Assembly: GCA_030980935.1 (NCBI GenBank)
Contig: GCA_030980935.1_3059.1
Length of the DNA: 64,000 nucleotides
Origin: a phage
Strand: one strand, 5' to 3'
The notes under the pieces were generated by a model. The model had not been told where the DNA came from and did no database searches. It saw only the letters and a program-made list of their open reading frames with translations. Shown piece after piece: positions 1 to 64,000 of the stretch (positions within the stretch are counted from its first letter, which is position 1; each line of letters begins with the position of its first letter). Both the position numbers and the translations under genes were made by a program.

Positions 1-1229
1 CTGAAGATAAGTTTTATATTATTCCAACCCCACAGAATGCGGGTGAATCAGGCGGCATTTCTAATTTACGTCCGTTCTATATTACATTAAGTAATGGTAA
101 AGTTTCCATGGATCATGATGTAGATATCGGCGGCGGTAGATTTAAAGTAGAAGTGGCTGGAACTACTGCTAATCAACGCATAACAGTAAATATGGCATCA
201 GATGCTATTAGAATAAATGCTCCAACACAAGAGTCTTCTAACTTCATTCAAGGACGTAAGGCTGATGTGCCTAAATGGTATTTGGGTATTGGCGATGGCG
301 GCAACGTCGTTCGTATGCACAGCTACACATATTCACATGGTATTGCATTAAATTCTGATTCTGTCGATATTACTAAGCCTTTTAAAGTCGGAAATGCACA
401 ATTAGGAACTGACGGTAATATTACCGGTGGTTCAGGAAACTTTGCTAATTTAAACAGTACAATTGAATCATTAAAAACCGATATTGTTTCAAGTTATCCT
501 ATTGGAGCTCCTATTCCATGGCCAACGGATACTCCTCCTGACGGTTACGCTATTATGGAAGGCCAGACTTTTGATAAGTCTGCATACCCAAAATTGGCTA
601 TGGCTTACCCATCTGGCGTAATTCCAGATATGCGCGGGCAAACTATTAAAGGTAAACCAAGTGGTCGAGCTGTATTAAGCGCAGAAGCCGATGGTGTTAA
701 GGCTCATAGCCATAGTGCATCGGCTTCAAGTACTGACTTGGGTACTAAAACTACATCAAGCTTTGATTATGGTACTAAAACATCTTCAAGCTTTGATTAT
801 GGTACTAAGACTAGTAACACCACAGGAAACCATAACCATACAGTGAGTGGTAATACTAGTTCCGCCGGTGCGCACCAACACAACGAAGGGACGTATTTTT
901 CATCGTACGGATACTTTATGAACGGATACAATACTCGCCAGTCATCGGGAGCTGCCATCGAAACATCCAATAGACAAGGCATAGCGTTTTATGGTAAAAC
1001 CTCTAGTGCTGGTGCCCACACTCATAGTTGGTCAGGAACCACGAGTACTACAGGTAACCATGCTCATACTGTAGGTATAGGTGCTCATACCCATACTGTA
1101 GGTATAGGTGCTCATACCCACACGGTAGCAATTGGCTCACATGGTCATACTATCACTGTAAATAGTACAGGTAATACAGAAAACACGGTTAAAAACATTG
1201 CTTTTAACTATATCGTTCGTTTAGCATAA
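1..1229 (+). CDS. 37: Long tail fibre distal subunit gp37, C-terminal part (5' end lies outside window)
   Basis: Frame is open from base 1; C-terminus has HxH repeats ([16 protein letters not shown]) and ends [11 protein letters not shown] as remembered for T4 gp37; followed by gene 38 and t. Confidence 0.85.
741..812 (+). repeat. Tandem 30-bp coding repeat in gene 37
   Basis: ggtactaaaac(t/a)(a/t)catcaagctttgattat x2 plus partial third copy; encodes GTKT(T/S)SSFDY repeats. Confidence 0.7.
1060..1130 (+). repeat. Tandem 27-bp coding repeat (HxH motif) in gene 37
   Basis: gtaggtataggtgctcatacccatact repeated; encodes VGIGAHTHT units. Confidence 0.7.
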
Positions 1230-1233
1230 GGAG

Positions 1234-1249
1234 AGGGGCTTCGGCCCCT
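1234..1249 (+). terminator. UUCG-tetraloop hairpin between genes 37 and 38
   Basis: aGGGGCttcgGCCCCt; overlaps the gene 38 RBS region. Confidence 0.55.
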
Positions 1250-1256
1250 TCTAAAT

Positions 1257-1808
1257 ATGAAAATATATCATTATTATTTTGACACTAAAGAATTTTACAA
1301 AGAAGAAAATTACAAACCGGTTAAAGGCCTCGGTCTTCCTGCTCATTCAACAATTAAAAAACCTTTAGAACCTAAAGAAGGATACGCAGTTGTATTTGAT
1401 GAACGTACTCAAGATTGGATTTATGAAGAAGACCATCGCGGCAAACGAGCATGGACTTTTAATAAAGAAGAAATTTTTATAAGTGACATTGGAAGCCCGG
1501 TTGGTATAACCTTTGATGAGCCCGGCGAATTTGATATATGGACTGATGACGGTTGGAAAGAAGACGAAACATATAAACGCGTTTTAATTCGCAATAGAAA
1601 AATTGAAGAATTATACAAAGAATTCCAAGTTTTAAATAATATGATTGAAGCTTCTGTCGCGAATAAAAAGGAAAAATTCTATTATAAAAACCTTAAGCGG
1701 TTCTTTGCTCTTTTAGAAAAGCATGAGCATTTAGGTGGTGAATTTCCTAAATGGCCTGAAAAAGAACAGAAGCCTTGGTATAAGCGTTTATTCAAGCATT
1801 ACGTATAA
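1257..1808 (+). CDS. 38: Tail fibre assembly chaperone gp38 (T4-type, 183 aa)
   Basis: 183 aa ORF directly after gene 37; size and position match T4-type gp38 rather than the longer T2-type adhesin. Confidence 0.8.
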   Translation: MKIYHYYFDTKEFYKEENYKPVKGLGLPAHSTIKKPLEPKEGYAVVFDERTQDWIYEEDHRGKRAWTFNKEEIFISDIGSPVGITFDEPGEFDIWTDDGWKEDETYKRVLIRNRKIEELYKEFQVLNNMIEASVANKKEKFYYKNLKRFFALLEKHEHLGGEFPKWPEKEQKPWYKRLFKHYV

Positions 1809-1811
1809 ATA
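1804..1811 (+). promoter_or_regulatory. T4-type late promoter TATAAATA for holin t
   Basis: Exact TATAAATA 18 nt upstream of ATG; AAAGGAGGG RBS. Confidence 0.6.
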
Positions 1812-1828
1812 TCTTAAAAGGAGGGTCT

Positions 1829-2485
1829 ATGGCAGCACCTAGAATATCATTTTCGCCCTCTGATATTCTATTTGGTGTTCTAGATCGCTTGTTCAAAGAT
1901 AACGCTACCGGGAAAGTTCTTGCTTCCCGGGTAGCTGTCGTAATTCTTTTATTTATGATGGCGATTGTTTGGTATAGGGGAGATAGTTTCTTTGAGTACT
2001 ATAAGCAATCAAAGTATGAAACATACAGTGAAATTATTGAAAAGGAAAGAAATGCACGCTTTGAATCTGTCGCCCTGGAACAACTCCAGATAGTTCATAT
2101 ATCATCTGAGGCAGACTTTAGTGCGGTGTATTCTTTCCGCCCTAAAAACTTAAACTATTTTGTTGATATTATAGCATACGAAGGAAAATTACCTTCAACA
2201 ATAAGTGAAAAATCACTTGGAGGATATCCTGTTGATAAAACTATGGATGAATATGCAGTCCATTTAAATGGACGTCATTATTATTCCAACTCAAAATTTG
2301 CTTTTTTACCAACTAAAAAGCCTACTCCCGAAATAAACTACATGTACAGTTGTCCATATTTTAATTTGGACAATATCTATGCTGGAACGATAACCATGTA
2401 CTGGTATAGAAATGATCATATAAGTAATGACCGCCTTGAATCAATATGTGCTCAGGCGGCCAGAATATTAGGAAGGGCTAAATAA
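1829..2485 (+). CDS. t: Holin T
   Basis: 218 aa; N-terminus MAAPRISFSPSDILFGVLDRLFKDN and single TM segment match T4 holin; TATAAATA late promoter upstream. Confidence 0.9.
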   Translation: MAAPRISFSPSDILFGVLDRLFKDNATGKVLASRVAVVILLFMMAIVWYRGDSFFEYYKQSKYETYSEIIEKERNARFESVALEQLQIVHISSEADFSAVYSFRPKNLNYFVDIIAYEGKLPSTISEKSLGGYPVDKTMDEYAVHLNGRHYYSNSKFAFLPTKKPTPEINYMYSCPYFNLDNIYAGTITMYWYRNDHISNDRLESICAQAARILGRAK

Positions 2486-2758
2486 TTATTTGTTCGTATA
2501 CATCTCTAGATATCGATATACACCCTCAAAACCCTCGTTGAATTCGTCGATGAGGGTTTTCTTATCTTCTTGAGTTAATTCAGAAACAATTTTACGGAAT
2601 GAATTCTGATTTAACTTTCTACCTTCATGCGTTACTCCAATCTCATTCAGAAATGCAATAAAATTAGCACGATTCTCAACAATATCTTCTCTGGAAAATT
2701 TAATCAAAATAGACGCAACAGTAATAATTTCACGAACTGTATCAATGTTTTTATTCAT
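2486..2758 (-). CDS. asiA: Anti-sigma70 protein AsiA
   Basis: 90 aa, MNKNIDTVREIITVASILIKFSRED..., convergent with t as in T4. Confidence 0.9.
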   Translation of the reverse strand: MNKNIDTVREIITVASILIKFSREDIVENRANFIAFLNEIGVTHEGRKLNQNSFRKIVSELTQEDKKTLIDEFNEGFEGVYRYLEMYTNK

Positions 2759-2770
2759 TAACTATACCAC

Positions 2771-2923
2771 TCAATTAGTTGACTTTGTTATAATATCATC
2801 AGACGCTTGATTTGTAAACTGGTCTGTGGTATTTTCTTCAAAAATTTTTTCTACGAATTCCTTGAACGACTTACGTTCCTGAGCTACATTATGCTCGATT
2901 ACCTTTTCAAGATTATGACTCAT
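2771..2923 (-). CDS. Small ORF (asiA.1-like), 50 aa
   Basis: Hand-translated; ATG overlaps the arn stop (ATGA); below the 60 aa cutoff of the ORF track. Confidence 0.4.
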   Translation of the reverse strand: MSHNLEKVIEHNVAQERKSFKEFVEKIFEENTTDQFTNQASDDIITKSTN

Positions 2924-3198
2924 TCGAAATAATCTTCAATTTCGTAATCATGGACGTAAATCATTATAGTTTTTAATACATCATCAATACTTTTTCCTGG
3001 AGCTGGAATTACGTAAAAATATCCTGCTTTTGAGAGGTCTTTATAAGTTCCAACCAAGAAATCATTATTCTCGAGATGTAGTTCTTCAACTAATTCATTA
3101 ACAATTGAGTGGTATAAATTTGGTAGAAACTTATATAGCTTTTCTAGAATATCAATTTTGATTGTGTATTGAACCACGGACTGAGAATCAATAATCAT
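2920..3198 (-). CDS. arn: Arn-like anti-restriction protein (92 aa)
   Basis: 92 aa acidic ORF immediately upstream of asiA, matching size and position of T4 Arn. Confidence 0.6.
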   Translation of the reverse strand: MIIDSQSVVQYTIKIDILEKLYKFLPNLYHSIVNELVEELHLENNDFLVGTYKDLSKAGYFYVIPAPGKSIDDVLKTIMIYVHDYEIEDYFE

Positions 3199-3281
3199 AG
3201 ACCTTCCCCTTATGTTTCTGTTTGCGATTAGATTCTTTAAACGCTTTCTTCTTATCTTTATGAAGAGAAGCTTTATTAAAA

Positions 3282-3500
3282 TTATGTTTTGCGACTAAAT
3301 TGTTCATAGTGCTGAATTACCTCTCTTAAACATTTGCATGTGAATGAAAACTTTTTAGCTACACCACATTCAAATATATGTTCTCTTAAATCGCGTGTAT
3401 CGGTATATCCCATCTCAACAATAAAATGCCGTATTAGATTTTTATCTTTATCATTGAGAGAATTAAAATAATCAGATTTTGAATTAATTTCCCTGGCCAA
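3282..3500 (-). CDS. Hypothetical protein (72 aa)
   Basis: Track ORF in the arn-motA small-gene array. Confidence 0.45.
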   Translation of the reverse strand: MAREINSKSDYFNSLNDKDKNLIRHFIVEMGYTDTRDLREHIFECGVAKKFSFTCKCLREVIQHYEQFSRKT

Positions 3501-3780
3501 ATTGAATCACCTTCAGTTGACGTTTTAATTCTTTTATCATTTCTTCGTTCATCGCAATATAAAGATCGCGTAAAGCAGGTTTTAGCATTCCATTTACTGG
3601 AGAACTAAATGGACATACATAATCTTTTCCTACAAGCTTTTTGGTGAATTCCATATCGCAGAACTTAAATCCCGGCTCATTGGTATAAATTCCCCAATTA
3701 GTTGACATCATTTTATTAGCATATTCCAGTGCCTGGATTTGATTCATAATTCCATCAATTTGAAACTTTTTAATATTCAT
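3484..3780 (-). CDS. Hypothetical protein (98 aa)
   Basis: Track ORF, co-oriented, tightly packed. Confidence 0.5.
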   Translation of the reverse strand: MNIKKFQIDGIMNQIQALEYANKMMSTNWGIYTNEPGFKFCDMEFTKKLVGKDYVCPFSSPVNGMLKPALRDLYIAMNEEMIKELKRQLKVIQFGQGN

Positions 3781-4241
3781 TAGTAAAGGTCCTCAGAGTA
3801 AAGTTCTTTTTCACTACCACCACGTTCAATACGTACTTGTCCAGCGTAAGTTGCAATAATCATTGCTTCTTCACGTGTCCAATAATTACTGTATTGGTCA
3901 ATAAACCCTTGGTCATCATCACAAACTTGTTGAGTAACTAATTGAGGTTTAACTACATCTAAAACTTCTGCCATATCTTTAGAATAATGACGAGCACCTG
4001 GAATAACAAGAGTTCGTCCATCTTTTAATTTAAAACGGTTGGCTGCGCAAACAATTCGTCGTTGATACTTTTGATTTTCGTCCCAATATGCAGTCTGCCA
4101 ACAGAGTTCAGGAACTTCTTTCAGAATATCTTCTTCTGTGCATTTATAACCATGTGCTTTAAATTTTTCAACAAGACTTTCTGGAGTTTCACGAGATAAA
4201 GGAACATTCAGCATTTTTAAACGATTAATAAATGGGTTCAT
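3780..4241 (-). CDS. Hypothetical protein (153 aa)
   Basis: Track ORF; stop overlaps next start. Confidence 0.55.
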
Positions 4242-4567
4242 TTAAACCATCCTTTAATACGCTGCCACAAAGTTTTCTGTTGAGCTTTGTTAACACCAAT
4301 TGAGCGAATAACTGGTTGAGATTCCTGGAATTCTTTATAATCAGCAAGGTAAATTTCGTAAGCTGCATCCGTAAATGAACTTATCGCCGCCATAAAATTA
4401 TTGCGAATACCTGCTGGAGCATCTTTACTTTCACGAATAATCATGTATTTACCAGTCTTAATCTTTACGATAGTTCCAAGATAAGCTCCATGGTACCAGA
4501 TGTCCCACCCCTCTTGAGTGGGTTCTGCACAACGACGAAGTTCATTAACAATTTCTAACTTGTTCAT
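4238..4567 (-). CDS. Hypothetical protein (109 aa)
   Basis: Track ORF; 4-nt overlap with upstream gene. Confidence 0.55.
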
Positions 4568-4577
4568 TATTTATTCC

Positions 4578-5213
4578 TCACAGTTCAGATGCTACGGTGA
4601 TTACTGCTTCAATGTTTTCTTCCGAGCGTTTAATGTCAAGATACACATTACCGTTTTTAGCGATTTTACATGACATTCCGATATCAGTAAATTTCTGAAT
4701 ATGATGTTCCATCATTTTGTATCCAAAAATTCGCATATTTCCATTGTTGTTAATTTCAAAATTGCGAATTCCGTGAGTGCGTTTTTCTAAAATAGCGAGA
4801 TAGTTACTGCGATAAGTTTCAACCTTTTTAAGAACAAATCCATTTTCATCTAAAAGTTTTAACATGAGGTCTTTATCTTCTTCCATATCAGAAGTAATTT
4901 CGCGAGCTTTACGAGTTGCTCGTTTTTTCAGCAGTTCAGGAGCGTTTTCCTGTGCGTATAAAGTTGCTGCATTTGAAATAATATCCTGGGCTTCACCTGT
5001 AATGATTAATCCATCACCAGATTTCTCCACCAGGCCTTTTTTAATCAATACCCCAATATTACTATTAACTACTGCGTTACCTAAATCTGGATGCACCTCA
5101 CGAACTTCTGCAGCTGTAATGAAATCTTTCTTAGCAATAGTAATTAAAATCGCAGCAGTTTTTTCATTCAGAACATCGTTAGAAGCTTTGATGATGTAAG
5201 TTACTTTAGACAT
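4578..5213 (-). CDS. motA: Middle-transcription activator MotA
   Basis: 211 aa, MSKVTYIIKASNDVLNEKTAAILITIAKKDF...; early promoter cassette directly upstream. Confidence 0.9.
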   Translation of the reverse strand: MSKVTYIIKASNDVLNEKTAAILITIAKKDFITAAEVREVHPDLGNAVVNSNIGVLIKKGLVEKSGDGLIITGEAQDIISNAATLYAQENAPELLKKRATRKAREITSDMEEDKDLMLKLLDENGFVLKKVETYRSNYLAILEKRTHGIRNFEINNNGNMRIFGYKMMEHHIQKFTDIGMSCKIAKNGNVYLDIKRSEENIEAVITVASEL

Positions 5214-5247
5214 TTTCTAATCTCCGTAATTCTGTATCAGTAGTTGA

Positions 5248-5310
5248 TAGTTGTATAGTACCACAGTATGCTTTGGTTGTAAACCGTTTTGTGAAAAAAT
5301 TTTAAAATAA
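5248..5310 (-). promoter_or_regulatory. T4 early promoter cassette upstream of motA
   Basis: On minus strand: AT-rich UP element, GTTTAC -35 (5278-5283), TGgTAcTAT -10, conserved leader. Confidence 0.6.
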
Positions 5311-5334
5311 AAAGGGAGAGCCGAGGCTCTCCCT
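5311..5334 (-). terminator. GC-rich hairpin between gene 52 and the motA promoter
   Basis: GGGAGAGC cgag GCTCTCCC, 8-bp stem. Confidence 0.5.
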
Positions 5335-5484
5335 AAAATTACTGCATGACTGTGATAACTGTCATGATAACACGTTGAATTCCGAACGCAAGAAGACCTC
5401 CTGCTACGGCTGGAACGACACCTAAACCCGCCAGTAAAATGCTACCAGATACTAATGCAGCGCTTGTAATACCAATGAATGGAC

Positions 5485-6813
5485 TCATTTGATTTCCTCT
5501 AAATCTTTAGTGTATTCAGTAACTACATCAGTAGTTTTCCAATATTCGTTTTCTTCTTTTTTGGCTTTAGCTTCTTCAGCAAGTTTCTTCGCTTCATCGG
5601 AAGTCATATGAAAAATATTCATTCCAACTAATTTATCAACATAAGAAGAATACATATCGATTTTCGAAAGTTCTTCGGTCAGTTCTTTACGAGTTTTACC
5701 CTGTACAACAATTACACCTGAAATTACTTTCTTAATGAAATGTGCCTTGGCAAAGGCTAAACGAAAAGCTGATTCAGTTTCTTTAATTTTGTTATCAATT
5801 CGTTTTTGAACATAAGTTTTACGAACTTCAACAAAGTCTTTAATTAAATCAACTACGTTATCGTAAACTTGTAGTTTTCCTTTCTCATTAATAACCGTAA
5901 TATTCTGAGAACGACGCTCAATCAACCCGAAGTCTTTCATAATTTTTGCATGGCGTTCTTCTTCGTTATCGCTCAAAGAATATTCTTTACGGAATTTAAC
6001 TTTAAAGCCGAAGCCGTGCTCACCACAAGCATCATCCCATGTAATGAAGCCTTTATCTTCAAGTGGGTCTAAGATTTTACTCACATAAGTTTCACGATCA
6101 TACTTATACGGAATCTCAGTGATATGCATTTGAGTTCGTGAAGTAAACTTATATGTTCCACGAATTTCATATTGCCCATCAATTTCAACGACTTCACCAC
6201 GAAATTCTGGGAATTCTACCTTCGGTTTAGTTACTTTCTTTCCTTGAAGAGCTTGTAATACAGCTTTCTTAACAGAAGAAACGCTATGAGGAAGAATGTA
6301 AGTTGCATAACCAGTTGCAATACCGGAAACGCCATTAAGAAGAACAGTAGGAATAATAGGCAAATAGAAAGCAGGCGGAATGTGTTCTTTATCTTGATGT
6401 ACCGGAGCATACTCAGTATCTTTATATACGTTATAGAAATTTTTACTTACACGAGCAAAAATATAACGACTTGCCGCTGCTTTTTGAACGGTACGAGAAC
6501 CGAAGTTTCCTTGACCATCTAACAGAGGAAAGTTATTATTCCAAGTGTTAGCCATCAAAGCACCTGCGTCTTGTGCAGAGTTTTCACCATGATGATATCC
6601 AAGGTCAGCTACACCACCTGCAATAGAAGCAAGTTTGTGAAACTTATCTTTATTTCCTCGTGCCAAATCAAGAGCTCGAGCAATAACAAATCGTTGAACT
6701 GGCTTAAATCCATCAATCATATTTGGAATGGCACGATTTTCAACCGTGTACATAGCATAAGCCAATGCTTCATTATCAATGATACTTTTTAAATCGCGAT
6801 TATTCAGTTGCAT
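5485..6813 (-). CDS. 52: DNA topoisomerase II medium subunit gp52 (GyrA-like)
   Basis: 442 aa; GyrA-type N-terminus (FKPVQRFV); size and position as T4 gp52. Confidence 0.9.
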   Translation of the reverse strand: MQLNNRDLKSIIDNEALAYAMYTVENRAIPNMIDGFKPVQRFVIARALDLARGNKDKFHKLASIAGGVADLGYHHGENSAQDAGALMANTWNNNFPLLDGQGNFGSRTVQKAAASRYIFARVSKNFYNVYKDTEYAPVHQDKEHIPPAFYLPIIPTVLLNGVSGIATGYATYILPHSVSSVKKAVLQALQGKKVTKPKVEFPEFRGEVVEIDGQYEIRGTYKFTSRTQMHITEIPYKYDRETYVSKILDPLEDKGFITWDDACGEHGFGFKVKFRKEYSLSDNEEERHAKIMKDFGLIERRSQNITVINEKGKLQVYDNVVDLIKDFVEVRKTYVQKRIDNKIKETESAFRLAFAKAHFIKKVISGVIVVQGKTRKELTEELSKIDMYSSYVDKLVGMNIFHMTSDEAKKLAEEAKAKKEENEYWKTTDVVTEYTKDLEEIK

Positions 6814-6817
6814 AAAT

Positions 6818-6958
6818 TTACCATACTAGTGAATGTAGTGCCATAATAACATCAGAAATGAAAAGCACGACTTGAATTAATCCGAACATTACTCCATAAT
6901 ATAGTGCTACCAATAAAGTAGCAAGGGCTAGTGAATAGCCCAAGATTTTCTTAATCAT
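6818..6958 (-). CDS. Small hydrophobic peptide (46 aa), directly upstream of gene 52
   Basis: Hand-translated MIKKILGYSLALATLLVALYYGVMFGLIQVV...; single TM-like segment. Confidence 0.35.
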   Translation of the reverse strand: MIKKILGYSLALATLLVALYYGVMFGLIQVVLFISDVIMALHSLVW

Positions 6959-7109
6959 TAGTAGATAACAACACAAATGTTAAATATGCACACATACCCT
7001 GGGCTAAAGCTTGTGAAAACACACTGCTAGCATCGATACAGATAGTTAAAACACATGCTACTATCCAACAAATAAATGAAATAACTCCTAATAATTTTGC
7101 GATATTCAT
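6951..7109 (-). CDS. ac: Small membrane protein, likely ac (acriflavine sensitivity)
   Basis: 52 aa hydrophobic ORF between 52 and stp, where T4 ac lies; GAGGAAAA RBS. Confidence 0.55.
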   Translation of the reverse strand: MNIAKLLGVISFICWIVACVLTICIDASSVFSQALAQGMCAYLTFVLLSTND

Positions 7110-7116
7110 ATTTTCC

Positions 7117-7197
7117 TCACTGGCGTCCGAAGACGCCTTTAGTTTTAAGATTATTACGATAGAACTGCATCACGTGTTCGTTGTGGAAATTACTCAT
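7117..7197 (-). CDS. stp: Stp peptide (26 aa), activator of host PrrC anticodon nuclease
   Basis: Hand-translated [26 protein letters not shown], matching remembered T4 Stp; start overlaps ndd stop. Confidence 0.8.
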
Positions 7198-7655
7198 TAA
7201 TATGCCTGCAAAACGAATTTAAAGTTATCAGCCAACATACGGTTCATTTCTTCAAGTGTTTGATACTCAGAATGATGATTACGAGTAAACGCTAAAGCTA
7301 ACTGTCCTTTTCCAAATCCCGTCGTCAGAGGTTTCATCTTAGAAGCAGGCAGATAAAATACTGTGTATGGAACATTGTTATTTGCAATAGTACGTGCAAG
7401 CTGAGACCGACGTTGACGAATATGACTTAGAACTGCGCTGAATCCTTGCTTAGAACGCTGATTACCTACATAAAATCGTGCTGACACACATGGATTACTA
7501 AATGGACGACCATCTAATTTACTTACTAAAAAGTAAAATCCAGGTTTAGATAAAATATCTTTATGCGGAGTTCCCAAAAACCACTCACCACCCTTGATTG
7601 TACCAATAACAGTAGCGCCTGCGTTGTTCAGATCAGTAACAGTCATGTATTTCAT
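7197..7655 (-). CDS. ndd: Nucleoid disruption protein Ndd
   Basis: Track ORF 7197..7709 trimmed to the internal ATG with GAGGAAA RBS ([16 protein letters not shown]...), about 152 aa. Confidence 0.8.
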
Positions 7656-7713
7656 ATTAATTTCCTCTAAATTATTTTCTACTCCAAGGCCGCATGAATA
7701 CGCGGCCATTAAA

Positions 7714-7929
7714 TTAATCGTCGCAGTCGACGCTCAATTCCCAAAACTCTTCTACTGTATAAGTTTCAGTATCATTTTCAATACAGAAACGTTCATTACT
7801 ATTATTTGCTAAAGTAGCATTAACTGTCGGTTTCTCGCTAGTGCTCTTAAGAGGTGAAATACGAATTAACTGATCACCGTTATCTAAACAGAAAATTTCA
7901 CCAACTTTTACATCTTTAAAACTTTTCAT
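7714..7929 (-). CDS. Hypothetical protein (71 aa)
   Basis: Track ORF upstream of ndd. Confidence 0.5.
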
Positions 7930-8044
7930 AATTCACCTCAAGGAGTATAAAATCCAAATGCAGTTGTTGACCATCCCATCCAATATGGGAAATTTGCACC
8001 AATGTAAAACATGAGAATATAAAACCAAATGTTTAGTAAATTCA

Positions 8045-8263
8045 TCATTTTACACCATTCCAAATTGTTTCAACTACGGATTTTAAACCATTTTGATGAA
8101 TATCCATTCCGACTACCGCCATCAAATAGATTCCAACTACAACTGAACCTAAGGCAAAAATCAGCATAAAAATGAATAAAGCCGGAAAAATATTATCGAA
8201 AAACCATTCAATAAATGTAAAAGCACTGCGTTTACGCTTCATATTTTCCTCACATAAATCCAA
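8045..8263 (-). CDS. Small membrane protein (72 aa)
   Basis: Track ORF with hydrophobic segment FPALFIFMLIFALGSVVVGIYLMAVVG. Confidence 0.5.
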   Translation of the reverse strand: MDLCEENMKRKRSAFTFIEWFFDNIFPALFIFMLIFALGSVVVGIYLMAVVGMDIHQNGLKSVVETIWNGVK

Positions 8264-8362
8264 AGTAAACGTTTAATACATCAATCATTAAAACGATTGG
8301 GAATATACTCAAAACTACTAGTATTATAACTACATTCCATATAGCTTTAACAATCTTTTTCA
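8250..8362 (-). CDS. Small membrane peptide (37 aa)
   Basis: Track ORF 8250..8498 trimmed: its N-terminal extension runs through an early promoter cassette; real start is the ATG after GGAGGAACAGAAA. Confidence 0.35.
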
Positions 8363-8384
8363 TTTTCTGTTCCTCCGTAGTTGA

Positions 8385-8445
8385 TAGGGTAATAGTACCA
8401 CGGAAGAACAGTCTTGTAAACAACTTTTTTAAAAATATTCGTAAT
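8385..8445 (-). promoter_or_regulatory. T4 early promoter cassette
   Basis: GTTTAC (8415-8420) and conserved -10/leader block. Confidence 0.5.
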
Positions 8446-8606
8446 AAATGTGAATACCAACTACTACCGCTGAAACCTGTGCAACCCACCACGCGCAAGC
8501 AATAAGTACAGAATTCAAAATTTTCATAATAACCTCATTACAAAAGTAAATGTTAAACAAATTAATGGAATACTAATTAACCAAACGAAACACCACCATA
8601 GTGAAC

Positions 8607-8879
8607 TCATAACTCAATCTCAGCGATTTTCATTTCATTACTATTAATAGCCGCTTTAAGACTATCTGAAAGAATTACATCCCAGTGGTCATTCATATGA
8701 CCATTAATTAAGCGTGTAATTTCTTCGGGAGTTGAAAAATAAGGCGTATCAGACTCCCAATGCGATAATCCTAAGCGAGTATAAATCATACCTTCATCAT
8801 CGCTAGAATATTCAACTGACACAAACTCATCAGTTATTTTATGTTTAGCGTAATAAAATTTAAATTTCATTTTACTCAA
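8607..8879 (-). CDS. Hypothetical protein (90 aa)
   Basis: Track ORF. Confidence 0.5.
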   Translation of the reverse strand: MSKMKFKFYYAKHKITDEFVSVEYSSDDEGMIYTRLGLSHWESDTPYFSTPEEITRLINGHMNDHWDVILSDSLKAAINSNEMKIAEIEL

Positions 8880-9094
8880 TAATCCGCTAAAAGATCGACG
8901 ATTGCATCACGAAGACACTTATTCGCAATACGTTTAAGGGCAATTTCAGTTTCTGGAGCATTTTGAATAATCATCGAATTCAACTCAGCCTCAGCAAACT
9001 GAAGTTCTTTAACTAGTTCAGCTTTATATTTCCCTTGCCCTTTCTTAGCCTTTGTCCGTTTTAATTCAGCTGTAGTAAACATTTTATTCTCCAA
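8876..9094 (-). CDS. Hypothetical protein (72 aa)
   Basis: Track ORF directly downstream of an early promoter cassette. Confidence 0.5.
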   Translation of the reverse strand: MENKMFTTAELKRTKAKKGQGKYKAELVKELQFAEAELNSMIIQNAPETEIALKRIANKCLRDAIVDLLADY

Positions 9095-9109
9095 ATCCGT
9101 ATTAGTTGA

Positions 9110-9175
9110 TAGTTGTATAGTACCACAGTCCTTGTGGTATGTAAACTGTTTTATGAAATTTTTTTAAATAGAAAG
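9110..9175 (-). promoter_or_regulatory. T4 early promoter cassette
   Basis: GTTTAC (9141-9146), conserved gtggtactatacaactatcaac block, AT-rich UP. Confidence 0.55.
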
Positions 9176-9721
9176 ATACCATCCATTGTAGTTGCTTTTT
9201 CTTACAACCTTACGAAGGTCTTCTCTGTCACCGATGAACTTCGGAGTGTACTGGATGACACCTGGGTGAATTTCTTTAGTGTTGAATATAATTATACAGT
9301 CAGCGACCTGATGATTCAGAATGGGCCCTAGATTTATTCCAGAACCATATGGATACTCTCCGCTGCATCCTGTTGTTACCGAAATCCAACGTGAGTCAGT
9401 TTGATGTGTCTTAACTTCTACACGAAGCCCACAGTATTTTGGATGCGCCAATACATCCCATGCGTATGTATACGGGTCATTAACATCCTCTTGGCCTTTA
9501 TTAACATACCCGCTTAGCCAATCTGCTACAAAAAACTCTGCGTACACAGCGATACGGCATCTTTCGATAACTTCTGCCTTATCCTGGTTCGGATTTTGTT
9601 TTAAAGAGTATCTTGCTGTATCAGCAATTTTGACCTTCATTTCACTAGTCAAGTCACTGTTCGATAGAGTAAATGTCGGAATCTGAAATAGTCTCTGTAA
9701 ACCCGGATTCGTTTTCTGCAT
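9164..9721 (-). CDS. denB: Endonuclease IV DenB-like
   Basis: 185 aa ORF between ndd block and rIIB, matching T4 denB in size and position. Confidence 0.65.
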   Translation of the reverse strand: MQKTNPGLQRLFQIPTFTLSNSDLTSEMKVKIADTARYSLKQNPNQDKAEVIERCRIAVYAEFFVADWLSGYVNKGQEDVNDPYTYAWDVLAHPKYCGLRVEVKTHQTDSRWISVTTGCSGEYPYGSGINLGPILNHQVADCIIIFNTKEIHPGVIQYTPKFIGDREDLRKVVRKSNYNGWYLSI

Positions 9722-9784
9722 TAAACTTTCCTTTTACGTCGGAATCACTGATATTCATATAAATCATAATTTCTCTTAAAACAA

Positions 9785-9800
9785 AAGGGCCGAAGCCCCT
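9785..9800 (-). terminator. UUCG-tetraloop hairpin
   Basis: GGGC cgaa GCCC (UUCG on minus-strand transcript). Confidence 0.5.
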
Positions 9801-9804
9801 TATT

Positions 9805-9999
9805 TTATTTGAATTGTGCAATTCTTTTCTCTAAACATTCAGCATAAGATTTCATTGAGATAAACTGCGAAAGTAGCAGTTCTTGCTCAACTGCACTAAC
9901 TGTTAGAAACTTTGCGCTTTCTAAAAATTTGCTCAGTGCATTAATTTTGAGCATTAATTGATCGTATTCTTCTTTTACTCGTGCTTGATAACCTAACAT
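9805..9999 (-). CDS. Hypothetical protein (64 aa)
   Basis: Track ORF flanked by two tetraloop hairpins. Confidence 0.45.
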   Translation of the reverse strand: MLGYQARVKEEYDQLMLKINALSKFLESAKFLTVSAVEQELLLSQFISMKSYAECLEKRIAQFK

Positions 10000-10017
10000 A
10001 ATTTTCCTTAATATGAT

Positions 10018-10033
10018 AAGGGCCGAAGCCCTT
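10018..10033 (-). terminator. UUCG-tetraloop hairpin at rIIB 3' end
   Basis: GGGC cgaa GCCC overlapping the rIIB stop codon. Confidence 0.5.
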
Positions 10034-10970
10034 ATTTAAATTGTTCAGTAACGTCTTCAACTACTTCGTATTGGCAGGTACGCATTTTAGCATCGTTGTA
10101 ATCAATCGGAATTGATACTACATCACGTGGATGTACTTTAACTTTTACAACTCGGCTGGTTGAACTGCCAAAGTGACGAATATAAGATTTAGAACACACA
10201 TGCAGACCACGAGAACAAGTTTGTGTATCATCGTCATTCACACGAGTACGCGGCATTTTAACTACTTTACCAGGACTGTTATCAAAGGTGTTTGAGTGAC
10301 AGTCAAAGTAGTTGTCACGAACTACTTTCCAAGCATAGAAGTAACCATCTTCTGTAATTTCAATATCGTTTGCTACCAAGAAATCAAAGAGTCGAGATAC
10401 CGCTTTCTGGCTTGGGTTTTCCAGCAGATTTTCCAAGAACGGAAAATAAAATTCAAAGTTTTCACCTTTTTCCATCGAATCGAGAATACGATCAACTAAA
10501 CCAGACCGTAATTCGATATTTTGATAGAACAAGCTTCCGCCTTCAATTCGAACATCGCCGGAAATATATTTTTCAACAGCGCGACGAACATTAATTTTTT
10601 GCGCAGCTTCTTCCAGCTTATCCGCTACAAGCAGATTAAGAATTTCCTGGAAGTTTGAATGAGTATTAGGAGTTGCGTTATAAGTTACACCGTCAACAGT
10701 AATTGAAATGAATTTTTTAGATGCATTCCAAATAATGTCAGATTTAGCAACTGGAGCAATAACTGCATCGCTATTAACTTTAACTGTAATATCACCGCTA
10801 ATAGTAACTTTAGGGCGTTTAGCTTCTTCAGCATTTTTCAAAACACGACGGATTGTGTCAACCGATACATCCTTCCAATAAGCTAATTCCTGCTGAGTGT
10901 AATTACCACTTGAATACAGTTTAACAATTTCAGCTTGTTCGTTTTTGGTCAGGCATTTAATATTGTACAT
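10032..10970 (-). CDS. rIIB: rIIB protein
   Basis: 312 aa, immediately downstream of rIIA. Confidence 0.9.
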   Translation of the reverse strand: MYNIKCLTKNEQAEIVKLYSSGNYTQQELAYWKDVSVDTIRRVLKNAEEAKRPKVTISGDITVKVNSDAVIAPVAKSDIIWNASKKFISITVDGVTYNATPNTHSNFQEILNLLVADKLEEAAQKINVRRAVEKYISGDVRIEGGSLFYQNIELRSGLVDRILDSMEKGENFEFYFPFLENLLENPSQKAVSRLFDFLVANDIEITEDGYFYAWKVVRDNYFDCHSNTFDNSPGKVVKMPRTRVNDDDTQTCSRGLHVCSKSYIRHFGSSTSRVVKVKVHPRDVVSIPIDYNDAKMRTCQYEVVEDVTEQFK

Positions 10971-10981
10971 AATTTTCCTTA

Positions 10982-13159
10982 TTAGGCCGCAAGGGCCTTC
11001 ATAGTTTTAGCGATTTGAGAAACTTCATCATCACTTAAAGAGTTGCGATAACCGATGAAGTCGGAAACAATACGGAATTTCTTGGTAAACTCAGCAACCA
11101 TTTTATCACTATTTTTTGAAGCATTATTTGACAATACATCAAAAAGATTAGTTACTGTCCAGATGTCATGACCGATGGTACCTTTTCCACCGTTGAAATA
11201 TATGCCCTGTAATGAACTAACCATATTACCAAGGCGAGTATATTCTTCAGAAACTTCATCTACACTGAAGTACTTCATCATAAAATCTAGTTCAGGATAC
11301 TTAATAATTTTATCAATATATCGTTTAGCTGAACTTGAATAACCTACATACTTATCATAATCTACAGCATCAAAAGCATCTACATATAAATCACGCAGAG
11401 TTTCAAAAATACATTGGCACTGACCGAGTTCTTTTACCTTTTTCTGTAAAAGCGGACGAATAACATAAAATTCATTAATGCCAATAAGATTAGCCATACG
11501 AATCAAAATATTCATAGATGGATGACAAAGTGATGTAGTACCATCCATAGAGAAAATATCAGAACGATGCATATACGCTACATAACCAGTAATTTCATCT
11601 GCTTCTGACGTAAGTGTAAATAATTCCTCTTTTTCCCAACGCCCATCTTTAATTTCAAACTTAAATGCTGTAGCAGCTTTAGGACGAGGAGCTTTACTTT
11701 TAACTACCTTTGGAATATAGCTTTTAACTAAAGCTTCAATTTCTGACAAATAATGAATGTTAACTTCATCACTTTCAAACATTGCCATAATATCAGGAAG
11801 CAAATCAATCTGCGATTCTACTTCTGGATTAATAAACAGAAGGCGTTCGTTGTGATGAATATTCAAAGTGTTATTAAATTCACTATCATCTAACGCATGT
11901 GCTAATCCACGGACAATATTAACACGATTTTTAATATTATCAATAACGATATTAATTTTTGTTGTATTAATACCAAACAGACGATAACTTGATGCAACGG
12001 CTGAAGTTTCATGGCTTTGCTTAATGCGTTTCAGTCGAGGGTCAAGATTTACTTCATACACAACTCCTGCATTGCATAACTTACTGTCAGGTTCAAACAT
12101 GCTCTGCATTTTCTTATATGACAGATTTTTAGTCGTGAATTTGACTGAATTACTAATCATATAATCTCGAGCAGAATACCCCATCTTCATCAATTCACGA
12201 TATGTGTGACGAGGAGATGTAGATTCTTTAAATCGTTTTACATCTTCATTAAATGCTTTCTCACTAAGCTCTTTAACTCGTTCAATAATATTTTTACGAG
12301 TGCGATCATCTAATGAAAGAGCTTCACGTGATGGAGCAATATCAAGTGAACCCATTGGAAATTTAATGTAATTCACTTCATTGCGAATGCTTAGCCAGTT
12401 ACGGTCTCTAATAACACCATCGATAGGATAAACAATACCGCCATAGATAGCATATAATCCACCACGATCTGGCCAATATCTTTCTGGATTTACGCCATAA
12501 TAATCATCAAAATCCGGAAAATAATCAATTTCGCGGTCAAGACCATTAATGATAGCCAAATCTTTGAATGGTCGCATGATATAAGAAACTTCATAAGCAA
12601 AGTTTCTAAAGTCTTTTTCTTCAACTGGAACTACGATTTCAATACCAGTTTTATCATTTGGACCCATTTCTTTTACGAATGTAGGTTTAATTTGTGGACC
12701 ATCGCCATCCATGTAAGCTACATAACCACGAATTTCACCTTTATGATACGAAGTAATACTAAACGTATCAGTATAACTAAACGGAGATTTAGAACCTAAA
12801 CCAAATCCGCCAATAAAGTCATTAGATTCAGCCTTAGATGAACTGAAGTATGAATTATACAAACCAGGAGAATTATCATCACCCTGAATATCAAAATCAC
12901 TCATACCCGGACCAAAATCTCGGCAAACAAATCGTGGATCTAAACGTCCAGGAACTTGAATGATAAATTTTTCAGGATTTCCATTGAGAGCATGGGCATC
13001 AATCATGTTGGTAATCAATTCACGAACAACTGCGCGAATCTTATTTGTATACAAATCAGATGACAGAATTTTAAATACTTTAGGATTTGCTGCGATGCTA
13101 AATGCTTTTGATTTAGAACCATTGCCAAGAATTGTTTCTTTTTCAGTGGTGATAATCAT
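10982..13159 (-). CDS. rIIA: rIIA protein
   Basis: 725 aa; N-terminal GHKL-like ATPase region; canonical rIIA-rIIB pair. Confidence 0.9.
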
Positions 13160-13169
13160 AATTTCCTCA

Positions 13170-13373
13170 TTAATTCATATTACGCTTAATAACTTCAGCA
13201 ACTTCTAGTAGTTCATCTTTAGTTGCAGTGTCGGATTGAATTTTATCTCTAATATCTTTAAAGCGGTTTTTAAATTCTTCGGCTTCTCCCATATCGAAAA
13301 AGCGTTGAATGATTCTATATTCTCGATGAACTGCTTTATCAAAAAGTTCTAAATTTACTCTATATGATTTCAT
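13170..13373 (-). CDS. Hypothetical protein rIIA.1-like (67 aa)
   Basis: Track ORF between gene 39 and rIIA. Confidence 0.55.
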
Positions 13374-13394
13374 TTCAATATCCTCATTTGCCCA

Positions 13395-13432
13395 ATTAAT
13401 TATACCACATCCTTGTGGTAAAGTAAATTACT
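13395..13432 (-). promoter_or_regulatory. T4 early promoter upstream of rIIA.1/rIIA
   Basis: Minus-strand ATTTAC ... TGGTATAAT with 18-nt spacer; overlaps 3' end of gene 39. Confidence 0.55.
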
Positions 13433-15248
13433 GGCTCATCCATTCTTTACGAAGGTCAGCATTATCTCCCATGAGCATTTCAAAAAGCTCTTTCCAGTTC
13501 TCAGGAAGTTTAACAACATCATATACTGGATTTTGAATCATCTCACGATATTCAGATTTTTCCAAAGAGCCAAGTCCTTTAATATAACGGATGCTATGTT
13601 TAGGTAGAGCATCTTTGGCACTCTCATATTCAGCGACTGTATAAAACCATTCTTGTTTTTTACCGACCTGAGCGATGATTACAGGAGTTTTGACAAAGCG
13701 AATTCGTCCTTGCTCAAACAGTTCTGGCCAATTACTAAAAAATCCGAGCAGAGAAGGATAAATGCTTCCTAGACCATCATGGTCAGCATCAGTCATAATA
13801 GCAATATTATGATAATTCAAGTTTTCAGCTTTTTCACCGAGAACTAATCCAGTGATTGCGCAAATATCAAATAGTTCTTTGTTTTTAAGCATATCTGCAT
13901 AAGACATACCCCAACTGTTGAGAACTTTACCACGCAATGGATAACCACCATGAAGTTCTTTATCACGAACATCAATAAGATATCCGATAGCAGAATCACC
14001 CTCAGTCAAGAAAAGAGTAGTATCAGCATCTTTACCACAAAGATTCGCTTTAATATGTTTATGAACCTTAGCTTTAGAAGCCTTTTTAGCTGCTTTAGTT
14101 TCTGCTGCTTTTTCTGCCGCTAATTTACGAGCCAAGGCAGCTTCAATAATTGGCATTAAAATTGCTTCATTGTTTAAAATAGCGCGTGAAATCTTTTTAG
14201 CATCAAGTTGAATATGACTACGAATTTCACCAAATGGAGAAGTCAAACGCTCTTTAGTTTGAGAATCAAATCGCATGTTTTTCATATCACGAACAAACAT
14301 AACGATAGTCAAACATTCTTTAACACGTGCTTTAGTTACATCAATTTTGAACTTACGTTTGATTTGTGGAATAAGGTCTTCACAAATATCATCCATAACA
14401 CAGTCAATGTGATGGCCACCATTCTTAGTATGAATATTATTGACGTACGTCAACTGACGAAAACCATCCGGTGAACGACCAACCGCAATAGAACAATTTT
14501 CTTGTTCTTGAACGATAGCATGTTCATCATACTGTCGTGCGTATTTCTTAAAATTGCCCTGAACCTTTTTACCATTAAAGGTAAATTGAATATCAGGATA
14601 AACAACAGCAAGTGTCTGGAGACGATCTAGTGTAATGTCAAGATAAACTTGGGACAGCTCATTAGTTTCAAATGACATAAAATCTGGAATGAAAGTAACA
14701 CGAGTTCCTTTCCATTTTCCAGGAATAGTTTCCCAGGATTTATTTTCCATGCCATTTGAACAACGAACTACAATATTATTTTGACCATCGCCAGTTTCAC
14801 CGACAAACATCACAGAAAAAATGTTAGTTAAACTAGAACCAACACCATTCATACCACCGGTGACACGTTCTTTATCATCACCAAAGTTACCACCCGCTTT
14901 TGGAATAGTCCAAGCAGCAACTGGACCAGGAATTTCTTCACCGGTAGGTGTTTTAACCATCGCTTGTGGAATACCGCGACCGTTATCTTCAACTGTTACC
15001 TGATTATTTTTAATGGTAACATTAATTTTATTCGCGAATTTAAACTTAGTACGAATACCTTCATCGACTGAGTTATCGATAATTTCATCAATAAGCTTAA
15101 CAAGACCAGGTACATACTGAACACTTTCCCATTTACCAAACAGAAAGCGCTCATGCATTTCATTAGCAGAAGAGCCAATGTACATGCCACTACGCTTTTT
15201 GATATGTTCAATATCGCTCAGAATTTTAATTTCATTCTTAATCATCAC
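13428..15248 (-). CDS. 39: DNA topoisomerase II large subunit (GyrB-like), uninterrupted 39/60-type gene
   Basis: 606 aa single ORF with GHKL ATPase N-terminus and Toprim region; in T4, as I recall, this function is split between genes 39 and 60. Confidence 0.9.
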   Translation of the reverse strand: MMIKNEIKILSDIEHIKKRSGMYIGSSANEMHERFLFGKWESVQYVPGLVKLIDEIIDNSVDEGIRTKFKFANKINVTIKNNQVTVEDNGRGIPQAMVKTPTGEEIPGPVAAWTIPKAGGNFGDDKERVTGGMNGVGSSLTNIFSVMFVGETGDGQNNIVVRCSNGMENKSWETIPGKWKGTRVTFIPDFMSFETNELSQVYLDITLDRLQTLAVVYPDIQFTFNGKKVQGNFKKYARQYDEHAIVQEQENCSIAVGRSPDGFRQLTYVNNIHTKNGGHHIDCVMDDICEDLIPQIKRKFKIDVTKARVKECLTIVMFVRDMKNMRFDSQTKERLTSPFGEIRSHIQLDAKKISRAILNNEAILMPIIEAALARKLAAEKAAETKAAKKASKAKVHKHIKANLCGKDADTTLFLTEGDSAIGYLIDVRDKELHGGYPLRGKVLNSWGMSYADMLKNKELFDICAITGLVLGEKAENLNYHNIAIMTDADHDGLGSIYPSLLGFFSNWPELFEQGRIRFVKTPVIIAQVGKKQEWFYTVAEYESAKDALPKHSIRYIKGLGSLEKSEYREMIQNPVYDVVKLPENWKELFEMLMGDNADLRKEWMSQ

Positions 15249-15297
15249 TTATCCTCGTTTGGTTTCGGGAATATTATACTCCGGTAATCATAAAGCT

Positions 15298-15315
15298 AAA
15301 GGCCCGAAGGCCTTT
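15298..15315 (-). terminator. UUCG-tetraloop hairpin
   Basis: GGCC cgaa GGCC followed by T-run. Confidence 0.5.
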
Positions 15316-15587
15316 TATTTAAAACGAATAGTTGAATCCTTAAAGAACAGCCCAGAACATACTGTTCCTTCTACTTTCTGCCCGGTAGGTCCAATAGCAC
15401 GAAATCCAGTATGCTGGAAATCATTTTCAGAGCAACCGAACCAATTATATCCAGTGATTTCAATATTAGTAAAACCACTTGAAGACAAAACTTTGGTTGC
15501 ATTATCAGCATCAGTACATCCTACTAAAGATACTGCTAATACTAATGCCGCGATAGAACGATTAACATATTTCATAATTTCACTCAA
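15315..15587 (-). CDS. Putative lipoprotein (90 aa)
   Basis: Signal peptide with lipobox LVGC; hairpin follows the stop. Confidence 0.5.
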   Translation of the reverse strand: MSEIMKYVNRSIAALVLAVSLVGCTDADNATKVLSSSGFTNIEITGYNWFGCSENDFQHTGFRAIGPTGQKVEGTVCSGLFFKDSTIRFK

Positions 15588-15951
15588 ATTTAATGGCTTG
15601 AAGGAGACTAATAATTCTCAAGCGACTTCTTTCATCTTTAACTGTAAAAGAAAGAGGGTCACCAGATTTCATAGTGATAGTGCATTCAAAATCAAAATCT
15701 TCTGTGACTTCTTCAAAGAAGTCAAATTCTTCATCATAAATTAGAACATTACTCTGAAAACTGTGAAGAATTTTTCCATCATTTCCGGATGCTGTACTAA
15801 TCATTGTAACATTATGACCTTTCATATCTTCAACGATAAATTCGCTTGTAGATATTACAGCATTAATAGAACCATTCCTATAAATAGCAGACATTAGATA
15901 TTTCTTTTCTTCGCCTTTGCGAATACGATACTTCTTACCGATTTTAAACAT
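15580..15951 (-). CDS. Hypothetical protein (123 aa)
   Basis: Track ORF. Confidence 0.5.
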   Translation of the reverse strand: MFKIGKKYRIRKGEEKKYLMSAIYRNGSINAVISTSEFIVEDMKGHNVTMISTASGNDGKILHSFQSNVLIYDEEFDFFEEVTEDFDFECTITMKSGDPLSFTVKDERSRLRIISLLQAIKFE

Positions 15952-15953
15952 AA

Positions 15954-16130
15954 TTATCCTTTAAGTAAGTCGTAAAATCCGCCATTCACATGCTTAGGAG
16001 CAGAAGGCCGACGAGTAGACAAACGATGACATTTAGGGCAAACATCATTTTCTCGTTCAGAAATCTTTTTAATTTTTTCATATTCATGCCCGCAGTCTTC
16101 AGATTGGCATTTATAATCATACATTGGCAT
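15954..16130 (-). CDS. Small zinc-ribbon protein (58 aa)
   Basis: Hand-translated MPMYDYKCQSEDCGHEYEKI...CPKCH; CxxxxC...CxxC pattern. Confidence 0.4.
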   Translation of the reverse strand: MPMYDYKCQSEDCGHEYEKIKKISERENDVCPKCHRLSTRRPSAPKHVNGGFYDLLKG

Positions 16131-16132
16131 AA

Positions 16133-16558
16133 TTATTCCTTAAAATGAGCTTTCAGCATCTGATACAAAGACCATGCCTGTTCATTATTTTCAATAGTAA
16201 CTTTCATGACCGGGAATTCTGTGAAATCTTCTATTTGTTCTTGCTCTTTCTCTTCCTGCTCTTGCTCTTCAACTGCCTGATATGGATTTTCCACTTCATC
16301 AAAGAACCCAGCTTCGTTAGTAGAAAGCCAAATAAAGTTTTCGTCAAGGATATCACCATGTGTTGCATATCCAACTGTGCCAGTAGATGTCACAATTTTA
16401 GTAGGACGACCAAGATGGTCAACATCTAAAATTTTAAAAGGATGCATACCTAAACGGCGTGCATAGATTCCGTTATCAGTATGATCTTTAATAAAATTTT
16501 CTTGAGCTTGTTTATTTTTAAATTGATACCATTTATTAACTTCAAATCTAATAGCCAT
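16133..16558 (-). CDS. goF: Hypothetical protein, possibly GoF (141 aa)
   Basis: Size and position match T4 goF; acidic [11 protein letters not shown] tract; assignment by synteny only. Confidence 0.4.
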
Positions 16559-16773
16559 TAATAAATTTCCTTCCAGTAAGTTGTACCGTCTTCAGTGATT
16601 TCACGGAATACACCATAAATCGGTTGTTTATCACCAACCTTTTCATACACATAAACCGAAGTCAAGTGAGTAAACTTGATGGTGTGTTCCTTTTGAACTA
16701 CTACCAAATCTGGATCGAATAATACATCTTCAAATTCGTCATTAGTGCAATTCTGAACAATTTTACGTTTCAT
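16558..16773 (-). CDS. cef: Hypothetical protein, possibly Cef (71 aa)
   Basis: 71 aa ORF after goF-like gene; synteny only. Confidence 0.4.
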
Positions 16774-16786
16774 TACAATTTCCTCA

Positions 16787-17068
16787 TTAATTAAACATTG
16801 GAGCGATACGTTTCAGAAGAGTAGCAGCACCTTTAGCGAATTTTACATCATGAAAAACAGTTTCTTCTTCTGTAACAACTCGAACTTTAATATTTTCACA
16901 ATCCCAATTTTTACGAACAATCTTCAAAAGCTGCAGTAAATCTTTACATTCAGCAATATCGATAACACATCCACGAGAATCTTCCATTATCGCACGATAA
17001 CCGTAAGCCATACCATAATCGTTAAAAGATTGCTCGATGATAATTAAGTTTTCCATTTTATTCTCCAA
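16787..17068 (-). CDS. Hypothetical protein (93 aa)
   Basis: Track ORF downstream of an early promoter cassette. Confidence 0.5.
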   Translation of the reverse strand: MENKMENLIIIEQSFNDYGMAYGYRAIMEDSRGCVIDIAECKDLLQLLKIVRKNWDCENIKVRVVTEEETVFHDVKFAKGAATLLKRIAPMFN

Positions 17069-17153
17069 GTTGTTTTCTGTATCAGTAGTTGATATTGATA
17101 TAGTACCATAATCAACTACTGATGTATATAGTTTTATGAAAAAAATTTAAACT

Positions 17154-17645
17154 TTATGCATAGCGAGCTTTGCTGTAGTGTTTAATCCAACTTTCAGGAA
17201 TGACTTTGTATGTTCCTAAAAATACCGTGTTGTACAGCTTAACACCGTCTTCTACCCACTGATCGGTAATGTATGCGCACATAGCACGAGTACGGTTAAC
17301 AACCCCTTCCTCACCTTCAGTAAATTCAAACTCATAAGGAGCAACGAACTTAATAGCTTGACCGAGTTTCCACTTAAAGTCTACGCCTACATGCGAAGTA
17401 TCAATCGTTTCAATTCCTTTAGCAGGAACAGCTTTTAAAAACGCAGACTCAAGAAATTTCGCACGAACATAGCCAAACTGGGGTTTAGACTTTCCATCTT
17501 TAGGAATGATACGCACTTTTACTTCAGAATCTTCATCTTTAACACCGTGTTTAAGCTGAATGCTTACAACTTCAACCAATTTTCCTGCTGCTTTAGAACG
17601 GGATTTATCAGATACACGAGCTAATTCACCAATATTAATAATCAT
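17154..17645 (-). CDS. motB: MotB-like protein (163 aa)
   Basis: Size and position match T4 MotB; synteny-based. Confidence 0.5.
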   Translation of the reverse strand: MIINIGELARVSDKSRSKAAGKLVEVVSIQLKHGVKDEDSEVKVRIIPKDGKSKPQFGYVRAKFLESAFLKAVPAKGIETIDTSHVGVDFKWKLGQAIKFVAPYEFEFTEGEEGVVNRTRAMCAYITDQWVEDGVKLYNTVFLGTYKVIPESWIKHYSKARYA

Positions 17646-17718
17646 AGTTATCTCTCACTTGTTAAAAAGATTTTATACTCCACGGGACCATTATACTCTG
17701 GTCCCAAGAGTTTGTAAA

Positions 17719-18156
17719 CTAGCTTACACGAACATTAATCACTGCGCTGCGAGGAACTACAGAGTACTCTCCAGCATGAACTACGTTCAGAAGTTCAACA
17801 CCATCTTCAATCCACTGATCAGTCACCCATCCACCCACAGGATTCGCGAATGGACGACGAATATAAACTGCCTTACACAGTAGATCAGTTGGATCTTCAG
17901 GTTTTTCAATTTCTGTCAATAGACTAAAATCTTTTTCATAAATAATAAGCGATGACACCATTCCATAATAGTTTCTAATTTCAATATACATCATGCCGAT
18001 AAGAATTCCGCTATTAACACTAATAACAGTAAAAGGATATCCGCCAGTTAAAGCAAGAAGTTCACAAAACTTATTATGAGATGTATTAGACAGTACCGGA
18101 AAATTCTTAATTTCATCAAATTTTTTCAATTGATAAACAGCATTATTTTTAATCAT
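17719..18156 (-). CDS. MotB-related paralogue (145 aa)
   Basis: C-terminus VTDQWIEDGVELLNVVHAGEYSVVPRSAV parallels ITDQWVEDGVKLYNTVFLGTYKVIPESWI in the neighbouring gene. Confidence 0.5.
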   Translation of the reverse strand: MIKNNAVYQLKKFDEIKNFPVLSNTSHNKFCELLALTGGYPFTVISVNSGILIGMMYIEIRNYYGMVSSLIIYEKDFSLLTEIEKPEDPTDLLCKAVYIRRPFANPVGGWVTDQWIEDGVELLNVVHAGEYSVVPRSAVINVRVS

Positions 18157-18166
18157 AATTTTCTCT

Positions 18167-18718
18167 TTAATCTAAGGTAATAAAGCCTTTTAATTCGGCA
18201 TGCGATTTGCGGAACATTACTTGATGTCCGCCAATGATAACTTGGTCATCTGGCACTTCATAAATCGCAATGTACATTCCACGTTCTTTTAAGTCTTCAC
18301 GCTCTTCTCGAGTGAACCATCTCATCATATCATATTCACTAGCGAAAGCAAAATGATATAATGCAATAAACCACAATGGAATATAATTTTCAATTCGTGA
18401 ATAATCTTTATTCCATTTAGTTTTAATAACATCATTAGCATTTTCAACTAATAACTTATCATCGTGTGGAATAGGAATACTTTCATGGCTTTCATAATTA
18501 TCGCTATGATGATGAAATGACGATGAATTAATACCGCAAAATTTTAGCCAAGTTCGAGTTTTCATAGAATCAAATCCACGATAAGGAGTTGATTGAACGC
18601 ATAACTCTTGCCTAATTTTGACTATACCACTATCATCATTTAATGCGCTAAACGATGATTCAACACGATAAATTTTCATTTTATTATCCTCAGTAGCTAT
18701 GGTGTTATAATACCACAA
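18167..18718 (-). CDS. Hypothetical protein (183 aa)
   Basis: Track ORF. Confidence 0.5.
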   Translation of the reverse strand: MWYYNTIATEDNKMKIYRVESSFSALNDDSGIVKIRQELCVQSTPYRGFDSMKTRTWLKFCGINSSSFHHHSDNYESHESIPIPHDDKLLVENANDVIKTKWNKDYSRIENYIPLWFIALYHFAFASEYDMMRWFTREEREDLKERGMYIAIYEVPDDQVIIGGHQVMFRKSHAELKGFITLD

Positions 18719-18740
18719 CTAACCGAGGAAGTAAACAACT
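18700..18740 (-). promoter_or_regulatory. T4 early promoter
   Basis: GTTTAC (18731-18736) and TGGTATTATAAC -10 region. Confidence 0.45.
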
Positions 18741-18742
18741 TT

Positions 18743-19426
18743 TTATCGTTTTGTTGGAAGAGACAGAGGATCGCAATCTTCCTCTGACGGAGCATCTTCA
18801 AGACCCATAGCGTATCGCAAAGCATACTTCATCATCAGGATGTCTTTCGCACAGTCATGAATAGAATCATGTGCAACGAATCCATCTAAAGTTCCCTTTG
18901 GAAGAGGACACGTGGTCATATCACGAACAAGCAGAAGTGCTTCAATTCTGGTACGAATATCACGCTGATTCCAGAATTTACATGGTTCTAACTTAAATGT
19001 ATCAAGCTCATTCTCGGAAACGCCATTAAGACGTTGAATATCGCGAATGAGATCGACTAAAATTGGAAAATCAAACGACATTCCACGGCACCAGCCTTGA
19101 GATTTCCAAGGATCGATATTATGTGCATTGATGTAATCGTTGAATTTTGCAATACCATCAATGGTGCTTACATCTTCATCGGATGGTGCAATATTTTTTC
19201 GAGCTTCAGGAGACTGATTTTTCCACCATTCGATAGTGCTTTTAGTAAAAAGACGATGTCCTTTTTGGCTTTTTAAATCAAATTTGATTTTAATGCCACG
19301 TGAAACTAGTTCATCGAATGATTCAACTACTTCTGGGTTAGGGTCAAAAGCAATTACAGCCAAATCAATAACAGCTGCTTTTTCACCACTTCCCATTGTT
19401 TCAAAATCTATAATAAAATCAAACAT
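18743..19426 (-). CDS. dexA: Exonuclease A (DnaQ-like 3'-5' exonuclease)
   Basis: 227 aa; N-terminal FIIDFETMG motif typical of DEDD exonucleases. Confidence 0.8.
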   Translation of the reverse strand: MFDFIIDFETMGSGEKAAVIDLAVIAFDPNPEVVESFDELVSRGIKIKFDLKSQKGHRLFTKSTIEWWKNQSPEARKNIAPSDEDVSTIDGIAKFNDYINAHNIDPWKSQGWCRGMSFDFPILVDLIRDIQRLNGVSENELDTFKLEPCKFWNQRDIRTRIEALLLVRDMTTCPLPKGTLDGFVAHDSIHDCAKDILMMKYALRYAMGLEDAPSEEDCDPLSLPTKR

Positions 19427-19701
19427 TAAACTTTCCTCGCTAAATCGCGAATTTGGCCTACAGTATAGTCTTGAATATAAACTTTATTAATAGGCTCATC
19501 AATAAATTTTGCCATAGATTCAATGTCTTTTTGTATCTCTTCAAGACTGTATACTATCTTTGAAGCTTTTTCGCGAATAGTAACATTATCAGGTCCTGGA
19601 TTTTCTTGAATGACAGCTTTAACATTTGTCATAAGAGATTTAAACTGATGCAAACTTAATTCAATCATTAATAACCGCCTTATAAAGATGGCTAATTTCA
19701 C
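19426..19701 (-). CDS. Hypothetical protein (91 aa)
   Basis: Track ORF. Confidence 0.45.
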   Translation of the reverse strand: MKLAIFIRRLLMIELSLHQFKSLMTNVKAVIQENPGPDNVTIREKASKIVYSLEEIQKDIESMAKFIDEPINKVYIQDYTVGQIRDLARKV

Positions 19702-19921
19702 CTAAAACATAATCACTGATTGTGACAGTTTTCACTTCACCACAAAAGAATTCTAACGCAATCAAATCTCGTTCAATTTCTTCTAATTGAAGCATTAACT
19801 TGCCAGATTCAATTTTTACATTTCTACGATTTTTACTATAAGCTATTTCATAAATTTCGCTCACTTTATCTTGAAGCAGATAAAACTGGTCTTTAGTTAT
19901 TTCCACGAATAGCTTCCTCAA
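19661..19921 (-). CDS. Hypothetical protein (86 aa)
   Basis: Track ORF; overlaps neighbours, true start may be internal. Confidence 0.4.
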   Translation of the reverse strand: MRKLFVEITKDQFYLLQDKVSEIYEIAYSKNRRNVKIESGKLMLQLEEIERDLIALEFFCGEVKTVTISDYVLGEISHLYKAVIND

Positions 19922-20153
19922 ATTTAATTAGTAATTTACAGACACTTTCATCTAGTGTAATTACCGTATCTGTATTACTGTGATATGATTGTTTTTCAAT
20001 TCGTTTAATTGCTAATATAGTATCACTTATAAGATAAAGCTTATGAAGGAGCTCAGCTCCTGTTACCATAACATCGAGATTATCTTGCTTATTAGTATGC
20101 TTCCTTATACCATCTATTAGACGATTTAAATATTTTGAATTGATGTTAATCAT
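19893..20153 (-). CDS. Hypothetical protein (86 aa)
   Basis: Track ORF. Confidence 0.4.
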   Translation of the reverse strand: MININSKYLNRLIDGIRKHTNKQDNLDVMVTGAELLHKLYLISDTILAIKRIEKQSYHSNTDTVITLDESVCKLLIKFEEAIRGNN

Positions 20154-20159
20154 ATAGCC

Positions 20160-21479
20160 TCACACATAAAACACATCATAACGACCACGGGTAACACCAA
20201 CATAAAGAAGTTGTTGAGCCAATTCAGCATCTGCATAATGAATACAAGGCGTATAAATGAAAGCACGGTCTACAGACATACCCTGAGCTTTATGGAATGT
20301 TGATGCAGGAAGTGCTTTCACTTTACTAAACTGTGATTTAGCATCCCAAAAATCACTCCACGGAGCTTTTCCGCCTTTGTTCCAATTTTTATAAGTTTCT
20401 GCAGTTTTACCTAAAAATAGGTTAAACTTATATAGCTCTTCATCAGATGAAATTATTTTAATCTTTTCACGATAATATTCATCATCGCCGTAAGTTTCTA
20501 CTGTTAAATCCCAATGACGAATTAAGTATTCTCCAGGAACACCACGGGCTTTAACAAACGTTGATGTATACTCTGCTTCTATAATACGAACTAATTGTCC
20601 GTTATTAAAAATAATTTCTGACACAGGCTTTCCATCAATTTTATATGTTTTAATTAATGGTTCCTGCATTACAATAATTTCACCAACAATAAAATCTTTA
20701 TCAGTTTCAAAAATCTTTTTACGAATAATGCTATTTAACTTGTCAACAGATTTATTCGTAAATGCCATTACGCGATTTTCAAACAAATCATCTAATGATT
20801 TTACGATTGAAAAATAATTTACCATAAAATCGCGTAAAGCGGTATCACCAGTAAATCCACGTACTCCATGCCCGTCAACAACTTTATCATAAATCCACTT
20901 ACCGTTGCGAACATCAGTAGCTACATCAATAATAGGAGCATTACTACGTTTAACTTCAGTGAGTTCACACTGATAAAAATCTTTGTGTGTAAAGAATGGA
21001 CTGATATAAGCAGTATTTTCTCCTGGATCAACAGGTCTAATTTGCTTATTATCACCTATTCCAATTATAGTACACCAAGGTGGAATAGTTGAAAGCAGAA
21101 TTTTAAATAGCTTTCTATCATACATTGACACTTCGTCGCAGATTAATACCCTGCATTTAGCTAAATCTGGTACTTCTTTTTGTTCAAAAAGAACGTTTTC
21201 TTCATACGTAACTGGGTTAATTTTAAGAATACTGTGAATAGTACTCGCTTCTTTCCCCGACAGTTTTGAAAGAATCTTTTTAGCTGCATGTGTAGGAGCT
21301 GCCAAAATGATACCAGTTTCGCCTGTTGATATTAAAGCTTCAATGATGAACTTAGTAAGAGTAGTCTTACCAGTACCAGCAGGTCCATTAATAGTTACAT
21401 GATGTTTCTTTTCTTTAATAGCCCTCATAACGATGTTAAAGGCATTTTTCTGGCCTTCTGTCAAATCATCAAATGTCAT
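20160..21479 (-). CDS. dda: Dda DNA helicase (SF1)
   Basis: 439 aa; Walker A GPAGTGKT; C-terminal VGVTRG motif. Confidence 0.9.
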   Translation of the reverse strand: MTFDDLTEGQKNAFNIVMRAIKEKKHHVTINGPAGTGKTTLTKFIIEALISTGETGIILAAPTHAAKKILSKLSGKEASTIHSILKINPVTYEENVLFEQKEVPDLAKCRVLICDEVSMYDRKLFKILLSTIPPWCTIIGIGDNKQIRPVDPGENTAYISPFFTHKDFYQCELTEVKRSNAPIIDVATDVRNGKWIYDKVVDGHGVRGFTGDTALRDFMVNYFSIVKSLDDLFENRVMAFTNKSVDKLNSIIRKKIFETDKDFIVGEIIVMQEPLIKTYKIDGKPVSEIIFNNGQLVRIIEAEYTSTFVKARGVPGEYLIRHWDLTVETYGDDEYYREKIKIISSDEELYKFNLFLGKTAETYKNWNKGGKAPWSDFWDAKSQFSKVKALPASTFHKAQGMSVDRAFIYTPCIHYADAELAQQLLYVGVTRGRYDVFYV

Positions 21480-21787
21480 CGGAAAGTCCCTGCAATTGGA
21501 ATACTAACAATACGCCCAGTATCTAGAATTCGTTGATATAATCTTTGTGTATCTACATCAGGCTTAACATGTTTAACTTCTATTTTATTAAACCAAAACT
21601 TGCGTGGAGTCTCAACTAGTCTTGGAATTCCCATACCTAAAGCTAGTTTATATTGGTCTTTGAGAGTAGTAAAAACTCTATCAGCAATCTCTCTTTCAAA
21701 AAACACAGCAGGACGATGTTCATCAAGCGGAACTGGCGCCGTAAATCCGTCTTTGTCTCGGTAAACTATCGCATATACATAAACCAT
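21476..21787 (-). CDS. Hypothetical protein (103 aa)
   Basis: Track ORF, 4-nt overlap with dda. Confidence 0.5.
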   Translation of the reverse strand: MVYVYAIVYRDKDGFTAPVPLDEHRPAVFFEREIADRVFTTLKDQYKLALGMGIPRLVETPRKFWFNKIEVKHVKPDVDTQRLYQRILDTGRIVSIPIAGTFR

Positions 21788-21788
21788 A

Positions 21789-22535
21789 TTATCCTCGGAT
21801 AAGTTTAAAAATTGAACAATTCAGCGGATATCCTCTTTTCAGTTTAAGTTTATCAATAAAAGACAAGTTTTGATACCGCTCTACACCTTGAATAATTTTA
21901 TCACACATATCATATTGCATTTCTGCTTCTGACAACTTTTTCACAGTTTTCCAATCCGAGCCTTTAAGAAGAACGTTCAATTTAACAACTTCAGCGCCTT
22001 CTGCTATACGAGAACCATCAATACGAGCTTTAAGTGCTATAATTCTTAGCTTAATGTCAGAGGTCTGTTTTGATTTAGAAAGCTGAGAAATGTGTTCAAT
22101 TCGATTTTCACGCTTTTTCTGTATAGCTTTAATTTGATTATAAGTCTTTTTGATTTTAGCCCATTTCTTTTCATCTAAATTTAGTTTATGAACTTTTTTC
22201 GCAGATGAACGACCAATTCGCAAAGCAAACAAATCACGTTTTTCAATTAACTCCTCTAAAGTATAATCAGAACGAAATGTATTATACTTTTTCTTTACTG
22301 CAATAACATTCCCTTTAATGTATCCAACGTTATTATCAAAACGTTCTAATGATAATTTCTCTCCTTCAATACGATTATCAAAAGGTTCTCCCGAGTAAGC
22401 GCAAACTTTTTGGTCTAAAATGTTCTTAATGTAATTGAAGTCTAAGTTAAAATCTTTAGAACGTCTTTTTGCAGATGCCTGAGTATGCTCTAAACGACGT
22501 TTAATTTTACGAATTTGATTATTAGACAGTTTCAT
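21789..22535 (-). CDS. srd: Srd-like protein (248 aa)
   Basis: Size and position match T4 srd; contains a His-less HNH-like stretch CAYSGEPF...LSLERFDNNVGYIKGNV. Confidence 0.5.
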   Translation of the reverse strand: MKLSNNQIRKIKRRLEHTQASAKRRSKDFNLDFNYIKNILDQKVCAYSGEPFDNRIEGEKLSLERFDNNVGYIKGNVIAVKKKYNTFRSDYTLEELIEKRDLFALRIGRSSAKKVHKLNLDEKKWAKIKKTYNQIKAIQKKRENRIEHISQLSKSKQTSDIKLRIIALKARIDGSRIAEGAEVVKLNVLLKGSDWKTVKKLSEAEMQYDMCDKIIQGVERYQNLSFIDKLKLKRGYPLNCSIFKLIRG

Positions 22536-22658
22536 ATTTTTCTCACATCTTACGGACGGTTAACTACTTATACTATAACATTTTTACCTTAACTTGTAAA
22601 CAACTTTATGTAAAAATGCTTTAAAAATTTCATGGTATAATGAATCTAAGTCCTTCCA

Positions 22659-23261
22659 TTATAGATTAAATCCTTCAAAATCAAGAGTATAGATAGTGTA
22701 TGTTGAATACTTTTTATACTCATATCTATCTGCAATTCTAAATACACTTCCAGCTGGTATCATTACTTCTTGTTCATCTGAAACTAATTCCATATTACGA
22801 TAACGATGGCTATCCGGAAACTTAAAGTTTGGATTGTATTCTTTACAGCGTAGAGCTTTTATAGCATACTCCTGGAAATTGAATACCATAGGAGCTTTGA
22901 ATTCAAAAATAACCTGTGTGTTATACTCTAAACCGGAAGCAAAATGTAGAGCTATATTTTTATCATATGAAGCTGATACGACTTTATCAAATGTAATAAT
23001 ATCAATTCCTTGATTTAACACCTGCTTAGTCTCGACTGGAACACCTCTCCAAAGAGGTTTATCGTTTGGAACCAAACGAGATTTGATTATTTCATTTAAC
23101 CAAGTATGGTCATCTGGCTTATTGGTAATACAATGAATTAAAAGTTCAATTTCAGATAAATTAAACCCTTCAGAAAGCAATTCTTCACGAATAGAAGCAC
23201 GCACCGATGCATCCATTGATTTTATTTTAAAATCTTTTAGTTGCATTATTGAGTATTTCAT
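22659..23261 (-). CDS. modA: ADP-ribosyltransferase ModA
   Basis: 200 aa; R (LWRG), S-x-S (SASYD) and EQE motifs of ART toxins. Confidence 0.7.
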   Translation of the reverse strand: MKYSIMQLKDFKIKSMDASVRASIREELLSEGFNLSEIELLIHCITNKPDDHTWLNEIIKSRLVPNDKPLWRGVPVETKQVLNQGIDIITFDKVVSASYDKNIALHFASGLEYNTQVIFEFKAPMVFNFQEYAIKALRCKEYNPNFKFPDSHRYRNMELVSDEQEVMIPAGSVFRIADRYEYKKYSTYTIYTLDFEGFNL

Positions 23262-23881
23262 TCAACTACCTCAATATCATAAACTTTAAATGTTCCAAAT
23301 GAATCGTGTAATTTTTCTTTTGAAATAGAAGTTATTTTATACTTTCCAATTGGAATCATCCATTCTTGTTCATGCACAATCATCATTAAGTTATCAGTAC
23401 GCTCTGAATCTAATCCATCAGTATCTTCATATGTATACTTAAACTCAGTATTAGGAGAAGAAAGTATAATATCGCTGATATGGTCAGAATAATTAAAAGC
23501 TTTATCAGTTTTTAAACGAAGTATTGTTTCAGTGAAATATTCAGCATAAGAAAAAGAACACGCTGTGTGTAAACTAGTAGTAAATGAATCTACCCTGTTC
23601 GTTGAAAACACTTCTCCAACCTGTAAATCTTTAATAAGTTCTTTTGTCGATTTTGATATACCACGATATAATTGATAAGGCGATTTAGTTAAATGCTTTT
23701 TAATGATTTTATTCAACTGTCTGTGAAGAGCTTCATTCTTTTTGGCTTCCATACATTGCCAAAGAACAGACTGCTCGAAGTCAGTAAATTTTTCACAGAC
23801 TTTTTTATACATATCATATTGAAAATCAACGCTTTCAGCTTTTATAGATAACTGTTCAACATCTGCAGGATTAATAATCAT
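23258..23881 (-). CDS. modB: ADP-ribosyltransferase ModB
   Basis: 207 aa; R (LYRG) and EQE (HEQEW) ART motifs; 4-nt overlap with modA. Confidence 0.7.
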   Translation of the reverse strand: MIINPADVEQLSIKAESVDFQYDMYKKVCEKFTDFEQSVLWQCMEAKKNEALHRQLNKIIKKHLTKSPYQLYRGISKSTKELIKDLQVGEVFSTNRVDSFTTSLHTACSFSYAEYFTETILRLKTDKAFNYSDHISDIILSSPNTEFKYTYEDTDGLDSERTDNLMMIVHEQEWMIPIGKYKITSISKEKLHDSFGTFKVYDIEVVE

Positions 23882-23948
23882 GATAGCCTCCGTATACTTC
23901 AGAAGCTATCATATCATCGTTAGAAAGGAAAGTAAACAACTTTTTGAA

Positions 23949-24131
23949 TTATTTTGCCCAGGGAGCCCAAGGCGGAGGGTCAAGATGGTATGAAGCTAGT
24001 TCTTCTAGAAGAGCATCTGGGGCTTCAATTCCATAATTCTGTAATACTATACGGTACTCTTTCTTATAATCACTAGAATCATTCTGGATATTCGTAGAAT
24101 GATTATCTTCTAACATCTCAAATAAATCCAT
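23949..24131 (-). CDS. Hypothetical protein (60 aa)
   Basis: Track ORF. Confidence 0.4.
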   Translation of the reverse strand: MDLFEMLEDNHSTNIQNDSSDYKKEYRIVLQNYGIEAPDALLEELASYHLDPPPWAPWAK

Positions 24132-24139
24132 ATTAATTC

Positions 24140-24610
24140 CTAGCGATAAAAACCAAATTGACGATTAGCTTCAATAATCTTTCTTTCTTCTTCGGACATT
24201 CTCCAGCGTAGTCCAACATCAAAATGAGCCCAGACCATCCTAACAAATGCATTTATATCTTTAATATCTTCAATAATGAATGTTTTACTTTTAGAAGGTT
24301 GACTCGCTAATTTAACTTTATCGTCTTCAAACATGTCAAAAAGACCATATTCATGAGCTCTTTTATAGCCTTTAATAGTTAAAGCTTCAGAAGAAGAAAA
24401 TGGTGAATCTGTATTCTGCAAAATATCTTCAGTATGCTTTATAATTAGAATAACATTTTCTGGATATTTTCTTTCTTTTATATCTTTAATTAAAATATCC
24501 GGATTTTCTGCTAAAGGAATAATTAACGAGCATTTTTTATCAAGTGTATTTACTGATTTACCTTCTTTAGACATAAATTCTATTGAATATAATTTTGCTA
24601 CTTCAATCAT
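24140..24610 (-). CDS. Hypothetical protein (156 aa)
   Basis: Track ORF. Confidence 0.5.
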
Positions 24611-24763
24611 GTGATTTCCTTTTGCCTACTAATGGACCGTCAGGAATTTTGTTTTCCTGAATGTATTTCTCATTTTCTTCCATCATTTTACTACCGATTT
24701 TAAGAAGCAAATCCATTGCTTCATTTGCTTTAGCCTTTGCCTCTTCTAACGTCATATCTTTGG

Positions 24764-24967
24764 TCATGATTTATCACCATAGATGTCTCTCATCAATTTA
24801 AGCGCTGAGCGTTCTAATTTCTTTTCTTTCTCAGCACTAATCATTGATTTCATCCATTCTTCTGACTCGTTCTGTATTTCTTTATTTGCCTGTTCAACCC
24901 AACCATCATCAATATACATTGAGTTTGGTCTATTGAACCATTCAAGCATTTTCTTCAGAACTTTCAT
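24764..24967 (-). CDS. Hypothetical protein (67 aa)
   Basis: Track ORF. Confidence 0.4.
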
Positions 24968-25439
24968 TTGTTTTACCTAAAACAATAGTAGGAGCATCGT
25001 CAAATTCATGAATTTTTAGCAATTTTGGATTTAAATTATTCCATACATAATAAATAAAGTATGATAAAGCATCTTCACTCGCAATTATAAATTTATTTCC
25101 TTCATTTATTTTCCAGTCATATACTGAATCGTACGAATAAAAAGATAAAGGATTACCATTATATTGTTCTGCGCTAACATTAATGTATTCGGATTTAGTA
25201 AATGCTTCAATTGCTCTAAACGGACTATTTGGCACAGTTTCAATAATTCCGATCTTTTTAAGTTTTATTTCAACATCTTCTGGAACTGGCATTGAAACGA
25301 AATTTTCTACGAGATACATAGGGTTACAATAACCCTTATCAATCACTACGGCTACAGTAATTGGAACATCTTTAGCAAACGACATGCTATTACTGCTAAT
25401 ATACATTTCAAACAAAATTGCTTCCATAATTTTCCTCAA
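24942..25439 (-). CDS. Hypothetical protein (165 aa)
   Basis: Track ORF. Confidence 0.5.
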
Positions 25440-25777
25440 TCACAAGATGTAGATGAACAGCTAGAATCACAAGAACTTCCGCATGAATCACCTGCCCATA
25501 CATGAACAGGGACATTTGTATCATATGAATCAGAACTAGACTGTGTATTCTGTGTGTTAGATGATGTAGTAGGTACTGACCAGCGCCAAGGATTTTTATA
25601 ATATTCTTGGGCTTCTTCATAAGTCATAGTGACTGCTTCTACTGTTCCATCTCCCATATAAACATACTCAACTACAGTTAAAGGAAGGTAGTCATTTGAA
25701 ATAGGAACTACACCTTCTCCAGGAGTCGTAGAGAAAAAATCTGTAAAGAAACTTTTAAACCAATTAAAGATAAACAT
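25436..25777 (-). CDS. Hypothetical protein with Ser/Cys-rich C-terminal tail (113 aa)
   Basis: C-terminus [18 protein letters not shown]. Confidence 0.5.
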
Positions 25778-25983
25778 TACAAAAAGCCTCTCTTAAATTC
25801 GACTTGCTTCTCGCCATAATCATATCGAATCTCTGCATTAAATTCGACAGAACCATCTGCGTACATCATAAATGAATGCACAACAACTTCTGTAGACCAT
25901 GGTTGTAGTTCATATTTCTTCATTACATGCCGTGAAATGATAATATCTAAATCTTCATTTGGTTTAATCCAACGATTTAACAT
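25777..25983 (-). CDS. Hypothetical protein (68 aa)
   Basis: Track ORF downstream of early promoter. Confidence 0.45.
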   Translation of the reverse strand: MLNRWIKPNEDLDIIISRHVMKKYELQPWSTEVVVHSFMMYADGSVEFNAEIRYDYGEKQVEFKRGFL

Positions 25984-26007
25984 AGTGCTCTCCTCTATAA
26001 GATAATT

Positions 26008-26042
26008 CTATTATACCATACTCATTTTGGAAAGTAAACCAT
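26008..26042 (-). promoter_or_regulatory. T4 early promoter
   Basis: GTTTAC (26034-26039), TGGTATAAT -10. Confidence 0.5.
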
Positions 26043-26054
26043 TTAAATGAAAAA

Positions 26055-26074
26055 AGGACTCCCGAAGGAGTCCT
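26055..26074 (-). terminator. Hairpin terminator after soc
   Basis: AGGACTCC cgaa GGAGTCCT, 8-bp stem. Confidence 0.6.
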
Positions 26075-26079
26075 TGAAT

Positions 26080-26325
26080 TTATTCACCAGTTACTTTCCA
26101 CAAATCTTCATTTGCAGAAATCCATTCAGTACGTTGATTTTCTTCATATACTGTAGAATATGCTGCTTTTTCTGAAGGGAATGTCTGATAATGAGCACCA
26201 GAAATTTTGTGAACGTCAGAATAAAGAGGGAAAGCTACAGAAATTTCCTTTCCTTCAATTTTCTTATTTCCATCTAATTTCTGCTCAAATGTTTTGATAT
26301 TAACATAACCGCGAGTACTAGCCAT
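26080..26325 (-). CDS. soc: Small outer capsid protein Soc
   Basis: 81 aa, MASTRGYVNIKTFEQ...; TATAAATA late promoter upstream; hairpin after stop. Confidence 0.85.
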   Translation of the reverse strand: MASTRGYVNIKTFEQKLDGNKKIEGKEISVAFPLYSDVHKISGAHYQTFPSEKAAYSTVYEENQRTEWISANEDLWKVTGE

Positions 26326-26355
26326 GTAATTCTCCTTTTATTTAAATTACATGAT

Positions 26356-26363
26356 TATTTATA
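26356..26363 (-). promoter_or_regulatory. T4-type late promoter TATAAATA for soc
   Basis: Reverse complement of tatttata about 30 nt upstream of soc ATG. Confidence 0.6.
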
Positions 26364-26408
26364 ATAAATTCTCGCGGCTTTTAAGTCGTCGTTTATTTAA
26401 ACGAGCTA

Positions 26409-26927
26409 TTAATAGCCTCGATCTTGACGAGCGAAGTTTTCGGCATTTTTCAGATAATAAAGTTTAAAGATTTCTTCAGCTGACATTCCAAGAGCAATGA
26501 ATTTATTCATGAAAAAGTGAAATTGGTCAATTAGTTCAAATTTAATTTCAAGTTGATCTTCAGGAGATAAATCTTGAATTTTCTTGGATTGCATTTCAGA
26601 ATAACGTTTCTTCCAAGGTTTCCATACAGCAGAAGCTTCTTTTTCACCATTACTCATACCACCAAGAGAAGTATATAGCTCGCGAGTTTCATCTGCGATA
26701 TAATCGTCTTGGTTTCGCAACCAAGCAAGAACTTCTCCTGCAGTTTCAAGTGAATCAGGATGACGATTTGTTTCTGGTTTATCATTAGCCAAACGAATCT
26801 GTAAATGCCGCTGCATGTCAAGCATAACCTGCAATGGGTCAATACTGTGCATAATATACTCAGCATATGCACGATTTGCTTTATCAACACCTTCGATCAA
26901 ATGAGCACATTCATTAAAGTGAGCCAT
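26409..26927 (-). CDS. 56: dCTPase/dUTPase gp56 (MazG-like)
   Basis: Track ORF 26409..26942; probable start at MAHFNECAHLIEG... Confidence 0.8.
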   Translation of the reverse strand: MAHFNECAHLIEGVDKANRAYAEYIMHSIDPLQVMLDMQRHLQIRLANDKPETNRHPDSLETAGEVLAWLRNQDDYIADETRELYTSLGGMSNGEKEASAVWKPWKKRYSEMQSKKIQDLSPEDQLEIKFELIDQFHFFMNKFIALGMSAEEIFKLYYLKNAENFARQDRGY

Positions 26928-26987
26928 TATTTTTCCTTTCAATTCATTAATAAGTTAAATAATTATATCATTTGAGTATGTAAGCAA

Positions 26988-28327
<1,340 letters not shown>

Positions 28328-28349
28328 TATATCATCCTCAGCAATTTAT

Positions 28350-28385
28350 TTTATAATACCATAACAAGCTGAGAAAGTAAACAAA
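28350..28385 (-). promoter_or_regulatory. T4 early promoter upstream of the dam-coupled ORF
   Basis: GTTTAC (28377-28382) and TGGTATTATAA -10 region; GAGGATGA RBS follows. Confidence 0.5.
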
Positions 28386-28417
28386 TTTATGATAAATATT
28401 AATTTAAAGGAGGACAT

Positions 28418-28618
28418 ATGGTACAAAAATTAATGGCACTTGTTAATGCCATAAAAGGTAATAAAAAACGTATAGCTTTTACTATTTCTGCTATGGTAGG
28501 AATTTTACTCTGGAACTTTATTCTATCACCTATTGCAATTGCACATGGTATTAATATTCCAGTGGTTACTCTTGATACATTTGTAGATTTAGCATTTGCT
28601 TTAGTTGGGTTGATTTAA
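28418..28618 (+). CDS. Small membrane protein (66 aa), plus strand
   Basis: AAAGGAGGA RBS 4-12 nt upstream of ATG; two hydrophobic segments; convergent with gene 61 stop. Confidence 0.4.
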   Translation: MVQKLMALVNAIKGNKKRIAFTISAMVGILLWNFILSPIAIAHGINIPVVTLDTFVDLAFALVGLI

Positions 28619-29643
28619 ATCTTGGCATATTTAGATAGCCGCATTTTAGCCATCAACCCCTGTGCAATATTATTTTTCATATATTCCATAATTTGTTCAG
28701 GGGTTGCACCTTCCTTTCTAATCATATCATTAACATCTTTTGATTTCCAGGGAGATTTATCCCAAAACATAACCCTTTCTCCTGCATCAACTAATTTAGT
28801 CATTCGCTTAATAGTGTCAGGATGACGAGGTTCATTATCTAAAACCCACACACGTCTATCTTTAAATGGAACAACTTCTAGGTCTAATTGACCACCCGTA
28901 ATAGCTATACCATTTTCAATAAAAAGTGAATCTATAGGTCCTTCTAGAACATATACATCACCATCTTTAACTCGTTCGACTCCATAGATTTTTGTTGCTT
29001 CAGGATAAGCTTTGATGGTGATATATTTTTGGGGAGCATCTTTCTTTAATGCACGTCCTTGAAAAGACTCAGCTTTTCCATTAGCATTATAAATTGGAAT
29101 AACAAGACGAGGCTCAGGTATTTCCTTTTTATATGTTCCTGGTGCTATGCTATTAACTAATTTAGGCCATTCGGTTGTAAACCAAAGATATTTCCATTTA
29201 TCCTTTGGAATACAGCGAGCTTTTACATATTTTATAATTGGATGGTCTTCCGCCAATTTATCTAATCTAATGCATGACGGAAGAGATTTAATTATTTTCT
29301 TCTCAGGTTGTTTAGGAAGTTCTTTAGGTTTTTCTACTGGACGACTTTTACCTTTTTCTTTTCTTATTTCAAAGATATACTCACGATATAAATCGGGTTC
29401 AAACTCCTTTAAATATATTCCGATTGGTGCATGATAGTTACAGTTATAACAATGAATATTTCCTTCATTATTATCACCATAATACCATCCACGAGCTTTA
29501 TTCTGGTCGGTTTTTGAATCTCCACAAACTGGACATCTAAACCGCAATTTAAAAGTTGAACTATTATTTACTTGTGTGAATTTAGGTAGATGAGCTAATG
29601 CACGGTATGCAAACTCATTATCAATCCAAGGTATTGATGACAT
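28615..29643 (-). CDS. 61: DNA primase gp61
   Basis: 342 aa; zinc-binding CPVCGDSKTD...CYNC; Toprim region. Confidence 0.9.
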   Translation of the reverse strand: MSSIPWIDNEFAYRALAHLPKFTQVNNSSTFKLRFRCPVCGDSKTDQNKARGWYYGDNNEGNIHCYNCNYHAPIGIYLKEFEPDLYREYIFEIRKEKGKSRPVEKPKELPKQPEKKIIKSLPSCIRLDKLAEDHPIIKYVKARCIPKDKWKYLWFTTEWPKLVNSIAPGTYKKEIPEPRLVIPIYNANGKAESFQGRALKKDAPQKYITIKAYPEATKIYGVERVKDGDVYVLEGPIDSLFIENGIAITGGQLDLEVVPFKDRRVWVLDNEPRHPDTIKRMTKLVDAGERVMFWDKSPWKSKDVNDMIRKEGATPEQIMEYMKNNIAQGLMAKMRLSKYAKI

Positions 29644-29645
29644 TT

Positions 29646-29810
29646 TTACTCTTCTTTTTCTTTAGATTCCTCTTTCTTCTTTTTAGGAATCTGTTCAGGA
29701 CCTTTATTTACTACAGCACCTGACGTTGTTCCAGTAGAGATATTTTCAGGATTACCACCTGAATCTCCAGCGACCATATCTTCTTTAATAAATTCTTTAT
29801 ATGTTTTCAT
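29646..29810 (-). CDS. Small K/E-rich ORF (54 aa)
   Basis: Hand-translated MKTYKEFIKEDMVAGDSGGNPEN...KKKKEESKEKEE. Confidence 0.35.
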   Translation of the reverse strand: MKTYKEFIKEDMVAGDSGGNPENISTGTTSGAVVNKGPEQIPKKKKEESKEKEE

Positions 29811-29811
29811 A

Positions 29812-30168
29812 TTAACCTCTATTCATAAAAGCATTAAAAATTTGGTCATCAATAGATGGCGCAGTAATATTTTCTGCATCATTTAGCAAATCATTAATTT
29901 CATCAGATAGCATAACACATGTACCTTTATTTCCTGTAATTGTTACTGCACAATTACGAACGTTTTCTTTATCAAATTTTAGGTTAATATTTTCGTAGTG
30001 AAAATCCTTTAATGCCGAATATATCTTTAAAATGAAATTGTCTTTTACTACAATAAACCCAACCTCACTATTAAAACGCGGTTCATGGAAACTGTAATAA
30101 ACCTTTTCATCTATAAAATCGTATGAAATTTTTTCCATTTTTAAATATGAAAATTCAGAACTATACAT
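29812..30168 (-). CDS. Hypothetical protein (118 aa), 61.x family
   Basis: C-terminus SIDDQIFNAFMNRG shared with neighbour. Confidence 0.5.
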   Translation of the reverse strand: MYSSEFSYLKMEKISYDFIDEKVYYSFHEPRFNSEVGFIVVKDNFILKIYSALKDFHYENINLKFDKENVRNCAVTITGNKGTCVMLSDEINDLLNDAENITAPSIDDQIFNAFMNRG

Positions 30169-30169
30169 A

Positions 30170-30760
30170 TTAACCTTTATTCATAAAAGCATTAAAAATT
30201 TGATCGTCAATAGAAACTTTTACAATTTTGTGATCGATACCAAAATACACAGAAGCAATATTATTAATATTATTTTCAGTGAAATCTAAATCAACATCAA
30301 TATCTTTTTGACTAACGCTCAAAGGATAATTAATACGAATAATTCGATTATCTTTAACAAAGATTCCACCGACATACTCTGTGCTGCGTTTAAAGTTTAC
30401 ACGTTTCCTAAATGAAAAATATTCAGGTTCTTTATGGGCTCGACTCATAGGGCTTAAAGTATATTCCGAATATGAAATATCAAATCCTACACCTTCAATA
30501 TGAGCCAAAGTGTCATGATTAAACCAATTATAATCGTATGCCAAATCCATTAAATTGTAATATGTGAAAGGCACCGGATTAACATCATATGTTGTACCTT
30601 TAAAATCTGCCCAGGCAACGATTTCGTTATCTTTAACAATTACAAAAATTGTGCCAATAAGATATCCACGGTTATTTTCATCAGGCGTTATATTATAACA
30701 TTGTGCATCAGGAAATTTACCGTATTTAAACGGTGGATTTTTGTGCATATAATAAATCAT
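30170..30760 (-). CDS. Hypothetical protein (196 aa), 61.x family
   Basis: C-terminus SIDDQIFNAFMNKG; internal repeated VKDN motifs. Confidence 0.5.
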   Translation of the reverse strand: MIYYMHKNPPFKYGKFPDAQCYNITPDENNRGYLIGTIFVIVKDNEIVAWADFKGTTYDVNPVPFTYYNLMDLAYDYNWFNHDTLAHIEGVGFDISYSEYTLSPMSRAHKEPEYFSFRKRVNFKRSTEYVGGIFVKDNRIIRINYPLSVSQKDIDVDLDFTENNINNIASVYFGIDHKIVKVSIDDQIFNAFMNKG

Positions 30761-30761
30761 A

Positions 30762-31055
30762 TTATTCGCCTGTGATTTCGGTTACGATATTTTTGTTATT
30801 AAAGTTTTTATCGCAGTACAGAACATAATTATACTGCATTACACCACCAGACTTAAGTTGTTTTTGCACTTCAGCTTTCATTTCAGGACGATCGCGCTCA
30901 ACGATATTCATAATATCCGCTTCAATTTGAGTTTCAACTTCAGTCTGATCTGCAGTCATAGACCATTCACACAAATCTTTATCATATCCTGCCATAGCAG
31001 GCTGAGCAGCACAAGAAGCCAAAGTAAAAATTGTAGCAAAAATAAATTTTTTCAT
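30762..31055 (-). CDS. sp: Spackle periplasmic protein
   Basis: 97 aa with signal peptide MKKFIFATIFTLASCAAQPAMA; position between 61 and 41. Confidence 0.7.
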   Translation of the reverse strand: MKKFIFATIFTLASCAAQPAMAGYDKDLCEWSMTADQTEVETQIEADIMNIVERDRPEMKAEVQKQLKSGGVMQYNYVLYCDKNFNNKNIVTEITGE

Positions 31056-31115
31056 GATAATCTCCTCAGTAGTTTATGTTTATATAGTATCTCAATTTCC
31101 AACAAAAGTAAACAG

Positions 31116-31373
31116 CTATTTTAAAACTTCTGCGTAATCACATGTTACAAACTGTTTCTCTAGCTTAACGATTTTACGAAAATACCTTTTATACTGACGA
31201 ATCTGCCTCTTCGTAGGACGTACAGCAAACTTAATAAATTCCACTCGACCAAATGGAGGACTTTCTTCTGCTGGAATATCTAACACCAATTCCCACGTAT
31301 CTGCAATAAGTGCTTTGAATTGAGTATTTTTCCTGACGTTATACGGAGTAGGTTTAAATAAAACAATATGCAT
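31116..31373 (-). CDS. Hypothetical basic protein (61.4 position)
   Basis: Track ORF 31116..31427 trimmed to internal ATG (MHIVLFKPTPY...) to abut dmd. Confidence 0.4.
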   Translation of the reverse strand: MHIVLFKPTPYNVRKNTQFKALIADTWELVLDIPAEESPPFGRVEFIKFAVRPTKRQIRQYKRYFRKIVKLEKQFVTCDYAEVLK

Positions 31374-31374
31374 A

Positions 31375-31557
31375 TTATCCTCGGCAATCCACTTCGCACA
31401 CTTTCTTGTCATCAATGAAAGCTTCAACTAATGCTTTATTAACTTCAGCATATTGAGTAGTAGCCCATTGAACGTCATCTTTCATCATTGTGATTTCTTT
31501 AGTAAACATGCTTTCATTCTTAAACCACCCCATAAAAACTACCTTTACCAATTCCAT
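31375..31557 (-). CDS. dmd: Dmd antitoxin (inhibitor of RnlA/LsoA)
   Basis: 60 aa MELVKVVFMGWFKNESMF...; immediately downstream of gene 41. Confidence 0.7.
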   Translation of the reverse strand: MELVKVVFMGWFKNESMFTKEITMMKDDVQWATTQYAEVNKALVEAFIDDKKVCEVDCRG

Positions 31558-31584
31558 AACAATCTCCTCATTTAACCAACAAGA

Positions 31585-31620
31585 CTACTATACCATAGTC
31601 TTGTCAGCTTGTAAACTAAA
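31585..31620 (-). promoter_or_regulatory. T4 early promoter upstream of dmd
   Basis: GTTTAC (31611-31616) with TGGTATAG -10-like; overlaps gene 41 stop. Confidence 0.45.
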
Positions 31621-33043
31621 ATTTTAATTCATTTGCCAAAGCATCTAACTGTGCTCGAGTGGATTCATTTCTTTGATAGCGATTCTGTTCAGCCTGAATC
31701 TGTTGTGAACCTGCTACTTCACTCACTTCAGTTGGAGTAGAATCTTGTTCAATTTCTACCCATTTCTGATTTCCCTTTTGAACACCCATCAAAAACTTAT
31801 TCCACTTATTCTTATCGCCATATCGTGATTTGATTTGCTTAATGAGTTGTTGTTCAGCAGCTGCTAGCTCCTCGGTTTCAATGACCGCAAGCATAAAATC
31901 AGCTGTTGCTGGAAGACCAGCAGATTCTGCGATATCACTCATGTTAACATCGGAAGAGTCCCAAGCTTGTTTACCAACCTGTGCTGCAGTCCAAAGAACA
32001 GTTTCGGTTTCAACAGCAAGAGCACGCAATTCCTCTGCAATAGCTTTAACAGTTGTGTAACTATTTTCTGAGTAAACTCTGATGCGGCAAGATTTACAAA
32101 TACCTAGATAGTCGACAATAATGATTGTTGGAACAAAATTCTTTTTGAGCTTCAATTCATTCAAGAGAGACCTGAATGTGTTAGCATCTGCCCCACCAGT
32201 AGGGTACTGTTTAACAATTAAACGACCGAGAGTAGATTTCTCACGCCATTTTTCCATTTTTCCTTTATACTCAGCGTAAGAAATATGCCCATCATCAATG
32301 TCATCAAGAGAAACATCGAGCATATTAGCGTCAATACGTTTAGCACAGACTTCTTCTGCCATTTCCATGGAGATATAAAGAACGTTATGTCCAAGCTGTA
32401 AATAATCTGCTGCTAATGAACACAATCCTAATGATTTACCAACGTTAACGCCAGCCATTAAAACGTTCAGTGTTCCAGTTTCAGCTCCGCCTTTAGTAAT
32501 TTTGTTTAGAATTCTGAGTTTAAATGGAACCTTACGAGCTTTATTCATATAAGATAGCCAACGTGCTTCGTAGTCATCCATCCAATCATGACCAACGTAA
32601 CTATCAAATGAAATTGATAATGCTTGGCGCATGATGTCAGGAATAGCACCAACATCCGGCATTTTCTTATTTCGTTTTTCCGGAGGAAGCTCAGCATTAG
32701 TTTGAATTTCGATTATTTTAGACGTAGCATTAAACATCGCCCTTTGCTGAACATATTTTTCTGTTTCTTTTATTAACCAACTGTGGTCTTCCGGAGAATC
32801 AGCTAGTTTTGAAATAAGTGTTTTTACACCAGAATATTCTGTTTCCGTAAATGAACTATTTTCTAATGCAACATTTAACGCATTAATAGATGGAACGCTA
32901 TGATACTCATTGACATGAGATTTAATTAATTTGAATGTATTTTTAGCTGGACCACTTTCAAAATATTCTGAATCCATATATGGCCAAACTTTTGAAAAAT
33001 AAGCTTGATCAAATATGAGATGAGAAAGAATAATTTCTACCAC
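31616..33043 (-). CDS. 41: Replicative DNA helicase gp41 (DnaB-like)
   Basis: 475 aa; Walker A GVNVGKS and RecA-like core. Confidence 0.9.
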   Translation of the reverse strand: MVEIILSHLIFDQAYFSKVWPYMDSEYFESGPAKNTFKLIKSHVNEYHSVPSINALNVALENSSFTETEYSGVKTLISKLADSPEDHSWLIKETEKYVQQRAMFNATSKIIEIQTNAELPPEKRNKKMPDVGAIPDIMRQALSISFDSYVGHDWMDDYEARWLSYMNKARKVPFKLRILNKITKGGAETGTLNVLMAGVNVGKSLGLCSLAADYLQLGHNVLYISMEMAEEVCAKRIDANMLDVSLDDIDDGHISYAEYKGKMEKWREKSTLGRLIVKQYPTGGADANTFRSLLNELKLKKNFVPTIIIVDYLGICKSCRIRVYSENSYTTVKAIAEELRALAVETETVLWTAAQVGKQAWDSSDVNMSDIAESAGLPATADFMLAVIETEELAAAEQQLIKQIKSRYGDKNKWNKFLMGVQKGNQKWVEIEQDSTPTEVSEVAGSQQIQAEQNRYQRNESTRAQLDALANELKF

Positions 33044-33052
33044 ACTTACTCC

Positions 33053-33415
33053 TTAAAAGAATTTAAACTTTTTCTTTGACCTTTTATTAAATGCATCTTG
33101 TAGTTGCATTGTAATACATTTTTCTACATGAGGAGCTAACTCAGCTTTTCTTTCTTGGTCAAGAACAGCAAAGTCCATTACGACTTTTCCATTAACCCAA
33201 TCTAATTTTGTCACATACACAATGTGTGTAGAACCATCTTCTAGTTTAATGACAATCTCCTGGATAACATTTTCCATGGCAGATTTAATTATCTTAAGAG
33301 ACTCATTAAAAAGACGTTCTTTTCTTTCTTCTTCCCCCTCCGAAGAGGGGGATTCATCGATAATTTCTAGATCTAAATCTAAATCATCTTTATTCATTAA
33401 ATTCTTCCATATCAC
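33053..33415 (-). CDS. 40: gp40-like protein (120 aa)
   Basis: Position between 41 and uvsX; acidic N-terminus; synteny-based. Confidence 0.5.
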   Translation of the reverse strand: MIWKNLMNKDDLDLDLEIIDESPSSEGEEERKERLFNESLKIIKSAMENVIQEIVIKLEDGSTHIVYVTKLDWVNGKVVMDFAVLDQERKAELAPHVEKCITMQLQDAFNKRSKKKFKFF

Positions 33416-34571
33416 TTAACTGCTCGAGGTCAGTTTCTAAATCAGCAGCTGATTTACTTTTACTTTCTGGAGATTTAAATTTTTCAACCTTTGAGTTAAT
33501 CAATTCATCAACTTCAGCTTCAACAATTTCATTACTATCAATAGCACCTAACTGATAAGCACGTTTAATAGCATCTCGGAATGGTTGATGCTTAAATAAA
33601 GGACCCCAGAATGTAGTGCAGTTGGTATCTTTTGCACGCCAAGATTTTTCTTCGCGAATCATCTCGCCGGTTTCTTCATCAAGAAATTCACGAGCATACC
33701 AACCATTTTTAGGTTTTACCACGAATCCTAATTCTAGAGCCATATCTAACAATCCAGAATAAGGATCGATACCGCCGTCAAATTTAACATCAATAAAGAA
33801 TTTACTTTTTTCTTTAACGGTACGAGATTTTTCTACATTTAGAACAAATTGATACCCTTGAAGATCAGAACCATCTTTAATTTGACGTTTACCGATAATG
33901 AATACAGTATCAGCCGAATACATTACGCCTGTACCACCTGTCATCACGGTTTTACTAAACATTTCAATTGTTTCAATTGTATGGTTAACCGCAACACATG
34001 GAATATTTTTAATGCTAAAATAAGGAGTAACAATACGGAATAATGACTTCAGTGATTTAGCACGAGTCATATCTGCCACAGATTTTTCATTCAAGGCGTC
34101 TTCCGTTTCTTTCTTAGAAGCCATATTACCGATTGAGTCGATGAATACAATAACTTTTTCACCGCGCTCAATAGCTTCAAGCTGATTCACCATATCAATT
34201 TTCAGCTGTTCAACTGACTGGATTGGCGTATGAATTACTCGTTCCGGGTCAACTCCCATGGATCGCAAATAAGCTGGAGTAATACCAAATTCGCTATCAT
34301 AGAATAGACAAACCGCGTCAGGATATTTGTTCAAATATGCCGCAACCATAGTCAAAGACATATTTGATTTAAAGTGTTTAGAAGGCCCTGCGAAAATAGT
34401 TAAACCAGACTGCATGCCGCCATCAATCGCACCAGAAATAGCAATATTAAGCATTGGGATTTTTGTACGGATTACATCCTTTTCATTAAAGAATTTAGAT
34501 GTAGTCAGTTCAGCAGTCATTTTAGAAGTGGAAGCTTTAATCAAACGGGATTTTAAATCTGCAATAGACAT
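33390..34571 (-). CDS. uvsX: UvsX recombinase (RecA/Rad51 family)
   Basis: 393 aa; RecA-fold Walker A (GPSKHFKS). Confidence 0.9.
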   Translation of the reverse strand: MSIADLKSRLIKASTSKMTAELTTSKFFNEKDVIRTKIPMLNIAISGAIDGGMQSGLTIFAGPSKHFKSNMSLTMVAAYLNKYPDAVCLFYDSEFGITPAYLRSMGVDPERVIHTPIQSVEQLKIDMVNQLEAIERGEKVIVFIDSIGNMASKKETEDALNEKSVADMTRAKSLKSLFRIVTPYFSIKNIPCVAVNHTIETIEMFSKTVMTGGTGVMYSADTVFIIGKRQIKDGSDLQGYQFVLNVEKSRTVKEKSKFFIDVKFDGGIDPYSGLLDMALELGFVVKPKNGWYAREFLDEETGEMIREEKSWRAKDTNCTTFWGPLFKHQPFRDAIKRAYQLGAIDSNEIVEAEVDELINSKVEKFKSPESKSKSAADLETDLEQLSDMEEFNE

Positions 34572-34648
34572 TCATTTTTTCCATAGGCATCATTATATTT
34601 TCCTCACTGGTTAAAGATAGAGTAATTATAACACAATAAATTTAGGCA

Positions 34649-35497
34649 TTAATCAACTGCTATTGGATGAATAGCATTAAACTTATGAAATGCTTCTGAT
34701 TTTTCTTTACGCGAAACACACATGCGAAGAACCTTTAATGGCTCGTCTTCTTCACCCAACGATTTTCGTTTTTCAATATTCGATGTTTTCCAACGAGCTT
34801 GCTCTGGAAACTCTCTATTGATCTGCTCAAGCGCTCTATTATGTTTAGAATTACTACGAATTGAACTGCACCCGCCAGGAGCTTGTGCTTTTCCAGATAC
34901 AACCAGATATTTGAACAAGGCCAAATGCGGATAACCTTGATTAATTAAATTGAGAAATGCATACATATCTTCGCACAAATCAATTTTTCCATACCCAATT
35001 TGTTCTGTCGTAAGTTTTCCAAGGTCATACCATGTATTCGTGAATCCATATGAATTTTCACGATAATTACCCCAAGATGAAGTAATTTTAAAAATTGGTA
35101 GGCGAGCATGACCATGATAATACCCGCAATCCATGGCATCTTCGACGTATTGAATCAATTCATAGAACTGTTCATGAGTCAATTGATTGACTTTATCTAC
35201 ACATCGGCGATCATCTCTTTTTCGCATTGAACTCATACGAATAGTAGTATCATCGTCAATCATCCAGATTCGTTGACCTGCATACATATCAGTAATTGCT
35301 TTACGAGTACCGGCAATTCCGTTTACATCATCAGGAATAGTTATAATTTTAGCTCTAGACCCATAAGCATCATAATAAGCTTTTTCTTCGTGTTCACGCA
35401 CTACAATATGGGGTTCATAATCAGTCGGAAACATATCAAGGGCAGAAACTGCCCCAACACGCTGATAGCTTGGAATTACGAATTGAATCATTTCCAC
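34649..35497 (-). CDS. DxD-type glycosyltransferase at the locus where T4 carries beta-gt (282 aa)
   Basis: GT-A-like features: N-terminal IPSYQR, DxD (IWMIDDDTT); does not resemble remembered T4 beta-gt. Confidence 0.55.
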   Translation of the reverse strand: MEMIQFVIPSYQRVGAVSALDMFPTDYEPHIVVREHEEKAYYDAYGSRAKIITIPDDVNGIAGTRKAITDMYAGQRIWMIDDDTTIRMSSMRKRDDRRCVDKVNQLTHEQFYELIQYVEDAMDCGYYHGHARLPIFKITSSWGNYRENSYGFTNTWYDLGKLTTEQIGYGKIDLCEDMYAFLNLINQGYPHLALFKYLVVSGKAQAPGGCSSIRSNSKHNRALEQINREFPEQARWKTSNIEKRKSLGEEDEPLKVLRMCVSRKEKSEAFHKFNAIHPIAVD

Positions 35498-36228
35498 TCA
35501 CCGTTATAGTCTTTTTTCACAATATGAGTTTCGCCAGTATTCCACCAATGATCAACCAAGTAAAAATGACGAGAATATACATGAAGACTTCCAACATTCC
35601 ATATAATAGAACCTGCTTTATACTGACGAGTTGAATCGCCTGCATTCAAATCAGATACTAATTTATCTAGTACGTATTTTTGCCATGCGTAATCATTACG
35701 GAATCCGAAGACCACGTCATTTGAGCGCATGCTTACTACTGCATTGACTTTCTTATCACGAATCAGGTACTGTACTGTATTAGTACACATGAAATCTGAC
35801 ATACCGTCTTTATTGTAATCAAATTGCATGGATGGACGAGTATAAATCATGATACCACGTCGAGAATCAGGATTTTGACCAAGTTCAGCTAAACACATAT
35901 CATACTGGGCATAGTTATCTTCTGACCAAATAGCCCAACCATAATTCGAGTTAATTTCGCCTTTAGAAGATGCTACCTGCTGCCAAATCTTTGGTGTTTC
36001 ACCTGGAATATCTTTAACAAACAGACTTTGAGACTTGTACCATTCAAGTTCACGCTGAATGTATTCATCATTAAGAGCACCAAAAATAAAAGGTTCATCT
36101 GCTACAAATGATGCGCCAATAATTTCAATAGTTTTAACACCGGTTTTATCAACTACGAAATCTTTTTCTTTTAATGCAAGCCCCAAATGAAGACGGATTT
36201 CTTCAACTGTCATAGAGTCACTAATCAT
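35488..36228 (-). CDS. 42: dCMP hydroxymethylase gp42
   Basis: 246 aa; thymidylate-synthase-like fold. Confidence 0.9.
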   Translation of the reverse strand: MISDSMTVEEIRLHLGLALKEKDFVVDKTGVKTIEIIGASFVADEPFIFGALNDEYIQRELEWYKSQSLFVKDIPGETPKIWQQVASSKGEINSNYGWAIWSEDNYAQYDMCLAELGQNPDSRRGIMIYTRPSMQFDYNKDGMSDFMCTNTVQYLIRDKKVNAVVSMRSNDVVFGFRNDYAWQKYVLDKLVSDLNAGDSTRQYKAGSIIWNVGSLHVYSRHFYLVDHWWNTGETHIVKKDYNGEWK

Positions 36229-36235
36229 TTAAACC

Positions 36236-36385
36236 TCAATTGATACATTCATATTTAAATTGTAACAGTAATAAACCCCAACCTAAAATAATAGTTGGAA
36301 TCATAAGAGGAACCGTTACACTATAGTATATACTTATTATAATCATCAAGATTAAAAGCAACACTGTTATAATTTTGCTTTTCAT
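36236..36385 (-). CDS. Small membrane peptide imm.1-like (49 aa)
   Basis: Hand-translated hydrophobic ORF; ATG overlaps imm stop (ATGA). Confidence 0.4.
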   Translation of the reverse strand: MKSKIITVLLLILMIIISIYYSVTVPLMIPTIILGWGLLLLQFKYECIN

Positions 36386-36633
36386 TCCTTCTCTCTGATG
36401 ATAATTACCTGATTTGGCTGTGCAGACTTTTTAGTTTCACCCGCAATTGACCAAATAAATGTAATAAACCAACCAATAATTGACCAGTTAAACAGTAAAG
36501 ATGTGAAAAAGATTCCTACTGTCGATTTTGACCCACGCATCAAGGCGATAAACCATGGAAGCATGTATATAATAATAGCCAACACACCTGAAACTAAAAC
36601 CATAAAAATTGAACCTGCTACTAAAGTTTCCAT
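36382..36633 (-). CDS. imm: Immunity protein Imm
   Basis: 83 aa, two TM segments, METLVAGSIFMVLVSGVLAIIIYMLPWF... Confidence 0.8.
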   Translation of the reverse strand: METLVAGSIFMVLVSGVLAIIIYMLPWFIALMRGSKSTVGIFFTSLLFNWSIIGWFITFIWSIAGETKKSAQPNQVIIIREKE

Positions 36634-36640
36634 GTTTTCC

Positions 36641-37021
36641 TCACTTAGTCAAATTTTTTACGCATGAATTATAAGAATTCACTACATACTCCATCGGAGC
36701 ATTTTTACCAGTACGCCATTGGTAATTATTGGCCCAATTAGCCCAAAGCTCGGCGCAGTAGTTTTCAATTTTTTCTTCGCGTGTAATTACATCCGAATTA
36801 CGATATGCTTGAGCAGATTCATCTGGACGAATAGCTTCGTCAAAATTCGCCTGCATTTGTTCGACTGTTTGCTTTGGAGCTTCTTTATAACACTTGACAT
36901 TAGGATTATAAAATTTGCTTGAACAGTTTACAATTTTTCCTGCATCAGACTGATTTACTACCGGTCCTTGAGCTACACAACCAGTAAGACCTAATGCAAT
37001 AACCAAAATAGCGATTTTCAT
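36641..37021 (-). CDS. Putative lipoprotein (126 aa)
   Basis: Signal peptide with lipobox LTGC. Confidence 0.5.
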   Translation of the reverse strand: MKIAILVIALGLTGCVAQGPVVNQSDAGKIVNCSSKFYNPNVKCYKEAPKQTVEQMQANFDEAIRPDESAQAYRNSDVITREEKIENYCAELWANWANNYQWRTGKNAPMEYVVNSYNSCVKNLTK

Positions 37022-37031
37022 AATAATTTCC

Positions 37032-37280
37032 TCAAATGCAAGTAGTAATTACTCCAGTAGTGCTTATGCAGGTATTACCCATTTGCACACCTAAAGATCC
37101 ATTTGTATTCACATGAAGATTATCATCAATTTTAACTGATATTTTACCATTAGTGTGAATAACGGTGCTAGATTTAATCACAGGTTGAGTATCATTTTCA
37201 ACACTAACAAATGGAACTGCTACTAATGCAACTAAACAAACTGCTAAGCATCCCATAACAATTTTCATTTTATTCTCCAA
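37032..37280 (-). CDS. Secreted or membrane small protein (82 aa)
   Basis: N-terminal signal-like segment; directly downstream of early promoter cassette. Confidence 0.5.
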   Translation of the reverse strand: MENKMKIVMGCLAVCLVALVAVPFVSVENDTQPVIKSSTVIHTNGKISVKIDDNLHVNTNGSLGVQMGNTCISTTGVITTCI

Positions 37281-37299
37281 ATCTGTATCAGTAGTTGAT

Positions 37300-37365
37300 A
37301 GTTGTATAGTACCATGGAAGAACAGTCTTGTAAACAGTTTTGTGAAAATTTTTTAGGGAATTCTA
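37300..37365 (-). promoter_or_regulatory. T4 early promoter cassette
   Basis: GTTTAC (37330-37335), conserved leader identical to the 9110 copy. Confidence 0.55.
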
Positions 37366-37420
37366 AAGATCCAGAATCATCTGTTTTTCATAAGTATAGA
37401 TTTATATTACTTGTATGAAA

Positions 37421-37440
37421 AAGGGACCCGGAGGTCCCTA
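37421..37440 (-). terminator. Hairpin after gene 43
   Basis: GGGACC cgga GGTCCC. Confidence 0.55.
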
Positions 37441-37451
37441 GATTTATTCTA

Positions 37452-40148
37452 TCAGCCAAACAGGAAGTCTAACGAAGCTTTTTCTTCATAGTCCATACCA
37501 GCCGATTCACACATGCCCGCAAGCGGTTTAACAAACGATTTTTGGAACAAAGTTGAGTAGTCAATCCAAGACAGTACGTCAGAACGAATTTCTTTTGGAA
37601 GTTCTGTACCCGACGGCCAAGCAATGCACTTGTCACCAAATGGATTTCCTTCACGCAATGGAAGAACCATTACTTTATTTCCATCCAAAATTGGAGCTAC
37701 ACCCAGACCACTAACAGCTCGACGATAAGTTAGCACCCCACGAATATGGAACGGGCATTTAAATCCTGGCCAACCTTTATCATCATATTTCGCTATATCG
37801 TTCGCAGTTTTTACTTCAGCAATAACTTTATAGTCAAGTTGACGATATTCTTTCTCGAAGTTTTTGTAATATTCTTGGACAGACTCTTCACCTTCCTGAA
37901 GAATACGACGAATACTTTCTTCGAGAGCTTCTTGAACCGCTTTAGGCGTTGAACTTTGCTGAGTTTCCATACCCATGATTTTTAGATGCGGTTCAGCAAA
38001 TCGCTTATCTTCCATATCATAAACGTTCAGAGCATAACGCTTTTTCGCTTTCCAAAATCCACCGACACCCTTTGAACCAAGCGGAGGGCAAGAAATAGCT
38101 TCACGGTCCATATGCATCAGATGCTCGCGGTTATTCATATAATCACATAACTCACGATATGCAACATCAATCATAGGTTCCATCTTTTTCTTACCGAACT
38201 GATTCATGAATTCAACTAAATCGTTCTGCTCTTTGAATCGGTCAAGACCAACTTTTTCAATAACTTTATCTACACAAACATATACCGAATCAGTATCACC
38301 TGCTGCAATGAAATCTTCGCCATTAGTTCCGCATACTTTATTCAGATATTCATTAATTTTACGAGCAATCCACTGAATACCAACTTGGCCGAAAATTGTG
38401 ATAGCAGTAGCATTTCGCAAATCATAGTAACGGAAATGAATATTACCAAGAGCACCATAAAGACTGTTAATAAGAATTTTACGGTTCAGCTGATTTGTGT
38501 TAGCAAGTGTAGCCGCTTTTTCACATTCTTCAATCAAACTATTGAGAACAGATTCAGTATAATTCGATAGTTCATTTAAGAAATCATCACTGAACTTAAC
38601 ATATCGTTCAACTTCAGGTTTAGTTGAACAAGACCCTGCGCCTTTCATAATAATCTTTTTAATAGCTTCGGCATTCATTTCTTCAGCGAACATTTTCTTT
38701 TTCCAATCTTTACGCTGGAAAAATACTTTAGCGATTTCCTTTGGAATGATACCTTCTTGATGCTTATCGTACATCCATCCATTCGGAGAACAAGAATATT
38801 CATCACTCGGTTTAGGAGCTGTTCCTGCGATATATTCATGAATTGGATGAACTTTAAACTGACCACGAATAGTCTCAGGACTAATGTTAACCTGACGAAT
38901 AATGCTCGGATACAGAGACGTCAAGTCAAAACTCATAATATATCGACGAGCAATTGGTTTAGGTTCAAACACAAATGCACCCGGAAAACTCTGTTTAACA
39001 TGCGAACCTTGTTGAGGAATAACCTTGTGTTCACCTTTCAATGAGTTAAAAATAATAGCATCCCAGGTTTTAATAGGACTCATTACACCAGAAAAAGGCA
39101 TTTTAGCGTAATAAGACATACTTAAAACTAGATCGATAAACCCGCGAATTTTATCAATTGCTTGAACTGATTCTACGTCAATGATGTTATAACTAATGTA
39201 TCGTTGATGATTAGTCTCACGAAGTTTATTAATAGGACCGTCGTATGGTAATTTACCTTTTTTGGTTTCATGCTGAGCAACTGATTCCAAAGAGAATGAC
39301 GGCAAATTAGTAAATGCGAATTTCTTATACAAATCTAAATAATCAAGAATAGATACGCCATCAATAGAATAAATTTCTTTGCTACCGTACATATTTTGGA
39401 TAAGTTTAGATTTTACTCGACCGATTGGAGAGAAGCGTTTCATACTACGTTCACCGAGAACCATTTTAACGCGATTCATGATATACGGAACGTCAAATCC
39501 CTCAATATTCCAACCAGTAAAAATAGCAGGTCGTTTCTGTTCCCAGAGATTGATATATTCCATGAGCATATCACGCTCATTATCGAATGGCATATAAATT
39601 ACTCGGTCAAGAATTTCTTGAGGAACTTCATCACCACCTTCACAGTCAAGCTTAGCAGCTAACTTTGCATCCCATTTTGATACTGAACCATACATTGAAT
39701 TCAAAAGGTCGAAAACATAAAAACGATCATCAATTGAATCATAATGAGTGATAGCATCAATTTCATATTCAGCTTTCATTGGGTCAGGAAATTTATCACC
39801 AGTAACCTCAATGTCACAGTTAGCTACACGAACAAATTTTCGGTCATAAACAATTTCTGAACCGTATGTATCACTGATATAAGCGAGTTTAAAATCGTTC
39901 ATACCGAGAGCTTCGAGACCGATGTCTTCCATTCGTTTCATCCAATCTCGAGCATCTTTCATTGATGGAAATTTTTGAGGAGCGCAGTTTTTACCATAGA
40001 TGTCTTTGTATTTTGACTCTTCCTTACAATGCCTAAACATAGTCGGAAGATATTCTACTTCACGAGTACGTTCCTTTCCGTTTTCATCAATGTAACGTTC
40101 AACAATGTTATTTCCAACTGTTTCGATAGAGATATAAAATTCTTTCAT
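37452..40148 (-). CDS. 43: DNA polymerase gp43 (family B)
   Basis: 898 aa; exo motifs and pol motifs (SLYPS, DTDS). Confidence 0.95.
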   Translation of the reverse strand: MKEFYISIETVGNNIVERYIDENGKERTREVEYLPTMFRHCKEESKYKDIYGKNCAPQKFPSMKDARDWMKRMEDIGLEALGMNDFKLAYISDTYGSEIVYDRKFVRVANCDIEVTGDKFPDPMKAEYEIDAITHYDSIDDRFYVFDLLNSMYGSVSKWDAKLAAKLDCEGGDEVPQEILDRVIYMPFDNERDMLMEYINLWEQKRPAIFTGWNIEGFDVPYIMNRVKMVLGERSMKRFSPIGRVKSKLIQNMYGSKEIYSIDGVSILDYLDLYKKFAFTNLPSFSLESVAQHETKKGKLPYDGPINKLRETNHQRYISYNIIDVESVQAIDKIRGFIDLVLSMSYYAKMPFSGVMSPIKTWDAIIFNSLKGEHKVIPQQGSHVKQSFPGAFVFEPKPIARRYIMSFDLTSLYPSIIRQVNISPETIRGQFKVHPIHEYIAGTAPKPSDEYSCSPNGWMYDKHQEGIIPKEIAKVFFQRKDWKKKMFAEEMNAEAIKKIIMKGAGSCSTKPEVERYVKFSDDFLNELSNYTESVLNSLIEECEKAATLANTNQLNRKILINSLYGALGNIHFRYYDLRNATAITIFGQVGIQWIARKINEYLNKVCGTNGEDFIAAGDTDSVYVCVDKVIEKVGLDRFKEQNDLVEFMNQFGKKKMEPMIDVAYRELCDYMNNREHLMHMDREAISCPPLGSKGVGGFWKAKKRYALNVYDMEDKRFAEPHLKIMGMETQQSSTPKAVQEALEESIRRILQEGEESVQEYYKNFEKEYRQLDYKVIAEVKTANDIAKYDDKGWPGFKCPFHIRGVLTYRRAVSGLGVAPILDGNKVMVLPLREGNPFGDKCIAWPSGTELPKEIRSDVLSWIDYSTLFQKSFVKPLAGMCESAGMDYEEKASLDFLFG

Positions 40149-40206
40149 AGATATTCCTTAGTTTATAGCCCGAGTTATTAGGCTCTTGATATATTATACT
40201 CCAAAT

Positions 40207-40224
40207 AAGGGGCCGAAGCCCCTT
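40207..40224 (-). terminator. UUCG-tetraloop hairpin between regA and gene 43
   Basis: GGGGC cgaa GCCCC. Confidence 0.55.
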
Positions 40225-40226
40225 GC

Positions 40227-40595
40227 TTAATTACCAATCGTATATTTAGGAACGAGTTTCCATTCATGTTTTTGTTTAAAAGAAATAACTCGGAAGTTAT
40301 TAGTTAAATCTTTCATAAAAGTTCTTTGACCAGGAACGATTTCAATCAGTCCCCAATCTTCTAACAGCCATGCAATCGAATCACGACGAACTTCATCTTC
40401 TTCTGTCATTTCAACTTGACGGCCATCCATACGAAGCATTTCTTTAAAATGAACAATATAGTATAGTCCTTTTTTCTGAAGAATATGACAGGACTGATAC
40501 AGAACTTTATCTTTATTATTAGCAATTCCCATACGAGTCAAAGTTTCTTTTACTTTCAGAAAATCTTCAGGTTTTTTAAGAGTAATTTCAATCAT
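40227..40595 (-). CDS. regA: Translational repressor RegA
   Basis: 122 aa, MIEITLKKPEDFLKVKETLTRMGIANN... Confidence 0.9.
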   Translation of the reverse strand: MIEITLKKPEDFLKVKETLTRMGIANNKDKVLYQSCHILQKKGLYYIVHFKEMLRMDGRQVEMTEEDEVRRDSIAWLLEDWGLIEIVPGQRTFMKDLTNNFRVISFKQKHEWKLVPKYTIGN

Positions 40596-40596
40596 T

Positions 40597-41160
40597 TTAC
40601 CATTCCAATGCTAGTTTTTTGAGTTGTTTCTGTTCTTTTACGTTCTTAGTCACTTCTTTCAAAAAATCATCCGTGACTAATCCTTTAAGTTCTTTTAATA
40701 CTAAAGGCAGTTTTCCATTTTTAGTAAGAATTGATTTATAGTTAATTGCATCATTTGTATTAACTTGATACCGCTTAGCAAGTAACTTAATAATCAATAC
40801 TTCGGTGGAATCTTCAACTAGTTTTGCCCATTTACCATATCTTTTACCACGAGGAACTGCAGCCATTAGATAATTAAAATGAGCTTCATCGCTTAAACCT
40901 GATCCAATTAAATTCATAGCATATACAGCTGGCATGCACTCCGGAAATTGTGATAATGCATTTTCAACCATGAATTTTGAATAATCTTTTTGAGCAATAG
41001 AGCATTTAGTTTTATTATTAATAGCTCCAATTATTTCAAAAAACTCATTTTCAGCTTTTTCTTTAAAAGAATCAGCAGCAGATTGGACAGCTGTCCAATC
41101 TTTTGAATACCAAGCAACTTGATGCTCGTTTAATTGAATATCATCTTCAAATAAGCTCAT
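40597..41160 (-). CDS. 62: Clamp loader small subunit gp62
   Basis: Track ORF 40597..41181 trimmed to MSLFEDDIQ... start (187 aa). Confidence 0.8.
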
Positions 41161-41161
41161 A

Positions 41162-42121
41162 TCACTTCCACTGCATTTCACATGCTAACTGAATGAAAAG
41201 ATAAGCTAGATGCAATTCAGTATTAGCTGCAATACCATGATACTGATTATTTTCGCCGACAATTTCGTACATACGAATAATACTTTGTGGAGTTACACGT
41301 GAATAGATTTCTTCGGCAAGTTTACCCACGAACCACGAATAATCGGCTGCGTATTTTGGTGCTAAAGCTCTGAGTTGTTTAACATCTTTATTTTTGAGAG
41401 ACTCAAGAACATCATCAATAGCACCACGATCGTTAGTAACCAGTGATAAAATACCAGCATCCAAAACACCTTTAGATGAATAACTATCGAGCTCGCCAAT
41501 AGTTTTACGAAAATCAGGAAAATTCTTTTTAACCAAAGCTGCTACAACTTTCATATCAGCTATAGCAATTCCTTCATGCTTACAGATTTCAGTCAACCGA
41601 CGAATCATCTGCTTCATCATTTCAATTTTATCTTCATCGGTCGGTTGACCGAATGTGATAACTCGACAGCGTGACTGAAGCGGTTTAATAATACCATCAA
41701 TATTGTTAGCAGTAATAATAATACTACAGTTTGAACTATAAGCTTCCATAAAGGAACGAAGATGTCGCTGAGATTCTGCTAAACCTGAACGGTCAAATTC
41801 ATCAATAACAATTACCTTTTGACGACCATCAAATGAAGCGGCGCTGGCAAAATTAGTCAAAGGACCACGAACGAAATCAATTTTACAATCTGATCCATTC
41901 ACAAACATCATATCAGCATTTACATCATGACACAATGCTTTTGCTACAGTTGTTTTACCTGTTCCTGGAGAAGGAGAATGAAGAATAATATGTGGAATCT
42001 TACCTTTACTTGTAATAGATTTAAAGGTTTCTTTATCAAAGGCGGGAAGAATACATTCATCGATAGTAGATGGACGATATTTCTGTTCAAGAATGTGTTC
42101 TTTTTCATTTACGGTAATCAT
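41162..42121 (-). CDS. 44: Clamp loader ATPase subunit gp44
   Basis: AAA+ Walker A SPGTGKTT; trimmed to MITVNEKEH... start. Confidence 0.85.
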
Positions 42122-42154
42122 AATTTCCTCATTCAAGTTTTAGTGTAAATTATA

Positions 42155-42170
42155 AAGGGCCGAAGCCCTC
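42155..42170 (-). terminator. UUCG-tetraloop hairpin after gene 45
   Basis: GGGC cgaa GCCC. Confidence 0.5.
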
Positions 42171-42172
42171 TA

Positions 42173-42859
42173 TTAAAAATCGTGGGTAGAATCAGCTTCA
42201 AGAGCTACTACATAATTCGCGTGTTCACCTTCAAATTTAGCAGCACCCTGTTTACCTTTTGCCCAAAGCAGAAGTTTGTAATTTCCTGGTTGCATTTTCA
42301 TATTTGCCATATTGATAATGAAATTAAATGTATTTTCACCATCATAATCACCAAGAGTCAAAGAATATTTAACGCGGGTCAAAGCAGAATCTTCTACTTT
42401 ATTAAAACCGTTAATTACGATTTTACCTTCTTTTACCGTGATAGCAATTGTATCAATTTGCAGACCACGAGATACACGCAACAGTTGTTGAAGGTCTTCA
42501 GCTTTAATTTCAGTAACAACAGATGCTACCGGGAATGGAATTGGTTTATTAGGAGCAACTACTGTACTCGGATCGGCTGCTGGCCAAAAAATTGTTGAGC
42601 GGGCATCAGCAATTTTAATATTTCCATCTTCTGACTGGGAAATTTCTGCATCATCATTAACTAGAGACAGAATACCGAGAAAACCGTTCAAATCGTAAAT
42701 TGCTACATCAAAATCAATAACGTCAGAAATATTTGCTTCCGCATAAGTTGTACCATTAACCGCACGAGTCATAATAAATTGACCGGATTTAAGCATAATA
42801 CCGGAGTTAATAGTAGCGAAATTTTTAAGCAGAGCAGTAGTATCTTTAGACAGTTTCAT
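42173..42859 (-). CDS. 45: Sliding clamp gp45
   Basis: 228 aa, MKLSKDTTALLKNFATINSGIML... Confidence 0.9.
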   Translation of the reverse strand: MKLSKDTTALLKNFATINSGIMLKSGQFIMTRAVNGTTYAEANISDVIDFDVAIYDLNGFLGILSLVNDDAEISQSEDGNIKIADARSTIFWPAADPSTVVAPNKPIPFPVASVVTEIKAEDLQQLLRVSRGLQIDTIAITVKEGKIVINGFNKVEDSALTRVKYSLTLGDYDGENTFNFIINMANMKMQPGNYKLLLWAKGKQGAAKFEGEHANYVVALEADSTHDF

Positions 42860-42914
42860 GTAATTTCCTTCAATTCAAATGAGATTTAATTTTATAACTA
42901 ATTTAATAAAGCAA

Positions 42915-43304
42915 TTAACGATTAAAATCAGCTGCGATTGTTTCGGCAACAATTTGAGCAGCAACAATTAGACGTTCATCTGCATTACCACAATAATCAT
43001 CTTCAAGGCGTTCACCACATGAAGTCATAATAAATTTAGCACCGGCGTTTAGGGATTCTGCAGTATGTTTGCGCATTAGTTCAATCCATTTATTACTTAC
43101 TTCACGATCGATAGCTTCATAATACGCATGACGAGCAGGTGCAGATTTAATTTTGTTCTGAATAACTTCCATTGCGTTATCAGAAAGAGACAAAACCCAT
43201 GCGCGACGAATTTTATTTTGGTTTTGCGGATTTGAGTCAGAACGCACGTGTTTTGGCTGAATATCTTTTACATCAACAGTATAATTCACAGTAATTTTAG
43301 TCAT
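42915..43304 (-). CDS. rpbA: RNA polymerase binding protein RpbA
   Basis: 129 aa, position after gene 45. Confidence 0.65.
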
Positions 43305-43313
43305 AATACACCT

Positions 43314-43502
43314 TTAGTCATAATAATCAGTAACAGTCCAAGCTTCATTTCTATTGGACATTATTTTTGTATATTCTGCTTTAAATGCATTCCTAAGCAT
43401 AGATTCAGTAACTATATGCTCTTCATTAGAAAAATTATTTCTCAGAATATATCGTTTTATTTCAGGAAAAGTTAATAGATGCTGTCCAGTTGAATATTCC
43501 AT
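43314..43502 (-). CDS. Hypothetical protein (62 aa)
   Basis: Track ORF. Confidence 0.45.
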   Translation of the reverse strand: MEYSTGQHLLTFPEIKRYILRNNFSNEEHIVTESMLRNAFKAEYTKIMSNRNEAWTVTDYYD

Positions 43503-43557
43503 GTTTTTCCTCCATAGAGATTATACTCTAATAAATTAAAGCATAATCTCTTATAAA

Positions 43558-45240
43558 TTAAACTATTACAGTAAATCGACCAACTTTCTTCATTTGAAGA
43601 TGCTGACCATATGCTTGTGGGTCATGGTCTCTATGCGAAATAACAAAAACATTAGTATTTTTTAAACTATCTAAAATAGTTGAAATAGCTTTTACACCTT
43701 CAACGTCGGTCGCTGAATCAAAAACTTCATCAAGAATTAGTGTGTTTATTTTAACACCTGAAACTTTTTCAGCAATATCACGCCAAGTAAATAAAAGAGC
43801 AATATCAATTCGCGCTTTTTCACCTTGACTGAATGAAGCATAACTAAAATCTTCGCGACCACGGGATTTAATTGTCTCATTAAATTCTTCATCTAATGTA
43901 AACACATAATCCGCTTCCATTATTTTAAGATAATGGTTAATCTGCTTATTAAATAATGGAATGTACTTTTTAATAATAGCACCTTTAATACCAGAATCTT
44001 TGAGCATATCAGTCAAAATTCCTCGGTGGTATTTTTCCATTACTAAATTAGTTTTTGTCTTAACAATTTTATCAAGTTCTTCTTGAAGCAGTGCTATTTC
44101 ATCAGCATGGTCAATAAACTCAGAAGATGCTTTTTCTATAGCTGCTTTAACTTTTTTAGCTTTATCTACCGTCGTGATTAGAGATTGCTTTTTATTGCGA
44201 ATATCATTTGCCAACGACTGCTGAGTTTTAATATTATCTCGGTATTCATCAACAAGAACCTTTAAATTATCACGGTGTGTTGAAAGCTGTTCAAACGAAT
44301 GCGTACATTCAGAAACTTTATCTTTAATTTTAGAAACAACTTTATCACCGGAACTTAATTGCGACAAACAGGTTGGACATAATCCACCTTCGTGATACAT
44401 ATTAATGACTTTATTGTACGAGTCAATTTTTGATTTAATTAAAACTGCTTCTTGACCGATTTTATTAAATGCATCAGTCGGGTCTTCGTCTAAAACAATA
44501 TTAACTAATCTTTCATTAGCTTCTTCTATTTTCGATTTTAGCGTTCTAGCTTCTTTTGCCAAATCATCATACATATTTTGCAGACGAGTAAGATTGTCAC
44601 CCGTTAATTTTTTCTGGCGTTCAACGTTATCATTATATATTTTAATTTGTTGGATAATACTATCTTTTTTAACATCAAGCACTTGGTTCTGCGAATTTAA
44701 TTCGCGTATTAGTGCTTTATTAAGCTTATCCATTTCAGCTAATGTTCCTACCTCAAGCAGGTCTTCCACAAGCTTTCTTCGCGCAGGGGTCGACAAACCC
44801 ATGAAAGGGGTATACCCTGCTGTACCAAGGACAACAATCTGCTTGAAACTGGCATATGACATTCCGATAAGCTGTTCAAATTCTGCTTGGAAATCTTTAC
44901 TGCTGGCAGATTCATTAAGACGTGTACCGTTAACGGTGATTTCGAAAACGTTTGGTTTTTGTCCTCTTTTGATATAGTACTTTTTCTCATCATATTCCAT
45001 CCACAGTTCAACTAAAAGTTCTTTCTTATTTGTGCTGTTTATTAATTGACCTTTCTTTACATCACGAAATGGCTTGCCAAAAAGCCCAAATGTGATGGCT
45101 TCTAACATAGTAGACTTACCACCGCCATTTCGTCCAGTAATAAGAGTTTTTTGAACCCTATCTAATTGAATGTCAATAGGATTTCCACCTACTGACATTA
45201 TATTTTGATACCTAACTCGGTTTAGTTTAAAATTCTTCAC
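43558..45240 (-). CDS. 46: Recombination nuclease subunit gp46 (Rad50/SbcC-like ATPase)
   Basis: 560 aa; Walker A GRNGGGKST; coiled-coil middle; CPTC zinc hook. Confidence 0.9.
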   Translation of the reverse strand: MKNFKLNRVRYQNIMSVGGNPIDIQLDRVQKTLITGRNGGGKSTMLEAITFGLFGKPFRDVKKGQLINSTNKKELLVELWMEYDEKKYYIKRGQKPNVFEITVNGTRLNESASSKDFQAEFEQLIGMSYASFKQIVVLGTAGYTPFMGLSTPARRKLVEDLLEVGTLAEMDKLNKALIRELNSQNQVLDVKKDSIIQQIKIYNDNVERQKKLTGDNLTRLQNMYDDLAKEARTLKSKIEEANERLVNIVLDEDPTDAFNKIGQEAVLIKSKIDSYNKVINMYHEGGLCPTCLSQLSSGDKVVSKIKDKVSECTHSFEQLSTHRDNLKVLVDEYRDNIKTQQSLANDIRNKKQSLITTVDKAKKVKAAIEKASSEFIDHADEIALLQEELDKIVKTKTNLVMEKYHRGILTDMLKDSGIKGAIIKKYIPLFNKQINHYLKIMEADYVFTLDEEFNETIKSRGREDFSYASFSQGEKARIDIALLFTWRDIAEKVSGVKINTLILDEVFDSATDVEGVKAISTILDSLKNTNVFVISHRDHDPQAYGQHLQMKKVGRFTVIV

Positions 45241-45500
45241 AAAAGATTCCTTTTAATGTATCTTTTAGACCATTCTATCATATCATCATAATCTAAAAAG
45301 TATTCATCAAATTCAGCCATGCAAACAACGCCTTGTGCTGCTTTTGATGTGATATAAATTATTCCAACATATCTAGAATCTTCTTCGGTATAATCAATGT
45401 TTGCTATGAATTCATCATTAATGTCAAATGTCGAAAACTTCACAGTATGCATCCTTAATACAAGATACAGCCATATCTCGTAATGATTTAGGTGTGTCAT
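45237..45500 (-). CDS. Hypothetical protein (87 aa)
   Basis: Track ORF. Confidence 0.45.
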   Translation of the reverse strand: MTHLNHYEIWLYLVLRMHTVKFSTFDINDEFIANIDYTEEDSRYVGIIYITSKAAQGVVCMAEFDEYFLDYDDMIEWSKRYIKRNLL

Positions 45501-45687
45501 TATCTAAAATGTTGAAGTTAAAAGATACAGCCCAGTCAGTGCAGACTGTAACCTTTTTAATACAATTATCTTCAACCTCTAACGGTTCAAACCAATATTC
45601 AATAATTTCTTTATGACCAATATCATCTTTTACTTCGCATTCAAAATGCTGACTCATCATAACATTTTTAAATTCATCAAAAGTCAT
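45424..45687 (-). CDS. Hypothetical protein (87 aa)
   Basis: Track ORF; overlaps previous, start may be internal. Confidence 0.45.
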   Translation of the reverse strand: MTFDEFKNVMMSQHFECEVKDDIGHKEIIEYWFEPLEVEDNCIKKVTVCTDWAVSFNFNILDNDTPKSLRDMAVSCIKDAYCEVFDI

Positions 45688-46703
45688 TGTGTTGCCTCTA
45701 CATATAGCTGATTCGCATATTGAATAAGTGCTTCACGGTCAGAATCAGTGATGTCTGGAATTGCATTAATGTATTCTTCCATTAACGTCTGAAGAGATTG
45801 AACTTCAACTTCTTCACTGTCATCTGACTCGACAGAGTTATCAATTTTTGACACAACTCGTAATGAATGCACAACTTTTTCTAGTTCAGATTCGAACTTC
45901 GTCAGATTTTTGTCTACTTCAGTTACTATAACACGTACTGATAAATTTGTAAAATCTTTATAGTCAATTTTTCCTTTAAATGGATAATGAATTCTACGAT
46001 GCCAGGTAGTATTGTTTGGAATAAATTCCATTCGTTCTGTTTCTGTATCAAACATCCAGAACCCACGAGGGTCATTCTCGTCACCTGCAGTTAGTGTCCA
46101 TGGTGTCCCAATATATCTGACGTTAGCAGCCTCAGAGATAGTATGGAAGTGACCAGACCACACCTCTTTATAAGTCTTAAGGAAATCAGGTTCAAGACCA
46201 TGAGATTTCATTCCTTTATAAAAATAAAATCCATTCAGCTCCCAGTGACCAACACAAAAAGAAGCAGATGAAGTTTTGATGTGTTCAAGAATTTCACCAG
46301 TATTTTCTTCACACATCCAAGGAATTAAATCAATTAAACATCCGTCAAAATCTACTGTAGTAGGCTTATCATATACTTTAACATTAGGATATTTAGCCAA
46401 AAGCTCAGTAGAGGCATTTGGAGTTAAAGTATTTTTAAAGTGCATATCATGGTTTCCTACAACAGTATGTAGGGTAATACCAGCATCATCAAGCATTTGA
46501 ACTATTTCACGAGCAAACTCCATAGTTTTATGCGTGATTGCTTTTCGCACATCAAAAATATCGCCGTATTGAATCCAGGTAGTAATTCCATTTTTCTTAG
46601 AATATTCTATTGCTTGTTTAATTCCATCCAACTGAATGGATTGAACCCACTCATCATCGGCTTTAACGCCTAAATGCCAATCACCTAAATTTAAAATTTT
46701 CAT
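45684..46703 (-). CDS. 47: Recombination nuclease subunit gp47 (Mre11/SbcD-like)
   Basis: 339 aa; calcineurin-like phosphoesterase motifs (GDWH, GNHD). Confidence 0.9.
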   Translation of the reverse strand: MKILNLGDWHLGVKADDEWVQSIQLDGIKQAIEYSKKNGITTWIQYGDIFDVRKAITHKTMEFAREIVQMLDDAGITLHTVVGNHDMHFKNTLTPNASTELLAKYPNVKVYDKPTTVDFDGCLIDLIPWMCEENTGEILEHIKTSSASFCVGHWELNGFYFYKGMKSHGLEPDFLKTYKEVWSGHFHTISEAANVRYIGTPWTLTAGDENDPRGFWMFDTETERMEFIPNNTTWHRRIHYPFKGKIDYKDFTNLSVRVIVTEVDKNLTKFESELEKVVHSLRVVSKIDNSVESDDSEEVEVQSLQTLMEEYINAIPDITDSDREALIQYANQLYVEATQ

Positions 46704-46840
46704 ATATCAAGAACCGTCATTGAAATGCAAAATAAAATTATTGAAATAAATCCATCTGGAGTGCTAAAGAACCCAATCCAACATGCTCTAGCGAATAGAT
46801 AAAATGCGAGAAAAAGTATCACATATCCAAGAAATATCAT
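46700..46840 (-). CDS. Small membrane peptide (46 aa)
   Basis: Hand-translated hydrophobic ORF; stop overlaps gene 47 start. Confidence 0.35.
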   Translation of the reverse strand: MIFLGYVILFLAFYLFARACWIGFFSTPDGFISIILFCISMTVLDI

Positions 46841-46864
46841 TATATCAAACTCCGTATAAAGCTA

Positions 46865-46881
46865 AAGGGCCGAAGCCCTTT
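46865..46881 (-). terminator. UUCG-tetraloop hairpin after alpha-gt
   Basis: GGGC cgaa GCCC overlapping the stop codon. Confidence 0.5.
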
Positions 46882-48082
46882 ATTTTGTAATAATGTCAAA
46901 CTGTTCTTTAAAGCAGAAGCTTGAATCTTGGTGCTGATACAAAAATTCATATGCTTTTTCTCGCTCACGGTCATAAAGAGCTCGGTCAGATGACAGTTCT
47001 TTAATACGTTCAAATGTTGATTCCATGTCATTTTCATCAAACCAAACGATACCGCTATCATGCGAAATTAGCGGAGTATTATCAACACGGAATTTTAAAT
47101 TTTCGCCAGTAGATTTCCAAAATACCGGAATTGTTCCACATGCACCAAGCTCGAGATGAGTATATTCTAAAGAACGTTGTAGATATTTTTTATCCAACTT
47201 ACTCAACTGATAACCAAAACCGGATTTACTCATACGTTCAAGCATTTCGCTATTTACATAACGGTCAAGAATTTGCGTTGGCAAATTAGGAGCAATTTTA
47301 ATTTGGTCTACTTGATGAAGACGATAATACTCGTATGGAATTCCTTTTTCTTTAATAGGAATGAACGCTGGAGAACGTTCCAGACCTTCCATAATAGTAC
47401 TTAGTCCTGCAGGTTTAAGATGTTTTTCGTGAAAATCAAACATCTGATAAAAACCTTTCCATGTAGTCGTACGACCAATCCAACGGTTGATATTCATGTT
47501 AATTTCAGAAACATCTTTCCAGTAGGTTGATCGAACCTTCGCAATATCCATAGGAGGCTGAAAGTTATATACGGTCGGTGCTTCTTCAATATCATCAAAC
47601 AGAGAAACTGTTTCTGGATACCATTCTTTCATCAAAACTTTATTAAAATCGCCATTATCAGAATGACTAAAAATAACATCAGCTCGACGAACAGTTTCTT
47701 CTAATCCCAAATTTCGACGCAAAGAAAGAGAAGAATGGTCATGCTGATAAACTACAACACGAACAGAAGGTTTAATGTTATCAATAATTTTTTTATAGTT
47801 ATTAATAGTGTCTTCTTCAACCGAAGTAGCAGGAACTGAATTGATAATTAGAATATCACAATCATTTACCAGCTTAAGTGTTTTATCGTATTCTTTTGCC
47901 AATAAAACCGGAATTGAAAATGATTTATAATCATGCGCGCAATTACGAGTAAATGATTTATCTTTAGCATAAACCAAAGTCACTTCATGACCATTTTTAA
48001 TAAACCAATCACGTTGCTCAAGAGAAAATTTAGTTACACCGCAACCTTCAAGACCTCGAGCCATAAAAATGCATACTTTCAT
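46880..48082 (-). CDS. DNA alpha-glucosyltransferase
   Basis: 400 aa, MKVCIFMARGLEGCGVTKFSLEQRDWFIKNGHEVT..., GT-B-like; matches T4 alpha-gt. Confidence 0.85.
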   Translation of the reverse strand: MKVCIFMARGLEGCGVTKFSLEQRDWFIKNGHEVTLVYAKDKSFTRNCAHDYKSFSIPVLLAKEYDKTLKLVNDCDILIINSVPATSVEEDTINNYKKIIDNIKPSVRVVVYQHDHSSLSLRRNLGLEETVRRADVIFSHSDNGDFNKVLMKEWYPETVSLFDDIEEAPTVYNFQPPMDIAKVRSTYWKDVSEINMNINRWIGRTTTWKGFYQMFDFHEKHLKPAGLSTIMEGLERSPAFIPIKEKGIPYEYYRLHQVDQIKIAPNLPTQILDRYVNSEMLERMSKSGFGYQLSKLDKKYLQRSLEYTHLELGACGTIPVFWKSTGENLKFRVDNTPLISHDSGIVWFDENDMESTFERIKELSSDRALYDREREKAYEFLYQHQDSSFCFKEQFDIITK

Positions 48083-48133
48083 TTAATATCCTCATTGTTT
48101 TGGTTTATTTTACCAAAAATTTGTAAAGCAATA

Positions 48134-48151
48134 TAGGAGCCGAAGCTCCTA
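48134..48151 (-). terminator. UUCG-tetraloop hairpin
   Basis: GGAGC cgaa GCTCC. Confidence 0.45.
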
Positions 48152-48325
48152 TCCGCATAATACACCATACAGAGGCTCATTAGAGCTTCTAAATTTAATA
48201 CGCTTATATGTTATAGTTCCTTCTGCTTTAGCTTTATCATGAGATTCTTTAAAGCGTCTCATCATTTCTACTTTAGAGGAACGAATTTTATTATAATCTA
48301 TTTCACAAGTCTGGGCGTTCATCTT

Positions 48326-48532
48326 TCATAACTGCCACCATTTTTTGACTTGATAGGAATCAACCCACACTTTCATATTAGGGTCTGCTCTTACAATAGG
48401 AGGATTAACTTCTTTAATTGAACTATCGTGGTATTCTTTTTCAGAAATTTTCACGCAAAGATGACCATTCAAAGATTCAGTAAATCCTGCATTAATTTTA
48501 AGACGCTTGAATTTTACGCGTGTAAGCATCAA
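48326..48532 (-). CDS. Hypothetical protein (68 aa)
   Basis: Track ORF. Confidence 0.4.
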   Translation of the reverse strand: MMLTRVKFKRLKINAGFTESLNGHLCVKISEKEYHDSSIKEVNPPIVRADPNMKVWVDSYQVKKWWQL

Positions 48533-48815
48533 TCATATCCTCAATCTGCGATCTAGTAGTCTTCCAAAGAATACTAATGAGTTCATCGTTATATGGCTGT
48601 TTTAGAATATCCCGACTTTTCTTGATAGCATATTCGTATTGAGCAAAATTATTGTTTTCAGCTGCAGTCTGAGCGTGTTTATAAAGACGGTTCAGTTCGC
48701 GTTTATTTTTAGACAATAACTTATTTGCTTTTCTTTCTGCTTCAAGACGGTTCTTTTCTTCAATAGAAGAAATAAGCTTTTCCACTTCATCATTAATTTC
48801 GGGTTTATCAGTCAT
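48498..48815 (-). CDS. Hypothetical protein (105 aa)
   Basis: Track ORF. Confidence 0.45.
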   Translation of the reverse strand: MTDKPEINDEVEKLISSIEEKNRLEAERKANKLLSKNKRELNRLYKHAQTAAENNNFAQYEYAIKKSRDILKQPYNDELISILWKTTRSQIEDMIDAYTRKIQAS

Positions 48816-48816
48816 A

Positions 48817-49035
48817 TTATTTCTCTAATATAAAATAAAAATCATCATCTGTTAAATGATACCGATAGTTTAATTCTACACCATTAGATTTAAAAGCGGT
48901 ATCATACGGATTTTCTGGATCAATATCAATGTCAAGAGCTAAAACTTCCCTGAGATACATTTTAAGTAAATAGGGAATAGCTTCAACTTCAGGTATTTCT
49001 TCCAAGAATCCGGAGAGGTTAATCGTTAGCCTCAT
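48817..49035 (-). CDS. Hypothetical protein (72 aa)
   Basis: Track ORF. Confidence 0.45.
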
Positions 49036-49576
49036 ATAAAAAATCCAAACTAGGAGAATCGTCTACAACACTTTTCTTTTCAGCCCCCGGTGTTCTATAG
49101 GTTGATTCTTCGTAATGCGTCATTTTATCGTAGATGTCTTGAATAAAAGTTTCATCTACTAACGCAACCATATCGTCGTCACGACTGTCATAGACATTGT
49201 GAACGAAGTAACTGTATTTCTTTGCAACTTCCTTACGTTCTTTTTTAATACGCTGGACGAATGCATTAAAACAAGCTTGAGTTATATACGCATGTGGGTT
49301 TTTATATTTCGTTTCATCAAAATTATGAAGCCCCTTAATAGAAGCTTCTATACCATCTGCAATCATTTCTTGTTTCCAAGACTGGGTGTATCCTGAAAAG
49401 TTGAAACGTTTAGATAAGCCTTCTGCAATAAGCATAATGGCTAATCCGATAGTATCATTCTGACGAACTACTTTATTTGGGTCTTTATTATTTGCTAATT
49501 CTGTTTTCCAATCAATAATAGCTTGTAAAAGCTCTTTATTGTTTACGTAATTATATTTAGGCTTAGTTTCTGACAT
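49019..49576 (-). CDS. 55: Late sigma factor gp55
   Basis: Trimmed to [24 protein letters not shown]... start. Confidence 0.85.
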
Positions 49577-49654
49577 TTTCACCTCTTAGCTCAATTCATA
49601 GATCTATTATATCATAATATTTGAAGATCTATCTTAAAGCATAGAGGATATCAG

Positions 49655-49924
49655 TTATCTAAGTAAACAGTATGCTTGGAACACTTTTTCCATCATCTTT
49701 TTAAATTCATGAATATCTATATAATGACTAGTTAAATCAGCATGATATAAAAAGTCTAAAAACTTTTCATGTGTGCTAGCATATTCGCTTTCATTTAATT
49801 CAGAAACATGGCTTTCCCAATATCCAACACCAGTTTTATTTGGGAAAAATGAAATTTTCATGTATTGGTCAACATAGAAAATTCCATAATTTTCAATAGT
49901 AATAGAAATATTAATAAATTTCAT
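49655..49924 (-). CDS. Hypothetical protein (89 aa)
   Basis: Track ORF. Confidence 0.45.
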   Translation of the reverse strand: MKFINISITIENYGIFYVDQYMKISFFPNKTGVGYWESHVSELNESEYASTHEKFLDFLYHADLTSHYIDIHEFKKMMEKVFQAYCLLR

Positions 49925-50142
49925 ACATTCATCAACTTAGCCGCTTCGAGAGCTGCATCTAGTGAATCAAACTGGTCAACGTATTCAATCAATTCGCCAT
50001 AATTAGCGTATAACCACCATTGGCTAAATTCATACTCAAGGATGAATCCATTTCCTTCAATTTGAGTTAAACCAATGCCATTTGTATTTACTTCATATCC
50101 GGCAAGACGTAAATCGTTAATAAGAGCTTCGTTCATATTCAT
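49921..50142 (-). CDS. Hypothetical protein (73 aa)
   Basis: Track ORF. Confidence 0.45.
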   Translation of the reverse strand: MNMNEALINDLRLAGYEVNTNGIGLTQIEGNGFILEYEFSQWWLYANYGELIEYVDQFDSLDAALEAAKLMNV

Positions 50143-50465
50143 ACCTTAGCAATTTTCAGGTCAGCAAATTTTTTCTTGCGTTGATTTTTCATACGACGAA
50201 TAGTTTTATCGGAAATTTCATGTTTTTGATAAGCTTTAGATTCTACACCAAAAGCTTTAACATCAAATTCTGACAAGATATATTGAACCAACAATTCACG
50301 GACAGTATTTCGTCCAATCTTCTGATCATTCTGTTTCATCGTCTGATGAAGCTCTTTTTCCCATTTATCCAAAATTTGAGGAGTTACAATATCGCCTTTT
50401 TCTAGCAGAGAAACTACTTTATCATATGCATAAGAATTGATGGCGTTTTTAATTTGAATAGTCAT
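50139..50465 (-). CDS. Hypothetical protein (108 aa)
   Basis: Track ORF. Confidence 0.5.
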   Translation of the reverse strand: MTIQIKNAINSYAYDKVVSLLEKGDIVTPQILDKWEKELHQTMKQNDQKIGRNTVRELLVQYILSEFDVKAFGVESKAYQKHEISDKTIRRMKNQRKKKFADLKIAKV

Positions 50466-50503
50466 ACATTATCCTCAATTGCGTTAAAATTTTATTATCC
50501 AAA

Positions 50504-50519
50504 AAGGGCCGAAGCCCTT
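50504..50519 (-). terminator. UUCG-tetraloop hairpin
   Basis: GGGC cgaa GCCC. Confidence 0.5.
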
Positions 50520-50718
50520 AGCTAAACTGTTTGGCACCCTTCCAGCCTTCGTACATCATTGCGGCTGATATTAATATTGCTCCTGAGCAACTTGAATATT
50601 TGTGATTCCAAAACCAGTTTAGAAAAACTTCGTCATCAATACCTTGGGCTATCATATTTTCAAAGAACTGACGACGAGCTTCGGCAATTCGCTGCGATAA
50701 TTTAGATTCAGGATTCAT
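50518..50718 (-). CDS. Hypothetical protein (66 aa)
   Basis: Track ORF; hairpin after stop. Confidence 0.45.
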   Translation of the reverse strand: MNPESKLSQRIAEARRQFFENMIAQGIDDEVFLNWFWNHKYSSCSGAILISAAMMYEGWKGAKQFS

Positions 50719-50850
50719 TTAAATTTCCCAATTACCATTTTCATCAATGAATTTAATCCAGTCATTTACTGACCACTTAGTTGTATCGCCTTTTGGAGTA
50801 ACATTTAAAGTATATAGCCCTTGCTTAAAAAGCATTCGTTTGATATTCAT
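50719..50850 (-). CDS. Small ORF (43 aa)
   Basis: Track ORF 50719..50934 trimmed to internal ATG to avoid overlap with upstream gene. Confidence 0.3.
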   Translation of the reverse strand: MNIKRMLFKQGLYTLNVTPKGDTTKWSVNDWIKFIDENGNWEI

Positions 50851-50857
50851 AATTTCC

Positions 50858-51151
50858 TCAGCTGTAACGATAACACTCGTTTGATTTACGTTTAGCAACT
50901 CGTTGAGAAGTATTATAATCAAAATCATCGTCAATGTAAACTGATTTTTTCAACTTTCTTACTTCACCACGTAATTGGCGATTTAGCTCATCTTTAACTT
51001 CTGAATCAATACCTTTCATTCTACGCCATTTATCTGAGCGAAAAATGTTTTCAACCATATCTTTATGACTTACCCCATCAGGAGCTTTACGCTTTCCGAA
51101 ATAGTCATAATCACGAACTTTCAAGTCTTTACGACGATACGTTTTACCCAT
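50858..51151 (-). CDS. Hypothetical basic protein (about 97 aa)
   Basis: Track ORF 50858..51196 trimmed to internal ATG (MGKTYRRKDL...). Confidence 0.4.
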   Translation of the reverse strand: MGKTYRRKDLKVRDYDYFGKRKAPDGVSHKDMVENIFRSDKWRRMKGIDSEVKDELNRQLRGEVRKLKKSVYIDDDFDYNTSQRVAKRKSNECYRYS

Positions 51152-51326
51152 GGAGTTTAATTTCCTTAGCAACTGAACTAAATACAGCACGATCACAAAT
51201 CATGTGTTTATGTAACTTGAGTATAATATAGCAAACTTCAAAACTATTTACATGAGTAACACGAACAGCATTACCATTAATGAGATAATACTGTCCCTTT
51301 TTAATTTCTTTATCAACCACAACCAT
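51144..51326 (-). CDS. Hypothetical protein (60 aa)
   Basis: Track ORF downstream of early promoter. Confidence 0.4.
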   Translation of the reverse strand: MVVVDKEIKKGQYYLINGNAVRVTHVNSFEVCYIILKLHKHMICDRAVFSSVAKEIKLHG

Positions 51327-51351
51327 ATCAATTCCTCAAAGGTAATTCATG

Positions 51352-51410
51352 TGTTAATAATACCACAGTTTGAGCTCGTTGTAAACAACTTTGTGAAAAT
51401 TATTTTAGGG
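51352..51410 (-). promoter_or_regulatory. T4 early promoter
   Basis: GTTTAC (51381-51386), TGGTATTATTA -10 region, AT-rich UP. Confidence 0.5.
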
Positions 51411-51465
51411 AATGATAAGAAGGGAACGATAGCTTAGAATGGTAATATACAGAATGTAAGAAAGA

Positions 51466-51482
51466 AAGGCCCAGAGGGCCCG
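51466..51482 (-). terminator. Hairpin after nrdH
   Basis: GGCCC aga GGGCC. Confidence 0.45.
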
Positions 51483-51484
51483 TC

Positions 51485-51793
51485 TCAGTCTTCTATGATA
51501 TCTCTATCATATCCAAGTGAAATGAGAGTTTCTTTGAAGTGTTTAATGTTCTTTTGTCTAGAATCATTAATGAAAATGACTGGATAACGAATGTTAAGAG
51601 ATGTGAATCCAGCGCGTTTAGCAAGAGATACAATCAGCGGACGATCATACTCAATCTTACCATTATTTGTAAGAACTTTATAGAAAGTAAAAGGAGCATT
51701 GAGCTCCTTTAGAAGTTTTGTAACTGATTGACATCCAGGACAACGACCTACTTCATCTGGAATTCCATAGACTTCAATCTTGTTTTGTTTCAC
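51485..51793 (-). CDS. nrdH: Glutaredoxin-like protein NrdH
   Basis: 102 aa with CPGC redox motif. Confidence 0.7.
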   Translation of the reverse strand: MKQNKIEVYGIPDEVGRCPGCQSVTKLLKELNAPFTFYKVLTNNGKIEYDRPLIVSLAKRAGFTSLNIRYPVIFINDSRQKNIKHFKETLISLGYDRDIIED

Positions 51794-51795
51794 AA

Positions 51796-52008
51796 CTATT
51801 CCTTACTAAGAGCAGCATTCAGCTTGTTAGTAATTTTATCTAGACGCTTATTGAACTCGCTAGAAGATAAGCCCTTTTCTGGAGAAATCAAACTAATCAC
51901 GAAAAATATAGCAATAAAAGGAATAAGGAAAATAGCTCCAACTGCCATAAACAGAAAGAATGTTACAGTTGTAAGAAAATCAGCTAAACCTTTACGAAAT
52001 TTATACAT
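51796..52008 (-). CDS. Small membrane protein (70 aa)
   Basis: Hydrophobic ORF FLFMAVGAIFLIPFIAIFFVISL. Confidence 0.45.
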   Translation of the reverse strand: MYKFRKGLADFLTTVTFFLFMAVGAIFLIPFIAIFFVISLISPEKGLSSSEFNKRLDKITNKLNAALSKE

Positions 52009-52123
52009 ATTTTACCCTTAATTGATTAACCAAGCATTGATAAGCACTAAACTATATTGCGAATAAAATTCTGGACCAAAATGAAAAATCATATCATTTA
52101 TAGTATCCATAATGTAATTCAAT

Positions 52124-52594
52124 TTAATCATGTGTCCACACCCCATCGGTATTTGACCAAAGTCGCTGATTATCTGATCCTCGCCACAGCTTTTTGGTCG
52201 GAAGATTTTTCTCATACTTCCCATCAATAATAACATCAACATATTTAAGCATTTCTAGTTGTTTAATATCTTCAAACTTATATCCTGTCCACAACCAAAT
52301 GCTTTTACTGGGATAAAGATTTTTTACTGTTTGAACGATGCAATGAATAACATCTCGGTTATCAGGATAGAGAGGGTCTCCTCCAGTTATAGTTAATCCT
52401 TCTATATAATCATTATTCAAACATTCAATTAATTGTTCTAGTGTTTCACCAGTGAATGGAATACCATTTCTAGCATTCCATGTTGATTTATTATAACACC
52501 CTTCACATTTATGCAAACAACCTGTAACGAAAAGAACGACCCTGCAACCAGGGCCATTCACAAAATCGCAAGGATAAAATCTATCATAATTCAT
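52124..52594 (-). CDS. nrdG: Anaerobic ribonucleotide reductase activase NrdG (radical SAM)
   Basis: 156 aa; CxxxCxxC cluster motif (CLHKCEGC). Confidence 0.9.
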   Translation of the reverse strand: MNYDRFYPCDFVNGPGCRVVLFVTGCLHKCEGCYNKSTWNARNGIPFTGETLEQLIECLNNDYIEGLTITGGDPLYPDNRDVIHCIVQTVKNLYPSKSIWLWTGYKFEDIKQLEMLKYVDVIIDGKYEKNLPTKKLWRGSDNQRLWSNTDGVWTHD

Positions 52595-54408
52595 TGGTGT
52601 TTAACCCTATGCATGATTTCTTTATTTTTACCGAGATTAAATCCGCGTTCGTTCGGATTTCCCAAATAACCACAAGTTCTTCTTATTGTGTTCATCTTTT
52701 TAGGATCAGTTTCTCCACAAATAGAACAAACAAACCCGTTTTCAGTAGGAGTCATTTCATGGGTACTTCCACACGTAAAACATTTATCTACTGGCATGTT
52801 AACACCAAAATAATCTAAATGTTGTGCAGCATAATCCCATACAGCCTCAAGACCTTTTAGGTTATTTTTCATATCAGGAAGTTCAACATAAGAAATGTGA
52901 CCGCCTGTCGCAATGAAATGATATGGGGCTTCGCGAGAAATCTTTTCAAACGGAGTAATATTTTCTTCTACTGAAACGTGGAAACTGTTAGTGTACCAGC
53001 CTTTATCAGTAACATCCTTTACACTTCCATATTTCTCAGTATCAAGTTTACAGAAGCGATAACAAAGGTTTTCAGCAGGTGTAGAATACAAGCTAAAAGC
53101 AAAACCAGTTCTTTCAGTCCACTGCTTAAGACGAGCATTCATTTTAGTTAAAATTTCCTGTCCAATATCACGACCGACAAGAATATTCAATTCGTGAATA
53201 CCAATGTATCCTAGGGACACTGAACTTCTACCGTTTTTAAATAACTCAATTATGTCATCATCAGGTTTAAGACGAACCCCGAATGCACCTTCTTGGTAAA
53301 GAATAGGAGCAACAGTAGCTTTAACTCCTTTTAAGGAACTAATTCTACACATCAATGCTTCAAAACATAAATCCATTCGCTCATTGAACAATTCAGTAAA
53401 TTTCTGTTCATTGAACTGTGTTCCAATATAAGAATCTAACGCAATACGAGGAAGATTCAGTGTTACAACACCGAGATTATTACGTCCATCAAGAATTTCA
53501 TTGCCAGTCGAATCTTTCCATATGCTCAAGAAACTACGACAACCCATTGGAGAAACAGGAACAGATGAACCAGTGATAACTTTATTGTTCTTAGCTGAAA
53601 TAATATCAGGATACATTCTTTTGCTTGCGCACTCTAGAGCAAGCTGTTTAATATCATAGTTCGGATCGTCTTTATAAAGATTAACACCTTCTTCAACGAA
53701 CATAACAAGCTTAGGGAAAATAGGAGTTATCCCATCACGACCGAGACCTTTAATACGATTTTTCAGAATTGCTTTCTGAATCATTCGTTCAGTCCAGTCA
53801 GTTCCTGTACCAAATGTAATTGTTACAAAAGGTGTTTGTCCGTTTGAACTAAAGAGAGTATTTACTTCATATTCATAAGCTTGGAATGCATCGTATACAT
53901 CTTTTTCTGTTTTAGATTGAGCATAATTCAACGCATCAGCGATTTGCCATTTTTCTGCATCCTCAATATGTTTTGCATAGGTGCGTTTAACATAAGGAGA
54001 AAGTACTTTATCTACATTAGCAAAAGTCGTTCCGCCGTATTGATGGGAAGCAACCTGTGCAGTAATTTGTGCCATAATTGCAGTAGCAACACCGATTGAT
54101 TTAGGAGTTTCAATCTGTGCATTACCGAGCTTAAATCCGTTCTCAAGCATTCCTTTTAAATCTACTAAACAGCAATTAGTAAATGGAAGAGCAGGGGAAT
54201 AATCAATATCATGGAAATGAATAATTCCGCTTTCATGCGCTTTCATAATAAAAGACGGGACCATATTTTTGGCAATGTGTTTAGACACAATACCAGCCAT
54301 AAGGTCCCGTTGAGTTGGAAAAACACGAGAATCTTTATTAGCATTCTCGTTCAAAAGGTCTTTATTAGTTTTATGAATCAATCCTTCAATTTCTTTTTCA
54401 ATTGTCAT
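52591..54408 (-). CDS. nrdD: Anaerobic ribonucleotide reductase NrdD, uninterrupted
   Basis: 605 aa continuous ORF with glycyl-radical C-terminus (RTCGY) and zinc-ribbon cysteines. Confidence 0.9.
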   Translation of the reverse strand: MTIEKEIEGLIHKTNKDLLNENANKDSRVFPTQRDLMAGIVSKHIAKNMVPSFIMKAHESGIIHFHDIDYSPALPFTNCCLVDLKGMLENGFKLGNAQIETPKSIGVATAIMAQITAQVASHQYGGTTFANVDKVLSPYVKRTYAKHIEDAEKWQIADALNYAQSKTEKDVYDAFQAYEYEVNTLFSSNGQTPFVTITFGTGTDWTERMIQKAILKNRIKGLGRDGITPIFPKLVMFVEEGVNLYKDDPNYDIKQLALECASKRMYPDIISAKNNKVITGSSVPVSPMGCRSFLSIWKDSTGNEILDGRNNLGVVTLNLPRIALDSYIGTQFNEQKFTELFNERMDLCFEALMCRISSLKGVKATVAPILYQEGAFGVRLKPDDDIIELFKNGRSSVSLGYIGIHELNILVGRDIGQEILTKMNARLKQWTERTGFAFSLYSTPAENLCYRFCKLDTEKYGSVKDVTDKGWYTNSFHVSVEENITPFEKISREAPYHFIATGGHISYVELPDMKNNLKGLEAVWDYAAQHLDYFGVNMPVDKCFTCGSTHEMTPTENGFVCSICGETDPKKMNTIRRTCGYLGNPNERGFNLGKNKEIMHRVKHQ

Positions 54409-54878
54409 TTTAAACTCTTTCTAAGCTGCTTCTTAAATGAAGCTATTAATTGTGTTTTAGTGTCAGATTCATTATATTCAAATCCTCTTTGAAGCATCTC
54501 AGCCATCATTTCCTCTTTTCCTAAACGAGAAAATTCCTTTGATTTATCTCCAACGAAGTTAGGGTGAATATTATTTTGGGTGTAATCGGATTTTAAATAA
54601 GTAAGTAAATTTTCTAACCATTCAAGATAATCAACACCTTGTCCCTTTAAGCCAGAACGATTAAATTTATGCTTCATTTGACCTTCCGCAGCATTGCAGA
54701 GATTACAGAGCAATCCACGTACCTTTCCTGCTTTTGGTCCATTTAATTCATGGTCATGGTCAAGGTGATTAGCTTGAACATCAGGATTTAGTTCTCGTTG
54801 GCAAATTAAGCATTTACCGTTTTGTGCATCATAAAATTTCTGTTTTTCTTCTTTGTATAATTTGCCAGTCAATAACAT
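54405..54878 (-). CDS. 49: Endonuclease VII (Holliday junction resolvase) gp49
   Basis: 157 aa, MLLTGKLYKEEKQKFYDAQNGKCLICQRELNPD...; 4-nt overlap with nrdD. Confidence 0.9.
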   Translation of the reverse strand: MLLTGKLYKEEKQKFYDAQNGKCLICQRELNPDVQANHLDHDHELNGPKAGKVRGLLCNLCNAAEGQMKHKFNRSGLKGQGVDYLEWLENLLTYLKSDYTQNNIHPNFVGDKSKEFSRLGKEEMMAEMLQRGFEYNESDTKTQLIASFKKQLRKSLK

Positions 54879-54920
54879 AATAAAACCCTTACCTTAAATA
54901 GATAAGGGTATTTATTATTT

Positions 54921-55097
54921 TCAAGTATTGTAAAACATTTGATTCAATCGCTTATATTGTCGAATCATCTTTTTAGTAGGACGAGAATAAGTTCCTATAC
55001 AAGTGGTCATATTAGGGTCAGTAGGACTTCCTTTAATAAAAAGTTTCCAAACCTTACCACCATTTAACTTTTCAGTATAAATTAATTCGGTTTTCAT
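54921..55097 (-). CDS. Small ORF (58 aa)
   Basis: Hand-translated; ATG overlaps the stop of the upstream ORF. Confidence 0.35.
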   Translation of the reverse strand: MKTELIYTEKLNGGKVWKLFIKGSPTDPNMTTCIGTYSRPTKKMIRQYKRLNQMFYNT

Positions 55098-55561
55098 TAA
55101 AACGCTCGGTCAGAAAAAGAAATTTGAGTTTCAAGCCATTCAATATATTCTGCCGCGGCTTGCATTAAATTTCCTTCGTAATCATCAATATCTTTTTTCA
55201 ACGCCGATTTAGATAATGCATATGAAATGCGTTCACCCTGAAATCCAGCTTTAGGTTTATGAAGAACTTGATCAATTCGTTCTACAACTTCTTCAATTTC
55301 GCCATTTTCTGCGGATTCAGTATTCCACAAGCACCAATACGTAATTGGCTTATCGTAGATGTTAATAATCTTTCCATCAGAAAGTTCAATTTCAATAATT
55401 CCAGTATCAGGTTCTATATCATCTTCGCATTCTTTTGCAAGTTCACGAACTTTAAAGACAGTACCTGCACTAAGTTCCGGCCAGTAATTACACAGCCCTT
55501 TATCAGCACGATTAATTCTAAACCACTTATCTACTGCAATCATACCCCATCTCCATATCAA
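55097..55561 (-). CDS. Hypothetical protein (154 aa)
   Basis: Track ORF; occupies the region where T4 pin lies but not verifiable by eye. Confidence 0.45.
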   Translation of the reverse strand: MIWRWGMIAVDKWFRINRADKGLCNYWPELSAGTVFKVRELAKECEDDIEPDTGIIEIELSDGKIINIYDKPITYWCLWNTESAENGEIEEVVERIDQVLHKPKAGFQGERISYALSKSALKKDIDDYEGNLMQAAAEYIEWLETQISFSDRAF

Positions 55562-55666
55562 TTAAGTCATTTATCGTCGGTTCATTATATACTGTTTCTT
55601 CATCAGTGTAAACCGGTTCTTCCGGCTCTGGCTCTACTGTTTCCCATCTAGCCGCCCACCAAGGTT

Positions 55667-55987
55667 TTATAGCGTAATCCATTCTCGTACTGTCTGAGTT
55701 ACTACACGTTCACGGGGCTCGACTAGTTCAACAGTCGGAACTGCATAATACCAGTCAGAATGGTAAGAACCTGAGCGAGATTCATTTACAGACACATGAA
55801 CGTTATGTTTTTGACTAAAATAAACACACTGACGATATTGGCATTTACCATCTTGCACCCAGTCTTCTATTTCGATAGGTTTAAGATAATCGGAAAAATC
55901 GAAATCATAGTTTTCCGAAAATGCATCATGGTCTTCAATGATTTCGCTCAGAACTGCATCAACATCTAATTTATTTTCAATAGTCAT
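55667..55987 (-). CDS. Hypothetical protein (106 aa)
   Basis: Track ORF. Confidence 0.5.
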   Translation of the reverse strand: MTIENKLDVDAVLSEIIEDHDAFSENYDFDFSDYLKPIEIEDWVQDGKCQYRQCVYFSQKHNVHVSVNESRSGSYHSDWYYAVPTVELVEPRERVVTQTVREWITL

Positions 55988-55997
55988 TTTTCACCAA

Positions 55998-56207
55998 TTA
56001 ATTTCGCAATTTATTAAGTTCTTCATCATCAATCCAGGATTCTAGTCCTGATGGCAGGTCACATTCAATTTCCCAAAGAAGTTCTTCAATTTTCTGAAGA
56101 CGATCTAGTTCTTCGGCTGGAATAGTAACCATTGACGGAGTTCTTGATACACTAATATCGTAAATCATATTTACCCCAGTTTGACCATGCAATCGCCATA
56201 TTTCCAT
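55998..56207 (-). CDS. Hypothetical protein (69 aa)
   Basis: Track ORF. Confidence 0.45.
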   Translation of the reverse strand: MEIWRLHGQTGVNMIYDISVSRTPSMVTIPAEELDRLQKIEELLWEIECDLPSGLESWIDDEELNKLRN

Positions 56208-56386
56208 TTAGAAATAGACTTTTCACCGTTAGAATAATAAACTTCGAGTTTAGCACGATTATTTTTAATTTGAATAACCTTTGCTGTCATCAAAGTTCCA
56301 TACCCGTAATAAACTGTAACCTCATCACCTACATATACCGCGCTTCCGCGGTAGTCATGGATATAATCAGTTCCTTCGAGCATCAT
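56171..56386 (-). CDS. Hypothetical protein (71 aa)
   Basis: Track ORF. Confidence 0.45.
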   Translation of the reverse strand: MMLEGTDYIHDYRGSAVYVGDEVTVYYGYGTLMTAKVIQIKNNRAKLEVYYSNGEKSISKWKYGDCMVKLG

Positions 56387-56646
56387 TTAAAGTATTCCCG
56401 CAATTGGTCAAATCCACCAATATGACTTCCATCAGGAGCAAATACTTGTGGCATTGTCAAACCAATTTGAGTATCACGACCTAGTTTCGTCAGAAGCTCA
56501 GCGATTTTCTCATCATCAAAAACACCTTTTTCCGGCATAATGTTGATAAATTCAAATGGCTGTTTATTCACAGTCAAGAGACGTTTTGCATTATCGCAAT
56601 ACACACATTTATGGATGTTGCTATCATAACCATATACTTTAAACAT
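56383..56646 (-). CDS. nrdC: Thioredoxin/glutaredoxin NrdC
   Basis: 87 aa with CVYC redox motif. Confidence 0.85.
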   Translation of the reverse strand: MFKVYGYDSNIHKCVYCDNAKRLLTVNKQPFEFINIMPEKGVFDDEKIAELLTKLGRDTQIGLTMPQVFAPDGSHIGGFDQLREYFK

Positions 56647-56647
56647 A

Positions 56648-56890
56648 TTATTCCTTAATTCCTAGTACTTGTTTAAAAGTCTCGTCGTAATCAAGACTTT
56701 GACCTGTTTGTTCTTTATGTTTGTATATAATATCACTTACTTCTGATAGCATATTTTTATATGAACGAGTTAAAGCAGATTTAAGCACGCTATATCTATC
56801 AGGAAATTTACCGTGTTCATTATAATACGCTATTGCTAATTCACGGACTGCCTTTTCAGCAGTCTCCATATATTCTTTACGCTTTGTCAT
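56648..56890 (-). CDS. Hypothetical protein (about 80 aa)
   Basis: Track ORF 56648..57025 trimmed to internal ATG ([10 protein letters not shown]...) abutting upstream ORF. Confidence 0.4.
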
Positions 56891-56891
56891 T

Positions 56892-57281
56892 TTAATCCAA
56901 AATATTATTAGGCATTGGTTGAACACTCGCAAGTTCTTTAAAGAACTCAGTAGAGTCAGGTAATTTAACCATTTCCGGAGCATGCTTACTAAATTTATGT
57001 TTGCAATGACGGCATTTATATTCAAGTTCCGGTTTACGCCAGTTAATCAATTGAACTTGTTCAGTACCGCATTCAGGACAATTAGGAACGTTTTTAGAAG
57101 CCCTTTCGCGACGTTCAACCATAACCATAATAGCATCCCAGGCTGGAGGTTTAAAATCTAAATCATCACAACCATGAATCTTTCCGCGCATTTCCAGATC
57201 GTCTTCTTCACCAGCCATAATAATTTTAATTAGACTGGAATTACTTGAAGCTGCAATATCTTCTAATAGACGCTTTTTCAT
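56892..57281 (-). CDS. Zinc-ribbon protein (129 aa)
   Basis: CPECG...CRHCKH four-cysteine pattern. Confidence 0.5.
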
Positions 57282-58207
57282 TTCAATACCTCAATAGCAT
57301 TACGTAAACCATTTGCTTTTGCATTAAGAGCTTTTAACAATTTAGTGTGTTCGGCAATCTGAGCTTCAACTTCAACTAGTCGAGATTTGAGGTATTCACG
57401 TTCTTCGCTCAAGTTATCAATCTTTTCTACTTTAGGCTCTTTTACAACTGTCTTATATGTATTAGGGTTCTTCAGTTTAATTAAAATGCGTGAACTGTAT
57501 AACATTGAACCATTATCTTCGGTTTCGTCATACATTTCTACTACGTCCATGATTTTTAACATCATGCGGAGTTTATAAGATAACGAACGAATAGTTTTGT
57601 TGTGCTTATTAATTTCTCTAGAGTTCATGGTGCCGAGATTACGTGAGTAATAATAAGGAACCTGGATATTAATTAATACTGATGAACCACCTGGCTTGTG
57701 TGTTACTTCATCAGCAATAACCCAATCCTTAACATGAACTGTATTTGTACGGTCATCGCCCGCGGTAAATAGTTTGCGAGCATGCTTAAAAAGCATATTC
57801 ACTTGGTCATTGAATTGACAAGCAAATTTATCAGCAAATTTAGTTTCAGGAATGGTAGATAACCAATCAGCCAAATGGGTCTTTTTAACATCGTTAACAA
57901 TAGTAAATTCAACCAAATCAGTTATAGATGTCTCAGATTTAATAAAGCTCGGCTTCATAAAGTTTTTAATGTTATCGCGAGCTACAGTAGAAGATAACAT
58001 ACGAGAACGTTTAAACCATTGAAGCAAATTGCCCAACGAATGAGAATAAGCGTTTTGAGTATCTTTACAGATATGATTTTCCTGGCCAACATATTGAAGG
58101 AAATCACGAAGAATATTATTGATTACTGCTCTGTGTCCGATCTGATAATTACGGTGTTTAGTAATAAGACTGTCAAAATAATCAATATAATGTTTACGAG
58201 TTTTCAT
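57278..58207 (-). CDS. Coiled-coil-tailed protein, tandem family member 1 (309 aa)
   Basis: About 260 aa N-domain plus C-terminal heptad-like tail [42 protein letters not shown]. Confidence 0.5.
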   Translation of the reverse strand: MKTRKHYIDYFDSLITKHRNYQIGHRAVINNILRDFLQYVGQENHICKDTQNAYSHSLGNLLQWFKRSRMLSSTVARDNIKNFMKPSFIKSETSITDLVEFTIVNDVKKTHLADWLSTIPETKFADKFACQFNDQVNMLFKHARKLFTAGDDRTNTVHVKDWVIADEVTHKPGGSSVLINIQVPYYYSRNLGTMNSREINKHNKTIRSLSYKLRMMLKIMDVVEMYDETEDNGSMLYSSRILIKLKNPNTYKTVVKEPKVEKIDNLSEEREYLKSRLVEVEAQIAEHTKLLKALNAKANGLRNAIEVLK

Positions 58208-58259
58208 ATTCTTCTCACTTGGTTAATGGTTTATACTCCGAGCCATCCTTGGCTTTAAA

Positions 58260-59291
58260 TTACTTAATTAACTGTAAAGCTTGTTCAAGACGATCAAGAC
58301 GATTAACAGATTCTTCCCAAATCCTTTTAGCCTGCTCATATTCTTTCTGCGCTTTATTAGAAATTTCTAGAACTTCTTTATAAGCTTTTTCTAGTGCAAT
58401 AACTTCTGGACGAATTTCTACCGGTTCAGGTGAATCGTCAAGACATTCCATTAGTTCTTCAAGGGTAGTTTCTTCTTTAGGAGTATTCACAATTTCATCA
58501 CATTTTTGTTGGTAAATTTCTTTATCAGTCGATGAGCACGCACACTTTACTTCACGAAGGCTAATTATAATTTTATATCCTTCCCAACCACACATATTTT
58601 TGAAAGGATATGTATGAATACTTTTTACAGTTTCCATACAGCCCAAAACCGCCTCTAATTGATAAGTTATAGTGCTAGCAATTGAGAAAAATTTATTAAT
58701 ATTCTTTTGGTTAGCGTTTGGTGTAAAAAATCCATAATTCACAAAAATAGCTACTTTATTTTCATCAAGCTCATATTCTTTTACGATAATCATATCAGAA
58801 GCCAAAGGATGAATTTGACGATAATCGCCATAACATAATTTAGAAGCTGATTTTAGAATTTGTCCTTTGAAAAGTCTGAAATTACTAATCCAACGACGAG
58901 TAAAAATATTCTCAGGGTATTCTTTATTATTAAGATGATAAGAATTAACATCACCGAACCAATTATATCCTACTACATCTTTAGTTCGTTTAATTTCTTT
59001 CCCAAATTTACTAAGAATATCTCTGTTGACTAAGTATGAAAGAAGACGAGACCCTTTAAAGGTTTTCTTAATGTCATCTTTATCTGTACGACTAGAAATT
59101 TCACGAACTTCATGAATAAATTTGCCGGAAGAAACAATACTTGCATCAGTATTATTGAGCCATTGATTGATAATAGAAATCACACTATTCTGACTAGACA
59201 TAGGTTTAACTTTATCATCAATAACGCTGTTGAACGATTTAATATATTCGTTGCGAGTCATATTAATCTCCTCAGTAGAAAGTAAGAACAT
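58260..59291 (-). CDS. Coiled-coil-tailed protein, tandem family member 2 (343 aa)
   Basis: C-terminal tail ALEKAYKEVLEISNKAQKEYEQAKRIWEESVNRLDRLEQALQLIK. Confidence 0.5.
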   Translation of the reverse strand: MFLLSTEEINMTRNEYIKSFNSVIDDKVKPMSSQNSVISIINQWLNNTDASIVSSGKFIHEVREISSRTDKDDIKKTFKGSRLLSYLVNRDILSKFGKEIKRTKDVVGYNWFGDVNSYHLNNKEYPENIFTRRWISNFRLFKGQILKSASKLCYGDYRQIHPLASDMIIVKEYELDENKVAIFVNYGFFTPNANQKNINKFFSIASTITYQLEAVLGCMETVKSIHTYPFKNMCGWEGYKIIISLREVKCACSSTDKEIYQQKCDEIVNTPKEETTLEELMECLDDSPEPVEIRPEVIALEKAYKEVLEISNKAQKEYEQAKRIWEESVNRLDRLEQALQLIK

Positions 59292-59322
59292 TATACCACA
59301 TCCTTGTGGCGAAGTAAACTAG
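59288..59322 (-). promoter_or_regulatory. T4 early promoter inside the coiled-coil gene array
   Basis: GTTTAC (59314-59319), TGGTATAAT -10. Confidence 0.5.
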
Positions 59323-60323
59323 TTTAGTGCATTTAGTGCGTTGTTCAATTTAGAACGTTGCTTCGTGAGATTTTTTACTTTTTCTTGAGCTTTTTCTAGC
59401 ATCTTTTCAGCTTCTAACACTTCATTAGTTGCTTTAACGAGTTCATCATCTACTGCCTTGATAGACTTCTCAATCGCATCCGCGTGCCATTTTTCAACAG
59501 GTTTAAGACTCGGATTTTCAACAGGAAGAAAATTCACTTTATTGAATTTCCATGCATCATTATTACCTGAACTATACATCCAAAATTTAGGATCGTTTGA
59601 TGAGTAATTAGTTTGGGGTTCAGGTTTTTTCTCTTGTGTAACTTCGTCCTTTCTCAAAAAATCATATTTAAATGAAACGATCATATCAAGTTCATATGTT
59701 GTCGTATCTAATTTAAATCGTTCGAAATGCTGCGAAATCTTAGACTGAACAACAGAAACAACATCCATATACTTAAATGCTTCTGTCAGCTGTGATTTAA
59801 GACATTCACAAATTGAAAGAGAATTTTTAGTACTAGGTTTAAAGCTAATTCGTGCAGTTCTATTATTTTCTTTTAATGGTCTTACTTCCATCTGAAGAGT
59901 ATAACCATCAAATTTCAGATTCTTTAAGTTAATATCAGAGCCCTTTAATCGACTAGCAGTAGACAAAATTTGCTTTAATTGTTTACGAAATAGAGCAATA
60001 AATCTCCATTCAATACGATAATGATTTGGATTAAAAAATCCTGTTGATAAATCAACCTTACTCTGACCAACGCCTTGAACAAACAGAGGATTTTTATAAT
60101 CAATAGTTTTACAGAAATCGGTGAGCTGCTCACGAGCAGTCATTTGTGTAATATATCCCGCTTTACTAAAATGACGTAACCATTCACTGCTATTCATATA
60201 CTTAAAGTGAATATCACGATTAACTTTATCAGGGTCTAAATTATTTTGGCACAAAAATGTCATAACATTACGGGTATAGCTGGCATTACGAACCATATCT
60301 TCAATTTGAGAACGAGTTTTCAT
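59319..60323 (-). CDS. Coiled-coil-tailed protein, tandem family member 3 (334 aa)
   Basis: Starts MKTR like member 1; C-terminal tail ...EAEKMLEKAQEKVKNLTKQRSKLNNALNALN. Confidence 0.5.
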   Translation of the reverse strand: MKTRSQIEDMVRNASYTRNVMTFLCQNNLDPDKVNRDIHFKYMNSSEWLRHFSKAGYITQMTAREQLTDFCKTIDYKNPLFVQGVGQSKVDLSTGFFNPNHYRIEWRFIALFRKQLKQILSTASRLKGSDINLKNLKFDGYTLQMEVRPLKENNRTARISFKPSTKNSLSICECLKSQLTEAFKYMDVVSVVQSKISQHFERFKLDTTTYELDMIVSFKYDFLRKDEVTQEKKPEPQTNYSSNDPKFWMYSSGNNDAWKFNKVNFLPVENPSLKPVEKWHADAIEKSIKAVDDELVKATNEVLEAEKMLEKAQEKVKNLTKQRSKLNNALNALN

Positions 60324-60331
60324 AGTGTTCC

Positions 60332-61234
60332 TTAAGATTTAAGTAAATCAACAATTTTAATTAATTTTTCACGCTCAGATTTAGCTTTACTACTCAATCC
60401 AGATAGTCTGAAAATTTCATCGTCATACTGTTGAATAGAAATATTCAGCTCTTCAATTTGCTTATTAAAATAATCAATTTGCTCAGAATGTTTTTCATTA
60501 CTGCGAACTGGTACAGGTTTTGTAGGCAATTTAGTTAAACTGGATTCATCCGGGCGATAAATTAAAATACAACTTGAACCAATCGGGCATTTAGCACCAG
60601 ACACATATTCTAATGTTCCGGCTTCTTTTAAAACTTCAAAAGCTAAACAGAGATGATGCCCCATATTAACATAATCTGTAGAGCGAGCTCTGATATAATA
60701 ATCATCGCCGCGAATACTAAATTTAAAGCATTTAAGGTCTTCTGTATTATTGGTCTTAAAAATCATTTGTTTATCTAGACCTTTAGCTAATCGAGCGCCT
60801 AATGCTAATAATCGTCGTTGATTTTCCCACAAATCCGCAATCATTTGATCGAATGACAATTTCGGCATTAGTCTACCATAAAGGTCATATCCTTTATTAT
60901 AATTGCGAAGAATTTCACTTGCATTAATACGAGACAATGCTCCAATTTTATTAAGGGCTTTCATAATGCGATTAGATAAACCCATTCCAGACCCGTTTGT
61001 TCGCTGTAAATGTTTTTCTAATCCAAATCCAATATCAACTTTAAACTTATCTAAAATTTCTGCATGAACATCTCTATCAATAACATTCAAATCCAAAGTT
61101 GGGTTAAATCTATGAAAAAATTTATCTGGCTCTCCACGACGAAGTACAGTCCATTCATTCAATTTTTTATTAACTAAAGATTTAATTACTGCATTGACAC
61201 TATTAATTACTACTGACATATTTTCCTCACTCAA
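60332..61234 (-). CDS. Coiled-coil-tailed protein, tandem family member 4 (300 aa)
   Basis: C-terminal tail ...QIEELNISIQQYDDEIFRLSGLSSKAKSEREKLIKIVDLLKS. Confidence 0.5.
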   Translation of the reverse strand: MSEENMSVVINSVNAVIKSLVNKKLNEWTVLRRGEPDKFFHRFNPTLDLNVIDRDVHAEILDKFKVDIGFGLEKHLQRTNGSGMGLSNRIMKALNKIGALSRINASEILRNYNKGYDLYGRLMPKLSFDQMIADLWENQRRLLALGARLAKGLDKQMIFKTNNTEDLKCFKFSIRGDDYYIRARSTDYVNMGHHLCLAFEVLKEAGTLEYVSGAKCPIGSSCILIYRPDESSLTKLPTKPVPVRSNEKHSEQIDYFNKQIEELNISIQQYDDEIFRLSGLSSKAKSEREKLIKIVDLLKS

Positions 61235-61634
61235 TTTTCAATTTTACTAATACGCAGAATATGATGGAAAAGACTATATAAGCACCACACACAGATTGAA
61301 CTAATACCATTCCAAAGAACCAAACAATATTATCAAACAGTGTCTGTTTTACGTCGAAAGGACGTAAACTTACAGTAATATTATCACCTTTTTCTATTGA
61401 AGAATACATCTCTGGGGAAATATATTCACTAAATCTATAACCGTCTTTGAGTTCATATACAGCAATAAACGATAAACTAGACCCCTTTCCTTGAGTTCCT
61501 GTAAGGGTATTAACTACAGTAACATCATAATCTTTATAATGCATATAATCATTAATAGCATAATAACCATATGCAATTACTATACATAAACAACATATCA
61601 ATAAATTCAATCTTTTAATTATCAACTGTTTCAT
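61227..61634 (-). CDS. Membrane protein (135 aa)
   Basis: N- and C-terminal TM segments. Confidence 0.5.
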   Translation of the reverse strand: MKQLIIKRLNLLICCLCIVIAYGYYAINDYMHYKDYDVTVVNTLTGTQGKGSSLSFIAVYELKDGYRFSEYISPEMYSSIEKGDNITVSLRPFDVKQTLFDNIVWFFGMVLVQSVCGAYIVFSIIFCVLVKLKIE

Positions 61635-61689
61635 AATAATCTCAATTAAAAGGGCTTAGAACCATTATACCATCCTTGGTATAAAGCGG

Positions 61690-62217
61690 TTATGCGAGTA
61701 CCGTCTTTAACCGTTCTTCAAACTTCCGAAGAGTATTCTGGCGTTCAGCTCTTTGCTTTTTATAAGTTTCAATACGCTCTGAAATGAGAGTGTATCGTTC
61801 ATTTACTGATTCTTTCATAAAATCAGGAATTTCACGAGAAGCTTTAATCTCGTCAAATTTATCAATAACAGCTTGCTCTTCAGCAATTAAGTTATCATAC
61901 ATCAAAATATCTTTCTTGATGAACTCAATATCTTCTTGAGTTACACGAGATAATTTAGATGCTTTATCCTTTTTGTACTGTTCATTAGTATCACGAGACC
62001 AGTGTAATGTACGATTTTTATTCGTATTTTTGTAAATTTCTACAATACCAATCTCATCGATAATAACGATCCAATTCCAACGAGATTTGTAAATTTGTCC
62101 TCCGTCAACCGTGATTTCACCTCCGATTGAGATGTCATTAAAGAACTTGCTTTGTGCTTCAGATTTAAATTTACCATCATTGTAGTTTACCAAGTTGAAA
62201 ATATCTTTAGCATTCAT
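61690..62217 (-). CDS. Hypothetical protein (about 175 aa)
   Basis: Track ORF 61690..62277 trimmed: N-terminal 20 codons are the transcribed promoter/leader cassette; real start MNAKDIFNLV... after GGAGGAACAGAAA. Confidence 0.45.
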   Translation of the reverse strand: MNAKDIFNLVNYNDGKFKSEAQSKFFNDISIGGEITVDGGQIYKSRWNWIVIIDEIGIVEIYKNTNKNRTLHWSRDTNEQYKKDKASKLSRVTQEDIEFIKKDILMYDNLIAEEQAVIDKFDEIKASREIPDFMKESVNERYTLISERIETYKKQRAERQNTLRKFEERLKTVLA

Positions 62218-62239
62218 TTTCTGTTCCTCCGTAGTTGAT

Positions 62240-62300
62240 AGTTGTATAGTACCACAGAGGAACGGTCTTGTAAACAACTAAAAGAAACTTCTTTCACAAT
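62240..62300 (-). promoter_or_regulatory. T4 early promoter cassette
   Basis: GTTTAC (62270-62275), conserved -10/leader; leader plus start context identical to the 8385 copy. Confidence 0.55.
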
Positions 62301-62592
62301 TTTTTCCACTGAACCAAGCGCTCACTGCTTTCTTAGTCTCAGGAGCAGTGTTATCCATAAACCATTCAAAAGCAGCCTTTTTATGATTCTGGAGGGCTTC
62401 TCGGGCTTTAATCTGCTCACGGTCTATTAACACTAACATATGAGCCTTTCTTGTCACCAAGGGCTTCTTATGATTTTTTGAATACTCCCAATCATTTGTC
62501 CATCGCATCGTTGTTGCGAACTGAAATACTGCTTCTTTAATTTTAGTTTCGTAAATTTCACGAGCCTTTGAGTATAACATCATTACCTCCAT
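62278..62592 (-). CDS. Hypothetical protein (104 aa)
   Basis: Track ORF. Confidence 0.5.
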   Translation of the reverse strand: MEVMMLYSKAREIYETKIKEAVFQFATTMRWTNDWEYSKNHKKPLVTRKAHMLVLIDREQIKAREALQNHKKAAFEWFMDNTAPETKKAVSAWFSGKNCERSFF

Positions 62593-62681
62593 TTACCAGT
62601 TTAATTCTAGTCATCTTTTTGATGGCAGTCCATATAATCTATTTCTGAACTGCCTTTTTGTCATAGAAGTCCTCTTATGAA

Positions 62682-63650
62682 TTATTTCAGAAGAGTAACC
62701 TCAGCGATTTCTTCCCAACCGTTTTTGTCGGTCATAATAAAGTCAGCAAGATAAAGAGCAGTACGCAGTGAAACATTGCGTAAACGATTAACATTGACTT
62801 TCATCCATGATAATGCTTTATAAGTTTCTTCATCAGAAAGACCGCGTTTTTGCATCATGTCAGTTGAAAGAATAACATCTTCAACCCTGACCATAATTTC
62901 TTCATTAGTGTGAACACCCAAATCCAAATAAACTGAGCGGGACACTAATGCTTGTAAATGTGGAGCAAGTTTAGTACCACGGTCTAATTCGCGGTCAATA
63001 TCAACGTTTGTGATAAAAACAATCGTTCCTTTAAATTCAAACTCACGCTCAATGCCTTTTTCTTCTAAGTAAGAAGATGCAGTGCTCCAGCAGACTTTAC
63101 GGGTCTCTCCAGTGTCCAGAGCAGCTTTCAGAAGATTAAGAATGTCCATATCAGAGAAAACATCCACATCATCAATCAAAAGGACAGAATTCTCTTCACG
63201 ATTATTCCAAAGCTGTTCATAAAGACCAATACCAGAGATTTTACCATTAATGCTTTTATACTCAATGTATCCAATATCATTTGCTTTATTTAAAGCTTTA
63301 TCTAAAGAATACGTTTTACCAATACCTGCTGCTCCCGAGATAATTAATGAACGAATGTTTCCGTTAATAATACCATTCGTCATCATTCCCATAACATTAA
63401 ATCTTTTATTAATGCGGGTTTTCATATCTTCATACGATTCTTTAACTTCTTCAACTTTTACACCATCATATGAAATGTCTGATTTGTAAACCCAAACACC
63501 GCGACGCTTACCGTCAATTTCAACAAAAACTTTACCATCTCCTTGTGCATCTACCGGAGCATTATCTGGGAACCATTCGCCTAAGAGCTCAAAAGTTCCA
63601 GAGATTTCTTTGCCAAAGTAGATACCCTTATTGATAGTTACAGTTTTCAT
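62682..63650 (-). CDS. P-loop ATPase (AAA-like), 322 aa
   Basis: Walker A GAAGIGKT and Walker B LLIDDVD. Confidence 0.6.
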   Translation of the reverse strand: MKTVTINKGIYFGKEISGTFELLGEWFPDNAPVDAQGDGKVFVEIDGKRRGVWVYKSDISYDGVKVEEVKESYEDMKTRINKRFNVMGMMTNGIINGNIRSLIISGAAGIGKTYSLDKALNKANDIGYIEYKSINGKISGIGLYEQLWNNREENSVLLIDDVDVFSDMDILNLLKAALDTGETRKVCWSTASSYLEEKGIEREFEFKGTIVFITNVDIDRELDRGTKLAPHLQALVSRSVYLDLGVHTNEEIMVRVEDVILSTDMMQKRGLSDEETYKALSWMKVNVNRLRNVSLRTALYLADFIMTDKNGWEEIAEVTLLK

Positions 63651-63707
63651 TTTATTCTCCTTTGATTTGATAGGACTACTATAACATAGTCCTATCAGTT
63701 TGTATAC

Positions 63708-63908
63708 TTATTTTGACATTTCTTCGATGTCACGACGATACCCGTCACGAACTTCACGAAGAGCTTCAAGGCCACACATAGGCTCGATACCAGTAATGTG
63801 AACTTGATTAATCTGATACTCTACATCTTCTAACTGAGCGAAAACATAACGACGTTCAGCTGCACAACCAGATTTAGCTTTACCGAAACGTTTATTCAAA
63901 GTAGTCAT
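63708..63908 (-). CDS. Hypothetical protein (66 aa)
   Basis: Track ORF; early promoter-like sequence upstream at window end. Confidence 0.45.
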   Translation of the reverse strand: MTTLNKRFGKAKSGCAAERRYVFAQLEDVEYQINQVHITGIEPMCGLEALREVRDGYRRDIEEMSK

Positions 63909-64000
63909 TTTGTATCTCCAATTTACTCATTTGTTTTGATAGGTCTATAGTATCAACAACTACAGACCATGTAAACCGTTTTATGAAAAATTTTTGAAAT

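Follow-up and report, generated by a model that had tools for sequence, protein, structure and literature searches.

The two tandem coding repeats found near the 3' end of gp37 in the phage DNA studied here are highly likely to be the two sides of one structural repeat of the long tail fibre, with units gained and lost as compensating pairs. This reading is carried by the anatomy of the repeats, by the homology of the protein to the tip of T4 gp37 in structure 2XGF, by a coupling rule for copy numbers that runs through the homologues of the module, and by a near-isogenic pair of phages that differ by two indels, one in each array. More broadly, it is likely that the gp37-type needle constitutes a ladder that lengthens or shortens in evolution only through compensating double indels, of 10 aa on one strand and 9 aa on the other, or of 14 aa on both strands nearer the tip. 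The window referred to throughout is the whole stretch of DNA that was analysed, 64,000 nucleotides of one strand from a phage contig (GCA_030980935.1_3059.1), and all positions are those of this window.

The repeats lie in the 3' part of a gene which begins before the first base of the window and which was listed among the open reading frames as ORF 108-1229, though the frame is open already further upstream (Table 1). The preliminary description, made from the letters of the window without database searches, had named this gene gp37, and the name is borne out both by the match to 2XGF and by the identity to Shigella phage JK45 (Tequatrovirus), which reaches 99.9% over window bases 1-1260, gp37 included; PHROG tail-fibre families were also matched by the protein. 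The window phage is a Tequatrovirus similar to Shigella phage JK45. Downstream, the ORF that follows gp37 has homologues in JK45 and related phages that carry the annotation 'tail fiber assembly', and is in turn followed by a holin gene. A G+C-rich inverted repeat, GGAGAGGGGCTTCGGCCCCTTCT, occupies positions 1231-1256 between gp37 and gp38, and a terminator is annotated at the equivalent position in some related phage records. A minus-strand ORF at 797-982 (61 aa) was considered and dismissed as a by-product of the coding strand, and no tRNA genes were found by ARAGORN across the 64-kb window.

Table 1. Coordinates of gp37, its proposed collar, needle and tip segments, and the neighbouring genes in the window.
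Feature	Position	Strand	Evidence or remarks
gp37, 3' part (long tail fibre distal subunit)	3-1229	+	Cut by the window start; open from base 3; stop codon 1227-1229
Collar domain, N-terminal part (Pfam PF07484)	504-647	+	aa 168-215, E = 8e-12; directly upstream of the stem
First HxH (HSH), collar end of the stem	705-713	+	Equivalent to T4 H883/H885 by the 2XGF alignment
Outgoing-strand unit 1, degenerate, 10 aa	714-743	+	Repeat family and unit parsing
Outgoing-strand units 2 and 3, 30-bp tandem array	744-803	+	TRF; gap against 2XGF; 30-bp indel against PhiZZ23; T4 and PhiZZ23 have only one of the two units
Outgoing-strand unit 4, degenerate, running into the second HxH	804-833	+	
Distal outgoing strand (HNH 831-839, HQH 873-881)	831-881	+	Motifs 14 aa apart (Phage_fiber-type spacing)
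Tip (head) domain, hypervariable	882-1016	+	Equivalent to T4 residues 932-959
Distal returning strand (HTH 1017-1025, unit STTGNHAHT 1044-1070)	1017-1070	+	14 aa apart
VGIGAHTHT x2, 27-bp tandem array (units 1071-1097 and 1098-1124)	1071-1124	+	TRF; 27-bp indel against PhiZZ23; one HxH predicted metal site per unit; T4 and PhiZZ23 have one unit fewer
Last returning-strand unit, VAIGSHGHT	1125-1151	+	Eighth HxH
C-terminal strand returning into the collar	1152-1226	+	Amino-acid sequence the same in T4 (2XGF alignment)
gp38-type tail-fibre assembly chaperone, 183 aa	1257-1808	+	phrog_105 'tail fiber assembly', E = 5e-45
Holin	1829-2485		After the gp38-type chaperone

At the DNA level, Tandem Repeats Finder (TRF) delimited two arrays within the 3' end of gp37, one with a 30-bp period at 741-813 (score 118; 2.4 copies with 86% matches) and one with a 27-bp period at 1065-1128 (score 114; 2.4 copies with 94% matches). 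They are the only arrays with a score above 100 in the whole 64-kb window, and are therefore not attributable to chance. Thus, the two tandem coding repeats reported in the preliminary description are real, and its observation that the 27-bp unit carries an HxH metal-site motif (VGIGAHTHT) is correct as well. Within the first array, units 744-773 and 774-803 are identical at 27/30 nt and share a perfect stretch of 23 bp at offset 30, starting from 756; in the second, 29 bp match perfectly at offset 27, and in a shifted register 1065-1091 equals 1092-1118, that is, a perfect tandem duplication. Both arrays are flanked by degenerate units, located at 714-743 and 804-833 for the 10-aa repeat and at 1044-1070 and 1125-1151 for the 9-aa repeat. 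The two unit lengths are multiples of three, and all observed variants are in frame. The only other TRF rows of the window were two weak, overlapping ones with 15/21-bp periods at 16238-16279 (scores 52-54).

The relation between both arrays becomes apparent when the protein is compared with T4 gp37. A phmmer search against the PDB matched window gp37 to 2xgf_A with E = 6.3e-96 (query residues 103-373 to chain residues 2-242), and the alignment, which extends over the whole chain, is interrupted by exactly 10 aa at the 30-bp array and by exactly 9 aa at the 27-bp array: relative to T4, the window has one more GTKTxSSFDY unit (+10 aa) and one more VGIGAHTHT unit (+9 aa), which map to opposite strands of the stem in the T4 tip. 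Accordingly, eight HxH motifs are present in window gp37 and seven in T4, with spacings of 42, 14, 48, 14, 9, 9 and 9 residues in the former and of 32, 14, 37, 14, 9 and 9 in the latter, and the window motifs are distributed over the outgoing and returning strands in T4 order. The T4 tip in 2XGF comprises a collar, a six-stranded needle with seven HxH-bound Fe ions, and a head. The window protein shares with it the collar, the C-terminal strand, the order of the HxH motifs and the downstream gp38-type chaperone, but has one rung more in the needle and a different, longer head. Window gp37 is a normal tip with one stem rung more than T4, an ordinary part of a well-known protein.

Domain boundaries for T4 gp37 are given in a later article, which cites the structure paper: the collar spans residues 811-881 and 1010-1026, the stem 882-931 and 960-1009, and the receptor-contacting tip 932-959 (PMC6957217). 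The chain doubles back at the head, giving rise to the six strands of the needle (PMC12609058). By alignment to this architecture, the FDY array falls in the outgoing strand, the His array falls in the returning one, and the tip is encoded between them (882-1016), a segment that probably contacts the receptor. The preliminary description had located both repeats in the receptor-recognising tip of the C-terminal needle region; the needle was the right place, but the arrays belong to its collar-side stem and the tip lies between them. Two contacts of T4 quoted in the same article, G921-F970 and H929-G964 (PMC6957217), yield an antiparallel register in which i + j is approximately 1891, and this register puts the T4 FDY unit (895-904) opposite residues 987-996. 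The contacts proposed here within each rung derive from this sequence register and the two literature-quoted contacts, not from coordinates. Further, the Pfam family Phage_fiber (PF03335), built on a 14-aa unit, was matched at 21.5 bits (E = 2e-4, best at aa 230-243), marginally above its 20-bit curated cut-off; its period resembles that of the distal-stem HxH motifs, which are 14 aa apart, but it does not describe the 10-aa and 9-aa periods of the arrays.

On these grounds we propose a model in which the chain would leave the collar, run down the needle, form the receptor-binding head and run back, so that three chains, each going out and back, would assemble a six-stranded antiparallel needle. 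Each collar-side rung would pair a histidine-free 10-aa unit of the outgoing strand, TKTxSxFDYG or an xDLG variant, with a 9-aa unit of the returning strand, V-x-I-G-x-H-x-H-T, lying opposite to it; the HxH motif and its counterparts in the other two chains are expected to coordinate a single axial metal ion. Window gp37 would thereby have four such rungs, two of them being near-identical tandem copies, and T4 would have three, so that eight metal sites are predicted instead of seven, together with a gain in stem length of roughly 2.5-3 nm. Since the register between the strands has to be kept, a change of unit number on one strand would survive only with a matching change on the opposite one, and a mismatched fibre would be expected to fail. 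The changes themselves would originate when the short perfect direct repeats present in each array (23 bp and 29 bp) recombine or slip, and the conserved units also act as crossover points in the swapping of tips between phages.

Copy numbers were compared in 614 homologous sequences, obtained from a protein search, 50%-identity representatives, viral contigs, bacterial genomes and 13 T4-like phage loci, the latter corresponding to 12 phage records and one 170.8-kb IMG/VR contig (L001). Using anchors looser than DMRG and NTVKN, 577 of the 614 could be parsed, resulting in 290 unique stem-plus-tip modules. Throughout the survey modules, the gap between the first and the second HxH equals 22 + 10n residues and the C-terminal run contains n + 1 spacings of 9 residues, with n from 0 to 4 in both cases. 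T4 and the Citrobacter phage PhiZZ23 each have one unit fewer per array than the window, and other homologues carry 0 to 4 FDY units. The 14-aa spacings are also equal in number on both strands (0/0, 1/1 or 2/2). The count of 10-aa units matches that of 9-aa His units in 289/290 unique modules, compared with 42% of modules expected to match if the copy numbers were independent. The fit was obtained automatically for 285 modules, and for four more after degenerate sites were read by eye: one outgoing unit has HDH in place of FDY (P0219), one HxH is lost (P0218), HxH sites are lost (L130), or one His unit has a 2-aa deletion (L111, from the symbiont Candidatus Erwinia dacicola). A larger change obeys the same rule, since the outgoing strand of P0191 has a 20-aa duplication and its returning strand a mirroring one of 18 aa.

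As the sequences surveyed are interrelated, and raw counts therefore overstate independence, tips sharing at least 60% identity were grouped, which resulted in 94 families. More than one stem class was present in 10 of them, corresponding to at least 12 transitions, every one of which is coupled. A second type of evidence for the pairing comes from residue composition. With rungs paired by counting from the collar, methionine or leucine, as opposed to isoleucine or valine, occupies position 3 of the returning unit in 14/18 cases opposite xDL(G) units, all of them internal rungs, and in 3/393 opposite FxY (FDY-type) units (Fisher p = 6e-20, a value that ignores relatedness and so overstates independence). 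Offsetting the pairing by one rung abolishes this association. In T4 the covarying residues are Y904 and I986, whose numbers add up to 1890, in agreement with the literature register. Between xDL units and an HGH middle residue the association was weak.

These counts bear directly on what the preliminary description had proposed, namely that copy-number change by slippage or recombination offers a simple route to host-range variation. In its full form, this alternative holds that the two arrays slip independently and that single changes alter fibre length and metal sites, shifting the host range. We consider it unlikely. The 23-bp and 29-bp perfect repeats are indeed well suited to slippage, copy number does differ among relatives, and one module appears changed in one array only, but the arrays are matched in the remaining 289 of the 290 modules and all of the transitions counted are coupled. 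If only one array slipped, the two hairpin strands would no longer be aligned with each other, and for that reason the route is not a simple one. The proposed mode of change survives in part: junctions look like recombination or slippage at direct repeats, as detailed below, but the arrays change as pairs. The exception is a T4-like metagenomic contig (L333; IMGVR_UViG_3300030021_000020, locus about 816-1400) with two FDY units and a single VGIGAHTHT. It may be a real single-array variant, perhaps a mismatched intermediate of the paired changes that we favour, or it may be an assembly in which the perfect repeat was collapsed.

Several modules of the survey showed peculiarities of their own. 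The complete outgoing unit of the P0219 stem is TKSTSNHDHG, with H-D-H where the family has F-D-Y, so that the F and Y of FDY may be oriented like the histidine pair of HxH. At least three copies of the fibre module are present in the insect symbiont Candidatus Erwinia dacicola (L103, L104 and L111), and the deletion in L111 destroys one HxH (GAH--TV), which suggests decay. Furthermore, near-identical modules, with 65% identity to the query, were retrieved from unrelated genomes, among them Chromatium, Pseudomonas, Shewanella, Neobacillus, Paenibacillus and Kitasatospora (L081-L092, L143 and similar); several of the contigs are about 48.4-48.5 kb in length with coverage near 1, and these modules look like lambda-type phage DNA contaminating the assemblies rather than real prophages.

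A change of both arrays can be followed among the closest relatives of the window. Its tip is present in four phages of the collection only, JK45 (host as written in the record, E. coli DH5alpha), PhiZZ6 and PhiZZ23 (host of both, Citrobacter rodentium DBS100), and JLBYU31 (host, an E. coli K-12 MG1655 derivative); the stem of JK45, PhiZZ6 and JLBYU31 has the architecture of the window, and that of PhiZZ23 has the architecture of T4. Over window positions 757-1260, PhiZZ23 (MT176425) is identical to the window apart from one substitution and two precise in-frame indels, by which it has 30 bp fewer in the FDY array and 27 bp fewer in the His array. Upstream of 756, PhiZZ23 diverges from the window and switches to Ge15-like sequence, so that the FDY indel coincides with a recombination junction located within the 23-bp repeat; the indel in the His array falls within the perfect 29-bp repeat. 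We infer that PhiZZ23 probably lost one rung, given that the long form occurs in most T4-like relatives.

Differences of this kind between close relatives could be artefacts of assembly, the tandem repeats having been collapsed in PhiZZ23. The 27-bp array is a perfect duplication of the sort that assemblers can collapse, and such an error is plausible for the lone mismatched contig described above. The FDY units, however, differ at 3/30 positions and would not collapse, and both PhiZZ23 indels are in frame and compensate each other. Moreover, the short form is that of the crystallised T4 protein, and hundreds of independent sequences show the same two forms, short and long. For these reasons we regard an artefact as extremely improbable.

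The arrays also coincide with sites where tips are exchanged. Compared with six T-even relatives, identity to the window falls to 25-60% only across about 885-1010, within the head. SHBML-50-1 matches the window at 100% as far as 800, diverges across 801-1070 and regains 90-100% identity from 1071 onwards; its divergent segment is bounded by the arrays, which identifies the two arrays as the junctions of the exchanged cassette. By sequence comparison, this agrees with the 'His-box' recombination that was reportedly described for the distal fibre genes of T-even phages by Tetart et al. 1998 (J Mol Biol). As in the His-box model, conserved GxHxH stretches flank a variable specificity segment in the window and homology breaks there. 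The His-box model concerns the swapping of specificity segments, and in the present case short homology also explains the matched gain and loss of stem units.

Such exchange raises the question of whether the units change in place at all, the alternative being that the repeats are old and static, with copy-number differences arising only through exchange of stem-plus-tip cassettes within conserved flanks. Cassette exchange clearly occurs, SHBML-50-1 and most T-even relatives differing from the window only in the segments just given, and the two-unit state is widespread, its copies having diverged in many lineages (20-23/27 nt identical). Nevertheless, the DNA of the window and that of PhiZZ23 are identical between the two indels, the tip included, and the units therefore changed in place. 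Freshly identical copies were found, in addition, beside diverged ones with the same or a near-identical tip: the FDY units are identical in L001 (30/30 nt) and match at 27/30 in Ge15, with near-identical tips, and the His units are identical in vB_EQ1 (27/27 nt) and match at 20/27 in moha, with the same tip. Static repeats are thus quite unlikely. The clustered protein sets, which collapse close relatives, contained no near-identical modules with differing copy number. The repeat itself had already caught the attention of an annotator, since in Escherichia phage moha (L158, MN850590), a Mosigvirus, a 56-bp 'repeat_region' is annotated inside gp37 at 1708-1763 of that locus, on the His array.

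Regarding host range, the receptor-contacting tip lies between the arrays and not in them, which argues against host-range shifts by slippage of the repeats. PhiZZ6, with the long stem, and PhiZZ23, with the short one, differ neither in their tip nor in their isolation host, and the link to host range proposed in the preliminary description was not seen here: no association between rung number and host range emerged from our results, and a literature search for a paper on the host range of PhiZZ6 and PhiZZ23 retrieved none. Nor do the arrays behave as a phase-variable contingency locus. Units in multiples of three do not switch frame or expression on and off, and copy number does not vary freely in near-identical genomes, three of the four phages with the window's tip being alike and one differing in both arrays.

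The same fibre module is found in thousands of prophage fibres, and T4 gp37, lambda Stf and P2-type prophage fibres are known to share this C-terminal module (PMC9659904). The fibre tips of Bas63 (Felixounavirus) have six or seven di-histidine motifs, and needle length is noted to go with the number of HxH motifs (PMC12609058). This relation, together with the doubling back of the chain at the head, is paralleled in the window, but that work presents neither a pairing rule at the level of units nor a near-isogenic pair. The literature searched contained no statement of the pairing rule, of how many independent changes were coupled, or of the near-isogenic pair, though a specialist acquainted with the hairpin topology would expect them.

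In T4-like phages, and in thousands of fibres of lambda-, P2- and Mu-like prophages, tips of the gp37 type serve as the receptor-binding modules, and efforts to re-engineer them for phage therapy are under way. The paired units, of 10 and 9 aa or of 14 and 14 aa, show where chimeras can be joined and where the needle can be resized without breaking the register, and with the pairing rule the sequence by itself suffices to predict how many metal sites there are, from 4 to 10 HxH sites per chain in the survey. Further, the comparison of JK45 and PhiZZ6 with PhiZZ23 constitutes a natural control for whether needle length has any effect on host range. If the ladder reading is true, it would provide an explicit design rule for the length and metal content of the needle, as well as a ready system for examining whether needle length influences adsorption through LPS or O-antigen layers.

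Follow-up and report, generated by a model that had tools for sequence, protein, structure and literature searches.

A probable orthologue of the T4 asiA-rIIB early region in a Tequatrovirus coliphage carries eight small hydrophobic proteins

In bacteriophage T4, AsiA and MotA redirect RNA polymerase so that transcription is taken over, Arn blocks McrBC by mimicking DNA, Ndd disrupts the nucleoid, DenB nicks cytosine-containing DNA, and gp52 is a topoisomerase subunit with a role in replication. The type Ic enzyme EcoprrI is blocked by Stp, which triggers PrrC in strains that have it, while ac is the classical acridine-sensitivity gene, whose product raises acridine uptake. To our knowledge, ac is the only individual micro-gene of the region with a membrane phenotype established by experiment. 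Stp is reported to inhibit EcoprrI and to activate PrrC (PMC1484252). RNAs of all the T4 orthologues discussed here are classed as early; the proteins AsiA, Arn, Arn.2-4, MotA, Ndd and Ndd.1 were seen early, DenB and DenB.1 were detected in the middle period, and Stp and the hydrophobic peptides were undetected in the T4 proteome (protein class 'NA') (PMC9697503 Table S2). The T4 deletion saΔ9 removes 52.1, ac, stp, ndd, ndd.1-6 and denB; the mutant is viable with a yield of about 50%, phage-induced stimulation of phospholipid synthesis is abolished, and Kutter et al. 2018 proposed 52.1, ac and ndd.1-ndd.6 as possible sources of the change that is lost (PMC6071114). Loss of ndd, denB or stp could be the cause of the saΔ9 phenotype instead.

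The window analysed here is a stretch of 64,000 nucleotides of phage DNA (GenBank assembly GCA_030980935.1), within which positions 2771-9999 share 96-97% DNA identity with many sequenced relatives; 452 phage records span at least 80% of this interval at 95-99% DNA identity. Each of the 26 proteins that T4 encodes from gp38 through RIIB was matched at 92-100% identity with the order kept, and each T4 gene annotated from asiA to rIIB has a homologue in the window (92-100% amino-acid identity). All named features lie on the minus strand, among about 25 tightly packed genes. The interval is very probably the orthologue of the T4 early region (asiA-rIIB) in a Tequatrovirus coliphage. The block from asiA.1 to denB.1, with its cluster of tiny hydrophobic genes, is well known and was annotated before, making this an ordinary finding.

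The original prediction correctly named Arn, MotA, Stp, Ndd and DenB, as judged by T4 identity and family matches. It also placed AsiA here, and the gene is present, but just outside the interval (2486..2758); the encoded 90-aa anti-sigma-70 factor is 100% identical to that of T4 (PF09010, E 1e-42). The 92-aa McrBC inhibitor and DNA mimic Arn (2920..3198) is 96.7% identical to T4 (PF22134, E 1e-53), and the middle-transcription activator MotA (211 aa, 4578..5213) is 97.6% identical and matches PF09114 and PF09158. Stp, the 26-aa EcoprrI inhibitor and PrrC activator (7117..7197), retains 26 of 26 T4 residues (PF08133, E 2e-21), and the nucleoid disruption protein Ndd (152 aa, 7197..7655) is 98% identical (PF06591, E 1e-95). 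Endonuclease IV, DenB (185 aa, 9164..9721), is 98.9% identical to T4 and matches phrog_1360 (E 1e-97); searches of DenB against Pfam and PDB returned zero matches. The predicted theme of host shut-off and anti-defence suits AsiA, MotA, Ndd, DenB, Arn and Stp, but not gene 52 (5485..6813), which encodes the 442-aa medium subunit of DNA topoisomerase II (99.5% to T4 gp52, omega 0.05) and is the largest gene, lying mid-interval and occupying 18% of its length. Besides gene 52, the predicted inventory omitted asiA.1, a 39-aa basic ORF, arn.1-arn.4, ndd.1, denB.1 and two ORFs absent from T4.

Several of these omitted genes lie around arn. The acidic, hydrophilic 50-aa asiA.1 (2771..2923) is 96% identical to T4 (phrog_3762). 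A highly basic 39-aa ORF (3188..3307; PF23876 DUF7230, E 2e-10; phrog_1359), which overlaps arn by 11 nt and arn.1 by 26 nt, is annotated in slur02 and RB9 and lacks annotation in the T4 reference. For arn.1 (3282..3500), a TTG start preceded by AAGGTGA gives 72 aa, all covered by phrog_4452; starting at 3413, the ATG annotated in T4, would give 43 aa instead. Both arn.2 (98 aa, 3484..3780; 99% to T4; phrog_1844) and arn.3 (153 aa, 3780..4241; 97% to T4; phrog_839) are closely conserved, and a PDB sequence search with arn.3 found no relative. The 109-aa arn.4 (4238..4567) matches phrog_1594 over its full length; the T4 reference annotates only its C-terminal 68 aa. Elsewhere, ndd.1 (71 aa, 7714..7929; 97% to T4; phrog_2183) is hydrophilic and denB.1 (64 aa, 9805..9999; 98% to T4; PF21825 crAss001_48-related, E 4e-19) is helical. 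The two ORFs absent from T4 lie between ndd.6 and denB: an 87-aa ORF of the RB14ncORF269c / RB69ORF270c type (orfA, 8607..8870; phrog_2390, E 7e-46), annotated in RB14, and a 68-aa ORF of the RB32ORF266c type (orfB, 8876..9082; phrog_4535), annotated in RB14 and RB9. Neither was matched in a search against T4.

At least six very small hydrophobic peptides had been predicted, and eight were found, of 28-65 aa, with GRAVY values of 0.68-1.86 and a hydrophobic stretch of at least 15 residues in every one. The Gly/Ala-rich motA.1 (49 aa, 5339..5488; GRAVY 1.60) is 100% identical to T4 (phrog_3487, omega 0.08). The 46-aa 52.1 (6818..6958; PF24129 DUF7396, E 3.5e-23; omega 0.15) is carried by 813 phage records, Klebsiella and Enterobacter phages included. 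The acridine-sensitivity membrane protein Ac (52 aa, 6951..7109; 96% to T4; phrog_2501; omega 0.03) contains IVAC with Cys19, a lipobox-like pattern. Aromatic-rich ndd.2 (36 aa, 7938..8048; 92% to T4; phrog_4135; omega 0.15) adjoins ndd.2a (8045..8242; PF23906 DUF7248, E 4e-20), an intact 65-aa membrane protein with MKRKRS at its N-terminus and then a hydrophobic core. The remaining three are ndd.4 (37 aa, 8250..8363; phrog_3098; omega 0.33), with a GGAGGAA Shine-Dalgarno sequence, ndd.5 (32 aa, 8429..8527; 100% to T4; phrog_5011; omega 0.09) and ndd.6 (28 aa, 8524..8610; 96% to T4; phrog_8851), whose omega of 0.10 rests on just six variable sites. Compared with one another, the eight proteins were unrelated.

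Because the hydrophobic peptides and Stp went undetected in the T4 proteome, we infer their translation solely from conservation. Selection was analysed across 20 related loci, comparing the annotated frame with the two alternative frames. Annotated frames gave omega values of 0.03-0.38 overall with an excess of third-position variation, the other two frames mostly 0.5-14, and for nearly all small ORFs the annotated frame was the only one under purifying selection (omega 0.03-0.33). For the 39-aa basic ORF, omega was 0.17, and the other frames gave 2.25 and 1.61; the N-terminal parts of arn.1 and arn.4 gave 0.19 and 0.11, respectively. The signal was thin for ndd.6, for the first 25 codons of ndd.2a and for asiA.1, in which omega was 0.38 at only 10 variable sites and an alternative frame was lower. 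Every ORF had a PHROG or Pfam family match (PHROG E 1e-17 to 1e-98).

An opposing explanation would make the ORFs shorter than 60 aa artefacts of annotation, chance frames in AT-rich spacer whose T-rich codons look hydrophobic, with the DNA instead being regulatory and serving as promoters, terminators and RNA structure. Their products escaped T4 mass spectrometry, promoters and hairpins are indeed present in the stretch, T4 ndd.3 truly is an artefact (its frame in the window opens with TGA), and the T4-annotated starts of ndd.4 and arn.4 are unconserved, the upstream ATG of T4 ndd.4 reading ACG here. However, small hydrophobic peptides that contain one or two Lys/Arg would be poor targets for tryptic proteomics, and the frame-specific selection described above is difficult to reconcile with chance frames. 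Likewise, 52.1 in Dhakavirus retains 89-96% identity with mostly synonymous change (3-6 non-synonymous versus 12-15 synonymous), the PHROG and Pfam families match over full length, and good Shine-Dalgarno sequences precede motA.1, ac, ndd.2a, ndd.4 and ndd.5. We consider an artefactual origin highly improbable. Judged from their sequences, the ORFs are far beyond chance expectation, and the evidence supports treating the small ones as genuinely coding and kept under purifying selection.

ATGA-type overlaps had been predicted to join the small ORFs, and six such junctions were found (arn/asiA.1, arn.4/arn.3, 52/motA.1 at the gene 52 stop, ndd.2a/ndd.2, ndd.6/ndd.5 and orfA/ndd.6). Two further junctions, arn.3/arn.2 and ndd/stp, have TAATG overlaps; at the latter, as anticipated, the final A of the ndd TAA is also the first base of the stp start codon. 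An 8-nt overlap joins the ac stop to the 52.1 start, and genes within a unit are joined either by ATGA/TAATG overlaps or by spacers of 4-12 nt. For most of the eight micro-genes, the link to the neighbouring gene is an overlap of these types or a gap of 4-8 nt. With genes so closely joined, translation of the small downstream cistrons is likely to be coupled to that of the genes before them; neither 52.1 nor stp has a good Shine-Dalgarno sequence itself. Exact T4 early-promoter consensus sites were found 5′ of motA (5255..5283; GTTTACA...TGTGGTACTAT), ndd.4 (8392..8420) and the 68-aa ORF (9117..9145), and the interval holds these three sites plus the asiA promoter, a sigma-70 promoter-like site within asiA.1 (2790..2818; TTTACA-17-TATTAT with TG). 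Across the 64 kb, 11 of 11 T4 early-promoter consensus sites lie on the minus strand. This T4-specific consensus alone stands out, unlike a generic sigma-70 scan, which was not enriched (36 sites versus 34.4 expected from shuffles). Terminator-like hairpins were enriched (16 observed versus 4.0 ± 2.0 expected). Hairpins in the interval are an intrinsic terminator after motA.1 (5313..5334; 9-bp stem, -18.1 kcal/mol, then a T run), a C(UUCG)G hairpin formed by the stp 3′ end (7122-7137; -10.0 kcal/mol), a GC-rich 8-bp hairpin without a T run between ndd.1 and ndd (7688..7707) and a C(UUCG)G terminator hairpin after denB.1 (9784..9801). The genes form a few units that start at T4-type early promoters used by host sigma-70 RNA polymerase and finish at stable hairpins.

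Manipulation of the host membrane is a reasonable candidate role for the hydrophobic peptides, and the idea of membrane action is already in the literature and is not new. In the most likely reading, the eight micro-proteins would insert into the inner membrane during the first minutes of infection and adjust envelope permeability and lipid synthesis, with effects that are probably dispensable on laboratory hosts. T4 Imm, Sp, RI, RIII and holin T are likewise short, have one or two transmembrane segments and act at the inner membrane. It is possible, if rather unlikely, that the micro-proteins, although real, work for an envelope programme of the phage itself rather than for host shut-off, in superinfection exclusion, lysis timing or membrane anchoring of replication or assembly complexes, as with T4 Imm, Sp, RI and RIII. 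In T4, exclusion and lysis inhibition are known to involve small membrane proteins; the micro-genes are early, adjoin rIIA/rIIB on the same strand, and are not needed for single infection of laboratory strains. Yet sequence similarity to Imm, Sp, RI, RIII or holin T was not found, matches were to DUF and unknown PHROG families rather than any named family, and the only phenotypes reported for the region, acridine uptake and phospholipid synthesis, concern the host envelope.

A counter-defence role against membrane-associated abortive infection in natural hosts, comparable to rIIA/rIIB against RexAB, appears doubtful. Its targets would be natural-host systems, and the genes would therefore be silent in laboratory strains. 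The micro-genes cluster with the anti-restriction genes arn and stp and adjoin rII, and gene content varies among close relatives in a manner typical of arms-race accessory genes: T4 lacks orfA and orfB, and only Tequatrovirus has ac and ndd.2a. However, neither the HIDEN-SEQ nor the CRISPRi-ART study of T4 mentions the genes in its open-access text, and the sequences are highly conserved (95-100% in most records) rather than diversifying. Early action of the micro-proteins on the host membrane remains the preferred reading.

The interval matches T4 NC_000866 161,163-167,937 (asiA.1-denB.1) in gene order, strand and layout of early promoters and hairpins, down to the stp/ndd TAATG overlap; this T4 segment includes the stretch separating gene 52 from rIIB, classically known as the non-essential 'D region'. 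The window has the 87- and 68-aa ORFs, with their own early promoter, added between ndd.6 and denB; arn.4 is full length, whereas T4 reads ATA at the start codon; and ndd.2a is one gene where, by alignment, a 1-nt deletion in the T4 reference shifts the frame and splits it into 'ndd.3' and a 40-aa 'ndd.2a'. Among relatives, slur02 and RB14 carry an extra 330-nt ORF (RB32ORF268c) between denB and denB.1, which the window and T4 lack, and RB14 has a further 156-nt ORF between arn.3 and arn.4 that is missing from the window. The best DNA matches are the Escherichia phages slur02/slur04 and RB14 (Tequatrovirus), at 97.4% across the whole interval, and these share with the window both non-T4 ORFs, the 65-aa ndd.2a, the 109-aa arn.4 and the 39-aa basic ORF.

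A megablast search with window 2400-10100 matched 951 GenBank phage records, with query coverage of at least 80% in 452 of them, almost all at 95-99% identity. The top matches among GenBank phages were Escherichia phages slur02 and slur04 (97.4%), and the matching genomes are all Tequatrovirus (T4-like). Each of the 26 proteins in the T4 reference annotation of the corresponding segment, from gp38 to RIIB, was searched against the window, and every one gave a single strong match, with order and orientation kept and 92-100% amino acid identity. The interval 2771-9999 spans exactly from the asiA.1 stop to the denB.1 start and therefore represents the DNA between asiA and rIIB; coding within it is on the minus strand throughout. 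Ahead of the interval, the opposite (plus) strand carries late genes at 108-2485: tail-fibre gene 37, represented by its C-terminal part, gene 38, whose 183-aa product shares 99.5% identity with T4 gp38, and gene t, which encodes the holin. The direction of transcription switches at the t/asiA junction (2485/2486), and the interval begins just inside this boundary.

The original prediction described host-shutoff and anti-defence micro-genes packed between asiA and rIIB, an observation confirmed here and an interpretation that is essentially right. Arn, MotA, Stp and Ndd, all of which it had listed, scored far above the curated Pfam cut-offs, and DenB was recognised by its identity to T4 and by phrog_1360. 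The DNA-mimic anti-restriction protein Arn (PF22134; 2920-3198, minus strand) scored 180.1 bits, the cut-off being 26, and is 96.7% identical to T4 Arn, which occupies the same position; inhibition of McrBC by the window protein is putative, by orthology. MotA (4578-5213, minus strand) contains both the N-terminal activation domain (PF09114, 203.4 bits) and the C-terminal DNA-binding domain (PF09158, 221 bits), with 97.6% identity to T4. The nucleoid disruption protein Ndd (PF06591; 7197-7655, minus strand) matched positions 1-152 with 317.8 bits and is 98% identical to its T4 counterpart. A longer, 170-aa ndd ORF was rejected, because its extension includes the hairpin located downstream of ndd.1 and because GAGGAAA stands ahead of the start used in T4. 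DenB endonuclease IV (9164-9721, minus strand) is 98.9% identical to T4 DenB over 185 aa (phrog_1360, E 1e-97); it is without a Pfam model and had no match in Pfam or PDB, and PDB sequence searches with DenB, Arn.3 and Ndd returned zero relatives. The anti-sigma factor AsiA (PF09010, 144.6 bits with the cut-off at 25, full-length) is also real, all 90 residues being identical to T4 AsiA, but it is located at 2486-2758, outside the interval to which it had been assigned. What AsiA/MotA, Arn, Ndd, DenB and Ac do in T4 is established and is described in the annotation notes of the T4 record, and by analogy the window proteins would have the same functions. The host-shutoff and anti-defence label does not fit gene 52 (topoisomerase II medium subunit; 5485-6813, minus strand; 442 aa, 99.5% identical to T4), the main omission, which is neither small nor of either class. 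Also left out were asiA.1, arn.1-arn.4, ndd.1, denB.1, a 39-aa basic ORF, and ORFs of 87 and 68 aa.

The anticodon nuclease activator Stp (PF08133; 7117-7197, minus strand) lies directly downstream of ndd, matching positions 1-26 of 26 with 75.3 bits and identical to T4 at 26/26 residues. Its start does overlap the ndd stop as proposed, the Stp ATG and the ndd TAA having one base in common (…TATTAATGAGT…). According to one report, Stp is the phage product that inhibits the type Ic restriction enzyme EcoprrI and in this way activates the latent PrrC anticodon nuclease (PMC1484252). In Dhakavirus phages Stp is 96-100% identical, against only about 62% for the Ndd encoded next to it. Homologues with 79-92% identity are present in unrelated siphoviruses, among them Rtp (gene rtp6) and Kagunavirus Ro145clw, and rtp6 sits two genes downstream of the polynucleotide kinase/phosphatase gene in Rtp. 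This pattern of conservation points to a strongly constrained peptide, to horizontal spread, or to a combination of the two.

The very small hydrophobic peptides, of which at least six had been predicted, are present and number eight: motA.1, 52.1, ac, ndd.2, ndd.2a, ndd.4, ndd.5 and ndd.6. Their lengths range from 28 to 65 aa and their GRAVY values from 0.68 to 1.86, and each contains a hydrophobic segment of at least 15 residues. The highest 19-residue Kyte-Doolittle mean was 2.2-3.1 in seven of the peptides and borderline in ndd.2 (1.29). All-against-all BLASTP detected neither paralogy among the eight nor extra copies in the window. Every ORF belongs to an existing PHROG family (E 1e-17 or better), and recent Pfam families cover 52.1 (DUF7396), ndd.2a (DUF7248), the 39-aa ORF (DUF7230) and denB.1 (crAss001_48-related). 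52.1 is widespread, occurring in 813 phage records, some of them from phages of Klebsiella and Enterobacter; Ac and ndd.2a hardly occur outside Tequatrovirus. Ac (acridine sensitivity; 6951-7109, minus strand), encoded between stp and 52.1, is 96% identical to T4 ac over 51 aa (phrog_2501); its effect on acridine uptake is a phenotype from T4 only. A PROSITE PS51257-type lipoprotein rule was applied, comprising Lys/Arg in residues 1-7, an uncharged hydrophobic region, [LIVMFYSTAGCQ]-[AGS]-C, and the Cys at 15-35. The Ac segment VISFICWIVAC with Cys19 fits the regular-expression version of this rule (Lys5, hydrophobic core, IVA-Cys19), and Ac might thus be lipid-anchored.

Coding constraint was assessed in 20 loci, from T4, T2, RB9, RB14, slur02, slur03, G50, OES_C-1, YUEEL01, EPIMAM01 and F2, together with three Dhakavirus phages, one Gaprivervirus phage and five IMG/VR contigs, by calculating, for each gene, pairwise dN/dS in each of the three reading frames on its coding strand. 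The IMG/VR scan, made with Ndd, yielded only these five very close loci and little added divergence. In the annotated frame omega was 0.03-0.38 for all genes, compared with about 0.3 to 14 in the other two, and the annotated frame gave the lowest value for every gene but asiA.1. Variable sites fell mostly at third codon positions, for example in motA.1 [3,1,13], 52.1 [11,5,25] and ac [0,1,6], with the same excess in the C-terminal part of ndd.2a [4,1,16] and in ndd.5 [2,1,12]. Dhakavirus 52.1 is 89-96% identical, compared with about 82% for the neighbouring gp52 and about 62% for Ndd, and its differences comprise 3-6 non-synonymous against 12-15 synonymous changes. The selection signal was weak for asiA.1 (10 variable sites, with another frame lower), ndd.6 (6 sites) and ndd.2a codons 1-25. 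The very basic 39-aa ORF (3188-3307, minus strand; 12 Lys/Arg), which overlaps arn and arn.1, is under purifying selection, with an omega of 0.17; its T4 sequence is 97% conserved, yet carries no annotation in the T4 reference.

Artefactual micro-ORFs, against which the frame-specific constraint argues, are highly improbable. Proteomic data from T4 might seem to favour them, as the protein class of motA.1, 52.1, ac, stp and ndd.2-ndd.6 is given as "NA", that is, undetected in the T4 proteome (PMC9697503). Absence from tryptic proteomics would nevertheless be expected, since the peptides are short and hydrophobic with one to three Lys/Arg, and we infer that the "NA" class is no refutation of their translation. 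The T4 proteins detected early are AsiA, Arn, Arn.2-4, MotA, Ndd and Ndd.1, while Arn.1, gp52 and RIIB have middle protein class and early RNA class, and DenB and DenB.1 are middle for protein and RNA alike (PMC9697503). In this time-resolved transcriptome and proteome of T4, the RNAs of all these genes are classed early, with that of DenB/DenB.1 also given as middle (PMC9697503, Table S2). Literature searches returned nothing relevant on T4 ribosome profiling of small proteins, searches by gene name (ndd.2a, ndd.4, motA.1, denB.1 and others) returned noise or a genome paper only, and the main texts of the T4 CRISPRi-ART and HIDEN-SEQ studies do not mention these genes.

The predicted ATGA-type linkage was observed at six junctions, with TAATG at two others and an 8-nt overlap between ac and 52.1. 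A good Shine-Dalgarno sequence stands before each of motA.1, ac, ndd, ndd.1, ndd.2a, ndd.4, ndd.5 and the 68-aa ORF. 52.1 and stp are without one, and their start codons lie inside the upstream gene or at its stop, an arrangement suggestive of translational coupling. Every intergenic gap longer than 30 nt contains either a stable hairpin or the early-promoter consensus of T4. Early promoters were defined by a GTTTAC(A/T) -35 and a TGTGGTA(C/T)(T/A)AT extended -10 in front of the first gene. Exact minus-strand copies (GTTTACA…TGTGGTACTAT) at 5283-5255, 8420-8392 and 9145-9117 lie upstream of motA, ndd.4 and the 68-aa ORF, respectively, and a related site precedes asiA. The 64 kb hold 11 matches to the early-promoter pattern, all 11 on the minus strand. 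About 29 kb from the ndd.4 promoter (8392-8420), a near-copy with 1 mismatch in 29 was found at 37306-37334 (minus strand). By analogy with T4, the genes would be transcribed early. A generic sigma-70 scan was not enriched (36 found versus 34.4 expected from shuffles), a strict MotA-box pattern gave no middle promoter in the interval, and Rfam found no RNA families in the whole window. Terminator-like sites were enriched (16 observed versus 4.0 ± 2.0 expected), and hairpins are located 3′ of motA.1, ndd.1, denB.1 and rIIB. A C(UUCG)G tetraloop hairpin (7122-7137, minus strand; perfect 6 bp, -10 kcal/mol) falls in the last stp codons, immediately upstream of the ac Shine-Dalgarno; C(UUCG)G hairpins likewise follow denB.1 (9784-9801) and rIIB (10020-10031).

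The viable T4 deletion saΔ9 removes about 3.4 kb, comprising 52.1, ac, stp, ndd, ndd.1-ndd.6 and denB; phage yield is about 50% of wild type, stimulation of phospholipid synthesis after infection is abolished, and the authors note that several of the lost products are presumed membrane proteins (Kutter et al. 2018, PMC6071114). In T4 the 52-rIIB block is dispensable and linked to phospholipid synthesis and acridine sensitivity, and by analogy this would apply to the window as well. In the proposed mechanism the eight peptides would be translated, partly by coupling, would enter the inner membrane in the first minutes after infection, and would there modulate envelope permeability or lipid metabolism. 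Tentatively, one or a few of the micro-proteins (52.1, ndd.2, ndd.2a, ndd.4-ndd.6, with Ac perhaps a lipid-anchored partner) could be the long-sought stimulator of host phosphatidylglycerol synthesis and changer of envelope permeability that T4-like phages use early in infection. It is possible, if rather doubtful, that the micro-proteins instead work for the phage itself, for example in exclusion or in the timing of lysis, and unlikely that they are directed against abortive-infection systems that natural hosts base at the membrane; both alternatives are compatible with action on the host membrane. Were the phosphatidylglycerol model true, a dedicated set of peptides of at most 65 residues would remodel the host membrane. 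The candidates for the unexplained saΔ9 phospholipid phenotype are narrowed to a handful of conserved peptides.

Every element of the prediction has been annotated before and is covered in earlier work on T4 and related phages, and as a discovery it adds little, the region, its genes and the idea of membrane action being in the T4 annotation and literature. The residual practical value is that comparison shows which micro-ORFs have good support. T4 has a 1-nt deletion five bases past the ndd.2a ATG (ATGAA-CGT, compared with ATGAAGCGT in the window, RB14, RB9 and slur03) and is therefore annotated with a 26-aa "ndd.3" and a truncated 40-aa "ndd.2a". In the window ndd.2a (8045-8242, minus strand) is an intact 65-aa DUF7248 protein whose N-terminus is rich in Lys/Arg and gives way to a hydrophobic core, as it is intact in RB14, RB9 and slur03, whereas the T4 locus (L001, 8933-9129) is split. 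A ninth peptide, ndd.3, was rejected: its frame opens with TGA in the window, and T4 ndd.3 is a product of the 1-nt deletion. The start codon of T4 arn.4 (L001, 5128-5460) is ATA, and consequently only the last 68 codons are annotated, while the window arn.4 (4238-4567, minus strand) encodes the full 109 aa, as in most relatives. The annotated T4 ndd.4 ATG is ACG in the window and in RB14, RB9 and slur03, and a GGAGGAA Shine-Dalgarno serves the second ndd.4 ATG, giving 37 aa. Unlike T4, the window carries the 87-aa (8607-8870) and 68-aa (8876-9082) ORFs (phrog_2390 and phrog_4535) between ndd.6 and denB, in a minus-strand segment (8607-9145) with its own early promoter; both ORFs occur in RB14, slur02 and G50, and the 68-aa ORF alone in RB9. 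The three T4 annotation quirks (the ndd.3/ndd.2a split, the arn.4 start and the ndd.4 start) propagate into other genomes and are corrected by this comparison.

Follow-up and report, generated by a model that had tools for sequence, protein, structure and literature searches.

Six dispersed repeats in a Tequatrovirus genome as a probable paralogous subfamily of T4-type early promoter cassettes

Introduction

The early (Pe) promoters of phage T4 are reportedly treated by Liebig and Ruger in 1989, by Wilkens and Ruger in 1994 and by Miller et al. in 2003, and the RegB/S1 target sites of T4 early mRNAs by Durand et al. in 2006. A later review notes "additional regions of consensus" in the early promoters beyond the sigma70 elements (Hinton, 2010, PMC2988021). 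MotA is an early product, and its mRNA is cut by RegB within the Shine-Dalgarno (SD) sequence (PMC2988021); the RegB consensus is GG*AGRAYARAA, and targets must be unpaired (PMC3014915). Promoter-early stem-loop (PeSL) cassettes have been described from T4 relatives: in the T4/PST pair as TTTACW-N17-TAYWAT followed by an SD and an ATG, where one exchange lies in the ndd region (PMC4122927), and in the RB49/phi1 pair, where the mapped crossovers fall after the -10 and before the SD/ATG (PMC2839356). Experimental deletions and amplifications in T4 are bounded by microhomologies of 6-10 bp (PMC9391042).

Here we compare with these systems a family of repeats in a window of 64,000 nucleotides of phage DNA (contig GCA_030980935.1_3059.1), which belongs to a Tequatrovirus and is ∼97% identical to RB14, slur02 and T4 (slur02/RB14: 97.5%).

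Results

A sequence-only reading of the window had proposed at least six near-identical promoter-leader-start cassettes, and all six were found at the proposed places on the minus strand, with the first base of the -10 hexamer TACTAT at 5260, 8397, 9122, 17105, 37311 and 62251 (the copies are named below by these positions). The 24-mer TGGTACTATACAACTATCAACTAC, allowing up to three mismatches, occurs five times (0.00 expected) and TATCAACTA seven times (1.03 expected), six of the seven within the copies, and an unprompted repeat search recovered the same family as a 77-nt repeat (D1) with six copies and two weaker relatives (at 51332 and 63922). Mean pairwise identity over -58 to +9 is 46.8 of 67 positions among the six, compared to 32.4 of 67 among the other 12 early promoters of the window. 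The family is present at 3916 places across 544 phage records, about 7-10 per Tequatrovirus genome; the six copies lie at the T4 promoter positions of motA, ndd.4, ndd.6, the cef-upstream ORF, imm.1 and nrdC.8, and all six promoters are kept in T4, RB14 and T6, upstream of early genes and oriented with them.

The first cassette (5211..5306, minus strand, as are all features below) is the motA early promoter, in which an UP region, GTTTACA, TGG-TACTAT, ACAACTATCAACTAC and a leader with GGAGATTAGAA precede the ATG at 5213; it is orthologous to T4 163649, with counterparts in RB14 and T6, and the ORF downstream encodes MotA. The second (8361..8443) is the promoter of the ndd.4 orthologue and carries the discriminator variant TACCCTATCAACTAC and the leader CGGAGGAACAGAAAATG, which it has exactly in common with the sixth (62215..62297), the promoter of the nrdC.8 orthologue, as the sequence-only reading had held. 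A second such identity, claimed for the 9122 and 37311 copies, shrank to the last 17 nt of the leader (ATTTGGAGAATAAAATG). The 9122 copy (9080..9168) is a denB-proximal promoter at the T4 P-ndd.6 position with a leader ending in TTGGAGAATAAAATG, a sequence also present in the 17105 copy (17054..17151). The latter lies between motB and cef, has the -35 variant ATATACA and a -10 flanked by a 13-nt inverted repeat (ATCAGTAGTTGAT / ATCAACTACTGAT), and is followed by an ORF of 89 aa whose T4, RB14 and T6 versions carry a 200-bp internal deletion. The 37311 copy (37266..37357), at the T4 P-imm.1 position, is followed by an extra ORF of 78 aa that is missing in T4, RB14 and T6. Three further promoters are related or promoter-like: a diverged relative with TGATACTAT-agaCCTATCAAAACAAAT (63906..63998), found by the repeat search and by a position weight matrix (PWM), which has exactly the RB69 PmotA block behind its -10 and whose UP/-35 part is homologous to the seventh subfamily copy of T4 (T4 55360); a second cassette-like element before nrdC.10 (63648..63707), which reads TATACA-N17-TGT-TATAGT with CCTATCAAA and GGAGAATAAAATG and has a 10-bp inverted repeat around its -10; and, as a distant relative, the asiA early promoter (2756..2841), with TGATATTAT-aacaaaGTCAACTAA.

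The six copies share the core GTTTACA-N14-TGG-TACTAT, followed by the invariant TATCAACTA at predicted positions -1 to +8 (+1 being assigned from spacing alone, ∼7 nt downstream of TACTAT). The TGG-TACTAT element and a 17-bp spacer are found in all six and GTTTACA in five (ATATACA in the 17105 copy), as expected of T4-type early promoters (17±1 bp), and A/T-rich, UP-like AAAA/TTTT tracts lie upstream of the -35 in five, the tract of the 62251 copy being weaker. Since a generic sigma70 consensus scan was uninformative in this AT-rich genome (57 matches compared to 64 expected), we derived a PWM from promoters of the phage itself, and it revealed 18-19 such promoters in the window, all on the early-gene strand. 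The 12 early promoters outside the family have TATAAT or TATTAT as -10 and are without the start block. Information content at +1 to +9 is 1.57 bits per position in the six but 0.27 in the other 12, and at -6 to -1 it is 0.95 compared to 0.33. The conserved block is shorter than the ∼30 nt first proposed, a string that had included the TGn and the -10: it comprises 15 nt (ACAACTATCAACTAC), within which TATCAACTA is invariant in six of six. The proposal that the copies share more than a promoter consensus nonetheless held, as their alignment shows conservation past +5, reaching +8/+9 in all six, ∼+18 in three or four, and the ATG in subsets; within orthologues, changes affect 3 of 98 columns at -6 to +8 compared to 7 of 98 in the spacer, which is the direction of selection in counts that are too small. 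The commonness of the -35, TGn and -10 elements to all early promoters would suit a mere convergence on an optimal strong-promoter consensus, with neither shared ancestry nor exchange. Such convergence is barely conceivable, as the six also agree at positions that are uninformative in the other 12, namely the spacer (where AAGACTGTTCTTCC or a close variant is common to the 8397, 37311 and 62251 copies), the -6 to +9 block and the leaders, and as whole leader modules have been swapped between paralogues in different phages; pure convergence is thus contradicted both by the subfamily-specific conservation and by the swaps. Because the block at -6 to +9 is specific to the subfamily, the repeats are best read as paralogous copies, more than a common consensus, and we consider it very probable, from the sequence comparisons, that they are paralogues which form, within a Tequatrovirus genome, one subfamily of the T4-type early (Pe) promoter cassettes.

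The surmise that the cassettes carry a regulatory signal beyond the sigma70 contacts was borne out by the leader, which contains the 11-nt RegB/S1 cleavage consensus, a signal that is already known. A perfect site, GGAGAATAAAA, overlaps the SD at 9082..9092 (11 of 11 matches to GGAGRAYARAA), and identical sites (11 of 11) lie at 17056-17066, 37268-37278 and 63650-63660, while the SD of motA matches the consensus at 10 of 11 positions. The leaders of the 8397 and 62251 copies (GGAGGAACAGAA) contain GGAG but deviate downstream of it, and fit the consensus only with a 1-nt insertion. We infer that the copies other than motA are candidate RegB cleavage targets. When the six leaders were folded and compared with shuffled sequences, no RNA structure stood out (z from -0.4 to +1.4, minimum free energies from 0 to -4.7 kcal/mol), so that the RegB/S1 target is free of sequestering secondary structure, and an Rfam scan of the whole window at gathering thresholds gave 0 matches. 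A shared leader acting as a structured RNA element (a riboswitch, a thermosensor or a protective 5' hairpin) is next to inconceivable and was rejected on these two results: three copies could form a 4-bp AUCA/UGAU hairpin at the predicted 5' end, but this yields only -0.6 kcal/mol and is missing from the three others.

The suggestion that the repeats are sites of homologous recombination stood in two respects, as module exchange between copies and as a set of ORFs immediately behind the 9122 copy that varies greatly among phages. In phage OE5505, promoter core and ORF are those of T6 but the leader is of the 8397/62251 type, and P-imm.1 of RB14 carries the leader found upstream of cef. The leader switch point appears to lie within the TATCAACTAC block and hence, as in PeSL cassettes, between the -10 and the ATG. 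Within the window, the grouping of copies by spacer (8397, 37311 and 62251) is incompatible with their grouping by SD box (9122, 17105 and 37311). Downstream of the 9122 copy, at least five structural classes are seen among phages, the alignments breaking off within the start block or at the ATG, and by this comparison the 9122 copy is apparently a genuine hotspot of downstream ORF variation.

A further suggestion, that gene cassettes are shuffled at the repeats, fared less well, as these sites did not clearly stand out from other gene starts. In a census of breakpoints by chained blastn against T4, RB14 and T6 (24 distinct events; homing-endonuclease and tail-fibre events were excluded), 3 of 16 promoter-bearing starts had a breakpoint near the ATG compared to 22 of 105 other gene starts, i.e. 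no enrichment across all early promoters (Fisher p=0.69); for the six copies alone, 3 of 6 abut an indel breakpoint compared to 22 of 115, a trend (p=0.10). These figures bear on whether the cassettes are PeSL-type mobile elements, with recombination across the whole 70-80 bp repeat (homologous or site-specific, via excision and integration of mini-circles) chiefly responsible for the ORFs gained and lost in the region. The T4/PST and RB49/phi1 precedents cited above speak for it, as do the three abutting copies, the structural classes behind the 9122 copy and the nrdC.10 locus, the only promoter-ORF-promoter arrangement, where T4 has a single cassette and homology to T4 covers the UP/-35 on one side and GGAGAATAAAATG on the other. 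Against it, besides the lack of enrichment, end homologies span 5-12 nt among the 14 window-specific insertions, with a full cassette on both sides in no case; the junctions beside cassettes share only AATRAAATG, ATGAAAAT or TAAAATG; 49 nt at 29808 and 30166 make up the sole long flanking repeat, a gene junction without promoter; and the event next to the 17105 copy is an internal ORF deletion in T4 rather than a cassette exchange. The upstream stem-loop that defines PeSL is likewise found at one copy only, motA, where a terminator-type hairpin (AGGGAGAGCCTCGGCTCTCCCT, then a T-run; 5313..5334, -16.5 kcal/mol) lies directly upstream of the cassette, the other five having at most weak hairpins (-3.7 to -9.7 kcal/mol) without a T-run, so that an upstream stem-loop or terminator is no general property of the six. 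We regard the PeSL explanation as unlikely, though of some weight.

It is improbable that the start block CTATCAACTA, which in some copies comes with the palindrome TATCA-ACTAC-TGATA, serves as a dedicated cis-regulatory site, i.e. an operator or initial-transcribed signal marking a functional subclass, for example in Alt responsiveness or in how early transcription is shut off. The six paralogues and their orthologues from four phages all have TATCAACTA unchanged, CTATCAA is kept at RB69 PmotA even though the rest of that leader differs, three promoters have inverted repeats around the -10, and reviews describe as unexplained both early shut-off and the preference of Alt stimulation for certain promoters (PMC2988021, PMC3014915). 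However, 12 other early promoters of the window are without the block, which cannot then be a shut-off signal for the whole class; 8397, 62251 and RB69 PmotA are without the palindrome, which 3-nt deletions break in several orthologues; the idea comes without a candidate binding protein; and common descent with gene conversion accounts for the identity without any extra factor. The start-site preference of NAD-capping is a misfit to positions -3 to +4 of the six promoters. That the invariant block at -2 to +8, with the inverted repeats straddling the -10, could mark a distinct subclass of T4 early promoters is decidedly improbable; if true, a start-site, initial-transcribed or operator-like signal could underlie the Alt-specific promoter response or the rapid early shut-off.

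Discussion

On the preferred reading as paralogous early promoters, each cassette is, as predicted from its motifs, a strong early promoter with a short unstructured leader and a ribosome-binding site that matches the RegB cutting site. A host sigma70 promoter, with an UP region rich in A/T, a GTTTACA -35 and, after a spacer of 17 bp, a -10 extended by TGn (TGGTACTAT), would be joined to a fixed block of start site and initial transcribed sequence, followed by a short A-rich leader and the ATG, with an SD that may double as target of the RegB/S1 endoribonuclease. Such a promoter would fire at the onset of infection, with host RNA polymerase either unmodified or modified by Alt, and its mRNA would be translated efficiently until RegB, cutting inside GGAG, inactivates it, the expected outcome being a brief burst of early protein. 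Similarity among the copies is probably kept by selection on the -35, the -10, the start block and the RegB/SD box, and also by ectopic recombination or gene conversion that would swap segments between them. Gain and loss of small ORFs behind the cassettes may mostly reflect the general short-homology (5-12 nt) recombination of T4 at SD-ATG junctions, for which the 70-80 bp repeat as such would not be required.

The repeat family is thus real yet ordinary, this kind of promoter having already been described for T4 and its relatives, and our result is mainly a sanity check in which early promoters, PeSL-type cassettes and RegB-targeted ribosome-binding sites were rediscovered from sequence alone. 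Two points are of modest value: the clear comparative evidence of leader-module swaps between paralogous promoters in natural Tequatrovirus genomes and, as a cautionary negative, the finding that, in this sample, promoter cassettes had ORF indels no more often than other gene starts did, which, along with the SD-ATG microhomologies of 5-12 nt, tempers the published model of PeSL shuffling for the T-even group.

Compared with T4 early promoters, the cassettes agree in the UP element, the -35 (GTTTAC), the spacer of 17 bp and the -10 with its TGn, lie on the same strand and at the same genomic positions, and differ in nothing essential, the six being a tight subfamily with a TACTAT -10 and the CTATCAACTA start block. 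With PeSL cassettes (Arbiol et al., 2010, PMC2839356; Comeau et al., 2014, PMC4122927) they share the succession of AT-rich region, sigma70 promoter, SD and ATG, the dispersal over variable early regions, the proximity to ORF indels, those of the ndd region among them, and recombination between the -10 and the ATG; they differ in having the upstream stem-loop at one of six copies, in that most indel junctions of the window use SD-ATG microhomology and in showing no statistical enrichment of breakpoints. As in the RegB/S1 sites of T4 early mRNAs (Uzan and Miller, 2010, PMC3014915), GGAG lies in the SD before an A-rich tail in an unstructured context, GGAGAATAAAA is an exact match and motA is an established RegB target, whereas the GGAGGAACAGAA leaders of the 8397 and 62251 copies depart from the 11-nt consensus and the copies are predicted sites. 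The indels beside cassettes, bounded by repeats of 5-12 nt, resemble the short-homology recombination of T4 with its 6-10 bp (Srikant et al., 2022, PMC9391042), although the window events are natural differences between phages deduced by comparison and those of T4 are experimental. All features of the six repeats fit what is already known of T4 early promoters, PeSL cassettes (PMC2839356, PMC4122927), RegB sites and T4 microhomology recombination.

A six-copy subfamily of early promoters

The window derives from a Tequatrovirus (over 4.5 kb, 97.5% identity to slur02/slur04 and 97.4% to RB14), and its collinearity with T4 extends from gene 37 via rIIB/rIIA as far as nrdC.10. Read on the minus strand, it presents a single architecture at six places, named here by the first base of the -10 TACTAT (5260, 8397, 9122, 17105, 37311 and 62251): an A/T-rich stretch, GTTTACA (ATATACA at 17105), a 14-nt spacer, TGG and TACTAT, followed by (A/T)(C/A/T)(A/C)(A/C)(C/T)-TATCAACTA(C/A), a GGAG-bearing leader of 10–30 nt and the ATG. 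Judged by spacing alone, the predicted +1 is the A of CTATCAAC, 7 nt past TACTAT. Behind the copies lie motA, the ndd.4 orthologue, the T4 ndd.6 position (adjoining denB), an ORF between motB and cef, the imm.1 position and nrdC.8. Copies 8397 and 9122 are direct repeats with 725 bp between them. The repeat family proposed by the sequence-only reading is present, as the 24-mer TGGTACTATACAACTATCAACTAC (five matches with up to 3 mismatches versus 0.00 expected) and an unsupervised repeat search, in which the family ranked first (D1, 77 nt), agree; TATCAACTA has seven matches versus 1.03 expected, six of them inside copies. The block conserved past the -10, put at about 30 nt in that reading, proved to be 15 nt long with 9 invariant positions. 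Leaders identical through the ATG were found for 8397 and 62251, which share CGGAGGAACAGAAAATG, but not for 9122 and 37311, which have only (T)TTGGAGAATAAAATG in common with each other and with 17105, the rest of the leader differing.

A position weight matrix trained on the window's own promoters gave 18–19 matches, all on the early-gene strand (scores of 13–53 at real sites versus a maximum of 10.6 in shuffled sequence). When promoters were aligned on the -10, the six copies and the other 12 early promoters had -35 (1.32 and 1.46 bits/position) and TGn/-10 (1.64 and 1.34) elements of equal strength, whereas the downstream block was specific to the six, with 1.57 versus 0.27 bits/position at +1 to +9 and 0.95 versus 0.33 at -6 to -1. 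Moreover, three of the six share a non-consensus spacer, and mean pairwise identity over -58 to +9 was 46.8/67 among the six compared to 32.4/67 among the others. Conservation thus exceeds the generic consensus, as had been claimed, and the copies are paralogues forming a distinct early-promoter subfamily rather than independent consensus matches. Outside these shared features, a second spacer, the small palindrome CCACAAGGAyGTGG (CCACA...TGTGG), is common to the 9122, 13404 and 59295 promoters (e.g. 13399–13430 and 59290–59321; D6, 91% identity between two), which otherwise have differing -10 types. A second leader family, CTACTGAGGAG(A/T)TTA..ATG, occurs at the non-subfamily early promoters 59295, 31089 and 18712 and has CTACTGA in common with TATCAACTACTGATAC leaders.

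The same cassettes occupy the same positions, nearly base for base, in T4, RB14 and T6, and T4 has a seventh copy upstream of nrdC.10. One 84-nt copy used as BLAST query hit 3916 places in 544 phage records, with 7–10 copies per Tequatrovirus genome and only single weak matches beyond the genus. Several T4 mobile elements are missing from the window, namely the gene 60/mobA insertion that splits gene 39, segF, mobB, mobC and the I-TevII intron of nrdD; each difference is a clean T4-specific insertion of 0.6–1.1 kb (window sites 13763/13828, 26363/26409, 48073/48098, 52574–52594 and 53870/53873). Alignment to T4 is poor in the distal tail-fibre gene region (83% identity, replacement at 778–1086), which contains 30-nt and 27-nt in-frame tandem/dispersed repeats (726–815 and 821–1102; D11, D13).

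Leaders combine ribosome-binding and putative RegB sites

RegB, the T4 endoribonuclease that cuts in GGAG, has with S1 the strong cleavage consensus GG*AGRAYARAA; its sites lie mostly in translation initiation regions of early genes and must be unpaired (PMC3014915). GGAGAATAAAA matches this consensus at 11/11 positions; the window holds exactly four instances of it, each at a minus-strand gene start (9082, 17056, 37268 and 63650). The motA leader GGAGATTAGAA matches at 10/11, and motA mRNA is described as being cut by RegB within the Shine-Dalgarno (SD) sequence (PMC2988021), while the 8397 and 62251 leaders contain GGAG and deviate in the remainder of the 11-mer. None of the six leaders folded better than shuffled controls (z from -0.4 to +1.4), and an Rfam scan of the window returned 0 matches. 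In light of the consensus matches, the motA cleavage literature and the unstructured leaders, the identical stretch through the ATG is best read as a combined ribosome-binding and putative RegB site, a device that would keep the synthesis of early proteins down to a short burst and that is already known. The additional regulatory signal suspected in the leader therefore has a counterpart in the RegB match, itself not new, but none in RNA structure.

Exchange between copies and breakpoints at gene starts

Modules appear to have been exchanged between copies, as had been suspected, and three observations support this well. The denB-proximal promoter of OE5505 has the core (spacer TACCACAAGGACCG) and downstream ORF (MKFKF...) of T6, but its leader is CTACGGAGGAACAGAAAATG, of the 8397/62251 type, as opposed to CTGATACGGATTTGGAGAATAAATG in T6, the switch point lying inside the shared TATCAACTAC block. 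The RB14 imm.1 promoter bears the leader of the cef-upstream copy (acagaaaacaacttggag). Finally, no single tree fits both the spacer grouping (8397, 37311 and 62251) and the SD-box grouping (9122, 17105 and 37311) in the window. The 9122 copy is, on the alignments, a true hotspot: the ORF behind its promoter and leader is ndd.6 in T4, MFTTAELK... in the window and RB14, and MKFKFYYAK... in T6; at least five structural classes exist among ~500 genomes; and alignments break off at the ATG (query position 381) or within the start block (query position 404).

The sample analysed does not support the idea that the 70–80 bp repeats act generally in ORF shuffling. Chained alignments against T4, RB14 and T6 gave 24 distinct events (homing-endonuclease and tail-fibre events left out), a breakpoint being counted if within -45 to +15 of an ATG. 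Breakpoints were not enriched at promoter-associated gene starts as a whole (3/16 versus 22/105 other starts, p=0.69), and the six copies had 3/6 versus 22/115 (p=0.10). The 14 window-specific insertions showed end homologies of only 5–12 nt (typically AATRAAATG, AATTATG, TAAAATG or ATGAAAAT), akin to the 6–10 bp microhomologies flanking deletions and amplifications that arose in T4 during experimental evolution (PMC9391042), and 0/14 were flanked by two whole cassettes.

The sole long flanking repeat lies at a promoter-less gene junction (49 nt, at 29808 and 30166). This direct repeat (29808–29856 and 30166–30214, 94% identical) comprises an ORF 3' end, GAGG and ATG, and flanks a 358-bp unit that T4 and T6 align with on both sides and not across; the unit looks like a gene-junction duplication or homologous-recombination insertion without a promoter. 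The minus-strand junction motif ATTAATGAGGAAATTATGATTA, in which stop, SD and start overlap, is found at four places (D5; 13153–13174, 16770–16791, 18150–18171 and 42115–42136), indicating that SD-ATG microhomology is widespread even without promoters.

The event beside the 17105 copy is a 200-bp deletion that T4, RB14 and T6 have inside the downstream ORF. The window retains an intact 89-aa ORF (MENLIIIEQSFNDYG...) between motB and cef (16787–17056), and its counterpart in those three phages is a frameshifted remnant after the same deletion. Between the imm.1-position promoter and imm.1 lies a 78-aa ORF (37032–37268), whose N-terminus (MKIVMGCLAVCLVALVA...) is like a signal peptide or that of a lipoprotein. 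This ORF is missing in T4, RB14 and T6 and has ATGAAAAT as junction homology. One locus, nrdC.10, does look like the promoter-early stem-loop (PeSL) model: T4 has one cassette before the gene, while the window (63661–63998) has a promoter (63952), a 66-aa ORF (MTTLNKRFGKAKSG...), a second promoter (~63700) and then nrdC.10, with homology to T4 in the UP/-35 at one side and in GGAGAATAAAATG at the other. Since the block after the -10 of the 63952 promoter, agaCCTATCAAAACAAAT, is identical to that of PmotA in RB69 (Mosigvirus), the locus suggests exchange of a promoter-ORF module between genera.

Possible constraint on the start block

Minimum changes within orthologue groups (window, T4, RB14, T6) numbered 1 in 56 columns for the -35, 1 in 63 for TGn/-10, 1 in 42 for -6 to -1, 2 in 56 for +1 to +8 (both from a 3-nt deletion) and 7 in 98 for the spacer, which suggests that the start block is under constraint, the counts being too small to part selection from gene conversion. 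RB69 likewise preserves CTATCAA around the putative start of its motA promoter, although the remainder of the leader differs. Positions -2 to +8 (CTATCAACTA) are invariant in the subfamily. In three early-type promoters, inverted repeats straddle the -10: ATCAGTAGTTGAT[17 nt including TGGTACTAT]ATCAACTACTGAT at 17086–17128 (minus strand; 13-bp arms, also in T4, RB14 and T6), GATAGGACTA[tgttatag]TAGTCCTATC at ~63672–63699 (10 bp) and ACAAGACTA[tggtatag]TAGTCTTGT at ~31575–31600 (9 bp). Both arms would be expected only in read-through transcripts from upstream. A dedicated regulatory role for the invariant segment or the inverted repeats is improbable. Seven copies of AAGGGCCGAAGCCCTT (D2; 9770–9809, 10003–10042, 15284–15323, 40193–40232, 42140–42179, 46850–46889 and 50489–50528) constitute a predicted intrinsic-terminator family, the minus-strand RNA reading as a GGGC-UUCG-GCCC tetraloop hairpin and then a U-run.

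Relation to known systems

For the early promoters of T4 and the ribosome-binding sites that go with them, consensus sequences were reportedly the subject of a 1989 paper. These 'uber' promoters comprise UP, -35, TGn and -10 elements with additional consensus regions (PMC2988021), and the six copies have every sequence feature of the class. PeSLs were defined in RB49/phi1 by an AT-rich region, early promoter, SD, ATG and upstream stem-loop, with crossovers placed in the interval from the -10 to the SD/ATG (PMC2839356); the T4/PST pair was later added, the motif being TTTACW-N17-TAYWAT and the worked example an ndd-region exchange (PMC4122927). The six copies have the sequence features of PeSLs except for the stem-loop, a strong upstream hairpin with T-run being found in the motA copy only (1/6). 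The repeat cassettes are real and their earlier interpretation broadly right, and both are already known; by sequence, the six copies are a tight subfamily of T4 early promoter/PeSL-type cassettes with RegB-type leaders.

Follow-up and report, generated by a model that had tools for sequence, protein, structure and literature searches.

Uninterrupted alleles at six T4 homing-element sites in a segment of a mosaic Tequatrovirus genome

Phage T4 has been called "an oddity" for its load of homing elements. According to a 2010 review, it is an outlier with 15 homing endonucleases, and most related genomes carry few (PMC2988022). When genes that are interrupted in T4 are found whole in a related phage, the question arises whether the sites were never invaded, whether they were invaded and later cleared, or whether the assembly is at fault. 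The question is raised here by a 64,000-nt stretch of phage DNA (GCA_030980935.1, contig GCA_030980935.1_3059.1), called the window in what follows, which represents 64 kb of a genome of about 168 kb and contains only 6 of T4's 15 endonuclease sites, that of mobD lying just past its end. A sequence-only reading of the window had proposed that it comes from a T4-like relative lacking T4's selfish elements, and had pointed to a fused gene 39, the absence of segF, and an intronless nrdD.

The window extends from the tip of gene 37 to nrdC.11, through the early and nucleotide-metabolism region of a mosaic Tequatrovirus. Alignment with T4 (NC_000866) covers 91.6% of it, in the same gene order and at 94.5-94.8% nucleotide identity, and alignment with T2 covers 95.4% of positions 4922-63660, at 95.9% identity. 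There are 525 database records with at least 90% identity over 13-33 kb of the window. Over long stretches (20-25 kb), identity to any record does not exceed about 98%, the closest relative over 39-64 kb being vB_EcoM_G50 (97.8%). The stretch is thus a T4-like early-region segment, collinear with T4, T2, and T6 and highly identical to them in nucleotide sequence. Its mosaic character can be seen where a T4-type soc adjoins a T2-type gene 56 and in the combination of a T4-type gp38 with a T2-type glucosyltransferase elsewhere. Gene 38 is part of a block with 97.1% identity to T4, and its product, as the sequence-only reading maintained, is the chaperone of T4 rather than the adhesin of T2, two types that are distinguished in a note to the T4 record. 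An ORF of 186 amino acids, with a homolog in T2, adjoins dam; its weak Pfam match to DpnII (E = 0.0099) lies below the cut-off and gained no support from searches of NCBIfam and PDB sequences.

Aligning the whole interval with T4, T2, and T6, as the sequence-only reading had suggested, reveals six clean gaps relative to T4, corresponding to the mobA/bypass cassette, segF, segA, mobB, mobC, and the I-TevII-bearing intron of nrdD. The contiguous arrangements are therefore not those of T4 itself: the insertions are in T4 and none are in the window. The claim that T4's elements are lacking was, if anything, understated, as segA, mobB, and mobC, which had gone unmentioned, are missing as well. The features concerned are collected in Table 1.

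Table 1. Features of the window at and near the sites of T4 elements
Feature	Position	Strand	Basis
Gene 38, tail-fibre assembly chaperone of T4 type, 183 aa	1257..1808	+	Same as T4 gp38 at 183/183 aa
Gene 39, topoisomerase II large subunit in one piece, 605 aa	13428..15245	-	Identity to T4 gp39/gp60; GyrB profile
MobA-target segment of gene 39, 64 nt	13764..13827	-	Sole unaligned stretch between T4 flanks 2793 and 3911
soc, T4-type allele for the small outer capsid protein	26080..26325	-	79/80 aa identical to T4 Soc
soc-56 spacer, 83 nt, without segF	26326..26408	-	Alignment with T2; apparent deletion scar
Gene 56, dCTPase/dUTPase, T2-type allele	26409..26927	-	gp56 98.3% aa identity to T2, 69.8% to T4
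uvsX, no segA after it	33390..34571	-	Followed directly by glucosyltransferase gene
beta-glucosyl-HMC-alpha-glucosyltransferase, T2/T6 type, replacing T4 beta-gt	34649..35497	-	Profile matches
alpha-gt and empty mobB site just upstream	46880..48098	-	Alignment gap relative to T4
nrdG, 4-nt overlap with nrdD, empty mobC site	52124..52594	-	T4 42916-43518 (mobC) missing
nrdD, intronless, 605 aa	52591..54408	-	Matches spliced T4 NrdD at 600/605 aa

Gene 39 is, as had been claimed, a single GyrB-like ORF. The listed frame, 13428..15248(-), gives 606 amino acids counted from a GTG at 15248, and the product is likely to be one residue shorter, because the codon after the GTG is an ATG that matches the start of T4 gp39 (MIKNE...). 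In T4 the gene is split, again as claimed: NC_000866 gives gene 60 as two joined pieces, with a 50-nt bypass, and places 60.1 and mobA between genes 60 and 39. Residues 1-473 of the window's protein are 98% identical to residues 1-473 of T4 gp39, residues 472-605 are 96% identical to residues 27-160 of T4 gp60, and the sequence DADHDG-LGSIY is read straight through at the point where T4 has the 50-nt coding gap. The GyrB profile NF004189 is matched in one stretch, over positions 13-630 of 641; the score of 234 bits is below the cut-off for bacterial GyrB (740), so the product is not a bacterial GyrB. It is the unsplit form of the T4-type topoisomerase II large subunit, homologous to gp39 plus gp60, with no coding gap. 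T2 and T6 also have a contiguous gene 39. Within the gene, identity to T4 stays at 97-100% on the flanks as far as a segment of 64 nt, in place of which T4 has a cassette of about 1.1 kb consisting of mobA, 60.1, and the bypass. The segment is identical throughout to that of T2, and MobA insertion is reported to delete a 64-nt region holding the T2 nick site (bioRxiv 10.1101/2022.08.31.505936).

Between soc and gene 56, the separation of 83 nt reported earlier is exact, and segF does stand there in the T4 record (NC_000866), at 15610-16270, with no counterpart in the window. Gene 56 is the target gene of SegF (Table 1 of PMC2988022). The window's gene 56 was listed as 26409..26942(-), and a probable ATG start shortens it to a product of 172 amino acids; its nucleotide identity to T4 is 65-76% over 500 bp. 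Soc has one additional C-terminal residue relative to T4 Soc and differs clearly from T2 Soc. The spacer also contains the late promoter and ribosome-binding-site region of soc. Aligned with T2, it retains about 31 nt from the beginning of soc.2, in which ATA stands in place of the start ATG, and about 25 nt from the end of soc.1; the ~330 nt of soc.2/soc.1 between these remnants are missing. By its sequence, then, the spacer appears to be what is left of a T2-type soc.1/soc.2 module after deletion and not a pristine empty site, and for this reason being without insertions is not simply being in the pre-insertion state. Nor is it so at the segA site, where beta-gt has also been exchanged for a beta-alpha-glucosyltransferase of T2/T6 type. 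Counting segF, soc.1/soc.2, and the putative scar, the position between soc and 56 has at least three alternative occupants.

At the segA site, T4 23555-25497 (segA and beta-gt) has no counterpart in the window, and the adjoining end of uvsX has 72-79% identity to T4 and about 98% to T2. The glucosyltransferase that follows matches phrog_842 (E = 2e-89) and Pfam TAGT (E = 1e-9) and is collinear with the T2 gene annotated as beta-glucosyl-HMC-alpha-glucosyltransferase. T4 37817-38679 (mobB) is missing between window positions 48073 and 48098; the same empty junction is found in T2 and T6, and in both the segA site is empty too. The mobC site, at the junction of nrdG and nrdD, is the same in T2 as in the window, and T6 has an 845-bp endonuclease insertion there.

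The continuity claimed for nrdD is confirmed, and in T4 the gene is joined from separate parts, with I-TevII inside (NC_000866). The alignment breaks exactly at the intron, so that T4 44815-45849 is missing and the insertion point falls between window positions 53871 and 53870. The product is the class III anaerobic ribonucleotide reductase NrdD, scoring above two curated equivalog cut-offs (NF006732, 906.8 bits against 657; TIGR02487, 563 against 326). The homing-site sequence is of T2 type: in the 60-nt stretch immediately downstream of where the intron inserts, 59 positions match T2, and there are eight differences from the T4 exon, all of them synonymous. In T2 and T6, too, nrdD is contiguous.

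Elements that had decayed, or others of the same kind, were sought by several means. When all 15 T4 homing endonucleases and 60.1 were compared to the window by tblastn, the best match (E = 0.028) lay inside gene 47 and was rejected as an endonuclease remnant, as it is at chance level for 16 queries. Neither an HNH nor a GIY-YIG domain was found by Pfam and PHROGs scans of ten ORFs encoded by DNA that T4 lacks; their matches were to AdfA, DUF7200, a glucosyltransferase, and PHROGs of unknown function. With Rfam at the gathering threshold, the window gave no hits and so no group I intron, while the T4 nrdD intron, used as a positive control, was detected (RF00028, 105 bits). All six sites therefore carry the uninvaded, or recipient, allele, with contiguous junctions and without an endonuclease ORF, an intron, or a degraded remnant.

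How might these alleles have come together? Very probably, the window belongs to a mosaic Tequatrovirus with uninvaded recipient alleles at every one of the six T4 element sites of the interval. When T4 and a phage with such alleles infect the same cell, T4's elements would cut or nick the alleles and then be copied into them through recombinational repair. The alleles of the window may have come from lineages that were never invaded, or an empty allele may have been regained by recombination; precise excision from a T4 genome would not be their source. The soc-56 spacer would then reflect a separate event, the deletion of about 330 bp from a T2-type soc.1/soc.2 module. Four genes targeted by the endonucleases, 39, 56, uvsX, and nrdD, have T2-type alleles. 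If the elements do spread by cutting or nicking alleles of this kind, the source phage should respond to a cross with T4 as T2 does, with loss of its local markers and gain of the elements. This susceptibility is predicted from sequence identity with T2, and the prediction is less secure for I-TevII, given the eight synonymous differences from T4's own exon at the nrdD site.

Alternatively, the elements may have been present in a T4-like ancestor and later removed by precise deletion. The near identity to T4 of the sequence flanking the 64-nt segment of gene 39 would fit such a history, and the soc-56 spacer indicates that deletions do happen at such sites. Also, vB_EcoM_G50, the closest relative over 39-64 kb, carries the mobA cassette that the window lacks, so the presence or absence of an element flips between close relatives. 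However, removal of the mobA cassette would not be enough: the 64 nt deleted upon insertion would have to be restored, and they are present here in a form identical to T2, a circumstance that favours the regaining of an empty allele by recombination over excision. Furthermore, the host genes adjoining the segF, segA, and mobC sites are of T2 type, with 56-76% nucleotide identity to T4, and the tblastn search of the window turned up no endonuclease remnants. Loss by deletion is thus quite improbable. Still less credible is an artefact, through collapse during assembly or a chimera of mixed T-even phages: the combinations of T4-type and T2-type genes noted above and the lack of a record more than about 98% identical over long stretches might suggest one, but no reading frame is broken, each junction recurs in hundreds of independently sequenced genomes (T2 and T6 among them), and mosaicism is normal in the genus.

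Co-conversion or immunity alleles would be expected to concentrate divergence from T4 beside the endonuclease sites. Identity to T4 is indeed low beside segF (65%), segA (72%), and mobC (56%), but it is not low beside mobA, mobB, or the nrdD intron. At those three sites the divergence is suggestive of allele replacement, but over all six sites together the clustering is not significant (three sites of six, compared with 25% of random positions; p = 0.17), and no claim of co-conversion or of immunity alleles is therefore made.

The uninterrupted state is in any case the majority condition in the T4 family, well described and already known. The patchy distribution of T4's introns and free-standing endonucleases has been recognized since the late 1980s. 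Among public phage records, the contiguous gene 39 junction occurs in 460 of 512 and the mobA cassette in 43; the intronless nrdD junction occurs in 622 of 692 and the T4 intron in 27. Counts for the remaining elements are similarly small: 50 records with segF, 32 with mobC, 27 with segA, and 26 with full-length mobB. The absence of T4 elements from the window is therefore real but unsurprising, this being the usual state for the phage group. Close relatives differ in their content of elements, as vB_EcoM_G50, 97.8% identical to the window over 25 kb, carries the mobA cassette.

The value suggested for the phage, as a comparator for homing events, holds insofar as the uninvaded alleles are present; it falls short in that the phage adds little to T2, which has the same target alleles and already fills the role. 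What has been gained is a further genome of the majority type, a possible recipient for homing crosses, and something of small value in the alternative occupants of the soc/56 site and in the difference in element content from so close a relative as vB_EcoM_G50. It would be otherwise if the source phage were free of homing endonucleases and introns throughout its genome, with T2-type targets at every T4 endonuclease site. This seems doubtful, but such a phage would be cleaner than T2 or T6, each of which has at least one endonuclease in the same interval, and could serve as a universal recipient in which the homing of every T4 element might be measured in one background.

T2 is the classical recipient in the T4 x T2 crosses used to study marker exclusion and homing. 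Its record (PV648364.1) resembles the window in the contiguous 605-aa gene 39 with the identical 64-nt MobA target, in the intronless 605-aa nrdD with its homing-site sequence in common, in gene 56, in the absence of segF, segA, mobB, and mobC, and in the replacement of beta-gt by the beta-alpha-glucosyltransferase. It differs in that soc is separated from 56 by soc.1/soc.2, of about 330 bp, and in the homing endonuclease annotated between 46 and 47, and it lacks the T4-type soc and gp38, motB.1/motB.2, and full-length 61.2 (AdfA) of the window. T4 itself shares with the window its gene order, an identical gp38, a near-identical Soc, and gp39 plus gp60 as equivalents of the fused protein, but it has beta-gt where the window has beta-alpha-gt, and its alleles of gene 56 and of the ends of uvsX and nrdG are divergent. 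T6 (AP018814.1) is like the window in its contiguous gene 39 and nrdD and in lacking segF, segA, and mobB; it is unlike it in having soc.1/soc.2, an 863-bp insertion between 46 and 47, and the homing endonuclease between nrdG and nrdD, and in lacking dam and the 186-aa ORF, both of which the window has. The compact soc-56 junction is found in the Shigella phages SH7 (KX828711) and SHFML-11 (NC_030953), as an unbroken 250-bp match at 98-99% identity, and SHFML-11 is about 95% identical to the window over 13-33 kb.

The window lacks all six of the homing-endonuclease elements that T4 (NC_000866) carries in this interval: the mobA cassette (the mobA/60.1/bypass insertion splitting gene 39 into 39 and 60), segF, segA, mobB, mobC, and the nrdD intron. 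The sequence-only reading had proposed a T4-like relative without T4's selfish elements, and within the window this is borne out, since six of six element sites are uninterrupted; its account of gene 39/60, segF, and nrdD in T4 agrees with the T4 annotation. The absences of segA, mobB, and mobC, seen by alignment to T4, are three beyond those it named. The mobD site is not among the six, as it falls immediately outside the window.

By local blastn, T4 and the window are collinear over 37 (C-terminal half), 38, t, asiA, motA, 52, rIIB, rIIA, 39, dda, soc, 56, dam, 61, 41, uvsX, 42, 43, 45, 46, 47, alpha-gt, 55, nrdG, nrdD, 49, and nrdC.10/nrdC.11, with 91.6% of the window aligned at 94.5% identity. 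Over positions 4922-63660, wherever T4 and T2 (PV648364.1, called L006 below) both align, identity is 94.8% with T4 and 95.9% with T2. Among aligned stretches, divergence is greatest at 56900-58900 (nrdC.2/nrdC.3), which is only 71-90% identical to T4 and T2 alike. Searched by megablast with window 13-33 kb and 39-64 kb, a set of 50,697 phage records contained hundreds of Tequatrovirus matches (94-98% identity) and no identical record.

Features of the window
Feature	Position	Strand	Remarks
gp37, C-terminal 408 aa	1..1229	+	
gene 38	1257..1808	+	183/183 identical to T4 gp38
gene 39 ORF	13428..15248	-	606 aa from GTG
123-aa ORF	15580..15951	-	
goF	16133..16558		
soc	26080..26325		
gene 56	stop at 26409		
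186-aa ORF	27767..28327	-	between dam and gene 61
full-length AdfA + 118-aa ORF, adjoining pair	29812..30168 and 30170..30760	-	
beta-glucosyl-HMC-alpha-glucosyltransferase	34649..35497	-	282 aa; phrog_842, E 2e-89
alpha-gt	46880..48082		
nrdD	52591..54408		605 aa, 600 identical to spliced T4 NrdD

Gene 39 is a single GyrB-like ORF, as had been read, its 606 aa counted from the GTG and spanning the homology of both T4 gp39 and gp60. Because the second codon is an ATG aligned with the T4 gp39 start, a 605-aa product is probable, 98% identical to T4 gp39 over residues 1-473 and, over residues 472-605, 96% identical to residues 27-160 of T4 gp60. The window reads through ...DADHDG/LGSIY... where T4 has a 50-nt untranslated gap. 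In the DNA alignment, T4 2794-3910 (the gap, the gp60 N-terminal extension, 60.1, mobA, and the gp39 C-terminal extension) is replaced by only 64 nt (13764-13827), a segment identical in T2. MobA insertion is reported to remove 64 nt from the unsplit gene, including the MobA nick site in T2 (preprint, 10.1101/2022.08.31.505936), and comparison with T2 and that report shows the gene 39 target to be the same sequence as the allele reported nicked.

Between soc and gene 56, the 83 nt without segF noted from sequence alone are confirmed, T4 15610-16270 (segF) being absent. The gp56 is 98.3% identical to that of T2 and only 69.8% to that of T4, and its neighbor Soc is T4-type, which places a recombination joint at the segF site. 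Of T2 soc.2 the spacer keeps the first ~31 nt (its ATG now ATA), and of soc.1 the final ~25 nt; relative to T2, ~330 nt between these remnants are missing. The spacer reads as the deletion scar of a T2-type soc.1/soc.2 module, not as a pristine empty site. Shigella phages SH7 and SHFML-11 have this short junction too, as do about a third of the matching records when these are sampled at even spacing.

The nrdD gene is continuous, as supposed, and its T4 alignment is interrupted exactly at the 1,033-nt intron, whose endonuclease, to clarify the earlier reading, is I-TevII. Over the 60 nt that follow the insertion point there is 1 difference from T2, and 8, all synonymous, from the T4 exon, the densest difference cluster in nrdD. 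Also missing are mobC (T4 42916-43518), with nrdG and nrdD overlapping by 4 nt; mobB (T4 37817-38679); and both segA and beta-gt, whose place is occupied by the T2/T6-type beta-alpha-glucosyltransferase, present alongside alpha-gt. For MobB and MobC, Table 1 of PMC2988022 enters the target as unknown. Judged by sequence, the target alleles (gene 39 segment, gp56, nrdD site) are T2-type.

The full set of 15 T4 endonuclease proteins and 60.1, used as tblastn queries against the window, gave a best E of 0.028. Ten ORFs from segments not aligning to T4 had no HNH or GIY-YIG match in Pfam or PHROGs, and the rest of the window aligns to non-endonuclease T4 genes. Rfam at its gathering threshold reported no family in the window, while recovering the T4 nrdD intron, a positive control, as RF00028 (105 bits). 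In all, no homing endonuclease or group I intron was found within the 64 kb by tblastn, Pfam, PHROGs, or Rfam. Descent from a T4-like ancestor that secondarily lost the elements by precise deletion is unlikely: loss of the mobA cassette would have had to bring back the 64 deleted nt in their T2-identical form, three other sites have T2-type flanks, and the tblastn search found no endonuclease remnants.

The uninterrupted state is the normal condition of the genus, a majority state already known. In the phage collection the contiguous gene 39 junction (400-bp probe) occurs in 460/512 records and the uninterrupted nrdD junction in 622/692, and the elements, many of them in T4 itself or its laboratory derivatives, are found in 43 records (mobA cassette, 41 at ≥80% of the query), 50 (segF), 27 (segA), 26 (mobB, near full length), 32 (mobC), and 27 (nrdD intron). 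An assembly artefact is likewise an unlikely source of the junctions, given intact frames and the recurrence of each in hundreds of independent genomes. The phage that matches window 39-64 kb best, vB_EcoM_G50 (MK327942.1; 97.8% identity across 25 kb), bears the mobA/bypass cassette, so element content varies between very close relatives.

Homing endonucleases cut or nick element-free genomes, and recombinational repair from an element-bearing genome copies in the element and flanking sequence, so that T2 markers are locally excluded when T4 is crossed with T2 (PMC2988022). In mixed infection with T4, this phage would be expected to act like T2, losing its gene 39, 56, uvsX, and possibly nrdD alleles and gaining T4 elements. 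Identity to T4 is lowest beside the segF (65%), segA (72%), and mobC (56%) sites, where identity to T2 is 80-96%, a pattern compatible with replacement of the alleles near endonuclease targets. When the six sites are taken together, however, this divergence is statistically indistinguishable from the window's general patchiness (p = 0.17), and therefore nothing is built on it.

The window combines a T2-like DNA-modification module with T4-type gp38 and Soc in a background otherwise evenly mosaic of T4 and T2. As anticipated, gp38 is the short T4-type chaperone and not a T2-type adhesin. The gp37 portion has only ~50% identity to T4 gp37 601-1026 and bears extended His-x-His repeats (GAHTHTVGI...), so the receptor-binding tip probably differs from T4's despite the common chaperone.

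Several other features may be recorded. The 186-aa ORF, absent from T4 and, together with dam, from T6 (AP018814.1, L009 below), has a T2 homolog (L006 21830..22375) and matches phrog_8706 (unknown function). It adjoins the GATC methyltransferase gene, and its Pfam match to DpnII, a GATC restriction endonuclease, is weak and below threshold (15.7 bits, cut-off 23; E 0.0099); no NCBIfam family was hit, and the sole PDB sequence match was at chance level (E 0.69). AdfA (anti-DarT factor A, T4 61.2; PF23813, E 1e-121) is full-length, and the 118-aa ORF beside it aligns with the AdfA profile in its C-terminal half alone (E 1e-7); T4 carries just 61.2 and the T2 record just the 118-aa ORF, whereas the window has both. 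The 123-aa ORF, two genes from goF, is found in T2 and T6 but not T4; it matches phrog_622 and also has a weak match to the goF family, in the N-terminal part (phrog_13003, E 9e-7). A ~95-nt intergenic sequence is dispersed upstream of several early genes (5215-5329, 9076-9174, 37255-37354) and also matches T4 at five intergenic sites (near 6550, 27020, 55320, 163600, and 167020; 77-85% identity); it is probably a promoter or leader region shared by early genes.

The proposed comparison with T4, T2, and T6 found insertions in T4 and contiguity in the window, as in T2 and T6, at gene 39 and nrdD. T2 also resembles the window in its empty segA, mobB, and mobC sites, but its soc and gene 56 are separated by ~330 bp containing the two small ORFs soc.1 and soc.2, and its genes 46 and 47 flank an annotated homing endonuclease (L006 38971..39585). 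T6 likewise differs in having soc.1/soc.2; 863 bp are inserted between its genes 46 and 47 (L009 32489..33343; an insertion of ~860 bp is common to T2 and T6), and an annotated homing endonuclease of 845 bp occupies T4's mobC site, between nrdG and nrdD (L009 40432..41166). Lacking these, the window is slightly cleaner in this interval than either T2 or T6.
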